Shown here: piece after piece, positions 1-64,000 of the stretch
Layout of the letters: each line of letters begins with the position of its first letter
How positions within the stretch are numbered: position 1 is the first letter of the stretch
The notes under the pieces: model-generated
The model's input: the letters and a program-made list of their open reading frames with translations, nothing else
Databases searched by the model: none
What the model was told of the DNA's origin: nothing
Position numbers and translations under genes: made by a program
Assembly (NCBI GenBank): GCA_965655095.1
Contig: OZ296656.1
Coordinates: forward strand, 14,322,001-14,386,000
Source of the DNA: Haplodiscus bocki
Lineage: Eukaryota
Length of the DNA stretch: 64,000 nt
Direction of reading: 5' to 3'

Positions 1-611
1 GAATGGTCGAATTTTGTAGTTCGGCCTACAGATTGTCAGGATTATTTCAAAATCTTGACAGTTTATATGGACGGAAAAAACGAAGCCGAACATAAAACGC
101 TTGCTTGGCTCGCAGTGTTGAACATGAAAGTGTAAAAAGCAAATTGTCCAGGTGAATTAAAAGAAAAACTTGAATCAAACACCTTGACCACTCCAATGTG
201 GAGATGTTCGTTCACCTCCTGATTAGAATTTAATTCTCATGAGAGTTCCCAGACTTTTCATCAATTTTCCACTTTCTGCTACTTTTTCAGTCAGTCACTG
301 ATGTTACTATCGATTTCAGATAGTGGGACTGCCACGAGCCTAAACTCTATGTTTTTTTGTGATAATGGTAGACTTATCGAAACCCGGGTTTAATTCAGTT
401 CCGACTTGTTAAAACGTTCGTTTGACAATCTCTAAACTGTTATACTGAAAAAGTATCGGTAAGTTGTATCGCTGAGCCTAATGAATTAATTGATACTTTG
501 GAAATTTTCTATCGCTGGAAGGCAATACTTTTAGAAGTTTTTCAAAATCGTTTTTGAAAACGTGACACACTGTTTCAGTGACTTTTTCCAATCAAATATG
601 CTAGGCAAAAA

Positions 612-670
612 GTGCTACGAAATTAGCGTGAAGAATAGAGGCCCCTTGCGGGGTCTCATTATCGTAGCAC
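612..670. other. Nested inverted repeat / possible stem-loop
   Basis: GTGCTACGA (612-620) is the exact reverse complement of TCGTAGCAC (662-670); inside lies GAGGCCCC-TTGC-GGGGTCTC (638-657), an 8-bp stem with one G-T pair. Function unknown. Confidence 0.45.
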
Positions 671-3600
671 CAGAAACAAATGCCACATTCCGAGACTTCC
701 AAATGGAAACATAATCACCATATGACTAGCTTTGAATAAAAAATAAAACAACGTTAAAGCTCAAAATAAACGTTGAAATGCAGATAAATAACAGTAGGAT
801 GCATGTCTTCCAACTCCATGTTGCATTTGAAGCTGAAAAAAAACTGACTTTGAAAGAAAAGCAAATAAAAAAGGTGGAAAATTTTAGCAAATTGGTTATT
901 TACGCTCCCCAAATAGATTTTTACTAAAAATTGCTGAAATTCTAGACATTGACCGAAAAAAATATAGGTAATGTTTGAAATTGGAGCAAAATACCTGATT
1001 TGCCAAATAGAAAAGCAGAAATTCAAAAAAAACTGGTTCAGGTAAAATTGTCTTTATCGATATAATATGGTCTTGTAGCGAAAAGAAGATTGATCTGGAT
1101 ATCATAAGTGACATAAATCGGGAATCTCCACGAGCTCTGATTGACTAGGCAGCAGTGAAAGACACCAAATCTCCTTGAAAAATTCAAAATTCCGACAAAT
1201 GTCTCAGTTTATCTTATAGTATCAGGGCAAGATAGATTTGAAGCTTAAGGTCGAATTCGAAAGGGAAGAGTGAAAATTTTGTGAAGAAAAATGTCAAAAT
1301 TGAATGCATCGTCGGCTGATTTTAATTAAAGACACTAACAGCACCATTTTGACGAAAGATTTAAAGTTCAGAGTAAGTTTCCACATTCATCCCCTTTCAT
1401 CGAAGTTGGCTGGATGCGTAGTTATGAAATCAATTTGAAGGGCGGAGAGGTGCAAAACTATGCGATAATGTCACGGGATCTTTTATTGCTGACTCGAAAA
1501 CACTGGAGATGACATTTTTCACCGTATCCTCCTTCTGTAATGACCAAACATAGATCGTTTTCATTGGAGCTTGTTTTTATAGACTTTGCTTTCTTTTACA
1601 GAAAATCAAAGTAAAACCACAATAATGAAGTCTGTATTTTGCCACATGTATACTTCTGTGGCGCATTAGCTTTTCGATAAAAAGTCAATATGGAAGGCAA
1701 AAATGGATTTTTTTTGGAAAAAATAGCGACTTTTGCCCTACTTTAAAACACTGCGAAAGCTAATTTCCGGAATTTCGAAATTCTGAAAATCTTCAACGTT
1801 TAACGATTCCTATTGGTTTGTGCTCCATGTCTATAGAAAAAAGATCATTCAGACAGCAAAACAGCGAAAATTCCCAAAAAAAACGAAAATTTAACGAAGA
1901 ATGCATTTAGAAATTTAGATAAAGGAGGGCTAGTTGACGTGTCCTTTTAGCTGCCACAAGTGATTGCACTGTAATCAATTACTGTAAGTAAATATCACTG
2001 TCAGTAATTACACTGCAAGCACCAGTGGTGAGGTTATAAGCAAGGGTGGCAGAATAGCCGATTTAGTTATGTCCGGTCTGAAAAAAAAATGTTATTTTGT
2101 ACCTATAATTACAATGTCTTCTGCCTTCAGCTTCGATTTAACAAAATGGAATTGACCGAAGTTCACGAAGATTAATCGGTATTTCTGAGAAAGCGAAATT
2201 GGGATGGGCATGAGGTGATAAAATTCAGACTATTTGAATCGCTGCTACTTGAAAGCAAACTGGTCACCGTTCGCTCTAGCTTGAAAAGGAAAAAGAAATA
2301 GAAAAGAATGAAAATAAAGACACGCTCGTTGGTTCTAAGAATTAGGATTAGTTTACATCTTTTCGCTTAGCTGGCCTGTCACGTATTAATTTGCGAAAAA
2401 AGTAAAATCCATATACTTTCAGCTAAAGCTCAATGCCTTACAAAGTAACGCTTCGCACAACATCCTACTTTTCCAATTTATGTTCCAAAAGCTGCCTTAT
2501 GTTGCCTTACTGACAAAAGAGTCATCTCAACCAATAACCTGCTCCAAAAATAACCTAAATTTTCCAAATATCAACTTTGCGCTGAGAACAAGAGACCGAA
2601 AATACTCTCATAAGTCTTCGCGTTTTTTACAATCAGTTAAGTTCAATGCTCTTCTACTTCCAATGCAATTACGGGATGATAGTAATTCATTTTGTACAAA
2701 ACTATCAAAACCCCTTTTGGGGAATTATAAAGACAGCAGAGCCATCGAATAATTCTGACGTATGTATGTGTTATTATTACTAATAATATTGTTATTCTTA
2801 ATGTCATGTAATTACACTATTCACAATTTGGTAACTGATACGAAGACGAAAACAGCTGTTTTTCTTCGACTATTGAAATGCTGTAAGACTTATGCGTTTG
2901 AAAGAGCATATTTGCCTGATCAGAAAGTTGGAGTTTTCGTTTAAGTATGATTTGTTTTTATTCGAGCCTTTTTTCTGTCAGTTTAGATTTTCGGAAACGG
3001 AATTTGAAAGCTCGTTTAAATCCAGCTTGTAAGTTGTACTGAAGTTCCGTAAATTAGCGATGTAATGATGCAGATAGGAGGGAGAGTCGAGGGTGATTAG
3101 TTGCACCCAGGATTGGAAGACCAAAAATCTGACAATGAGACTTCAAATGTCATTCATGCGCGGCAGATACCGACAAATCTAAATGGGCCAACAGTTTTAG
3201 CGGTCACTCGAAGCGAAAACAGTAAACAATGAATTGACTAGATAAATTACGTCAAAAAATAACAGCGCACAAGAAAAGCGCAACATCATTTCATTCTATA
3301 CGAAGGAAAATAGCCACAACTTTGCATCAGCGTCGAACACAGCTTATCTCCCATCATTTAGCCCAAATCAGCTTTCATGCATGTACGGGGCTTCCAATGC
3401 GATAACAAATTTTGAAGAGTCAATACCACAATGTGAGGAATTTAGTAAAACTTCATTTCACTTCTAAATCACAAATAACGTTTCCTTACGCCAGCATAAG
3501 GCCTCAGTGATAGCCTTCTGACAGATACCAATTTTTAAAATCCGTCGAATATCGTTTTTTTCTCGATGAAGCTACTATCTCAAGTATCACCCCCAGATTT

Positions 3601-3811
3601 GGTCTGCCTCCAAAAAATTAAACCTCCCAAAAAGTCCCTCCACTCATGTTTCCAATTGAATCTTGTGCCTGTTAAGATAAGGAAGTTGATAATTCGTGGT
3701 CGAAGCTGCTGCATATTAAACTATTTCGGACAGATCATGAGGAACATCAATTCTAAATTCAAGTTTAAAATCAGTTCATTTCAATTTTTGCGAAAACAGG
3801 AGCTAAGCTCT

Positions 3812-5415
3812 TTAAATTCCTAGTGCAGAATCAATATCAATTCCGTCTCCGCTGGCAACGGTGCCTGCAACAACACTAGACGCTATTTTAGATTTTGAAA
3901 TTTGCGAAACACCTGTTGCGTCGCTCATTTCGATATCGTTCACTTTATTTGATTCGGTAACATTCATCTTCGTACTCTGATCTCCATACGCAGAGTCCTC
4001 GATTTCATCACGTGTTGGGGTATGTCCACCGCCATTTAGATCCACGACAATCGAGTTGTGACCATTCTCACTAGCAGATACAACAGCTACGTCATTACTT
4101 TCTTGGACCTCCATAGCTGTTTCGTGATTGGTGGAAGTTTCAGTCGGTTGGGGTTCGCTGCTGCCTCTCATAAAAAAGTATTGCACGGCCGGTTTGTTAG
4201 CCCCGATCAACTTCTCTTTTGTTTTTTCTTCTGATTTAGTAGACGAAGAATCATCAGGGGTGGGTTTGGGGTCTGCGGTGTCATTTTTCGTGACGCCATT
4301 GACATGGTTGATGATGTCATTTTGTTCACTTAAGGTTGTTTGTGATTGGTTACCGTCTGGTTCATCAGCTGGGGGCGCAACTTTCTCATCAGCTTGAACA
4401 ACTACTTCAGAACCAGTTTTGTCACTTTTGCCGGCAGTCGGTTCAGCGCTATTTGCATCCCCACTAAGTTCTATGTAACTAGTTTTGGTGGAATCTTTTT
4501 CAAGTGAAGATGCTGCGACAGTTGCTGAAACTTGGGACCCTTCAGACGCTTGGGAAGCAGTTTTGTTCTGTTGAGGGGTAACTTCACTGTGCCGTTTTTT
4601 ACGCTCTTCTTGCAATTTAGACGACAGCTGCTCCGAAACATCAGTATTTGATGTAACTAAAGACTTCATTATATTGAACAACTCTTCTGCTCTTTGCTGT
4701 ACCGCGTCATCCTTTTTATATTTGCGAATTTTTTTGACTGAAATAAAAACATCCGGATTTTTCCTAAGATTGTCACTAGTAAGGTAGTCTTTCATTTCAT
4801 TCAAACAGGTGACCGCTCTTTCGTGGTTTAGACATTTCTGTGATAATGATTTCATCAACTCAAAGTGTAACTTATCCAAAATTTTATCTGATGCAAGTTT
4901 GTTCACATCTGGTATAATATCACTGGTTCGTTTCACGCCTGAATCGCCACCGTGTCTCCCAGACTTATTGCCGCCCGCACTACTTTCGTCATTGGAGCTG
5001 TCAGATTCTTCTATGATTGATCGTCTGTTGAATTTGGACTCTGTGTTTTTCGCGGCTTGGGCTGCTTCGTTTTTCTGCTGCCTTTCCCTGTCTAGTTTTT
5101 CCTGATGTTTATCCAATTTCTTCTTCAACTTGTTTTTCGACGAAAGCGGACTTTTTTCCTTCTTTCTTTCTTTTCTGTCTTCTCTGTTCTGCTCTTTCTT
5201 TGATTCCTTGCTACTCGTGCTCTTCTCTTCGGACCTGGGACCTTCGTCAGTTTTTGTAGCTGCCTTATCGGGTGAGTCGTCTTGTTTGGTGTCCTTCTTC
5301 GGAACAGAAACTACTTCTTCCTTCTCTTCTACAGTTGCTTTGTCTTTATCGTCACTCCCTTCTTTTTCTTTATTAGTTTCTTTCTCCCTATTTACTTTTT
5401 CTGATTTGTCGCTCA
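3812..5415 (-). CDS. HDGF-related protein 2 / LEDGF(PSIP1)-like gene, last coding exon: charged linker, integrase-binding-domain (IBD, TFIIS-N-like) fold at ~4665-4890, long disordered C-tail
   Basis: 539-codon ORF; LDKLHFELMKSLSQKCLNHERAVTCLNEM...ISVKKIRKYKKDDAVQQRAEELFNIMKSL matches the LEDGF IBD pattern ([29 protein letters not shown]...TTLKKIRRFK...STMLYNKFKNM). Acceptor GATTTTTCAG| ends at 5416; phase 1 matches the upstream exon; TAA stop at 3814-3812. Confidence 0.9.
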
Positions 5416-6217
5416 CTGAAAAATCATTCAAAAAGTTAAGCCAACAGCCTTATTAGATGATTTAAATTTAAAGCAATCTTTGATTAAAGTGGAAAATATT
5501 ATTCTTCTATAAACTTTTGAAAACCAATTCCAGAAAATTTTCAATTCTCCGCGACTTAACGTCACGTGCTCGATCCCTTAACCAATGACCAAAGTCAAAA
5601 AACAAAATATTTTTCAAATTTATAATTCCAAACGTAAGAAATTTTTTTCTTGCTGATAAATTTTAGCTATTGTGAAATCTGATGTCTTAACTAGTATTTC
5701 CCGCTGTTCATTTCTTCCAAATAGGGTTAACGTCAAAAGGGCTTCTGCCTGCTGTCAGCCCTGGGTAGGTAATTGTTATATTTAATTTGTTTCAAATTAT
5801 TGTGATAAATATGAGCCTTACTGGAAATTGAAGCAAATAAATTTCTTTAAAAAGATACAAGATGTGCGGCAAACTACCGGATATTTTCCGCCTTCCAAAT
5901 TAGGAAACAAACGTTCAAAAATTTGTAATTCAGAGATAATGTCAGAAACATGTTCAGAAATTGCTTGAATGTCAAAAATTAGTTTTTTAAAAAAAACCTA
6001 TTTTTAGTCATAAAACAATTTTTTGGGAAAGACTTATAATGGACCCATTCTACAAAAATGGAGCAATTTGGTGAAATACGAAACTTGAAATTTTTAACAT
6101 TCGTGCAATTTTTGCTGATCGTGTAATTGACAGATTTGTCATTTTTTTAAAAAAAAAACAACTGTGGAGAGACTTCCTCTCTTCCATAGATACGGGCGCA
6201 AATAAAACAAAAGTTAC

Positions 6218-6425
6218 TTGTATCAGCTTCTTTCTTCTTCTCTGATTTACTTTCGTTTTCGTCGCTTTCGCTCAAGAAGGCTGCCAGGTTAGATTCTGCT
6301 TGAGCACTGTCAATTTTCTCTTCTTCCGCCTTTTTCTGAGAAACAACAGTCGAATCTTTTTCAGACTTCTCCGCAAATTTTTTCAGCGCTTCCTCTTCAT
6401 CACTAGAGTTCGCAGTCTTCTTCAC
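6218..6425 (-). CDS. HDGF-related/LEDGF-like gene, middle coding exon (208 nt, K/E/S-rich)
   Basis: Acceptor GATTTCAG| then GTG AAG AAG ACT (phase 0, matches exon 1); donor ACAA|GTAACT at 6217 (phase 1, matches last exon). Same low-complexity composition as flanking exons. Confidence 0.85.
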
Positions 6426-6659
6426 CTGAAATCAACACATGGCTCTATTTTTTTCATGTTTTCAAAACCTTGAAAGCCCCTTTCGTGTTTCCTCTAATTA
6501 CTAAATTAGGAGTTGTGTATTTAACACAAATTCCGAATTGTTTGAAAATGCTTCACTGAAAGGCAAATCAGCAATAATCGCCGAGACAGATTACAGCTAA
6601 GAAATTTTTTTCTCCGTACAATTTAGGTTTATTTTAACTGAGGAGAATTCTGTCACCCT

Positions 6660-8460
6660 ATAGTAGAGTAGTAGTAGGTCAGACTTTAGGGCTTCAGGCC
6701 CAGGAGTGTTTGCCACCTATCAGAGTTTTGGTTTGTCACAGTCCGTAGATAGTATAGGGTATACGTTGCAGTTTTCAAACTTGTGCAGGATGTCCATGTG
6801 CATGTGTCCAGTTCATTGTATTTGTCGATGATCAATTTTGCCAGTGGACAGCCGTGATTTTTTTCTCGTTCGGTAGGCGCGTGTCGTGAATTTTTATTGA
6901 TCTCCTGACAATGTTCATCAGCAGGGCCGATCTATGAAAGAAGTTGTTGGTTTCTTGCAGTCTTGACTTGTGGATTTTAGTTTTTGTCGCCTCTTTTCTT
7001 GTGTACTGGTTTTCTGTTTGGCTTACGGAGTTTTTGATTTGCAGATCTTGCTGTCCGAGCATGAGCTTTGTGAGGTACAGTACGTCATGCATTTCGATGT
7101 ACAGGGTAACAGGTAAGAGATTGAGTTTTATAATTCTGCTCTTATATGTTTCATTTCCTCCAATTATCCATCTTGTAGGTACGGATTGTACCTGTTCTTT
7201 TGTTTTTTTTTGCGAGCTGCGATTCGCATATTCAGGCTGCCATGCGTAAGTAAGAATTGGCTCCACATAGCCGTGTAGATGTGCGTTTTCAGAGCAGTGT
7301 TACTGTGCTTGATCAGGTTGAGTCGGATGCTGAAAAACGCTCCAAGATTGCTGTCCCACGTGAGATGATTAGAGATAATTACACCGAGGTCTCTAGTGGA
7401 TTCTGGGTGATCGAGGTCAACTCCGCTCAACTGGGCTTTTGCTCTTCCTTTGAAATCTAAAATTGAACACTTTTTGGCATTCAACTCCATCGAGTTGTCA
7501 GAGCACCATTTGTCAAGGGCAGTAGTGCCCCTCTTCATTGTTTCGTCATCAGTAACAAGCATTTTGAAATCATCGGCGAATGCATAACACCCGATGCCAG
7601 GTAGGTGTTCAGGTAGATCGTTGATGAATACTAGGAACATTAGACGCCCCATGATGGATCCCTGAAGGACTCCACTGGTTACTGGTCGTGATTTGGAAGT
7701 GCTTTTATTCATCTTCACATACTGGGAACGATTAGTTAGATATGATGCCAAGAGGTTGAGCAGTTTACCACCGGTTTCATATTTCCGCAACTTTTTGATG
7801 AGAGGCAGGTCTGGCACTTTGTCGAACGTCTTTGAAAAGGCAGTGTACAAGCTGGCCAATGTAATTTCTTTTTAGTCGTACAGGGTATACACTTTGTCGA
7901 GATAGATAAGTAGTTGCGTGCAGGCTGACCGATGCTTTCTGAAACCGAATTGCCTGCCGTGTAATGATCGTTGATTGAACTGCATAGTTCATGAAAAGGC
8001 TATTTTTCGATATGTTGCATAGGACGCTGATTGGGCGGTATTTTCTGATATTACACGTGTCGCCGTCCTTGTGGATGGGTGTCATCCGACTCAGTTTTCA
8101 CTGCTCGGGAAATGTTTTTTTGTTAATTATCGTTGGAAAAGATTAGCTTCACAGATTTCAAAAGACTAGGAGCTGCGTTGGCAAGTACGTAGTTTCCGAG
8201 TCCATCCGGCCGCTTTGACTTTGTTGATTTCAGGTTTTGCAAACAGGAAAGGACGCTGTTGTCATCAAGCTGAACTCGATTGACTGTCTGATTCTCGATT
8301 GTGGGGATGGTTTCGAAGTTTTTTTCTGCATTGAAAACACTGGTGAAGAATTTATCATGGAAAAAATCAGCAATTTCCAGTTGTTTTTGCTCTCCCAGTG
8401 GACCGTGAGATCCCTTGAAGCTCACAAGGCACTAGTTTGTGACTGAATTCTCTCGTCTTG
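6660..8460 (-). mobile_element. Decayed non-LTR retrotransposon (CR1/L2/Jockey-group-like) reverse transcriptase and 3' end; no endonuclease domain present
   Basis: Frameshifted RT motifs in order: KSKRPDGL, TPIHKDGD..NIRKYRPISVL, FSKTFDKVP, SYLTNRSQYV, TSGVLQGSIMG, FLVFINDLP, FADD (~7569-7580), RDLGVIIS, LNLLPVTLYIEMHD. Ends in a short trinucleotide tail. Confidence 0.92.
6661..6677 (-). repeat. (TAC)n-like 3' tail of the LINE
   Basis: TAGTAGAGTAGTAGTAG on +, about 100-170 bp beyond the end of RT coding; short tandem tails are typical of CR1/L2-type elements. Confidence 0.65.
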
Positions 8461-8574
8461 AGGATTTTCTTATCGAATAGTTTCAGATAAAGTAAAATAC
8501 TGCTGTGTGGCCTCTAGAGCACACTTGGGCAGCCTTCATTACAGAAGGATTTCAGAGACATGTGAAGACATTTC

Positions 8575-9139
8575 ATGAGGAGACACTCCTTTAAAACATC
8601 ACCCAATCGAATCCTTTTTGATGCGGAGTCTCAATTGTGGAAAGTTGTCCACCCAAGTATCAACAGCCTCAGCATCAGTGGTGGACGAATCAGTAACTTA
8701 CTTGACTACATCCCGCGGAAGAATCAGTACGATACAGTGTTGTTCATTGGAGCAAACGGTTTGTTCCAGAAGAACGGCACCATTCCTGTCCGTTGCCCCA
8801 GCAGTGTTGCCGGGGAACTCAACCAGCTGGGAAACACCTGTGCTGACCGCGCAAAGAAAGTCTACATCTTTGGTCTTCCGCCCAGCACAAAAGCAGTCAA
8901 CGAGGTGCTGGCGTCAAATAAAAGCTTAAATTGGGACTACATAGGCATGTCCAAGCACATCTACAGCAAGCAACATGCCCAGGGACGACGTGCATCTTAT
9001 CGAAGTTGCCTTGGTAGGCTTTAAAAAGCTCTTCACGGACAAGGTGCAATACAAGAGGTTCTCATCAGCAGTACACGCAGCGGCTCATTTAAACGAGTAC
9101 AACTGTGAAACCGTCTGCACTTGTGGTTGCCATTATTGA
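8575..9139 (+). pseudogene. SGNH/GDSL esterase-like ORF of probable retroelement origin, one frameshift near 8980
   Basis: Four SGNH blocks in order: ILFDAESQL (I), SISGGRI (II), LFIGANGL (III), and in the +1 frame RDDVHL (V, 8981-8998), plus VYIFGLPP; the shifted frame stays open to CETVCTCGCHY-stop at 9139. Confidence 0.75.
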
Positions 9140-9313
9140 TCTTGTCACCAGCTCCTCTGAGGTGTCACAAGTGAGAGCAAGAAATTTGCAACCCTCTTCT
9201 GTCTTCCCTTCAATCCCCATCGTTCCCACTCACTCTGAAGCTGTTTAAACTGACTACAATTTACAACTCTCAATGTAATCGCAGCGCAGTGTAAATAAAA
9301 ACGGACCCAAAAA

Positions 9314-9849
9314 ATGTGAAAAAGTTGAAACACCTGCAAGGCCAAAATTCAGGGGGACATCTTTCATTGTCTCCTCTGTGAGAAAACTCTCCATCTGACT
9401 CCCAATTGCACGGGTTTCACGAAAGATGAAATCACAGTCCCAGCTAAACTCGAGAACTTGAAGCACGGATGCAACGGCTGCACTGGAAAACCAATACCTC
9501 AGGCAAAAGAAACCGATAAAGGCCTTGAACAAAAAAATCTCCGAAATCGATCAGAAAGTAGACAAGAATCAAAATGACTGCCTAAAATTGATTGAAATCA
9601 AAATCAACGTGCAAAAAGTCGCGAACAAGCTTACCTTCTCGGGAAAAAGTAGGGTCAGAAAAAGCTGGACAACGAATATTTGTTCCAGAAATCGAGAAAA
9701 CTAAAGTTCTTGGAATCAACTTTCGCGGCGTACCGAAATCTGTTCAAAAGGTTCTTGACCACATAAATGTCAAAGGTGAACTCATGAACTGCAAGAGACT
9801 TGAGAAACCAGATCGTAAACACGATGTCTGTTGGCTATTAGTTGTCTAG
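9314..9849 (+). pseudogene. LINE ORF1-like remnant: PHD-type Zn finger, coiled coil, RRM-like start
   Basis: M*KS*NTCKAKIQGDIFHCLLCEKTLHLTPNCTG...GCNGC gives C4HC3-like spacing if TGA at 9326 was Cys; then with frameshifts LNKKISEIDQKVDKNQNDCLKL (heptad-like) and LGINFRGVPK...VLDHINV...CKRLEK, as in non-LTR ORF1 proteins. Confidence 0.7.
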
Positions 9850-9886
9850 AAAACCAGATGGTAAACACGATGTCTGTTGGCTATTA
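9805..9886 (+). repeat. 36-bp direct duplication (period 46) at the end of the ORF1 remnant
   Basis: AAACCAGAT(C/G)GTAAACACGATGTCTGTTGGCTATTA at 9805-9840 and 9851-9886, one mismatch. Confidence 0.9.
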
Positions 9887-10156
9887 ATAAGTTCGACGAA
9901 AATAAACTTTCCACAGAAATCTCAAAATTACACGCTAAGTCATTGCTCCACGAACTAAAACTTTCAGCCGCACGTTCAGTAATGATTTAATGATGTTGTC
10001 GGAAATTCAAAGCTTATCCCTCAATAATTGTTATAATACAATCCCGAACAATCAAATCAATCACAACAATAAATTTGTTGTCAACTATTGTTGGCTTCAA
10101 TTAATACTTGCACATCTATGACAACACTTGCTAACGCATAAATAAAGGTGACTAAC

Positions 10157-10984
10157 TTTTGGCGGTTTTTTCTGGACATCTTTTGGCTTCAACGTAGGCA
10201 CGATGGAGCTCTGTTTGATCTCACTTTTGATCGATTTTGTTGGGCTGGCTGCAGAAGGAGTTTTTGGAATGAAGGTAGCACTAGCTTTTGGAGATTTCTT
10301 GGGCACCGACGCCGTGAGTTTGGCAAACTTTTTCTCAGCCTCATCATCACTTGAAGATGACACGTTGGCGTTCTCAACTTCACTTCCGGAAGAACTGGAT
10401 GCTTTACGCTTTCTTGGTTTAGAGAGCTTCACTTTAGCTTGAGCGGTTTTCTTCTTATTGGATGCTTGCTTGCGTCGCTCTTTTTTCTTTTTCTCAAAGT
10501 CCGAGTCCGAGCTTGAGCTGCTACTAGAACTAGAGCCTGATTCGCTTCCCGAGGAGTCGGTATCCGAGGAATCAGCACCAGCACCAAGGTCCCCCATTTC
10601 GTCATCTGACAGTGTTGGAGGAACAATTGGGTTGTATTTATTAACTTCTTGGAGATTTGGAGCAGCTGTTATTCCAGGAAGAGGTGCATCTCTTTTCACA
10701 TTAGGGTCATTTTCTACTTCCCACAGACTGTCAGTGAAATAAACCGTATCTCGTTCAGCGAACCACATTTTATTGTTTTCATCATTCCATTGGAAAAGCT
10801 CATGCGTCGCCATAATTGCAGTTTCATGGGTTCCATAGAAGAAAATTAAATAGTATCCAGGCGGGATTTTCTTCCTTTCACGGACATTTTTGGCTTCTTC
10901 CACTCGCCCTGGCCAATGAGGATAACCAGGAAGCTTTGCCCAAACTTTGTCACCAGTTTTGAACTCAACCTCTTCCTCAGCCAT
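10157..10984 (-). CDS. HDGF-related/LEDGF-like gene, first coding exon: PWWP (HATH-type) domain plus S/D- and K-rich linker
   Basis: FKTGDKVWAKLPGYPHWPGRV...YLIFFYGTHETA...LWEVENDPNVK closely follows the HDGF/LEDGF PWWP pattern. ATG at 10984 preferred (in-frame ATG at 11029 is an alternative); donor AAA|GTTAGT at 10156, phase 0. Exons sum to 2640 nt (879 aa plus stop). Confidence 0.93.
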
Positions 10985-12939
10985 TTGGTAACTCGATCTG
11001 AAACAGTCAACAGCTGCTTTAAATCCCATTCTGCTCTACAGTTTTGTGTCCTTTCGTGTCAGAGCTTCACAAACGAAGCCACACCGGAGGAAAAATCGAA
11101 GAAGATTGCGCTGTAAAATCGGTTCTCAAATTCCTCAATCCTTGATAAGAAAGCAAAATCAACCAGAACAGGCACATTTTTCTTTCTACACTGAAAACAA
11201 ATACGAAGATTCGGAATCAAACCGATACAGCTGATGGCCCAAGATCCAACAACTACGCTGATTACAATCGAAGATTAAAAAAATTAAATCATAGACCAAA
11301 AAAACCAACGGGCGAAATTGGAAAATTCAATACTCGATGGTTACTTGAACTCGAGATTGCATGATTGGCAGAACAAACTCAAATTCGGAACTGAAACGAT
11401 CAGAGAACACCGTTCTGAAAAAAAACCTTGCAATCATGTCTCTACTCTACCATAGTTTGGAAACGAATAGTTGTCCACAAGATTTGTTCTGGTTCTCTTT
11501 CAAGTTCGAAGTGTAAAACAGAAATGCAAAATTGAGGCCCTTACGTGGTTGTGAAACTAGGTCTTTGAAAATGCTTGCAGACGTGAGAACATTCTGGCGG
11601 CGTGGCAGGAACCATTTCGTCAGGGGAAAAAATCAGAAGTGTAGATACTTCTCAGCGCCTTGCACCAATGCATAATTCAGTTTCAGTCAGCGGAAAAGAA
11701 ACACTGGAACTGTTAACTGCACTGCATGATGAAATGCAGCTTGATTTTAGCGGAAAATTACCGTAAAAAGATAATATTTGGGATTTCACATCAGTTGATT
11801 GACTCGGCATTTGGCCCATGGCTGAATTATGCGATACACAAGAAGTGGAAAACCTGCTAGTTTTTCGGAAACGTACATGGCGCTCGATGAAATCCTTTTT
11901 TTCCTTGACTGACTAACTGAAACAAACTGACGAAAAAGGCAGAAAAAAACAATAAAAACCTGCGAAATGTCATCAAGGCAACCAAAGAAAGAAAAGGCCA
12001 TATTTAGGCTCGGAAACAATGCGAACTGCAAGCCACACACGAATATGGAAAACAACGTTTTGAAGTACACTTTCGGCGTGAGCATACATACAGAAAATAC
12101 TCAATAGCACCAAAATGGGCGGGGATTGGGTGAGAAATCATTTGTTGACAGCCAACAGACAATTAACAGCAAGATTGTCAACTAACGGGCCAACGTTGAT
12201 GAAAACTCACACTGGAAACTTTGTCCCATGTGCTGCTGTACTTGTGCTAAAAAAGGCTCGGGAAAACCATAACGACTGAGCTAAAATTCATTGAATAAGT
12301 GACTAAAATTATCGGGTTTATCGACTTTTCACGAGGAACAACGGATAACTGCAGATTACACAAAAAAACTGATTCAAACTGTTTTCAATTCCTGCAGATG
12401 AATTGGACGCGAAACAGTGAGAATTCAACCATTTCTCCGAACAGAAAACGTCAAACTTGTAAACCTCTCGCAACAGAAAAAATAAAGGCCAAGATTTGCA
12501 ACAAGTTCTCAATACCAATCGAAGATGAATCGGGAGAAGGAAACGGCAAAGTGTCTGAAAATGTGAAGCCGGTTTCTTTCCGGGCTCTCAATATCGGGTA
12601 GAGAGCGACATACAGTTCAACGGGAGAAGTCAACGCTTGCGGAGCCAAAGACTGATTGACCAACTGAATGGCAACACATTCGTCAATATATACGGAAAAA
12701 TTCCAGTTGTCAAATCTAGAGCAACTTGTTGTTCCAACAAACAACATGCAAGTACCTGTCTCCTGATGAAAGGAACGTAGTCTACATTTATTAGAGGTCA
12801 TTTGGTGATGTATTCAGAGTAACGCTCACAGACAAGCTTTAAACTAACAGTAAATCGATTAGTAGAACGGACAGGTTGTATCACGTAACCTGTGACTGCT
12901 AATGTTCAATGTAATTTTCCATCGTAATTTGATGGAAGA

Positions 12940-13320
12940 AAATTGTTTTCCCGGTATGTAGACTTCTTTCATGATTTTTTTTGATTCGGATTAGACATGT
13001 AAACGTTCGGAAAAAATTTGATCAACCTCAAAATGTTCCTGTTGAGAAGTGGAACTCAGTTTTGATAACACTGCTGAGTTTATTCTGCCTAAAGTTTGAA
13101 AAATGTTATAGTGTCCCTCCCCCAATATTTCGTCTGGAAACAAAGAATCGAATTTCAAAAATCCTGCCAGAAACGTGCCGATAAATTTTGAACAATTTTT
13201 GTTCAAAGTTGGAAGAAATCATAAAAATGATCTTTTTTCAAAGAATTTTTCAAAGCAAATTATTTTTCTGCACACTTAGAAAGGAACCTTGACAACCCTG
13301 CCGAAAAAAAACCTTGCCTT
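12940..13320 (+). repeat. Degenerate AT-rich repeat remnants, ~95-135 bp spacing
   Basis: Related motifs TTTTGATAACACTGCTGAG (~13060), TTTCAAAAATCCTGCCAGAA (~13153), CTTGACAACCCTGCCGAA (~13288). Confidence 0.35.
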
Positions 13321-13400
13321 GCTCCAATTCCAAAATATTTTCGCTCGGAATCGGATTTTTTAAACTTCTTTCAATTTTCCTTCGCATTTGGTACTTTTAG

Positions 13401-14106
13401 GTACACTGGCTCCGTCGAAAATGAATTAAAATTCTTCAAGTATCAAGGGCTCCCCTCTTTCCACCGGTTTTTCTACCTTTACAAGAGGGACATTCCTTGT
13501 TACAATTCGCTCTAAATCAATATAGGGGAGAAAAGAGGCTCTGGAGAATATCTGCGATACATTTTCGGAAGTTTGAGCGATCAACTGGGAAGTAATCTGG
13601 CATCAGTCTATTTTTTTGTCAATAATCAATATGACTGGATCATAGAGGAATATCAAAAAGCAACAGTAGAATGGCACTATGCACAAACTTAAAATCCTTG
13701 TGCAGGTGCTGACATTATACGAAACGCGAGAAAACAAGATTCCCGGAAGTTACAGCTTCTTCTAAACAAAAAAGGTTGTTTTTGGAAAATTCCTCTAATC
13801 GGAGCAATTTTTTCTTGCATAAGTTGTTTCCAACAATTAAGCTCAAGGTTGTTGGGCTCTGTGGGGTTTAGTGGGGATTGGGGAGTGCTGCAACCATGCA
13901 ACATGATTAAGCCATAAAACATTTATCCAACTGTCTTTGATATGGATTTAGAACTTTCTGAAAGTTCCGTCAAATTGCAATCCCAAAATCAAAAAGTTTT
14001 CCTTCCGGTACGGTTAGAAGCAAAGTATAAAGCGTGGTCTATCTAAACAGCACTCGGATCTTGGAAAAAAACTGAATTAAATGTGTCAAACTTCTTCTGC
14101 TCGTAG
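13401..14106 (+). pseudogene. Decayed protein-coding segment of unknown identity leading into the tandem array
   Basis: After a pyrimidine-rich TTTTAG| at 13400 one frame runs ~234 codons (YTGSVENELKFFKYQGLPSFHRFFYLYKRDIPC...DWIIEEYQKATVEWHYAQT...) with only 4 stops, all TAA (13513, 13690, 13915, 14044); my rough composition-based expectation is ~15. Confidence 0.5.
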
Positions 14107-17100
14107 GACAAATTGTACATGGGAATAATTAAATTGCAAGTCACTTGTATTCGGAGCGCATAGGACGGACCTTAAGCGAGGCCTGAAGATTTTAAGGGAA
14201 CCTTTGGAAGAATTACTAAGATCAACCAGTCACACTAGAGCACGATTCAAAATTTTGGAAGAAACAAGCACACAAAAAGGGATTTTTGAACAGCATCCGA
14301 ATATGTAATCAAGGAAGCAAAAGTTTACCAAGGAAAGTACCCCAGAAGATTTTTGATATGCGATTGGTTTTTTTGAGACGCAATTTGGATGAGTAAACTT
14401 TGATTTTAGTAGAGATTATTCCTTAAGACCAATTCTGCATTATTAACAAGTGAATCGCACCGTAGGTTACCGGGAAGAAGCTGTGTTTAAAGTTCAAAGT
14501 CCTCAAAAAATCTCATCTTTTGTTCTCAAATTAACCCAAGAAGTCGAAATACTTCGGAACCTTCTTGCCTCAAATGTCAATCATCCGAATTTACGACAGT
14601 TATTTCAAAAAACAAAATGAGCAATACATAAGTACATTCAAAAAATGCTAGACAAATTTGACACTCTGAACCTAAACTGATCATTTTCATAATTTCGTGT
14701 GAACTGCAGGTGTAGATTCTGATGACTGTCGAGCTAAATAGGATGGTTTGAAAGAAGTTCCCCTTGAATATTCACCGGAGATAACTATCGCGGGAGCTTC
14801 AATTTTCGAACAAGTATCATTTTTTGGGTCGACCGAAAAAGCAAACAAACGTACCCGGGTCTTGCTTGCTATATTTGTTAACAAAATTGGGTGAAGCGCC
14901 GAATAAAAAAGCCGAACTGCTGGATTTTTTCCCGAAAAAATCAAATTTCAAAAGATGTGACGAGTCCACATTCACTAATCTGATCTACACATTCTCTGTT
15001 GTTGTGTCTCAAACTTATGCTATAGGAAAGAATGTATCAGAGTGATTCTCTATCCAAAAAGAAAGAGAGGAAAAAAAACGACGAGTTCAGAAGAGAAAAG
15101 AACCACGTTGAAGTCATGAAAAATTCCAGGAACAAATATTTACGGAGAACAGTTACATATGTGATTCATTTGTTCAATATGCACGGTTACAATAACCCCA
15201 AACAATTAAGATTTCTTTACTGTAAGTTGAAAAAGAAAGAAATAAACAGGAATTGAAAGTGTTCTGGTACAACTTTTGGTCACCTAAGCTCCTAGATTAC
15301 CTTCAAAGAAATTCTAAGGCACCAAGATCGACTGCCTGTATCGCGTTACAATAAATCTTCAATTTTAGAAAAGGCGCTTTTTAATAATCCAAAAGATTAA
15401 CGTAAAACTGAAACTAAGCCTGAAATGTTTCGATGACAAACGAAAGCCCGGAAAATTTAAAGTTCTCAGTTTACTACTCAAAAATATTAGCACAACTTGT
15501 TTATTTGCTATTTAAGCTTCGTTTAAGAGATCCACGAGATGACAAAGGAAGTTAAATTTCCTTGTCACACAGGTCGGAAGGGACATTGCAACAACCCAGG
15601 ACAAAGACAAATTCATCTTCCGAAAATGACGAGTCTTCGGGACAAGTTTGTCGATGAAACGGAAATGGTAAAGGTAATTATTAAATGCTGGCCGTCGCTA
15701 GAGTGGAGTGATTAAATTGGTGGGAACCTCGAGTTTTTCAGTTGGAGCCGCACAATTTCAATAATAAATTTTACAACAACAAAAAAATATCTTTCGCCAT
15801 GCTTAGCGGGGTTTTTCCATTGGCTACATGACCTGCATGCACGATCACGTCACCTAGACCCGTAACCAAATGGGGCATAAACACCCAGTGCAAATCCGTA
15901 AAGTTTAGTTGATCGCTCCTGCTCACTTGCGTACTTAACCGATGTTAAACTCTTTTCCACTCAGTTCTGATTTCAATTTTTGAAAATTCTTCTCTGATTT
16001 TAGGCGAATTAAAATCACCGATTTCAAATTTACCTCACTTCAGAATTATTCTAAGACCTTTCCGAAAATTGTCTTGTCCGCAATTCAACAATACTGCTTC
16101 TGAATTAACTTAAGACTTTTCCGAAACTTGTGTTAGCCATAATTCATTTTTTAAGATAAAGTGTACATGGGAATATTTAAATTGCAAGTCACTTGTATTC
16201 GGAGTGCATAGGAAGGACATTAAGCGAGGCCTGAAGATTTTAAGGGAACCTTTGGAGGAATTATTAAGATCAACCAGTCACACTCTAGCATGAATCAAAC
16301 TTTTGGAAGAAACAAGCACACAAAAATGGATTTTTGAACAGCATCCGAATATGTAATCAATGAAGCACAAGTTTAACAAGGAAAGTTCCCCAGAAGATTT
16401 TTGATATGCGATTGGTTTTTTTGAGACGCAATTTGGATGAGTAAACTTTGATTTTAGTAGAGATTATTCCTTAAGACCAATTCTGCGTTATTAACAAGTG
16501 AATCGCACAGTAGGTTACCGGGAAGAAGCTGTGTTTAAAGTTCAAAGTCCTCAAAAAATCTCATCTTTTGTTCTCGAATTAACCCAAGATGACGAAATAC
16601 TTCGGAACCTTCTTGCCTCAAATGTCAATCATCCGAATTTACGACAGTTATTTCAAAAGACAAAATGAGCAATACATAAGTACATTCAAAAACTGCTAGA
16701 CAAATTTGACACTCTGAACCTAAACTGATCATTTTCATAATTTGGTGTGAACTGCAGGTGTAGATTCTGATGACTGTCGAGCTAAATAGGATGGTTTGAA
16801 AGAAGTTCCCCTTGAATATTCACCGGAGATAACTATCGCGGGAGCTTCAAATTTCGAACAAGTATCATCTTTTGGGTCAATCGAAAAAGCAAACAAACGT
16901 ACCCGGGTCTTGCATGCTATTTTTGTTAACAAAATTGGGTGAAGCGCCGAATAAAAAAGCCGAACTGCTGGATTTTTTCCCGAAAAAATCAGAATTTCAA
17001 AAGATGTGACGAGTCCACATTCACGAATCTGATCTACACAATCTCCGTTGTTGTGTCTCAACCTTTTGCTATAGGAAAGAAAAAAGAAAATATCAGAGTG

Positions 17101-20100
17101 ATTCTCTATCCAAAAAGAAAGAGAGGAAAGGAAGACGAGTTCAGAAGAGAAAAGATCCACGTTGAAGTTATGAAAAATTCCAGGAACAAATATTTACGGA
17201 GAACAGTTATATATGTGATTCATTTGTTCAATATGCACTGTTAAAATAACCCCAAACAATTAGGATTTCTTTACTGTAAGTTGAAAAAGAAAGAAAGAAA
17301 CAGGAAGTGAAAGTGTTCTGGTACAACTTTTGGTCACCTAATCTCCTAGATTACCTTCAAATAAATTCTAAAGCACCAAGTTCGACTGCCTGTATCGCGT
17401 TACACTAATTGCTCAATCTTAGAAAAGGCGCTTTTTATTAATCCAAAACTTAACCTAAAACTGAAACTAAGCTCGAAATGTTTCGATGACAAACGAAAGC
17501 TTCAAAAACTTAAATTTCTGTTTACTACACAAAAAGATTAGCACAACTTGTTTATTCGCTTTTTAAGCTTCGTTTAAGAAATCCACGAGATGACAAAGGA
17601 AGTTGAATTTCCTTGTCTCACAAGTTGGAAGGGACATTGCAACACCCGAGGGCAAAGACAAATTCATCTTCCAAGAATGACAAGTGATCGGGACAAATTT
17701 GTCGATGAAACGGAATTGGTAAAGGTAAATATTAAATGCTGGCCGTCGCTACAGTAGAGTGATTAAATTGATGGGAACCTCGAGTTTTTCAGTTGGAGTT
17801 GCACAATTTCACTATTAAATTTCACAACAACGAAAAATTATATTTTGCCATGCTTAGCGGGTTTTTTCCATTGGCTACATGACCTGCATGCACGATCACG
17901 TCACCTAGACTCGTAACCAAATGGGGCATAAACACCCAGTGCAAATCCGTAAAGTTTAGTTGATCGCTCCTGCTCACTTGCGTACTTAACCGATGTTAAA
18001 CTCTTTTCCTCTCAGTTCTCACTTCAATTTTTGAAAAATCTTCTCTGATTTTAGGCGAGTTAAAATCACCCATTTCAAATTTACCTCACTTCAGAATTAT
18101 TCTAAGACCTTTCCGAAAATTGTCTTGTCCGCAATTCAACAACACTGCTTCTGAATTAACTTAAGACTTTTCCGAAACTTGTGTTAGCCATAATTCATTT
18201 TTTAAGATAAAGTGTACATGGGAATATTTAAATTGCAAGTCACTTGTATTCGGAGCGCATAGGAAGGACCTTAAGCGAGGCCTGAAGATTTTAAGGGAAC
18301 CTTTGGAGGAATTACTAAGATCAACCAGTCACACTATAGCACGATTCAAAATTTTGGTAGAAACAAGCACACAAAAAGGCATTTTTGAACAGCATCCGAA
18401 TATATAAACAATGAAGCAAAAGTTTACCAAGGAAAGTTCCCCAGAAGATTTTTGATATGCGATTGGTTTTTTTGAGACGCAATATGAATGAGTAAACTTT
18501 GATTTTAGTAGAGATTATTCCTTAAGACCAATTCTGCATTATTAACAAGTGAATTGCACCGTAGGTTACCGGGAAGAAGCTGTGTTTAAAGTTCAAAGTC
18601 CTCAAAAAATCTCATCTTTTGTTCTCAAATTAACCCAATATGTCGAAATACTTCGGAACCTTCTTGCCTCAAATGTCAATCATCGGAATTTACGACAGTT
18701 ATTTCAAAAAACAAAATGAGCAATACATAAGTACATTCAAGAAATGCTAGACAAATGTGACACTCTGAACCTAAACTGATCATTTTGATAATTTGGTGTG
18801 AACTGCAGGTGTCGATTCTGATGACTGTCAAGCTCAATAGGATGGTTTGAAAGAAGTTCTCGTTGATTATTCACCGGAGATAACTATCGCGGAAGCTTCA
18901 AATTTCGAACAAGTATCACTTTTTGGGTCAATCAAAAAGCAAACAAACATTGACGGGTCTTGCATGCTATTTTTGTTAACAAAATTGGGTGAAGCACCGA
19001 ATAAAAAAGCCAAACTGCAGGATTTTTTCCCGAAAAAATCAGAATTTCAAAAGATGTGACGATTCCACATTCACTAATCTGATCTACACAATCTCCGTTG
19101 TTGTGTCTCAACCTTATACTATAGGAAAGAAAGTATCAGAGTGATTCTCTATCCAAAAAGAAAGAGAGGAAAGAAAGACGAGTTCAGAAGAGAAAAGATC
19201 CACGTTGAAGTTATGAAAAAATTCCAGGAACAAAGGTTTACGGAGAACAGTTATATATGTGATTCATTTGTTCAATATGCACGGTTACAATAACCCCAAA
19301 CAATTAAGATTTCTTTCCTGTAAGTTGAAAAAGAAAGAAATAAACAGGAAGTGAAATTGTTCTGGTACAAGTTTTGTTCACCTAAGCTCCTAGATTACCT
19401 TTAAATAAATTCTAAAGCACCAAGATCGACTGCCTGTATCGCGTTACAGTAAATGCTCAATTTTAGAAAAGGCGCTTTTTATTAATACAAAAATTAACCT
19501 AAAACTGAAACTAAGCTCGAAATGTTTCGATGACAAACGAAAGCCCGGAAAAATTAAAAAGCGCAGTTTACTACTCGAAAAGATTAGCACAACTTGTTTA
19601 TTTGCTATTTAAGCTTCATTTAAGAGATCCACGAGATGACAAAGGAAGTTGAATTTCCTTGTCTCACAAGTTGGAAGGGACATTGCAACACCCCAGGGCA
19701 AAGACAAATTCATCTTCCAAAAATGACGAGTGATCGGGACAAATTTGTCGATGAAACGGAAATGGTAAAGATATTTAATAAATGCTGGCCGTCGCTACAG
19801 TGGAGTGATTAAATTGATGGAAAGCTCGAATTTTTCAGTTGGAGTTGCACAATTTCACTATTAAAGTTTACAACAACCAAAAAAATATATTTCGCCTTGC
19901 TTGGCGGGTTTTTCCCATTGGCTACAAGACATGCATGCTCGATCATTTGACCTAAACACGTAACCAAAAGGGGCATAAATACCCAATGCGCAGCCATAAA
20001 GTTTAGTTGATCGCTCCTGCTCACTTGCGTACTTAACCGATGTTAAACTCTTTTCCTCTCAGTTCTCACTTCAATTTTTGAAAAATCTTCTCTGATTTTA

Positions 20101-23100
20101 GGCGAGTTAAAATCACCCATTTCAAATTTACCTCACTTCAGAATTATTCTAAGACCTTTCCGAAAATTGTCTTGTCCGCAATTCAACAACACTGCTTCTG
20201 AATTAACTTAAGACTTTTCCGAAACTTGTGTTAGCCATAATTCATTTTTTAAGATAAAGTGTACATGGCAATATTTAAATTGCAAGTCACTTGTATTCGG
20301 AGCGCATAGGAAGGACCTTAAGCGAGGCCTGAAGATTTTAAGGGAACCTTTGGAGGAATTACTAAGATCAACCAGTCACACTATAGCACGATTCAAAATT
20401 TTGGTAGAAACAAGCACACAAAAAGGCATTTTTGAACAGCATCCGAATATATAAACAATGAAGCAAAAGTTTACCAAGGAAAGTTCCCCAGAAGATTTTT
20501 GATATGCGATTGGTTTTTTTGAGACGCAATATGAATGAGTAAACTTTGATTTTAGTAGAGATTATTCCTTAAGACCAATTCTGCATTATTAACAAGTGAA
20601 TTGCACCGTAGGTTACCGGGAAGAAGCTGTGTTTAAAGTTCAAAGTCCTCAAAAAATCTCATCTTTTGTTCTCAAATTAACCCAATATGTCGAAATACTT
20701 CGGAACCTTCTTGCCTCAAATGTCAATCATCGGAATTTACGACAGTTATTTCAAAAAACAAAATGAGCAATACATAAGTACATTCAAGAAATGCTAGACA
20801 AATTTGACACTCTGAACCTAAACTGATCATTTTGATAATTTGGTGTGAACTGCAGGTGTCGATTCTGATGACTGTCAAGCTCAATAGGATGGTTTGAAAG
20901 AAGTTCTCGTTGATTATTCACCGGAGATAACTATCGCGGAAGCTTCAAATTTCGAACAAGTATCACTTTTTGGGTCAATCGAAAAAGCAAACAAACATTG
21001 ACGGGTCTTGCATGCTATTTTTGTTAACAAAATTGGGTGAAGCACCGAATAAAAAAGCCAAACTGCAGGATTTTTTCCCGAAAAAATCAGAATTTCAAAA
21101 GATGTGACGATTCCACATTCACTAATCTGATCTACACAATCTCCGTTGTTGTGTCTCAACCTTATACTATAGGAAAGAAAGTATCAGAGTGATTCTCTAT
21201 CCAAAAAGAAAGAGAGGAAAGAAAGACGAGTTCAGAAGAGAAAAGATCCACGTTGAAGTTATGAAAAAATTCCAGGAACAAAGGTTTACGGAGAACAGTT
21301 ATATATGTGATTCATTTGTTCAATATGCACGGTTACAATAACCCCAAACAATTAAGATTTCTTTCCTGTAAGTTGAAAAAGAAAGAAATAAACAGGAAGT
21401 GAAATTGTTCTGGTACAAGTTTTGTTCACCTAAGCTCCTAGATTACCTTTAAATAAATTCTAAAGCACCAAGATCGACTGCCTGTATCGCGTTACAGTAA
21501 ATGCTCAATTTTAGAAAAGGCGCTTTTTATTAATACAAAAATTAACCTAAAACTGAAACTAAGCTCGAAATGTTTCGATGACAAACGAAAGCCCGGAAAA
21601 ATTAAAAAGCGCAGTTTACTACTCGAAAAGATTAGCACAACTTGTTTATTTGCTATTTAAGCTTCATTTAAGAGATCCACGAGATGACAAAGGAAGTTGA
21701 ATTTCCTTGTCTCACAAGTTGGAAGGGACATTGCAACACCCCAGGGCAAAGACAAATTCATCTTCCAAAAATGACGAGTGATCGGGACAAATTTGTCGAT
21801 GAAACGGAAATGGTAAAGATATTTAATAAATGCTGGCCGTCGCTACAGTGGAGTGATTAAATTGATGGAAAGCTCGAATTTTTCAGTTGGAGTTGCACAA
21901 TTTCACTATTAAAGTTTACAACAACCAAAAAAATATATTTCGCCTTGCTTGGCGGGTTTTTCCCATTGGCTACAAGACATGCATGCTCGATCATTTGACC
22001 TAAACACGTAACCAAAAGGGGCATAAATACCCAATGCGCAGCCATAAAGTTTAGTTGATCGCTCCTGCTCACTTGCGTACTTAACCGATGTTTAACTCTC
22101 TTCCACTCAGTTCTCACTTCAATTTTTGAATTTTCTTCTCTGTTTTTAGGCGAGTTAAAATTACCCATTTCAAATTTACCTCACTTCAGAATTATTCTAA
22201 GACCTTTCCGAAAATTGTCTTGTCCGCAATTCAACAATACTGCTTCTGAATTAACTTAAGACTTTTCCGAAACTTGTCTTAGCCATAATTCAACCTGGTA
22301 AGACGAAGTGTACATGGGAATACTTAAATTTCAATTCACTTGTATTCGGAGCGCATAGGAAGGACCTTAAGCGGGGCCTGAAGATTTTAAGGGAACCTTT
22401 GGTGGATTTACTAAGATCAACCAGTCACACTATAGCACGATTCAAAATTTTGGAAGAAACAAGCACTTAAAAATGGATTTTTGAACAGCATCCCAATATG
22501 TAATCATTGAAGCAAAAGTTTACCAAGGAAAGTTCCTCAGACGATTTTTGTTATGCGATTGGTTTTTTTGAGACGCAATTTGGATTAGTTGACTTTGATT
22601 GTAGTTGAGATTATTCCTTAAAACCAATTCTGTAATACTAACAAGTGAATAGCACCGTAGGTTACCGGGAGGAAGCTAGGTTTAAAGTTCAACGTCCTCA
22701 AAAAACCTCATCTTTTGTGCTCATAAAAACCCAAGATGTCGAAATACTTCAGAACCTTCTTGCCTCACCTGTCAATCATCGGAATTTACGACAGTTATTT
22801 CAAAAAACAAAATGAGCAATACATAAGTACGTTAAAAAAATGCTAGACAATTTTGACACTCTGAACCTAAACTGATCATTTTCATAATTTGGTGTGAACT
22901 GCAGGTGTAAATTCTGATGACTGTCGCGCTAAATAGGATGGTTTGAAAGAAGTTCTCCTTGAATATTAACCGGATATAATTATCGCGGGAGCTTCAAATT
23001 TTGAACAAGTATCATTTTTTGGGTCAATCGAAAAAGCAAACAAATGTACCCGCGTCTTGCATGATATTTTTGTTAACAAAATTGGGTGAAGCACCGAATA

Positions 23101-26100
23101 AAAAAGCCGAACTGCAGGATTTGTTTCCGAAAAAATCAGACCTTCAAAAGATATGACGAGTCCACATTCACTAATCTGATCTTCACAATCTCCATTGTTG
23201 TGTCTCAACATTATGCTATAAGAAAGAAAGTATCAGAGTGATTCTCTATCCAAGAAGAAAGAGAGGAAAGAAAGACGAGTTCAGAAGAGAATAGATCGAC
23301 GTTGAATTTATAATGAAAAATTCCAGGAACAAATTTTTACGGAGAACAGTTATATATGTGATTCATTTGTTCAATAAGCACGGTTACAATAACCCCAAAT
23401 AATTAAGATTTCTTTACTGGAAGTTGAAAAAGAAAAAAATAAATAGGAAGTGAAAGTGTTCGGGTACAAATTTTGGTCACCTAAGCTCCTAGTTTACCTT
23501 CAAATAAATTCTAAAGCACCAAGTTCGACTGCCTGTATCGCGTTACACTAATTGCTCAATCTTAGAAAAGGCGCTTTTTATTAATCCAAAACTTAACCTA
23601 AAACTGAAACTAAGCTCGAAATGTTTCGATGACAAACGAAAGCTTCAAAAACTTAAATTTCTGTTTACTACACAAAAAGATTAGCACAACTTGTTTATTC
23701 GCTTTTTAAGCTTCGTTTAAGAAATCCACGAGATGACAAAGGAAGTTGAATTTCCTTGTCTCACAAGTTGGAAGGGACATTGCAACACCCGAGGGCAAAG
23801 ACAAATTCATCTTCCAAGAATGACAAGTGATCGGGACAAATTTGTCGATGAAACGGAATTGGTAAAGGTAAATATTATATGCTGGCCGTCGCTACAGTAG
23901 AGTGATTAAATTGATGGGAACCTCGAGTTTTTCAGTTGGAGTTGCACAATTTCACTATTAAATTTCACAACAACGAAAAATTATATTTTGCCATGCTTAG
24001 CGGGTTTTTTCCATTGGCTACATGACCTGCATGCACGATCACGTCACCTAGACTCGTAACCAAATGGGGCATAAACACCCAGTGCAAATCCGTAAAGTTT
24101 AGTTGATCGCTCCTGCTCACTTGCGTACTTAACCGATGTTAAACTCTTTTCCTCTCAGTTCTCACTTCAATTTTTGAAAAATCTTCTCTGATTTTAGGCG
24201 AGTTAAAATCACCCATTTCAAATTTACCTCACTTCAGAATTATTCTAAGACATTTCCGAAAATTGTTTTGGCCGCAATTTAACAATACTGCTTCTGAATT
24301 ATCTTAAAAGTTTTCCGAAACTTGTCTTAGCCATAATTCAACCTGGTAAGACGAACTGTATATGGGAATACTTAAATTGCAAGTCACTTGTATTCGGAGC
24401 GCATAGGAAGGACCTTAAGCGAGGCCTGAAGATTTTAAGGGAACCTTTGGAGGAATTACTAAGATCAACCAGTCACACTATAGCACGATTCAAAATTTTG
24501 GTAGAAACAAGCACACAAAAAGGCATTTTTGAACAGCATCCGAATATATAAACAATGAAGCAAAAGTTTACCAAGGAAAGTTCCCCAGAAGATTTTTGAT
24601 ATGCGATTGGTTTTTTTGAGACGCAATATGAATGAGTAAACTTTGATTTTAGTAGAGATTATTCCTTAAGACCAATTCTGCATTATTAACAAGTGAATTG
24701 CACCGTAGGTTACCGGGAAGAAGCTGTGTTTAAAGTTCAAAGTCCTCAAAAAATCTCATCTTTTGTTCTCAAATTAACCCAATATGTCGAAATACTTCGG
24801 AACCTTCTTGCCTCAAATGTCAATCATCGGAATTTACGACAGTTATTTCAAAAAACAAAATGAGCAATACATAAGTACATTCAAGAAATGCTAGACAAAT
24901 TTGACACTCTGAACCTAAACTGATCATTTTGATAATTTGGTGTGAACTGCAGGTGTCGATTCTGATGACTGTCAAGCTCAATAGGATGGTTTGAAAGAAG
25001 TTCTCGTTGATTATTCACCGGAGATAACTATCGCGGAAGCTTCAAATTTCGAACAAGTATCACTTTTTGGGTCAATCGAAAAAGCAAACAAACATTGACG
25101 GGTCTTGCATGCTATTTTTGTTAACAAAATTGGGTGAAGCACCGAATAAAAAAGCCAAACTGCAGGATTTTTTCCCGAAAAAATCAGAATTTCAAAAGAT
25201 GTGACGATTCCACATTCACTAATCTGATCTACACAATCTCCGTTGTTGTGTCTCAACCTTATACTATAGGAAAGAAAGTATCAGAGTGATTCTCTATCCA
25301 AAAAGAAAGAGAGGAAAGAAAGACGAGTTCAGAAGAGAAAAGATCCACGTTGAAGTTATGAAAAAATTCCAGGTACAAAGGTTTACGGAGAACAGTTATA
25401 TATGTGATTCATTTGTTCAATATGCACGGTTACAATAACCCCAAACAATTAAGATTTCTTTCCTGTAAGTTGAAAAAGAAAGAAATAAACAGGAAGTGAA
25501 ATTGTTCTGGTACAAGTTTTGTTCACCTAAGCTCCTAGATTACCTTTAAATAAATTCTAAAGCACCAAGATCGACTGCCTGTATCGCGTTACAGTAAATG
25601 CTCAATTTTAGAAAAGGCGCTTTTTATTAATACAAAAATTAACCTAAAACTGAAACTAAGCTCGAAATGTTTCGATGACAAACGAAAGCCCGGAAAAATT
25701 AAAAAGCGCAGTTTACTACTCGAAAAGATTAGCACAACTTGTTTATTTGCTATTTAAGCTTCATTTAAGAGATCCACGAGATGACAAAGGAAGTTGAATT
25801 TCCTTGTCTCACAAGTTGGAAGGGACATTGCAACACCCCAGGGCAAAGACAAATTCATCTTCCAAAAATGACGAGTGATCGGGACAAATTTGTCGATGAA
25901 ACGGAAATGGTAAAGATATTTAATAAATGCTGGCCGTCGCTACAGTGGAGTGATTAAATTGATGGAAAGCTCGAATTTTTCAGTTGGAGTTGCACAATTT
26001 CACTATTAAAGTTTACAACAACCAAAAAAATATATTTCGCCTGGCTTGGCGGGTTTTTCCCATTGGCTACAAGACATGCATGCTCGATCATTTGACCTAA

Positions 26101-29100
26101 ACACGTAACCAAAAGGGGCATAAATACCCAATGCGCAGCCATAAAGTTTAGTTGATCGCTCCTGCTCACTTGCGTACTTAACCGATGTTTAACTCTCTTC
26201 CACTCAGTTCTCACTTCAATTTTTGAATTTTCTTCTCTGTTTTTAGGCGAGTTAAAATTACCCATTTCAAATTTACCTCACTTCAGAATTATTCTAAGAC
26301 CTTTCCGAAAATTGTCTTGTCCGCAATTCAACAATACTGCTTCTGAATTAACTTAAGACTTTTCCGAAACTTGTCTTAGCCATAATTCAACCTGGTAGGA
26401 CGAAGTGTACATGGGAATACTTAAATTTCAATTCACTTGTATTCGGAGCGCATAGGAAGGACCTTAAGCGGGGCCTGAAGATTTTAAGGGAACCTTTGGA
26501 GGAATTACTAAGATCAACCAGTCACACTCTAGCACGATTCGAAATTTTGGAAGAAACAAGCACTTAAAAATGGATTTTTGAACAGCATCCCAATATGTAA
26601 TCATTGAAGCAAAAGTTTACCAAGGAAAGTTCCTCAGACGATTTTTGTTATGCGATTGGTTTTTTTGAGACGCAATTTGGATTAGTTGACTTTGATTGTA
26701 GTTGAGATTATTCCTTAAAACCAATTCTGTAATACTAACAAGTGAATAGCACCGTAGGTTACCGGGAGGAAGCTAGGTTTAAAGTTCAACGTCCTCAAAA
26801 AACCTCATCTTTTGTGCTCATAAAAACCCAAGATGTCGAAATACTTCAGAACCTTCTTGCCTCACCTGTCAAGCATCCGAAACTACGAGAGTTATTTCGA
26901 ACACCAGAATGAGCAATACATAAGTACGTTAAAAAAATGCTAGACAATTTTGACACCCTGAACCTAAACTGATCATTTTCATAATTTGGTGTGAACTGCA
27001 GGTGTAAATTCTGATGACTGTCGCGCTAAATAGGATGGTTTGAAAGAAGTTCTCCTTGAATATTAACCGGATATAATTATCGCGGGAGCTTCAAATTTTG
27101 AACAAGTATCTTTTTTTGGGTCAATCGAAAAAGCAAACAAATGTACCCGGGTCTTGCATGCTATTTTTGTTAACAAAATTGAGTGAACCCCCGAAAAAAA
27201 AAGCCGAACTGATGGATTTTTTCCCGAAAAAATCAGAATTTCAAAAGATGTGACGAGTCCACATTCACTTATCTGATCTACACAGTCTCCGTTGTTGCGT
27301 CTCAACCTTATGCTATAGGAAAGAAAGTATCAGAGTGATTCTCTATCCAAAAAGAAAGAGAGGAAAGAAAGACGAGTTCAGAAAAGAAAAGATCCACGTT
27401 GAAGGTATGAAAAAATTCCAGGAACAAATATTTACGGAGAACAGTTATATATGTGTTTCATTTGTTCAATATGCACGGTTATAATAACCCCAAACAATTA
27501 AGATTTCTTTACTGTAAATTGAAAAAGAAAGAAATAAACAGGAAGTGAAAGTGTTCTGGTACAACTTTTGGTCACCTAAGCTCCTAGATTACCTTCAAAT
27601 AAATTCTAAAGCACCAAGATCGACTGCCTGTATCGCGTTGCAGTAAATGCTCAATCTTAGAAAAGGCGCTTTTTATTAATCCAAAAATTAACCTAAAACT
27701 GAACCTAAGCTCGAAATGTTTCGATGACAAACGAAAGCTTCGAAAACTTAAATTTCTGTTTACTACACAAAAAGATTAGCTCAACTTGTTTATTTGCTTT
27801 TTAAGCTTCGCTTAAGAAATCCACGAGATGACAAAGGAAGTTGAATTTCCTTGTCTCACAAGTTGGAAGGGACATTGCCACACCCCAGGGCAAAGACAAA
27901 ATCATCTTCCAAAAATGACGAGTGATCGGGACAAAAATGTCGATGAAACGGAAATGGTAAAGGTAGTTATTAAATGCTGGCCGTCGCTACAGTGGAGTGA
28001 TTAAATTGATGGAAAGCTCGAGTTTTTCAGTTGGAGTTGCACAATTTCACTATTAAATTTCACAACAACGAAAAATTATATTTTGCCATGCTTAGCGGGT
28101 TTTTTCCATTGGCTACATGACCTGCATGCACGATCACGTCACCTAGACTCGTAACCAAATGGGGCATAAACACCCAGTGCAAATCCGTAAAGTTTAGTTG
28201 ATCGCTCCTGCTCACTTGCGTACTTAACCGATGTTAAACTCTTTTCCTCTCAGTTCTCACTTCAATTTTTGAAAAATCTTCTCTGATTTTAGGCGAGTTA
28301 AAATCACCCATTTCAAATTTACCTCACTTCAGAATTATTCTAAGACCTTTCCGAAAATTGTCTTGTCCGCAATTCAACAACACTGCTTCTGAATTAACTT
28401 AAGACTTTTCCGAAACTTGTGTTAGCCATAATTCATTTTTTAAGATAAAGTGTACATGGGAATATTTAAATTGCAAGTCACTTGTATTCGGAGCGCATAG
28501 GAAGGACCTTAAGCGAGGCCTGAAGATTTTAAGGGAACCTTTGGAGGAATTACTAAGATCAACCAGTCACACTCTAGCACGATTCGAAATTTTGGAAGAA
28601 ACAAGCACTTAAAAATGGATTTTTGAACAGCATCCCAATATGTAATCATTGAAGCAAAAGTTTACCAAGGAAAGTTCCTCAGACGATTTTTGTTATGCGA
28701 TTGGTTTTTTTGAGACGCAATTTGGATTAGTTGACTTTGATTGTAGTTGAGATTATTCCTTAAAACCAATTCTGTAATACTAACAAGTGAATAGCACCGT
28801 AGGTTACCGGGAGGAAGCTAGGTTTAAAGTTCAACGTCCTCAAAAAACCTCATCTTTTGTGCTCATAAAAACCCAAGATGTCGAAATACTTCAGAACCTT
28901 CTTGCCTCACCTGTCAAGCATCCGAAACTACGAGAGTTATTTCGAACACCAGAATGAGCAATACATAAGTACGTTAAAAAAATGCTAGACAATTTTGACA
29001 CCCTGAACCTAAACTGATCATTTTCATAATTTGGTGTGAACTGCAGGTGTAAATTCTGATGACTGTCGCGCTAAATAGGATGGTTTGAAAGAAGTTCTCC

Positions 29101-32100
29101 TTGAATATTAACCGGATATAATTATCGCGGGAGCTTCAAATTTTGAACAAGTATCTTTTTTTGGGTCAATCGAAAAAGCAAACAAATGTACCCGGGTCTT
29201 GCATGCTATTTTTGTTAACAAAATTGAGTGAACCCCCGAAAAAAAAAGCCGAACTGATGGATTTTTTCCCGAAAAAATCAGAATTTCAAAAGATGTGACG
29301 AGTCCACATTCACTTATCTGATCTACACAGTCTCCGTTGTTGCGTCTCAACCTTATGCTATAGGAAAGAAAGTATCAGAGTGATTCTCTATCCAAAAAGA
29401 AAGAGAGGAAAGAAAGACGAGTTCAGAAAAGAAAAGATCCACGTTGAAGGTATGAAAAAATTCCAGGAACAAATATTTACGGAGAACAGTTATATATGTG
29501 TTTCATTTGTTCAATATGCACGGTTATAATAACCCCAAACAATTAAGATTTCTTTACTGTAAATTGAAAAAGAAAGAAATAAACAGGAAGTGAAAGTGTT
29601 CTGGTACAACTTTTGGTCACCTAAGCTCCTAGATTACCTTCAAATAAATTCTAAAGCACCAAGATCGACTGCCTGTATCGCGTTGCAGTAAATGCTCAAT
29701 CTTAGAAAAGGCGCTTTTTATTAATCCAAAAATTAACCTAAAACTGAACCTAAGCTCGAAATGTTTCGATGACAAACGAAAGCTTCGAAAACTTAAATTT
29801 CTGTTTACTACACAAAAAGATTAGCTCAACTTGTTTATTTGCTTTTTAAGCTTCGCTTAAGAAATCCACGAGATGACAAAGGAAGTTGAATTTCCTTGTC
29901 TCACAAGTTGGAAGGGACATTGCCACACCCCAGGGCAAAGACAAAATCATCTTCCAAAAATGACGAGTGATCGGGACAAAAATGTCGATGAAACGGAAAT
30001 GGTAAAGGTAGTTATTAAATGCTGGCCGTCGCTACAGTGGAGTGATTAAATTGATGGAAAGCTCGAGTTTTTCAGTTGGAGTTGCAAAATTTCACTATTA
30101 AATTTTACAACAACAAAAAAATATATTTCGCCATTTTTAGCGGGGTCTTCCCATTGGCTACATGACATGCATGCTCGATCACTTGACCTAGACACGTAAC
30201 CAAAAGGGGCATAAATGCCCAATGCGCAGCCATAAAGTTTAGTTGATCACTCCTGCTCACTTGCGTACTTAACCGATGTTTAACTCTCTTCCACTCAGTT
30301 CTCACTTCAATTTTTGAAATTTCTTCTTTGTTTTTAGGCGAATTAATATCACCCAATTCAAATTTACCTCACTTCAGATCTATTCTAAGACATTTCCGAA
30401 AATTGTCTTGTCCGTAAATCAACATTACTGCTTCTGAATCAAATTAAGACTTTTCCGAAACTTGTCTTAGCCATAATTCAAACTGGTAAGACGAAGTGTA
30501 CATGGGAATACTTAAATTTCAAGTCACTTATTTTCGGAGCCCATAAGAAGGACCTTAAGCGAGGCCTCAAGATTTTAAGGGAACCTTTGGAGGAATTACT
30601 AAGATCAACCAGTCACACTCTAGCACGATTCGAAATTTTGGAACAAACAAGCACATTAAAATGGATTTTTGAACCGCATCCGAAAATGTAATCATTGAAG
30701 CAAAGGTTTACCAAGGAGAGTTCATCGGAAGATTTTTGACAAAGGATTGGTTTTTTTGAGACCCGATTTGGATGAGTAGACTTTGATTTTAGTAGAGATT
30801 ATTCCTTAAAACCAATTCTGCATTAGTAGCAAGTGAATCGCACCGTCGGTTACCGGGAAGAAGCTGTGTTTAAAGTTCAAAGTCCTCAAAAAATCTCATC
30901 TTTTGTTCTCAAATTAACCCAAAATGTCGAAATACTTCGGAACCTTCTTGCCTCAAATGTCAATCATCCGAATTTACGACAGTTATTCCAAAAAACAAGA
31001 TGAGCAATACATAAGTACATTCAAAAAATGCTAGAAAATTTTGACACTCTGAACCTAAAGTGATCAATTTCATAATTTGGTGTGAACTGCACGTGTCGAT
31101 TCTGTTGACTGTCAAGCTAAGTAGGATGGTTTGAAACAAGTTATCCTTGATTTTTCACGGGAGATAGCTATCGCGGAAGCTTCAAATTTCGAACACGTAT
31201 CATTTTTTTGGGTCGATCGAAAAAACAAAAAAAACATGCCCGGCTCTTGCATGATATTTTTGTTAACAAAATTGGGTGAAGCACCGAATAAAAAAGCCGA
31301 ACTGCAGGATTTTTTCCCGAAAAAATCAGACTTTCAAAAGTTGTGACGAGTCCACATTCACTAATCTGATCTACACAATCTCCGTTGTTGCGTCTCAAGC
31401 TTATGCTATAGGAAAGAAAGTATCAGAGTGATTCTCTATCCAAAAAGAAAGAGAGGAAAGAAAGACGAGTTCAGAAAAGAAAAGATCCACGTTGAAGGTA
31501 TGAAAAAATTCCAGGAACAAATATTTACGGAGAACAGTTATATATGTGTTTCATTTGTTCAATATGCACGGTTATAATAACCCCAAACAATTAAGATTTC
31601 TTTACTGTAAATTGAAAAAGAAAGAAATAAACAGGAAGTGAAAGTGTTCTGGTACAACTTTTGGTCACCTAAGCTCCTAGATTACCTTCAAAAAAATTCT
31701 AAAGCACCAAGATCGACTGCCTTTATCGCGTTACAGTAACTGCTCAATCTTAGAGAAGGCGCTTTTTATTAATACAAAATTTAACCTAAAACTGAAACTA
31801 AGCTCGAAATGTTTCGATGACAAACAAAAGCTTCGAAAACTTAAATTTCTGTTTACTACACAAGAAGAATAGCACAACTTGTTTATTTGCTATTTAAGCT
31901 TCGTTTCAGAAATCCACGAGATGACAAAGGAAGTTGAATTTCCTTGTCTCACAAGATGGAAGGGAGATTGCAACACCCCAGGGCAAAAACAAATTCATCT
32001 TCCGAAAATGACGAGTGATCGGGACAAAATTGTCGATGAAACGGAAATGGTAAAGGTAATTATTAAATGCTGGCCGTCGCTACAGCGGAGTGAAAAAATT

Positions 32101-35100
32101 GATGGAAAGCTCGAGTTTTTCAGTTGGAGTCGCACAATTTCACTAATAAATTTTACAACAACAAAAAAATATCTTTCTCCATGCTTAGCGGGTTTTTCCC
32201 ATTGGCTACATGACATGCATGCTCGATCACTTGACCTAGACACGTAACCAAAAGGGGCATAAATACCCAGTGCGCAGCCATAAAGTTCAGTTGATCGCTC
32301 CTGCTCACTTGCGTACTTAACCGATGTTAAACTCTCCTCCACTCAGTTCTCACTTCAATTTGTGAAATTTCTTCCCTGTTTTTCGGCGTGTTAAAATATC
32401 ACCCATTTCAAAGTTACCTCACTTCAAAATTATTCTAAGACCTTTCCGAAAATTGTCTCGTCCGCAATTCAACAATACTGCTTCTGAATTAACTTAAGAC
32501 TTTTCCGAAACTTGTCTTAGCCATAATTCAACCTGGTAAGACGAAGTGTATATGGGAATACTTAAATTTCAAGTCAATTGTATTCGGAGCGCATAGGAAG
32601 GACCTTAAGCGAGGCCTGAAGATTTTAAGGGAACCTTTGGTGGATTTACTAAGATCAACCAGTCACACACTATAGCACGATTTGAAATTTTGGAAAAAAC
32701 AAGCACAAAAGAAATGGATTTTTGAACAGCATTCGAAGATGAAATCATTGAAGCAACAGTTTACCAAGGAGAGTTCATCGGAAGATTTCTGATATGCGAT
32801 TGGTTTTTCTGTGTTGTAATTTGGAAGAGTGGACATTGATTTTAGTAGAGATTATTCCTTAAGACCAATTCTGCTTTATTAACAAAGGATTATCACCGTA
32901 GGTTACAGGGAAAAAGCTATATTTAAAGTTCAAAGTCCTCAGAAAACCTCATCTTTTGTTCTCAAATTAACCCAAGATGTAGAAGTACTTCACAACCTTC
33001 TTGCCTCACCTGTCAATCATCTGAAATCACGACAGTTGTTTCAAACAAAAAAATTAGCAATACATAAGTACATTCAAAAAAAGCTAGACAATTTTGACAG
33101 TCTGAACCTAAACTGATCGTTTTCATATTTTGGTGTGAACTGCAGTTGTCAATTCTGATGACTGTCAAGCTGAATAGGATGGTTTGAAAGAAGTTCTCCT
33201 TGATTTTTCACCGGAAATAACTATCGCGGAAGCTTCAAATTTTGAACATGTCTCATTTTTTGGGTCAATCGAACAAGCAAACAAACGTGCCCGGGTCTTG
33301 CATGCTATTTTTGTTAACAAAAATGGGTGAAGCACCGAATAAAAGAAGCCCAACTCCAGGATTTTTTCCCGAAAAAATCAGACTTCCGAAAGATGTGACG
33401 AATCCAAGTGCACTATTCCGGTGTTTAAAATCTCGATGTTGTCGTGTCTCAACCTTATGCTTTAAAAAAGAAAGTATTAGAGGATTCTTTATCCAAAAAA
33501 AGGAAGGAAAGAAAGACGAGTTGAGAAGAGAAAAGACCCACGTTGAACTTTTTATGAAAAAATTCAACGAACGAATATTTACGGAAAACGGTTATTTATG
33601 AAATTCATTTGTTAAAAAAGCAAAAATACAATCAAACCCAAAAAATCAAGATTTCTTTACTGGAAGTTAAAAAAGAAAGAAATGAATAAGAAGTGAAAGT
33701 GCTCTGGTATAAGTTTTGGTCACCTAAGCTCCTGGATTACCTTGAAATAAAATCTAAAGCACCAAGATCGACTGACTGTCTCGCGTTACAGTAAAATGCT
33801 CAAGTTTAGAAAAGGCGCTTTTAATTATTCCAAAAACTAACGTAAAACTGAAAGTAAGCTTGAAATGTTTTGATGACAAACGAAAGCCTCGAAAATTTAA
33901 AATTCTCAATTTACTACTCAAAAATATTAGCACAACTTGTTTACTGGCTATTTAAGCTTTGTTTAAGAAAGGAAGTTGAATTTCCTTGTCACACAGGTTG
34001 TAAGGAGCATTGCAAAAACCCAGGGCAAAGACAAATTCATCTTCCAAAAATGACGAGCGATCGGGAAGAAAAATGTCGACGAAGCGGAAATAGTAAAGGT
34101 AATTATTAAATGCTGCCCGTCACTACAGTGGCGTGATTGAATTGATGGAAAGCTCGGGTTTTTCAGTTGGAGTTGCACAATTTCACCATTAAATTTTACA
34201 ACAACAAAAAAATATAATTCCCCTTGCTTAGCGCGGTCTTCCTATTGGCTACATGACCTGCATGCTCGATCACGTCACCTAGACCAGTAACCAAATGGGG
34301 CATAAACACCCAGTGCTAATCCATAAAATTTAGTTGATCGGTCCTGGTCACTTGCCTACTTAACCGATGTTAAACTCTCTTCCAATCAGTTATAACTTCA
34401 GTTTTTGAAATTTCTTCTCTTCTCTCATTTTAGGCGATTTAAAATCACTTATTTCAAATTTACCTCTTTTCAGAATTATTCTAAGACCTTTCCGAAATTT
34501 GTTTTGGCCGCAAATTAACAATACTGCTTCTGAATTATCTTAAGACTTTTCCGAAACTTGTCTTAGCCATTATTCTTTTTTTAAGATAAAGTGTACATGG
34601 GAATATTTAAATTGCAAGTCACTTGTATTCGGAGCACATAGGAAGGACCTTAAGCGAGGCCTGAAGATTTTACGGGAACCTTTAAAGGATTTACTAAAAT
34701 CAACCAGTCACACTATAGCACGATTCAAAATTTTGGAAGAAACAAGCACATTAAAATGGATTTTTGAACAGCATCCGAAGATGTAATCATTGAAGCAAAA
34801 ATTTACCAAGGAGAGTTCATCAGAATATTTTTGATATGCGATTGGTTTGTCTGAGATGCAATTTGGATGAGTGGGCTTTGATTTTAAAAGAGAATATTCC
34901 TTAGGACCAATTCTGCATTATTAACAAGTGAATTGCACCGTAGGTTACCGGGAAGAAGTTATGTCTAAAAATCAAAGTCCTCAAAAAATCTCATCTTTTG
35001 TTCTCAAATTAACCCGAGATGTCGAAATACTTCGGAACCTTCTTGCCTCAAATGTCAATCAACCGAATTTACGACTGTTATTTGAAACAACAAAATGAGC

Positions 35101-38100
35101 AAATTATAAGTAGATTCAAAAAGGCCGCAAATTTTTGACACTCTGAGCTTCTATTGATCAGTTTCATAATTTGATGTGATCTGCAGGTGTCAATTCTGAT
35201 GACTGTCGAGCTAATTAGGATGGTTTGAAAGAAGTTCTCCTTGATTATTCACCGGAGATAACTATCGCGGAAGCTTCAAGTTTTTAACTTGTATCATTTT
35301 TTTGGGTCAGTCGAAAAAGCAATCAAACATGCCCGGGACTTGCATGCTATTTTTTTTATCAAAATTGGGTGAAGCACCGAATAAAATAGCCCAAATGCAG
35401 GATTTTTTTCCCGAAAAAATCAGATTTTCAAAAGTTGTGACAAATCCACGTTCACTAATCTGATCTTCACAGCCTCGATGTTGTCGTGTCTCAACATTAT
35501 GCTATAGGAAAGAAAGTATCAGAGTGATTCTTTATCCAAAAAAAGGAAGGAAAGAAAGACCAGTTCAGAAGAGGAAAGATTCACGTTCACGTTATAATGA
35601 AAAACTTCCACGAACAAATTTTTACGGAAAGCAGTTAAATATGTAATTCACTTGTTCAAGAAGCACGGTTACAATAACCCCAATTTTTTAGGATTTCTTT
35701 ACTGGAAGTTGAAAAGTAAAAAGTAAATAGGAAGTGAAAGTGTTCGGGTACAACTTTTGGTCACCTAAGCTCCTAGATTACCTTCAAATAAATTCTAAAG
35801 CACCAAGATCGACTGCCTGTATCGCGTTGCAGTAAATGCTCAATCTTAGAAAAGGCGCTTTTTATTAATCCATAAATTAACCTAAAACTGAAACTAAGCT
35901 CGAAATGTTTCGATGACAAACGAAAGCTTCGAAAACTTAAATTTCTGTTTACTACACAAAAAGATTAGCACAACTTGTTTATTTGCTTTTTAAGCTTCGC
36001 TTAAGAAATCCACGAGATGACAAAGGAAGTTGAATTTCCTTGTCACACAAGTTGGAAGGGACATTGCAACACCCCAGGGCAAAGACAAAATCATCTTCCA
36101 AAAATGACGAGTGATCGGGACAAAATTGTCGATAAAACGGAAATGGTAAAGGTAGTTATTAAATGCTGGCCGTCGCTACAGTGGAGTGATTAAATTGATG
36201 GAAAGCTCGAGTTTTTCAGTTGGAGTTGCAAAATTTCACTATTAAATTTTACAACAACAAAAAAATATTTTTCGCCATTTTTAGCGGGGTCTTCCCATTG
36301 GCTACATGACATGCATGCTCGATCACTTGACCTAGACACGTAACCAAAAGGGGCATAAATGCCCAATGCGCAGCCATAAAGTTTAGTTGATCGCTCCTGC
36401 TCACTTGCGTACTTAACCGATGTTTAACTCTCTTCCACTCAGTTCTCACTTCAATTTTTGAAATTTCTTCTTTGTTTTTAGGCGAATTAAAATCACCCAA
36501 TTCAAATTTACCTCACCTCAGATCTATTCTAAGACATTTCCGAAAATTGTCTTGTCCGTAATTCAACATTACTGCTTCTGAATCAACTTAAGACTTTTCC
36601 GAAACTTGTCTTAGCCATAATTCAAACTGGTAAGACGAAGTGTACATGGGAATAATTAAATTTCAAGTCACTTATTTTCGGAGCCCATAAGAAGGACCTT
36701 AAGCGAGGCCTCAAGATTTTAAGGGAACCTTTGGAGGAATTACTAAGATCAACCAGTCACACTCTAGCACGATTCGAAATTTTGGAACAAACAAGCACAT
36801 TAAAATGGATTTTTGAACCGCATCCGAAAATGTAATCATTGAAGCAAAGGTTTACCAAGGAGAGTTCATCGGAAGATTTTTGACAAAGGATTGGTTTTTT
36901 TGAGACGCGATTTGGATGAGTAGACTTTGATTTTAGTAGAGATTATTCCTTAAAACCAATTCTGCATTAGTAGCAAGTGAATCGCACCGTCGGTTACCGG
37001 GAAGAAGCTGTGTTTAAAGTTCAAAGTCCTCAAAAAATCTCATCTTTTGTTCTCAAATTAACCCAAAATGTCGAAATACTTCGGAACCTTCTTGCCTCAA
37101 ATGTCAATCATCCGAATTTACGACAGTTATTCCAAAAAACAAGATGAGCAATACATAAGTACATTCAAAAAATGCTAGAAAATTTTGACACTCTGAACCT
37201 AAAGTGATCAATTTCATAATTTGGTGTGAACTGCACGTGTCGACTCTGTTGACTGTCAAGCTAAATAGGATGGTTTGAAACAAGTTCTCCTTGATTTTTC
37301 GCGGGAGATAACTATCGCGGAAGCTTCAAATTTCGAACACGTATCATTTTTTTGGGTCGATCGAAAAAACAAAAAAACATGCCCGGGTCTTGCATGATAT
37401 TTTTGTTAACAAAATTGGGTGAAGAACCGAATAAAAAAGCCGAACTGCAGGATTTTTTCCCGAAAAAATCAGACTTTCAAAAGATGTGACGAGTCCACAT
37501 TCACTAGTCTGATCTACACAATCTCCGTTGTTGTGTCTCACGCTTATGCTATAGGAAAGAAAGTATCAGAGTGATTCTCTATCCAAAAAGCAAGAGAGGA
37601 GAAAAATACGAGTTCAGAAGAGAAAAGATCCACGCTGAAGTTATGAAAAAATTCCACGAACAAATTCTTACGGAAAACAGTTATATAAGTAATTCGTTTG
37701 TTCAATAAGCACGTTTACAATCAAACCCGAACAATTAAGATTTCTTTACTGTAAGTTGGAAAAGAAAGAAATAAACAGGAATTGAAAGTGTTCTGGTACA
37801 ACTTTTGGTCACCTAAGCTCCTAGATTACCTTCAAAAAAATTCTAAAGCACCAAGATCGACTGCCTGTATCGCGTTGCAGTAAATGCTCAATCTTAGAAA
37901 AGGCGCTTTTTATTAATCCAAAAATTAACCTAAAACTGAACCTAAGCTCGAAGTGTTTCGATGACAAACGAAAGCTTCGAAAACTTAAATTTCTGTTTAC
38001 TACACAAAAAGATTAGCACAACTTGTTTATTTGCTTTTTAAGCTTCGCTTAAGAAATCCACGAGATGACAAAAGAATTTCAATTTCCTTGTCACACAAGT

Positions 38101-41100
38101 TGGAAGGGACATTGCAACACCCCAGGGCAAAGACAAAATCATCTTCCAAAAATGACGAGTGATCGGGACAAAATTGTCGATGAAACGGAAATGGTAAAGG
38201 TAGGTATTAAATGCTGGCCGTCGCTACAGTGGAGTGATTAAATTGATGGAAAGCTCGAGTTTTTCAGTTGGAGTTGCAAAATTTCACTATTAAATTTTAC
38301 AACAACAAAAAAATATATTTCGCCATTCTTAGCGGGGTCTTCCCATTGGCTACATGACATGCATGCTCGATCACTTGACCTAGACACGTAACCAAAAGGG
38401 GCATAAATACCCAGTGCGCAGCCATAAAGTTCAGTTGATCGCTCCTGCTCACTTGCGTACTTAACCGATGTTAAACTCTCCTCCACTCAGTTCTCACTTC
38501 AATTTGTGAAATTTCTTCCCTGTTTTTCGGCGTGTTAAAATATCACCCATTTCAAAGTTACCTCACTTCAAAATTATTCTAAGACCTTTCCGAAAATTGT
38601 CTCGTCCGCAATTCAACAATACTGCTTCTGAATTAACTTAAGACTTTTCCGAAACTTGTCTTAGCCATAATTCAACCTGGTAAGACGAAGTGTATATGGG
38701 AATACTTAAATTTCAAGTCAATTGTATTCGGAGCGCATAGGAAGGACCTTAAGCGAGGCCTGAAGATTTTAAGGGAACCTTTGGTGGATTTACTAAGATC
38801 AACCAGTCACACACTATAGCACGATTTGAAATTTTGGAAAAAACAAGCACAAAAGAAATGGATTTTTGAACAGCATTCGAAGATGAAATCATTGAAGCAA
38901 CAGTTTACCAAGGAGAGTTCATCGGAAGATTTCTGATATGCGATTGGTTTTTCTGAGTTGTAATTTGGAAGAGTGGACATTGATTTTAGTAGAGATTATT
39001 CCTTAAGACCAATTCTGCTTTATTAACAAAGGATTATCACCGTAGGTTACAGGGAAAAAGCTATATTTAAAGTTCAAAGTCCTCAGAAAACCTCATCTTT
39101 TGTTCTCAAATTAACCCAAGATGTAGAAGTACTTCACAACCTTCTTGCCTCACCTGTCAATCATCTGAAATCACGACAGTTGTTTCAAACAAAAAAATTA
39201 GCAATACATAAGTACATTCAAAAAAAGCTAGACAATTTTGGCAGTCTGAACCTAAACTGATCGTTTTCATATTTTGGTGTGAACTGCAGTTGTCAATTCT
39301 GATGACTGTCAAGCTGAATAGGATGGTTTGAAAGACGTTCTCCTTGTTTGTTCACCGGAGATAACTATGGCAGAATCTTCAAGTTTTTAACTTGTATCAT
39401 TTTTTTGGGTCAATCGAAAAAGCAATCAAACATGCCCGGCACTTGATTGCTATTTTTGTTAACAAAATTGTGTGAAGCAACGAATAAAAAAAGCCCAACT
39501 CCAGGATTTTTTCCCAAAAATATCAGACTTTCAAAAGATGTGACGAGTCCAAGTTCACTAATCTGATCTTCACAATCTCGATGTTGTCATGTGTCAACCT
39601 TATGCTATAGGAAAGAAAGTATCAGAGTGATTCTTTATCCAAAAAAAGAAAGGAAAAAAAGACGAGTTCAGAAGAGAAAAGACCCAGGTTGAACTTATTA
39701 TGAAAAAATTCCACGAACGAATATTTACGGAAAACAGTTATTTATGTGGTTTTTTGTTCAATAAGCACGGTTACAATCAACCCCAGACAATTAAAATTTC
39801 TTCACTGCAAGTTAAAAAGGAAAGAAATAAATAGGAAGTGAAAGTGTTCTGGTTAAAATTTTGGTCACCTAAACTCCTAGATTACCTTGAAATAATTTCT
39901 AAAGCACCAAGATGGACTGCCATTATCGCCTTACAGTAAATGCTTAATTTTAGAAAAGGCGCATTTCATTAATCCAAAAAAATGTAAAACTGAAACTAAG
40001 CTTGAAATAATTAGATGACAAACGAAAGCCTCGAAATTTTAAAGTTCTCAGTTTACTACTCAAAAATACTAGCACAACTTATTTATTTGCTATATAGGCT
40101 TCGTTCAAGAGATCCACGAGATGACAAAGGAAGTTGAATTTCCTTGTCACACAGGTTGGAAGGAACATTGCAACAACCCAGGACAAAGATAAATTCATCT
40201 TCCAAAAATGACGAGCGATCGGGACAAAAATGTCGATGAAACGGAAATAGTAAAGGTAATTATTAAATGCTGCCCGTCACTATAGTGGCGTGATTGAATT
40301 GATGGAAAGCTCGGGTTCTTCAGTTGGAGTTGCAAAATTTCAATAATAAATTTTACAACAACAAAAAAAGATAACTCGCCTTGCTTAGTGGGTTCTTCCT
40401 ATTGGCTACATGATCTGCATGCACGATCACTTGACCTAGACACGTAACCAAAAGGGGCATAAATACCCAGTGCGCAGCCATAAAGTTCAGTTGATCGCTC
40501 CTGCTCACTTGCGTACTTAACCGATGTTTAACTCGCTTCCACTCAGCTCTCACTTCAATTTTCGAAATTTCTTCTTTGTTTTTAGGCGAGTTAAAATTAC
40601 CCATTTCAAATTTACCTCACTTCAGAATTATTCTAAGACCTTTCCGAAAATTGTCTTGTCCGCAATTCAACAATACTGCTTCTGAATTAACTTAAGACTT
40701 TTCCGAAACTTGTCTTAGCCATAATTCAACCTGGTAAGACGAAGTGTACATGGGAATACTTAAATTTCAAGTCACTTGTATTCGGAGCGCATAGGAAGGA
40801 CCTTAAGCGAGGCCTGAAGATTTTAAGGGAACCTTTGGTGGATTTACTAAGATCAACCAGTCACACTATAGCACGATTCAAAATTTTGGAAGAAACAAGC
40901 ACTTAAAAATGGATTTTTGAACAGCATCCCAATATGTAATCATTGAAGCAAAATTTTACCAAGGAAAGTTCCTCAGACGATTTTTGTTATGCGATTGGTT
41001 TTTTTGAGACGCAATTTGGATTAGTTGACTTTGATTGTAGTTGAGAATATTCCTTAAAACCAATTCTGTAATATTAACAAGTGAATAGCACTGTAGGTTA

Positions 41101-44100
41101 CCGGGAGGAAGCTAGGTATAAAGTTCAACGTCCTCAAAAAACCTCATCTTTTGTGCTCAAGAAAACCCAAGATGTCGAAATACTTCAGAACCTCCTTGCC
41201 TCACCTGTGAAGCATCCGAAATAACGACAGTTATATCAAACACCAAAATGAGCAATACATAAGTACGTTAAAAAAATGCTAGACAATTTTGACAGTCTGA
41301 ACCTAAACTGATCATTTTCATATTTTGGTGTAAACTGCAGTTGTCAATTCTGATGACTGTCAAGCTGAATAGGATGGTTTGAAAGACGTTCTCCTTGTTT
41401 GTTCACCGGAGATAACTATGGCAGAATCTTCAAGTTTTTAACTTGTATCATTTTTTTGGGTCAATCGAAAAAACAATCAAACATGCCCGGGACTTGCATG
41501 CTATTTTTGTTATCAAAATTGGGTGAAGCACCGAATAAAAAAGCCCAACTGCAGGATTTTTTTCCCGAAAAAATCAGATTTTCAAAAGTTGTGACGATTC
41601 CACGTTCACTAATCTGATCTTCACAGCCTCGATATTGTCGTGTCTCAACAATATGCTATAGGAAAGAAAGTATCAGAGTGATTCTTTATCCAAAAAAAGG
41701 AAGGAAAGAAAGACCAGTTCAGAAGAGGAAAGATTCACGTTCACGTTATAATGAAAAACTTCCACGAACAAATTTTTACGGAAAGCAGTTAAAAATGTAA
41801 TTCACTTGTTCAATAAGCACGGTTACAATAACCCCAATTTTTTAAGATTTCTTTACTGGAAGTTGAAAAGTAAAAAGTAAATAGGAAGTGAAAGTGTTCT
41901 GGTACAACTTTTGGTCACCTAAGCTCCTAGTTTACCTTCAAATAAATTCGAAAGCATCAAGATTGACTGCCTGTATCGCGTTACGGTAAAAGCTCAATCT
42001 TAGAAAAGGCGCTTTTTAATAATCCAAAAGATTAACGTAAAACTGAAACAAGCTTGAAATGTTTCGATGACAAACGAAAGCCTGGAAATTTTAAAAAGCG
42101 CAGTTTACTACTCGAAAAGACTAGCACAACTTGTTTATTTGCTATTTAAGCTTCATTTAAGAGATCCACGAGATGACAAAGGAAGTTGAATTTCCTTGTC
42201 ACACAGGTTGGAAGGGACATTGCAACAACCCAGGACAAAGACAAATTCATCTTCCAAAAATGACGAGCGATCGGGACAAAAATGTCGCTGAAACGGAAAT
42301 AGTAAAGGTAATTGTTAAATGCTGCCCGTCACTACAGTGGCGTGATTGAATTGATGGAAAGCTCGGGTTTTTCAGTTGGAGTTGCAAACTTTCACTATTA
42401 AATTTTACAACAACAAAAAAAGATAACACGCCTTGCTTAGCGGGGTCTTCCTATTGGCTACAAGACCTGCATGCTCGACCTCGTCACCTAGACCCGTAAC
42501 CAGATGGGGCATAAACACCCAGTGCAAATCCATCAAGTTTAGTTGATCTCTCCTGCTCACTTGCCGACTTAACCGACGTTAAACTCTCTTCCACTCAGTT
42601 ATCACTTCAATTTTTGAAATTTCTTCTCTTCTCTCTTTTTAGGCGAGTTAAAATCACTTATTTCAAATTTACCTCTTTTCAGAATTGTTCTAAGACCTTT
42701 CCGAAATTTGTTTTGGCCGCAATTTAACAATACTGCTTCTGAATTATCTTAAAAGTTTTCCGAAACTTGTCTTAGCCATAATTCAACCTGGTAAGACGAA
42801 CTGTATATGGGAATACTTAAATTTCAAGTCACTTGTATTCGGAGCGCATAGGAAGGACCTTAAGCGAGGCCTGAAGATTTTAAGGGAAACTTTTGAGGAA
42901 TTAATAAGATCAACGAACCACACTATAGCACGATTCAAAATTTTGGAAGAAACAAGCACCTAAAAATGGATTTTTGAACAGCATCCGAATATGTAATCAT
43001 TGAAGCAAAAGTTTACCAAGGAAAGTTCCTCAGACCATTTTTGATATGCGATTGGTTTTTTTGAGACGCAATTTGGATGAGTTGACTTTGATTTTGGTAG
43101 AGATGATTCCTTAAAACCAATTCTGTAATATTAACAAGTGAATAGCACCGTAGGTTACCGGGAGGAAGCTAGGTTTAAAGTTCAACGTCCTCAAAATTCC
43201 TCATCTTTTGTGCTCAAATTAACCCAAGATGTCGAAATACTTCAGGACCTTCTTGCCTCACCTGTCAAGCATCCGAAATAACGACAGTTATTTCAAACAC
43301 CAAAATGAGCAATACATAAGTACGTTTAAAAAATGCTAGACAATTTTGACAGTCTGAACCTAAACTGATCATTTTCTTATTTTGGTGTAAACTGCAGTTG
43401 TCAATTCTGATGACTGTCAAGCTAAATAGGATGGTTTGAAAGACGTTCTCCTTGTTTGTTCACCGGAGATAACTATGGCGGAAGCTTCAAGTTTTTAACT
43501 TGTGTCATTTTTTTGGGTCAATCGAAAAAGCAATCAAACATGCCCGGCACTTGCCTGCTATTTTTGTTAACAAAATTGTGTGAAGCACCGAATAAAAAAG
43601 CCGAACGGCAGGATTTTTTTCCGAAAAAATCAGACTTTCAAAAGATGTGACGAGTCCACATTCACTAATCTGATCTTCACAGCCTCGATATTGTCGTGTC
43701 TCAACCTTATGCTATAGAAAAGAATGTATCAGAGTGATTCTTTATCCAAAAAAAGGAAGGAAAGAAAGACCAGTTCAGAAGAGGAAAGATTCACGTTGAC
43801 TTTATAATGGAAAAATTCCACGAACAAATTTTTACGGAAAGCAGTTAAATATGTAATTCATTTGTTCAACAAGCACGGTTACAATAACCCCAATTTTTTA
43901 AGATTTCTTTACTGGAAGTTGAAAAGGAAGAAATAAACAGGAAGTGAAAGTGTTTTGGTACAATTTTTGGTCACCTAAGTTCCTAGTTTAACTTCAAAGA
44001 ACTTCTAAAGCAACAAGATCGACTGCCTGTAACGCGTTACGGTAAAAGCTCAATATTAGAAAAGGCGCTTTTTAATAATCCAAAAGATTAACGTAAAACT

Positions 44101-46794
44101 GAAACTAAGCTTGAAATGTTTCGATGACAAACGAAGGCCTGGAAACTTTAAAAATCTCAGTTTACTACTCGAAAAGATTAGCACAACTTGTTTATTTGCT
44201 ATTTAAGCTTCGTTTAAGAGATCCACGAGATGACAAAGGAAGTTGAATTTCCGTGTCACACAGGTTGGAAGGGACATTGCAACAACCCAGGACAAAGACA
44301 AATTCATCTTCCAAAATTGACGAGCGATCGGGACAAAAATGGCGCTGAAACGGAAATAGCAAAGGTAATTGTTAAATGCTGCCCGTCACTACAGTGGCGT
44401 GATTGAATTGATGGAAAGCTCGGGTTTTTCAGTTGGAGTTGCAAACTTTCACTATTAAATTTTACAACAACAAAAAAAGATAACACGCCTTGCTTAGCGG
44501 GGTCTTCCTATTGGCTACAAGACCTGCATGCTCGATCTCGTCACCTAGATCCGCAACCAAATGGGGCATAAACACCCAGTGCAAATCCATAAAGTTTAGT
44601 TGATCGCTCCTGCTCACTCGCCTACTTAACCGATGTTAAACTCTCTTCCACTCAGTTATCACTTCATTTTTTGAAATTTCTTCTCTTCTCTCTTTTTAGG
44701 CGAGTTAAAATCACTTATTTCAAATTTGCCTCTTTTCAGATTTATTCTAAGACCTTTCCGAAATTTGTTTTGGCCGCAATTTAACAACACTGCTTCTGAA
44801 TTATCTTAAGACTTTTCCGAAACTTGTCTTAGCCATTATTCTTTTTTTAAGATAAAGTGTACATGGGAATATTTAAATTGCAAGTCACTTGTATTCGGAG
44901 CGCATAGGAAGGACCTTAAGTGAGGCCTGAAGATTTTAAGGGAACCTTTTGAGGATTTAATAAGATCAACCAATCACACTATAGCACGATTCAAAAATTT
45001 GGAAGAAACAAGCACTTAAAAATGGATTTTTGAACAGCATCCGAATATGTAATCATTGAAGCAAAAGTTTACCAAGGAAAGTTCCTCAGACGATTTTTGA
45101 TATGCGATTGGTTTTTTTGAGACGCAATTGGGACTGGTTGACTTTGATTTTAGTAGAGATTATTCCTTAAAACCAATTCTGTAATATTAACAAGTGAATA
45201 GCACCGTAGGTTACCGGGAGGAAGCTAGGTATAAAGTTCAACGTCCTCAAAAAACCTCATCTTTTGTGCTCAAAGTAACCCAAGATGTCGAAATACTTCA
45301 GAACCTTCTTGCCTCACCTGTCAAGCATCCGAAATTACGACAGTTATTTCAAACACCAAAATGAGCAATACATAAGTACGTTAAAAAAATGCTAGACAAT
45401 TTTGACAGTCTGAACCTAAACTGATCATTTTCATATTTTGGTGTGAACCGCAGTTGTCATTTCTGATGACTGTCAAGCTGAATAGGATGGTTTGAAAGAA
45501 GTGCTCCTTGATTATTCACCAGAGATAGCTATCACGGAAGCTTCAAATTTCGAACAAGTATCAGTTTTTTGGGTCAATCGAAAAAGCAAACAAACATGCC
45601 CGAGTCCTGCAGGCTATCTTTGTTAACAAAATTGGGTGAAGCACCGAATAAAAAAGCCGAACTGCAGGATTTGTTTCCGAAAAAATCAGACCTTCAAAAG
45701 ATATGACGAGTCCACATTCACTAATCTGATCTTCACAATCTCCATTGTTGTGTCTCAACATTATGCTATAAGAAAGAAAGTATCAGAGTGATTCTCTATC
45801 CAAAAAGAAAGAGAGGAAAGAAAGACGAGTTCAGAAGAGAATAGATCGACGTTGAATTTATAATGAAAAATTCCAGGAACAAATTTTTACGGAGAACAGT
45901 TATATATGTGATTCATTTGTTCAATAAGCACGGTTACAATAACCCCAGATAATTAAGGTTTCTTTACTGGAAGTTGAAAAAGAAAAAAATAAATAGGAAG
46001 TGAAAGTGTTCGGGTACAAATTTTGGTCACCTAAGCTCCTAGTTTACCTTCAAAGAAATTCTAAAGCACCAAGAACGACTGCCTGTATCGCGTTACAATA
46101 AATGCTCAATCTTAGAAAAGGCGCTTTTTAATATTCCAAAAGATTAACGTAAAACTGAAACTAAGCTTGAAATGTTTCGATGACAAACGAAAGCCCGGAA
46201 AATTTAAAGTTCTCAGTTTACTACTGAAAAAGATTAGCACGACTTGTTTATTTGCTATTTAAGCTTCGTTTAAGAGATCCACGGGATGACAAAGGAAGTT
46301 GAATTTCCTTGTCACACAGGTTGGAAGGGACATTGCAACAACCCAGGACAAAGACAAATTCATCTTCCGAAAATGACGAGTCATCGGGACAAAATTGTCG
46401 ATGAAACGGAAATGGTAAAGGTAATTATTAAATGCTGGCCGTCACTACAGTGGCGTGATTGAATTGATGGAAAGCTCGGGCTTTTCAGTTGGAGTTGCAC
46501 AACTTCACTATTAAAATTTACAACAACAAAAAAAAATAATTCGCCTTGCTTAGCGGGGTATTTCCATTGGCTACATGACCTGCATGCTCGATCACGTCAC
46601 CTAGACCCGTAAACAAATGGGGCATAAACACCCAGTGCTAATCCATAAAATTTAGTTGATCGGTCCTGCTCACTTGCCTACTTAACCGATGTTAAACTCT
46701 CTTCCACTCAGTTATAACTTCAATTTTTGAAATTTCTTCTCTTCTCTCTTTTTAGGCGAGTTAAAATCACTTATTTCAAGTTTACCTCTTTTCA

Positions 46795-46823
46795 GAATTA
46801 TTCTAAGACTTTTCCGAAACTTG
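46795..46823 (+). repeat. 59-bp deletion junction in unit 16
   Basis: Other units have two GAATTATYYTAAGACYTTTCCGAAAYTTG motifs 59 bp apart; here they are fused into one hybrid and the unit is 1997 bp. Confidence 0.9.
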
Positions 46824-47537
46824 TCTCAGCCATAATTCATTTTTTAAGATAAAGTGTACATGGGAATATTTAAATTGCAAGTCACTTGTGTTCGGAGCGC
46901 ATAGGAAGGACCTTAAGCGAGGCCTGAAGATTTTAAGGGAACCTTTTGAGGATTTAATAAGATCAACTACTCACACTATAGCACGATTCAAAATTTTGGA
47001 AGAAACAAGCACTTAAAAATGGATTTTTGAACAGCATCCGAATATGTAATCATTGAAGCAAAAGTTTACCAAGGAAAGTTCCTCAGACGATTTTTGATAT
47101 GCGATTGGTTTTTTTGAGACGCAATTGGGACTGGTTGACTTTGATTTTAGTAGAGATTATTCCTTAAAACCAATTCTGTAATATTAACAAGTGAATAGCA
47201 CTGTAGGTTACCGGGAGGAAGCTAGGTATAAAGTTCAACGTCCTCAAAAAACCTCATATTTTGTGCTCAAAATAACCCAAGATATCGAAATACTTCAGAA
47301 CCTTCTTGCCTCACCTGTCAAGCAGCCGAATTTACGACAGTTATTTCACCTAAATGAGCAGTACATAGGTACTTTAAAAATATGCTAGACAATTTTGACA
47401 GTCTGAACCTAAACTGATCATTTTCATATTTTGGTGTGAACTGCAGTTGTCAATTCTGACGACTGTCAAGCTGAATAGGATGGTTTGAAAGATGTTCTCC
47501 TTGTTTATTCACCGGAGATAACTATCGCGGAAGCTTC

Positions 47538-48186
47538 AAGTTTTTAACTTGTATATTTTTTTGGGTCAATCGAAAAAGCAATCAAACATGCCCGGGACTT
47601 GCATGCTGTTTTTGTTAACAAAATTGGGTGAAGCACCGAATAAAAAAGCCGAACTGCAGGATTTTTTTCCGAAAAAATCAGACTTTCAAAAGATGTGACG
47701 AGACCACATTCACTAATCTGATCTTCACAATCTCCATTGTTGTGTCTCAACATTATGCTATAGGAAAGAAAGTAATAGAGGATTCTTTTTCCAAAAAAAG
47801 AAAGGAAAGAAAGACGAGTTCGGGAGAGAAAAGACCGACGTTGAAACTTTTATGAAAAGTTTTCAACATGTATCATTTTTTTTGGTTCAAACGAAAAAGC
47901 AATGAAACATGCCCGGGACTTGCATGCTATTTTTGTTGACAAAAAAGGGTGAAGCACTGAATAAAAAAAACCTAACTGCAAGAATTTTTCCCGAAAAAAT
48001 CAGACTTTCAAAAAACGTGACGAGTCCACGTTCACTAATCTGATCTTCACAATCTCGATGTTGTCGTGTCTCAACCTTATGTTTTAGGAAAGAAAATATC
48101 AGAGTGATTCTCTATCCAAAAAGAAAGAGAGGAAAGAAAGACGAGTTCAGAAGAGAAAAGATCGACGTTGAACTTATAATGAAAAA
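47538..48186 (+). repeat. ~320-bp internal tandem duplication in unit 17
   Basis: The segment from AAGTTTTTAAC to ATGAAAA occurs twice (restart at ~47857); unit length is 2370 bp. Confidence 0.92.
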
Positions 48187-51100
48187 TTCCAGGAACAAAT
48201 TTTTACGGAGAACAGTTATATATGTGATTCATTTGTTCAATAAGCACGGTTACAATAACCCCAAATAATTAAGATTTCTTTACTGGAAGTTCAAAAAAAA
48301 ATAAATAGGAAGTGAAAGTGTTCGGGTACAAGTTTTGGTCACCTAAGCTCCTAGTTTACCTTCAAAGAAATTCTAAAGCACCAAGATCGACTGCCTGTAT
48401 CGCGTTACAGTAAATGTTCAATTTTAGAAAAGGCGCTTTTTAATAATCCAAAAGATTAACGTAAAACTGAAACTAAGCCTGAAATGTTTCGATGACAAAC
48501 GAAAGCCCGGAAAATTTAAAAATCTCAGTTTACTACTCAAAAAGATTAGCACAACTTGTTTATTTGCTATTTAAGCTTCGTTTAAAGATCCACGAGATGA
48601 CAAAGGAAGTTAAATTTCCTTGTCACACAGGTTGGAAGGGACATTGCAACAACCCAGGACAAAGACAAATTCATCTTCCGAAAATGACGAGTCATCGGGA
48701 CAAAATTGTCGATGAAACGGAAATGGTAAAGGTAATTATTAAATGCTGGCCGTCACTACAGTGGCGTGATTGAATTGATGGAAAGCTCGGGCTTTTCAGT
48801 TGGAGTTGCACAACTTCACTATTAAAATTTACAACAACAAAAAAAAATAATTCGCCTTGCTTAGCGGGGTATTTCCATTGGCTACATGACCTGCATGCAC
48901 GATCACGTCACCTAGACCCGTAACCAAATGGGGCATAAACACCCAGTGCAAATCCGTAAAGTTTAGTTGATCGCTCCTGCTCACTTGCCGACTTAACCGA
49001 CGTTAAACTCTCTTCCACTCAGTTATCACTTCAATTTTTGAAATTTCTTCTCTTCTCTCTTTTTAGGCGAGTTAAAACCACTTATTTCAAATTTACCTCT
49101 TTTCAGAATTATTCTAAGACCTTTCCGAAATTTGTTTTGGCCGCAAATTAACAATACTGCTTCTGAATTATCTTAAGACTTTTCCGAAACTTGTCTTAGC
49201 CATTATTCTTTTTTTAAGATAAAGTGTACATGGGAATATTTAAATTGCAAGTCACTTGTATTCGGAGCACATAGGAAGGACCTTAAGCGAGGCCTTAAGA
49301 TTTTAAGGGAACCTTTTTTAGGATTTAATAAGATCAACCAATCACACTATAGCACGATTCAAAAATTTGGAAGACACAAGCACTTAAAAATGGATTTTTG
49401 AACAGCATCCGAATATGTAATCATTGAAGCAAAAGTTTACCAAGGAAAGTTCCTCAGATTTTTGATATGCGATTGGTTTTTTTGAGACGCAATTGGGATT
49501 AGTTGACTTTGATTTTAGTAGAGATTATTCCTTAAAACCAATTCTGTAATATTAACAAGTGAGTAGCACCGTAGGTTACCGGGAGGAAGCTAGGTTTGAA
49601 GTTCAACGTCCTCAAAAAACCTCGTCTTTTGTGCTCAAAATAACCCAAGATGTCGAAATACTTCAAAACCTTCTTGCCTCACCTGTCAAGCATCCGAAAT
49701 TACGACAGTTATTTCAAACACCAAAATGAGCAATACATAAGTACCTTAAAAAAATGCTGGACAATTTTGACAGTCTGAACCTAAAATGATCATTTTCATA
49801 TTTTGGTGTGAACTGCAGTTGTCAATTCTGATGACTGTCAAGCTGAATAGGATGGATTGAAAGAAGTTCTCCTTGATTATTCACCGGAGATAACTATCGC
49901 GGAAGCTTCAAATTTCGAACAAGTATCAGTTTTTTGGGTCAATAGAAAAAGCAAACAAACATGCCCGAGTCCTGCATGCTATTTTTGTTAACAAAATTGG
50001 GTGAAGCACCGAATAAAAAAGCCGAACTTCAGGATTTTTTTCCGAAAAAATCAGACTTTCAAAAGATGCGACGAGTCCGCATTCACTAATCTGATCTTCA
50101 CAATCTCCATTGTTGTGTCTCAACATTATGCTATAGGAAAGAAAGTATCAGAGTGATTCTCTATCCAAAAAGAAAGAGAGGAAAGAAAGACGAGTTCAGA
50201 AGAGAAAAGATCGACGTTGAACTTATAATATGAAAAATTCCAGGAACAAATTTTTACGGAGAACAGTTATATATGTGATTCATTTGTTCAATAAGCACGG
50301 TTACAATAACCCCAAATAATTAAGATTTCTTTACTGGAAGTTGAAAAAGAAAAAAATAAATAGGAAGTGAAAGTGTTCGGGTACAAATTTTGGTCACCTA
50401 AGCTCCTAGTTTACCTTCAAAGAAATTCTAAAGCACCAAGATCGACTGCCTGTATCGCGTTACAGTAAATGTTCAATTTTAGAAAAGGCGCTTTTTAATA
50501 ATCCAAAAGATTAACGTAAAACTGAAACTAAGCCTGAAATGTTTCGATGACAAACGAAAGCCCGGAAAATTTAAAATTCTCAGTTTACTACTCAAAAAGA
50601 TTAGCACAACTTGTTTACTGGCTATTTAGGTTTCGTTTAAGAGATCCACGAGATGACAAAGGAAGTTAAATTTCCTTGTCACACAGGTTGGAAGGGACAT
50701 TGCAACAACCCAGGACAAAGACAAATTCATCTTCCGAAAATGACGAGTCATCGGGACAAAATTGTCGATGAAACGGAAATGGTAAAGGTAATTATTAAAT
50801 GCTGGCCGTCACTACAGTGGCGTGATTGAATTGATGGAAAGCTCGGGCTTTTCAGTTGGAGTTGCACAACTTCACTATTAAAATTTACAACAACAAAAAA
50901 AAAATAATTCGCCTTTCTTAGCGGGGTATTTCCATTGGCTACATGACCTGCATGCACGATCACGTCACCTAGACCCGTAACCAAATGGGGCATAAACACC
51001 CAGTGCAAATCCGTAAAGTTTAGTTGATCGCTCCTGCTCACTTGCCGACTTAACCGACGTTAAACTCTCTTCCACTCAGTTATCACTTCAATTTTTGAAA

Positions 51101-54100
51101 TTTCTTCTCTTCTCTCTTTTTAGGCGAGTTAAAATCACTTATTTCAAATTTACCTCTTTTCAGAATTATTCTAAGACCTTTCCGAAATTTGTTTTGGCCG
51201 CAAATTAACAATACTGCTTCTGAATTATCTTAAGACTTTTCCGAAACTTGTCTTAGCCATAATTCAACCTCGTAAGATAAAGTGTACATGGGAATACTTA
51301 TATTTCAAATCACTTGTATTCGGAGCTCATAGGAAGGACCTTAAGCGAGGCCTTAAGATTTTAAGGGAACCTTTTTTAGGATTTAATAAGATCAACCAAT
51401 CACACTATAGCACGAATCAAAAATTTGGAAGAAACAAGCACTTAAAAATGGATTTTTGAACAGCATCCGAATATGTAATCATTGAAGCAAAAGTTTACCA
51501 AGGAAAGTTCCTCAGATTTTTGATATGCGATTGGTTTTTTTGAGACGCAATTGGGATTAGTTGACTTTGATTTTAGTAGAGATTATTCCTTAAAACCAAT
51601 TCTGTAATATTAACAAGTGAGTAGCACCGTAGGTTACCGGGAGGAAGCTAGGTTTGAAGTTCAACGTCCTCAAAAAACCTCGTCTTTTGTGCTCAAAATA
51701 ACCCAAGATGTCGAAATACTTCAAAACCTTCTTGCCTCACCTGTCAAGCATCCGAAATTACGACAGTTATTTCAAACACCAAAATGAGCAATACATAAGT
51801 ACCTTAAAAAAATGCTGGACAATTTTGACAGTCTGAACCTAAAATGATCATTTTCATATTTTGGTGTGAACTGCAGTTGTCAATTCTGATGACTGTCAAG
51901 CTGAATAGGATGGATTGAAAGAAGTTCTCCTTGATTATTCACCGGAGATAACTATCGCGGAAGCTTCAAATTTCGAACAAGTATCAGTTTTTTGGGTCAA
52001 TAGAAAAAGCAAACAAACATGCCCGAGTCCTGCATGCTATTTTTGTTAACAAAATTGGGTGAAGCACCGAATAAAAAAGCCAAACTGCAGGATTTTTTCC
52101 CGAAAAAATCAGACTTTCAAAAGATGCGACGAGTCCGCATTCACTAATCTGATCTTCACAATCTCCATTGTTGTGTCTCAACATTATGCTATAGGAAAGA
52201 AAGTATCAGAGTGATTCTCTATCCAAAAAGAAAAAGAGGAAAGAAAGACGAGTTCAGAAGAGAAAAGATCGACGTTGAACTTATAATGAAAAATTCCAGG
52301 AACAAATTTTTACGGAGAACAGTTATATATGTGATTCATTTGTTCAATAAGCACGGTTACAATAACCCCAAATAATTAAGATTTCTTTACTGGAAGTTGA
52401 AAAAGAAAAAAATAAATAGGAAGTGAAAGTGTTCGGGTACAAATTTTGGTCACCTAAGCTCCTAGTTTACCTTCAAAGAAATTCTAAAGCACCAAGATCG
52501 ACTGCCTGTATCGCGTTACAGTAAATGTTCAATCTTAGAAAAGGCGCTTTTTAATAATCCAAAAGATTAACGTAAAACTGAAACTAAGCTTGAAATGTTT
52601 CGATGACAAACGAAAGCCCGGAAAACTTAAAATTCTCAGTTTGCTACTCAAAAAGATTAGCACAACTTGTTTATTTGCTATTTAAGCTTCGTTTAAGAGA
52701 TCCACGATATGACAAAGGAAGTTGAATTTCCTTGTCACACAGGTTGGAAGGGACATTGCAACAACCCAGGACAAAGACAAATTCATCTTCCGAAAATGAC
52801 GAGTGATCGGGACAAAATTGTCGATGAAACGGAAACGGTAAAGGTAATTATTAAATGCTGGCCGTCACTACAGTTGCGTGATTGAATTGATGGAAAGCTC
52901 GGGCTTTTCAGTTGGAGTTTTACAGCTTCACTTTTAAAATTTACAACAACCAAAAAATATAATTCGCCTTGCTTAGCGGGGTATTTCCGTTGGCTACATT
53001 ACCTGCATGCACGATCACGTCACCTAGACCCGTAACCAAATAGGGCATAAACACCCAGTGCAAATCCGTAAAGTTCAGTTGATCGCTCCTGCTCACTTGC
53101 CGACTTAACCGACGTTAAACTCTCTTCCACTCAGTTATCACTTCAATTTTTGAAATTTCTTCTCTTCTCTCTTTTTAGGCGAGTTAAAATCACTTATTTC
53201 AAATTTACCTCTTTTCAGAAATATTCTAAGACATTTCCGAAATTTGTTTTGGCCGCAAATTAACAATACTGCTTCTGAATTATCTTAAGACTTTTCCGAA
53301 ACTTGTCTTAGCCATAATTCAACCTCGTAAGATAAAGTGTACATGGGAATACTTATATTTCAAATCACTTGTATTCGGAGCTCATAGGAAGGACCTTAAG
53401 CGACGCCTGAAGATTTTAAGGGAACCTTTTGAGGAATTAATAAGATCAACCAGTCACACTAAAGCACGATTCAAATTTTTGGAAGAAACAAGCACCTAAA
53501 AAAGGATTTTTGAACAGCATCCGAATATGTAATCATTGAAGCAAAAGTTTACCAAGGAAAGTTCCTCAGAAGATTTTTGATATGCGATTGGTTTTTTTGA
53601 GACGCAATTTGGATGAGTTGACTTTGATTTTAGTAGAGATTATTCCTTAAAATCATTTCTGTTTTATTAACAAGTAAATCGCACCGTAGGTTACCGGGAG
53701 GAAGCTAGGTTTAAAGTTCAACGTCCTCAAAAAACCTCATCTTTTGATCTCAAAATAACCCAAGATGTCGGAATACTTCAGAACCTTCTTGCCTCACCTG
53801 TCAAGCATCCGAAATTACGACAGTTATTTCAAACACCAAAATGAGCAATACATAAGTACGTTAAAAATATGCTAGACAATTTTGACAGTCTGAACCTAAA
53901 CTGATCATTTTCATATTTTGGTGTGAACTGCAGTTGTCAATTCTGACGACTGTCAAGCTGAATAGGATGGTTTGAAAGATGTTCTCCTTGTTTATTCACC
54001 GGAGATAACTATCGCGGAAGCTTCAAGTTTTTAACTTGTATATTTTTTTGGGTCAATCGAAAAAGCAATCAAACATGCCCGGGACTTGCCTGCTATTTTT

Positions 54101-57100
54101 GTTAACAAAATTGTGTGAAGCACCGACTAAAAAGGCCGAACTGCAGGATTTTTTTCCGAAAAAGTCAGACTTTCAAAAGATGTGACGAGTCCACATTCAC
54201 TAATCTGATCTTCAGAGCTTCGATATTGTCGTGTCTCAACCTTATGCTATAGGAAAGAAAGTATCAGAGTGATTCTTTATCCAAAGAAGGGAAGGAAAGA
54301 AAGACCAGTTCAGAAGAGGAAAGATTCACGTTGACGTTATAATGAAAAACTTCCACGAACAAATTTTTACGGAAAGCAGCTATATATGTAATTCATTTGT
54401 TCAACAAGCACGGTTACAATAACCCCAATTTTTTAAGATTTCTTTACTGGAAGTTGAAAAGGAAAAAATAAACAGGAAGTGAAAGTGTTTTGGTACAACT
54501 TTTGGTCACCTACGCTACTAGTTTACCTTCAAAGAACTTCTAAAGCACCAAGATCGACTGCCTTTATCGCGTTACAGTAAAAACTTAATCGTAGAAAAGG
54601 CGCTTTTTAGTAGTCCAAAAGATTAACGTAAAACTGAAACTAAGCTTGAAATTTTTCGATGACAAACGAAAGCCTTGAAAATTTAAACTTATCAGTTTAC
54701 TGCTCAAAACGAATAGCACAACTTGTTTATTTGCTATTTAGGCTTCGTTCAAGAGATCCACGAGATGACAAAGGAAGTTGAATTTCCTTGTCACACAGGT
54801 TGGAAGGAACATTGCAACAACCCAGGACAAAGATAAATTCATCTTCCAAAAATGACGAGCGATCGGGACAAAAATGTCGATGAAACGGAAATAGTAAAGG
54901 TAATTATTAAATGCTGCCCGTCACTATAGTGGCGTGATTGAATTGATGGAAAGCTCGGGTTCTTCAGTTGGAGTTGCAAAATTTCAATAATAAATTTTAC
55001 AACAACAAAAAAAGATAACTCGCCTTGCTTAGTGGGTTCTTCCTATTGGCTACATGACCTGCATGCTCGATCACGTCACCTAGACCCGTAACCAAATGGG
55101 GCATAAATACCCAGTGCAGAGCCAAAAAATTTAGTTGATCGCTCCCGCTCACTTGCCTACTTGACCGATGTTAAACTCTCCTCCAGTCAGTTATCACTTC
55201 AATTTTTGAAATTTCTTCTCTCTCTTTTTAGGCGAGTTAAAATCACTTATTTCAAATTTACCTCTTCTCAAAGTTATTCTAAGACATTTCCGAAATTTGT
55301 TTTGGCCGCAATTTAACAATACTGCTTCTGAATTATCTTAAGACTTTTCCGAAACTTGTCTTAGCAATAATGAACCTCGAAAGATAAAGTGTACATGGGA
55401 ATACTTATATTTCAAGTCACTTTTATTCGGAGCTCATAGGAAGGACTTTAAGCGAGGCCTGAAGATTTTAAGGGAACCTTTTGAGGAATTATTAAGATCA
55501 ACCAATCACACTGTAGCACGATTCAAAATTTTGGATGAAACAGGCAAAAAGAAATGGATTTTTGAACAACATCCGAAGATTTAATCATTGAAGCAAAAGT
55601 TTAGCAAGTAGAGTTCATCAGAAGATTTTTGATGTGAGATTGCTTTTTCTGAGATGGAATTTGGATGAGTGGACTATGATTTTAGTAGAGATTATTCCTT
55701 AAGATCAATTCTGCATTATTACCAAGTGAATCGCACCGTGGGTTACCGGGACGAAGCTATGTTTAAGGTTCAAAGTCCTCAAAAAGCCTCATCTTTTGTT
55801 CTCAAATTAACCCAAGATGTCGAAAGACTTCAGAACCTTCTTGTCTCACCTGTCAATCATCCGAAATTACGACAGTTATTTCAAACAACAAAATGAGCAA
55901 AACATAAGTACATTCAAAAAAGGCCAGACAATTTTGACACACTGAGCCTAAAGTGATCATATTCATAGTTCGATGTGAACTGCAGGTGTCAGTACTGATG
56001 ACTATCAATTTAAATAGAATGGTTTGAAGGAAGTTTTCCTTGTTTTTTCACCGGAGATAACTATCGCGGAAGCTTCAAATTTTTAACATGTATCATTTTT
56101 GTGGGTCAAACGAAAAAGCAAACAAACATTCCCGGGAGCTGCATGCTTTTTTTGTTAACAAAATTGGGTGAAGCTCCGAATAAAAAATACCCAAATGCAG
56201 GATATTTTCCCGAAAAAATCAGACTTTCAAAAGTTGTGACGAGTCCACGCTCAGTAATATGATCTTCACAATCTCAGTGTTGTCGTGTCTCAAACTTATG
56301 CTAAAGAAAAGAAAGTATCAGAGTGATTCTTTATCCAAGAAAAACAAAGGAAAGAAAGACGAGTTCAGAAGAGAAAAGATCCACGTTGACCTTATATTGA
56401 GAGAATTCCACGAAGGAATAAATACGGAAAACAGTTAAATATGTAATTCATTTGTTCAACAAGAACGGTTACAATAAACCCCAAAGAAATAGGAATTCTT
56501 TACTGGAAGTTAAAAAAAAGATATAAATAAGAAGTGAAAGTGTTCTGGTATGAATTTTGGTCCCCTAAGCTCCCAGATAACCTTCAAAAAATTTCTAAAG
56601 CACCAAGATCGACTGCCTGTATCGCCTTACAGTAAATGCTCAATTTTAGAAAAGGCGCATTTTAATAATCCAAAATTAACGCAAAAAACTGAAACTATGC
56701 TTGAAATGTTTCGATGACAAACGAAAGCCTCGAAAACTTAAAATTCTCAGTTTACTACTCAAAAAGATTAGCACAACTTGTTTACTGGCTATTTAGGTTT
56801 CGTTTAAGAGATCCACGAGATGACAAAGGAAGTTGAAGTTCCTTGTCACACAGGTTGGAAGGGACATTGCAACAACCCAGGGCAAAGACAACTTCATCTT
56901 CCAAAAAAGACGAGCGATCGGGACAAAATTGTCGATGAAGCGGAAATAGTAAAGGTAATTATTAAATGCTGCCCGTCACTACAGTGGCGTGATTGAATTG
57001 ACGGAAAGCTCGAGTTTTTCAGTTAGAGTTGCACAATTTCACTATTAAATTTTACAACAACAAAAAATTATAATTCGCCTGGCTTAGTGGGGTTTTCCCA

Positions 57101-60100
57101 TTGGCTACATGACCTACATGCACGATTACGTTACCTAGACCCGTAACCAAATGGGGCGAAAATACCCAGTGCAAAGCCATGAAGTTTAGTTGATCGCTCC
57201 TGCTCACTTACCTATTTAACCGATGTTATACTCTCCTCCACTCAGTTATCATTTCAGTTTTTGAAATTTCTTCTCTTCTCTCTTTTTAGGTGAGTTAAAA
57301 TCACTTTTTTCAAATATACATCTTTTCGGAATTGTTCCAAGATTTTTCCGAAATTTGACTTGGCCGCAATTTAACAAAATTGTTTCTGAATTATCTTCAG
57401 AGGTTTCCGAAACTTGTATTAGCTATAAATCAATCTGGTAAGACAAAGTAACATGGGAAAATTTATATTTCATGTAACTTGTGTTCCGAGCGCATAGGAA
57501 GGACCTTAAGCGAGGCTTGAAGATTTTAAGGGAAACTTTGGAGGATTTACTAAGATCAACTAGTCACACTAGAGCACAATTCAAAATTTTGGAAGAAACA
57601 AGCAAAAAGAAATGGATTTTTGAACAGCATCCGAAGATGTAATCATTGAAGCAAAAGTTTGCCAAGGAGAGTTCATCAGAAGATTTTTGATGTGCGATTG
57701 CTTTCTCTGAGATGCAATTTGGATGAGTGGACTTTGATTTTAGTAGAGATTATTCCTTAAGATCAATTCTGCATTTTTAGCAAGTGAATCGCACCGTAGG
57801 TTACCGGGACGAAGCTATGTTTAAGGTTCAAAGTCCTCAAAAAACCTCATCTTTTGTTCTCAAATTAACCCAAGATGTCGAAAGACTTCAGAACCTTCTT
57901 GTCTCACCTGTCAATTATCCGAAATTACGACAGTTTTTTCAAACAACAAAATGAGCAAAACATAAGTACATTCAAAAAGGGCTAGGCAATTTTGACACAC
58001 TGAGCCTAAAGTGACCATTTTCATAATTTGATATGAACTTGCAGGTGTCAGTACTGATGACTGTCAAGCTAAATAGAATGGTTTGAAGGAAGTTCTCCTT
58101 GATTTTTCAACGGAGAAAACTATCGCGGAAGCTTCAAATTTTTGACATTTATCATTTTTGTGGGTCAATCGAAAAAGCAAACAAACATGCCCGGGACTTG
58201 CATGCTTTTTTTGTTAACAAATTTGGGTGAAGCTCCGAATAAAAAATACCCAACTGCAGGTTTTTTTCCCAAAATAATCAGATTTTCAAAAGTTGTGACG
58301 AGTCCACGTTCAGTAATATGATCTTCACTTTCTCGGTGTTGTCGTGTCTCAAACTTGTGCTAAAGGAAAGAAAGTATCAGAGTGATTCTTTATCGAAGAA
58401 AAAGAAAGGAAAGAAAGACGAGTTCAGAAGAGAAAAGATCCATGTTGACCTTATATTGAGAAACTTCCACGAACGAATATTTACGGAAAACAGTTAAAAA
58501 TGTAATTCATTTGTTCAACAAGAACGGTTACAATAAACCCCAAAGAAATAGGATTTCTTTACTGGAAGTTGAAAAAAAAAGATATAAATAAGAAGTGAAA
58601 GTGTTCTGGTATGAATTTTGGTCACCTAAGCTCCCAGAATACCTTCAAAAAACTTCTAAAGCACCAAGATCGACTGCCTGTATCGCCTAACAGTAAATGC
58701 TCAATTTTAGAAAAGGCGCATTTTATTAATCCAAAAATAACGTGAAACTGAAACTAAGCTTGAAATGTTTCGATGACAAACGAAAGCCTCGAAAACTTAA
58801 AAGTCTCAGTTTACTACTCAAAAAGATTAGCACAACTTGTTTATTTGCTATTGAAGCTTCCTTTAAGAGATCCACGAGATGACAAAGGGAGTTGAATTTC
58901 CTTGTCACACAGGTTGGAAGGGACATTGCAACAACCCAGGGCAAAGACAAATTCATCTTCCAAAAATAACGACCGATCGGGACAAAAATGTCGATGAAAC
59001 GGAAATAGTAAAGGTAATTATTAAATGCTGCCTGTCACTACAGTGGCGTGATTGAATTGATGGAAAGCTGGGGTTTTTCAGTTGGTGTTACACAATTTCA
59101 CTACTAAATTTTACAACAACAGAAAAATATAATTCGCCTGGCATAGTGGGAATTCCCATTGGCTACATGACCTGCATGCACGATTACGTCACCTAGACCC
59201 GTAACCAAAGGGGGCGAAAATACCCGGTGCAAAGCCATGCAGTTTAGTTGATCGCTCCTGCTCACTTGCCTATTTAACCGATGTTATACTCTCCTCCATT
59301 CAAACATCATTTCAATTTTTGAAAGTTCTTCTCTTCTCTCTTTTTAGGCGAGTTAAAATCACTTATTTCAAATTTACATATTTTCAGAAATGTTCCAAGA
59401 ACTTTCCGATATTTGACCTGGCCGCAATTTAACAAAACTGTTTCTGATTTATCTTGAGAGGTTTCCGAAACTTGTCTTAGCCATAAATCAATCTGGTAAG
59501 ACAAAGTAACATGGGACAATTTATATTTCAAATCACTTGTATTCGGAGCTCATAGGAAGGACCTTAAGCGAGGCCTGAAGTTTTTAAGGGAACCTTTGGA
59601 GGATTTACTAAGATCAACTAGTCACACTATAGCACGATTCAAAATATTGGATGAAAGAAGCAAAAAGAAATGGATTTTTGAACAGCATCCGAAGATGTAA
59701 TCATTGAAGCAAAAGTTTACTAAGTAGAGTTCATCAGAAGATTTTTGATGTGCGATTGCTTTTTCTGAGATGCAATTTGGGTGAGTGGAATTTGATTTTA
59801 GTAGAGATTCTTCCTTAAGATCAATTCTGCATTTTTAACAAGTGAATCGCACCGTAGGTTACCGGGACGAAGCTATGTTTAAGGTTCAAAGTCCTTTAAA
59901 AAACCTCATCTTTTGTTCTCAAGTTAACCCAAGATGTCCAAAGACTTCAGAACCTTCTTGTCTCACCTGCCAATCATCCGAAATTACGACAGTTATTTCA
60001 AACAAAAAAATGAGCAAAACATAAGTACATTCAAAAAAGGCTAGATAATTTTGACACACTGAGCCTAAAGTCGTCATTTTCATAATTTGATGTGAACTTC

Positions 60101-63100
60101 AGGTGTCAGTACTGATGACTGTCAAGCTAAATAGAATGGTTTGAAGGAAGTTCTCCTTGATTTTCACCGGAGATAACTATCGCGGAAGCTTCAAATTTTT
60201 AACATGTATCATTTTTGTGGGTCAATCGAAAAGGCAAACAAACATGCCCGGGACTTGCATGCTTTTTGTTAAACAAGATTGGGTGAAGCTCCGAATAAAA
60301 AATACACAACTGCAGGATTTTTCCCCGAGAAAATCAGACCTCCAAAAGTTGTGACCAGTCCACGTTCAGTAATATGATCTTCACAATCTCGGTGTTGTCG
60401 TGTCTCAAACTTACGCTAGAGGAAAGGAAGTATCAGAGTGATTCTTTATCCAAGAAAAAGAAAGGAAAGAAAGACGAGTTCAGAAGAGAAAAGATCCACG
60501 TTGACCTTATATTGAGAAAATTCCACGAACGAATAAATACGGAAAACAGTTGAATATGTAATTCATTTGTTCAACAAGAACGGTTACAATAAACCCCGAA
60601 GAAATAGGATTTCTTTACTGCAAGTAAAAAAAGATATAAATAAGAAGTGAAAGTGTTCTGGTATGAACTTTGGTCACCTAAGCTCCCAGATAACCTTCAA
60701 AAAATTTCTAAAGCACCAAGATCGACTGCCTGTATCGCCTTACAGTAAATGCTCAATTTTAGAAAAGGCGCATTTTATTAATCCAAAAATAACGTAAAAC
60801 TGAAACTAAGCTTGAAATGTTTCGATGACAAACGATAGCCTCGAAAACTTAAAATTCTCAGTTTACTACTCAAAAAGATTAGCACAACTTGTTTACTGGC
60901 TATTTAGGTTTCCTTTAAGAGATCCACGAGATGACAAAGGAAGTTGAAGTTCCTTGTCACACAGGTTGGAAGGGACATTGCAACAACCCAGGGCAAAGAC
61001 AACTTCATCTTCCAAAAACGACGAGTGATCGGGACAAAATTGTCGATGAAACGGAAATGGTAAAGGTAATTAATAAATGCTGGCCGTCGCTACAGTGGCG
61101 TGATTGAATTGATGGAAAGCTCTAGTTTTTCAGTTGGAGTTGCAAAATTTCGCTATTGAATTTTACAACAACAAAAAAATATAATTCCCCTTTCTCAGCG
61201 CGGTCTTCCCATTGGCTACATGACCTGCATGCACGATTACGTCACCTAGACCAGTAACCAAATGGGGCGAAAATACCCATTGCAAAGCCATGAAGTTTAG
61301 TTGATCGCTCCTGCTCACTTGCCTATTTAACCGAGGTTATACTCTCCTCCACTCAAATATCATTTCAATTTTTGAAATTTCTTCTCTTCTGTCTTTTTAG
61401 GCGAGTCAAAATCACTTATTTCAAATTTACATCTTTTCAGAAATGTTCCAAGAACTTTCCGAAGTTTGACTTGGCCGCAATTTAACAAAACTGTTTCTGA
61501 ATTATCTTGAGAGGTTTCCGAAACTTGTCTTAGCCATAAATCAATCTTGTAAGACAAAGTAACATGGGAAATTTTTTATTTCAAGTCATTTGTGTTCCGA
61601 GGGCATAGGAAGGACCTTAAACGAGGCTTGAAGATTTTAAGGGAAACTCTGGTGGATTTACTAAGATCAACCAGTCACACTATGGCACGATTGAAAATTT
61701 TGGAAAAAACAAGCACAAAAGAAATGGATTTTTGAACAGCATCCGAAGATGATATCATTGAAATCAGTTTACCAAGGAGAGTTCATCGGAAGATTTCTGA
61801 TATGCGATTGGTTTTTCTGAGATGCAATTTGGATGAGTGGACTTTGATTTTAGAAGAGATTATTCCTTGAGACCATTTCCGCATTAACACCAAGTGAATC
61901 GCACCGTAGGTTACCGGGAAGAAGCTGTGTTTAAAGTTCAAAGTCCTCAAAAAACCTCATCTTTTATTCTCAATTTAACCCAAGATGTCGAAGTACTTCA
62001 GAAGTTTCTTGTCTCACCTGTCAATCATCCGAAATTACGACAGTTATTTCAAACAACAAATTGAGCAATGAAAAAGTACATTCAAAAAAGGCTAGACAAT
62101 TTTGACACTCTGAGACTATACTCATCAATTTCATAATTTGAAGTGAATTGCAGGTGTCAGTACTGATGACTATCAAGTTAAATAGAATGGTTTGAAAGAA
62201 GTTCTCCTTGATTTTTCACCGGAGAGAGATAACTATCGCGGAAGCTTCAAATTTTGAACATGTCTCATTTTTTTGGGTCAATCGAAAAAGCAAACAAACA
62301 TGCCCGGGACTTGCATGCTATTTTTGATAACAAAATTGGGTGAAGCAGCGAATAAAAAAAGCCCAACTCCAGGATTTTTTCCCAAAAATATCAGACTTTC
62401 AAAAGATGTGACGAGTCCAAGTTCACTAATCTGATCTTCACAATCTCGATGTTGTCATGTGTCAACCTTATGCTATAGGAAAGAAAGTATCAGAGTGATT
62501 CTTTATCCAAAAAAAGAAAGGAAAAAAAGACGAGTTCAGAAGAGAAAAGACCCAGGTTGAACTTATTATGAAAAAATTCCACGAACGAATATTTACGGAA
62601 AACAGTTATTTATGTGGTTTTTTGTTCAATAAGCACGGTTACAATCAACCCCAGACAATTAAAATTTCTTCACTGCAAGTTAAAAAGGAAAGAAATAAAT
62701 AGGAAGTGAAAGTGTTCTGGTTAAAATTTTGGTCACCTAAACTCCTAGATTACCTTCAAATAATTTCTAAAGCACCAAGATGGACTGCCATTATCGCCTT
62801 ACAGTCAATGCTTAATTTTAGAAAAGGCGCATTTCATTAATCCAAAAAAATGTAAAACTGAAACTAAGCTTGAAATAATTAGATGACAAACGAAAGCCTC
62901 GAAATTTTAAAGTTCTCAGTTTACTACTCAAAAATACTAGCACAACTTATTTATTTGCTATATAAGCTTCGCTTAAGAGACCCACGAGATGACAAAGGAA
63001 GTTGATTTTCCTTGTCACACAGGTTGGAAGGGACATTGCAACAACCCAGGGCAGAGACAAATTCATCTTCCAAAAATGACGAGCGATCAGGACAAAAATT

Positions 63101-64000
63101 GTCGATGAAACGGAAAAAGTAAAAGCAATTATTAAATGCTGGCCGTCACTACAGTGGAGTGATTAAATTGATGGAAAACTCGAGTTTTTCAGTTGGAGTT
63201 GCACAAGTCACTATTAAACTTTACAACAACAAAAAATATAAATCGCCTAGCTTAGCGAGGTTTTCCCATTGGCTACATAACCTGCATGCACGATCACGTC
63301 ACCTAGACCCGTAACCAAATGGGGAATAAATACCCAGTGCAAAGCCATAGACTTCATTTGATCGCTCCTGCTCACATGCCTACTCAACCGATGTTAAACT
63401 CTCCTCCACTCCGTCATCACTTCAACTTTTGAAATTTTTCCTCTTTTCTCTATTTAGGCAAGTAAAAATCACTTATTTCAAATTTACCTATTTTCAGAAT
63501 TATTTTAAGACCTTCCGAAATTTGTCTCGGCCGCAATATAACAATACTGCTTCTGAATTATCTTAGGACTTTTCCGAATCTTGTCTTCACCATAATTCAA
63601 AATGGTAAGACAAAGTGTACATGGGAAAATTTAAATTTCAAGTCGCTTGTTTTCGGAGCACATAGGAAGGACCTTAAGCGAGGCCTCAAGATTTTAAGGG
63701 AACCTTTGGAGGATTTACTATGATCAACCAGTCACACTATAGCACGATTCAAAAATTTGGAAGAAACAAGAACAAAAAAATGGATTTTTGAACAGCATCC
63801 GAAGATGTAATCATTGAAGCAAAAGTTTACGGAGGAGAGTTCATCACAAGATTTTTGATAAGCGATTGGTTTTTCTGAGATGCAATTTGGATGAGTGGAC
63901 TTCGATTTTAGCAGAGAATATTCCCTAAGACCAATTCGCATTATTATCAAATGAATCGCACCGTAGGTCACCGGGAGGAAGCTATGTTTAAAGTTCAAAG

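Follow-up and report, generated by a model that had tools for sequence, protein, structure and literature searches.

Tandem arrays derived from LTRs are already known in plants and in some animals. The closest known case to the locus described here is the potato Sobo satellite of Solanum bulbocastanum, which lies at a single locus, has a 4.7-kb unit, spans ~360 kb and is made of Gypsy LTR plus other genomic DNA (PMC3648361 and PMC9659126). In maize, CRM1TR and CRM4TR are tandem repeats of partial Gypsy LTRs that started by illegitimate recombination and were homogenised locally; CRM4TR includes the U3 TATA region, and the units, which are centromeric, combine the LTR with UTR sequence of the same element (PMC3648361). 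LTR-derived satellites of animals include RPCS (Ctenomys), which has a 348-bp unit from a U3-like region, and MALREP (Monopterus albus), as described in the same two sources (PMC3648361, PMC9659126).

The array investigated here begins in a window of 64,000 nucleotides, the whole stretch of DNA analysed, and as a satellite it is ordinary. It is likely a non-coding satellite of the known kind and not an amplified fossil gene. Its unit very probably consists of 1.24 kb of flanking DNA and the 0.8-kb front of a solo LTR, multiplied in place by duplication with unequal exchange and gene conversion and giving no protein product. The array shares with Sobo the multi-kilobase unit, the single locus and the combination of Gypsy LTR with other genomic DNA. 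Unlike Sobo, it belongs to what is probably an animal genome, its units are up to 14% apart and form local subfamilies, and it retains both original flanks, a complete LTR and the target duplication, so that the starting duplication is directly readable. Unlike CRM1TR and CRM4TR, the other half of its unit is host-side flank, and its parent is a solo LTR beside a gene. Compared with RPCS, it has a 2-kb unit, is low in copy number, is confined to one locus and includes flank. Because it preserves its original left flank together with the one junction, a complete LTR and the target duplication, the locus is a clean test case for the passage from a 2-kb duplication to an 85-kb array. The array and its first unit contain the following features:

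14100..64000, forward strand: tandem array, units 1 to 24 and part of unit 25, running on past the window
14104..15338, forward strand: segment X of unit 1 (~1.24 kb), the left flank of the LTR, with no homologue and no significant coding signal
15335..15338, forward strand: left-hand copy of the target-site duplication (4 bases), identical in 33 of the 41 units
15339..16038, forward strand: 5' part of the LTR, probably U3 and the start of R, with ~70% identity to dispersed copies; holds a second long frame from 15527
15819..15882, forward strand: decayed LTR promoter core, with motifs that we take to be CCAAT-like, E-box-like and TATA-like
16039..16146, forward strand: LTR-internal minisatellite, two copies of 59-61 bp, containing the duplication breakpoint
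16140..16155, forward strand: unit junction from LTR minisatellite to X start, with 2 bases common to both sides
46845..49214, forward strand: unit 17, in which ~324 bp are duplicated internally; unit 33, beyond the window, carries this duplication too

The macrosatellite that a preliminary description had placed from position 14100 was borne out as a 2-kb tandem repeat of 41 units. The whole array is a single locus of ~84.5 kb (G000:C9:14,336,100-14,420,620), with units of about 2.05 kb arranged head to tail. Within the window, 24 units are complete, and 22 of these measure 2045-2059 bp, the others being 1997 and 2370 bp long; these units are 86-99% identical to one another. As that description had also held, there was no rRNA, tRNA or snRNA match (Rfam gave nothing in 11000-20300, and a tRNA scan found none anywhere in the window). 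In two runs from a single study, read depth was far higher on the units than on the flanking DNA. We do not take this as copy number, because it is contig depth and possibly comes from the assembled sample.

Each unit is a chimera in which ~1.24 kb of X is joined to the leading 0.8 kb of an LTR that is 3 kb long. Unit positions 1-1229 gave 42 matches, all at the array locus (40 of 85 candidates scored), and positions 1242-2046 matched dispersed LTR copies on 12 large contigs at ~70% identity (38 of 985 candidates scored). X is unique over ~2.3 kb, with dispersed repeats on either side. The junction is the same in every unit. The last unit extends into a complete LTR, which is followed by the same 4-base target duplication; in the array subfamily the left LTR end is TA instead of TG. 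The terminal motif and the 4-base duplication around the array's single LTR fit a solo LTR of a Ty3/Gypsy-type element.

This anatomy suggests how the array may have arisen. The history would begin with insertion of the LTR into X, a step seen directly in the 4-base target duplication, and recombination between the two LTRs would have excised the internal part of the element, so that only a solo LTR stayed behind. Breakage or template switching within the 59-bp minisatellite probably joined the LTR to DNA 1.24 kb upstream, at a junction that is observed and has 2 shared bases, an amount of sharing that is frequent by chance. One tandem duplication across the left edge of the LTR would thus have produced the starting dimer. 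Local duplication of blocks one to three units long, together with patchy conversion, would account for the pattern that followed, having acted over a long time and acting still.

Divergence among the units supported this late activity. Units differ by 0-14% (mean 11%), and pairwise divergence rises from 7.5% for neighbours to at least 12% at a distance of 16 units (rho 0.56, the pairs not being independent). Subfamilies are local, and near-identical unit pairs sit two units apart. These three features indicate that most of the present structure reflects later exchange, and they argue against a single rolling-circle burst from a DNA circle that re-entered the same locus. Such a burst, which we consider unlikely, would agree with the one junction found in all units and with a unit tree whose deepest branches are short and in which many distant pairs stand at 12-13%. 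A 16-unit higher-order repeat, hinted at by the duplication common to units 17 and 33, was absent from the distance table.

The surroundings of the array were also considered, as they bear on a possible function. Two features lie to its left:

3815..11035, reverse strand: HDGF/LEDGF-like host gene carrying PWWP and LEDGF domains; its start is ~3 kb from the array
7167-7871: RT fragment between the two long frames of the HDGF/LEDGF-like gene

It is quite improbable that the array is kept for a function, either as a small-RNA or silencing locus directed against the retroelement or as a chromatin element for the HDGF/LEDGF-like gene. In favour of a function, the 41 copies of the LTR promoter region all lie on the same strand, unit length is tightly kept, and the CCAAT-like motif is still present in 31 of the 41 units. 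Against it, the TATA-like and E-box-like motifs have been lost (TATAAA occurs in 2/41 array units vs. 8/14 dispersed LTRs, and CACGTG in 0/41 vs. 14/14), and all four parts of the unit show like divergence, at 10-12%. The LTR part is also ~30% away from other family members, which would make it a poor match for small-RNA guidance. A centromeric role is more improbable still, and by a wide extent. LTR-derived centromeric repeats do exist in potato and maize (PMC3648361). Here, the small size of a single 84.5-kb locus in a 1.5-Gb genome, the mean unit divergence and the host gene 3 kb away make such a role unlikely, and the X part had no match on other chromosomes among the 40 of 85 candidates scored. 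The array would instead be passive satellite DNA in which the LTR promoter motifs have decayed.

The fossil-gene question was examined through the reading frames, for which two further features are needed:

57292..58011, forward strand: 240-codon frame, of which codons 1-49 are unit 21 LTR and the remainder is unit 22 X
13363..14103, forward strand: single-copy DNA outside the array and continuous with X, with 3 stops in 215 codons and no homologue

The preliminary description had read the unit as an amplified fossil gene fragment, citing a 240-codon frame with seven stops, a second long frame and stops that are sense codons in other units. The 240-codon frame does have seven stops, the three example codons lie where they had been placed, and no unit is intact, each of the 41 having at least 4 stops in that frame. 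The variation at stops is likewise real: all seven, not four, have a sense variant in one or more of the 24 window units. The other five frames behave alike, with such a variant at 43 of their 60 stops, and four of the seven positions read as stops in 36 or more of the 41 units. The fossil-gene reading itself was not supported. Copies taken singly are open at the level of chance, show no significant third-position bias and have no homologue, and the pieces that hold the two frames differ in origin. In shuffles of one unit (n = 1000, single copies), 85% had seven or fewer stops in a 240-codon window, and the longest run without a stop in the array within the window is 152 codons. The second frame, with a median of 1 stop per 110 codons in the array, is indeed long and sits in the LTR promoter region. 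Its pN/pS among dispersed LTRs is 0.72, the lowest of six frames (others 0.80-0.90), and third-position bias was not significant either in the array (p = 0.60 in the LTR frame; p = 0.89 in the remainder of X) or among 14 dispersed LTRs (p = 0.60). The same codon test detected an antisense frame in the 3' half of the LTR (p = 0.017, pN/pS 0.46). A virus-derived origin applies loosely to the ~40% of the unit that is the LTR front of an env-bearing retroelement; the rest is flank DNA.

An older gene could still lie behind X. X would then be what is left of a protein-coding gene, from the host, a transposon or an RNA-virus insert, already dead before amplification and carried along as a passenger. 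We regard this as doubtful, if somewhat less so than the rolling-circle burst. It is compatible with the LTR-duplication history, differing only in the past of X, and the gene's death may have come with the LTR insertion. The forward-strand frames of 13363-14007 and of unit positions 1-573 have the fewest stops; by majority stops, the 240-codon frame has 6 and the other five frames 10-17. Alleles by codon position in X 1-573 number 152/127/166 across 41 units, a weak third-position trend (p = 0.07), and the uniqueness of X across ~2.3 kb between dispersed repeats also fits a former gene. The DNA just left of the array is modestly open on the same strand, nominally so with hand-picked ends (P 0.007-0.037) but not significantly after scan correction (P 0.52). 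Speaking against a gene, a frameshift-tolerant openness score gave X within the units no advantage over shuffles (P 0.61-0.92), and only one of 16 indels in the units is a multiple of 3. A codon-usage score on the unit was not significant, and the positive controls for that score did not exceed the 95% null either; both the openness and codon-score tests are weak on old fossils, as two LTR-tail positive controls were not significant.

Homologue searches pointed the same way. Frames of X and of the unit had no credible homologue in Pfam, PHROGs, their own genome, viral contigs or a set of 5.8 billion sequences, the last covered by word-based searches of longer proteins only. The sole HMMER match in a 1.84-billion library, queried with frames from outside the units, was a repetitive beta-propeller protein (E 2.2e-4, 27.7 bits over 48 residues), and we rejected it as inflated by repeats.

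The favoured reading, a satellite built from flank and solo LTR, leads to the parent retroelement. In a copy on C1, two LTRs of the array type (92.6% alike) flank gag, protease, RT, integrase, env and MATH frames, which are 34-73% identical to the frames of young relatives. Pfam searches on the young relatives identified gag, RT, RNase H, integrase, a Monjiviricetes fusion glycoprotein and MATH, together with a protease match under the curated cut-off. The domain order, Integrase_p58_C and a Tf2-like SH3 domain (the latter below cut-off) suggest from sequence that the parent is Gypsy-type. The array's final LTR is 67-71% identical to the LTR of the full-length element, and since the array LTR resembles the other copies at only ~70%, no interior-bearing member of its own subfamily was found. 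Eight element proteins compared with the window gave no match.

The dispersed element has sharp ends, and the first 25 bases of the LTR family have 180 exact matches in the genome. The element's 4-base target duplication is exact in 7 of the 11 copies read at both ends, with 3 of 4 bases in two copies and none in the other two. Five of seven matches to "element end + TGG" have one common primer-site-like sequence after the 5' LTR, for which one search pattern returned 0 matches to a priming tRNA. A Helitron or MITE identity was dropped in view of the paired LTRs around gag-pol, the primer-site-like sequence and the target duplications of 4 bases; to our knowledge, Helitrons make no target duplication. 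The paired LTRs, primer-site-like sequence, 4-base target duplications and gag-protease-RT-RNase H-integrase order and an envelope-type gene resemble env-bearing Ty3/Gypsy elements (errantivirus-like). Unlike these, the parent has an envelope that scores as a Monjiviricetes-type fusion glycoprotein, and it also carries a MATH gene of TRAF type and weakly matches a macro domain; env in insect errantiviruses is of the baculovirus F type.

Tentatively, and with less than even confidence, we propose that the LTR family is a recurrent macrosatellite seed, in which the LTR front and minisatellite repeatedly trigger tandem duplications that take adjacent DNA with them and yield a series from 2-mers to a 41-mer, and that the parent represents a Gypsy lineage not yet described, with an envelope of mononegavirus type and a TRAF-type MATH gene acquired by capture. 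If true, one genome would show macrosatellite birth stepwise, ending in the 41-mer on C9, and if edge duplications are enriched at the LTR family, it would provide a series of 2 to 41 copies. The env- and MATH-bearing parent and the four edge-duplicated loci are of more interest than the array, and a parent with a rhabdovirus- or mononegavirus-type envelope and a TRAF-type domain may merit separate study. Tandem duplication of the LTR edge was observed at four loci other than the array, as dimers on C7, C4 and C1 and as a trimer on C4. A pair of LTR copies separated by 3.4 kb in L043 turned out to be separate insertions.

Self-comparison of the window confirmed the ~2.05-kb macrosatellite of the preliminary description, a head-to-tail array that starts at 14100 with a period near 2050. 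The window (C9:14,322,001–14,386,000) holds 24 complete units and a partial 25th, with a mutual identity of 86–99%. The full units measure 2045–2059 bp in 22 of 24 cases, the others being unit 16 (1997 bp) and unit 17 (2370 bp). Eight neighbouring stretches carried the array beyond the window to 41 units, ending 84.5 kb from its start. An Rfam scan of 11000–20300 and a tRNA scan of the window were empty, in agreement with the reported lack of rRNA-, tRNA- or snRNA-type matches in the unit.

A search of the 1.5-Gb genome with one unit divided it into two parts. Unit positions 1242–2046 matched dispersed copies at ~70% identity on 12 large and several small contigs (dispersed matches from 38 of 985 candidates scored). 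Positions 1–1229, here termed X, matched only within the array among 40 of 85 candidates scored, and the 800 bases preceding the array had no match but themselves. Twelve 10-kb loci round the best matches showed a dispersed, sharply bounded element of ~3 kb that contains a 59–61-bp minisatellite. The last array unit continues into the remainder of this element, and the 4 bases preceding the element in the units (identical in 33 of 41) are found again directly past its far end. It follows from these two observations that the element inserted into X and that X plus the element's first 0.8 kb then multiplied, leaving the ends intact. It is very probable that the array is a macrosatellite of a long terminal repeat (LTR) edge: real, explained and mostly ordinary.

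The dispersed ~3-kb element is an LTR. In the 11 copies or elements whose two ends were read, a 4-base target duplication was exact in seven, agreed at 3 of 4 bases in two and was absent in two. The element end followed by TGG gave seven matches (two in the control), five with one common primer-site-like sequence; four of these loci, taken with 30 kb each, all had paired direct repeats, and two pairs were 98% alike. In those two young elements, frames scored above Pfam cut-offs for gag, RT, RNase H, integrase, Monjiviricetes fusion glycoprotein and MATH, and under them for protease and macro; alignment of the young LTRs with the 3-kb type is poor. An element on contig C1 has two 3-kb-type LTRs (92.6% alike) bracketing gag, protease, RT, integrase, env and MATH frames, which are 34–73% identical to those of the young elements; its LTR is 67–71% identical to the array's last LTR over longer pieces. 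A protease–RT–RNase H–integrase order and integrase C-terminal matches are signs of Ty3/Gypsy, and here both point to a Ty3/Gypsy parent. One search pattern for the priming tRNA gave no match, and the LTR's first 25 bases have at least 180 exact matches in the genome.

Gypsy-type elements of 16–18 kb were located as follows:
C6:16.34–16.36 Mb and C7:36.54–36.56 Mb (loci L073–L078), LTR pairs 98% alike
C1:41.95–41.98 Mb (loci L097–L099)
All carry gag, protease, a weak macro match, RT, RNase H, integrase, env and MATH, with stops or frameshifts in every copy seen; the Monjiviricetes-type fusion glycoprotein had E 2e-33 and the TRAF-type MATH gene E 2e-14. In the literature searched, no title concerned a Gypsy element with such an envelope and a MATH gene, a weak indication that none is in print.

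The preliminary description read the unit as an amplified fossil gene fragment, citing a 240-codon frame (57292–58011, plus strand, units 21/22). Its count of seven stops was correct; of 1000 shuffled versions of a unit, 85% contained a 240-codon window with seven or fewer. A unit junction divides the frame: the first 49 codons are LTR sequence, the remainder X. Sense variants, reported for four of the stops, exist for all seven within the window's units, but likewise for 43 of the 60 stops in the remaining five frames. Four of the seven persist as stops in 36 or more of the 41 units and, as described, no unit is intact (at least four stops in each of the 41). Neither of the two described frames showed a significant third-position bias, a check that had been proposed: across the 41 units, alleles of the long frame by codon position gave a trend (152/127/166, p = 0.07), and the second frame, which sits in the LTR promoter region, gave 72/68/80 in the array (p = 0.60) and 118/112/103 in 14 dispersed LTRs (p = 0.60; 0–7 stops). 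In the 41 units, pN/pS of the long frame was 0.78 versus 0.77–1.02 in other frames, and 1 of 16 indels was a multiple of three. The codon-position test has some power, because it detected an antisense frame in the LTR 3' half (185/184/234, p = 0.017, pN/pS 0.46, eight copies). That frame, read at L043:685–1205 (minus strand) and likewise in further LTR copies within their 3' half, lies outside the repeat unit and had no Pfam match.

Homologue searches used two frames, with stops read as the letter X. They found no homologue in Pfam and PHROGs (best E 0.28) or among the longer proteins of a 5.8-billion set, and no match in the genome itself beyond this locus; the in-unit frame had none in viral contigs. 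The upstream frame had a single match among 1.84 billion proteins, a beta-propeller, which was rejected as a repetitive protein matching at 27.7 bits over 48 residues. An open U3 frame in unit 9 reached 0.75 in the atlas, under a level often reached by shuffles. With chance-level openness, a frame across the LTR/X junction and no homologue, the fossil-gene reading was not borne out.

X itself may be a very old gene remnant, though this is rather unlikely. The long frame does have the fewest majority stops (6 versus 10–17 in other frames), and a codon-usage score left even its own positive controls under the 95% null. One stretch beside X has a nominally open frame on the strand of the long frame (P 0.007–0.037):
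13363–14103, plus strand: single-copy, few stops, continuous with X, no homologue
However, allowing for the scan raised this to P 0.52, and X within units was no more open than shuffles (P 0.61–0.92) by a frameshift-tolerant score that detected a gag remnant (P 0.007–0.05) and missed two LTR-tail controls (P 0.09–0.22). Even if X were a gene remnant, the unit's make-up indicates that the LTR split it before amplification, so the units would never have held an intact gene.

One junction, at which the LTR minisatellite meets the beginning of X, is shared by all units; its two sides have 2 bases in common, which would fit end-joining and template switching equally. Unit divergence averages 11.2% (0.05–14.2%), is 10–12% in all four parts of the unit alike, and rises from 7.5% between neighbours to at least 12% at 16 units apart (rho 0.56, pairs being non-independent). 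Units 4/6, 25/27 and 29/31 differ by at most 0.4%; subfamilies are local, and some nearest relatives are distant (unit 10 with 39). This is the pattern expected if the array grew by unequal exchange with conversion, apparently active until recent times; an early rolling-circle burst may have occurred at its start. The array LTR is ~30% diverged from other copies, both within and outside the amplified part, and the insertion is therefore likely older than the array. Motifs that we take to be TATA-like and E-box-like occur in 8 of 14 and 14 of 14 dispersed LTRs versus 2 and 0 of 41 units, a loss that argues against working promoters in the units.

The array belongs to a known class of LTR-derived satellites. 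It shares an LTR origin with maize CRM1TR/CRM4TR, described as arrays of LTR and UTR (PMC3648361), and, in work cited there, with potato Sobo, whose 4.7-kb unit sits at a single locus and resembles a Gypsy LTR as well as satellite and genomic DNA, and with RPCS of rodents, which derives from a U3-like region; a table in PMC9659126 includes others, one from a fish. At four other loci, too, an edge of this LTR type is spanned by a tandem duplication:
L037, C7:79.77 Mb: dimer of 640 bp flank, U3 and minisatellite
L044, C4:24.21 Mb: dimer across the LTR right end
L095, C4:51.83 Mb: trimer of a 733-bp unit (upstream DNA and U3)
L097–L098, C1:41.96 Mb: dimer of 3' LTR with 550 bp upstream
L037 and L044 are among the 12 best-match loci, and the others are both clusters chosen for close spacing among the first 100 listed LTR starts. 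As this sampling has no control rate, the LTR front end as a duplication hot spot is a lead only. A tentative suggestion, somewhat doubtful at present, is that the family is a recurrent source of macrosatellites and part of a lineage with env and MATH that has yet to be described. The LTR minisatellite also expands alone, to 104 copies, 64 copies and >20 kb (L035, L045 and L037–L089).

Right of the array (L030–L033, C9:14.43–14.47 Mb), more retroelement pieces were read by eye. Some frames resemble the envelope and the MATH-bearing 3' end of an element from the same superfamily; others look like a Copia-type set of gag, integrase and RT. Broken frames at L008:1–593 resemble a Polinton-type DNA polymerase B. 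Beside the array lies an HDGF/LEDGF-like gene, which suggests that the genome is an animal's:
3815–11035, minus strand: PWWP and LEDGF domains; its long frames have a fragment of RT between them
In mammals, LEDGF acts as a cofactor of retroviral integrase; the gene's position here is probably a coincidence.
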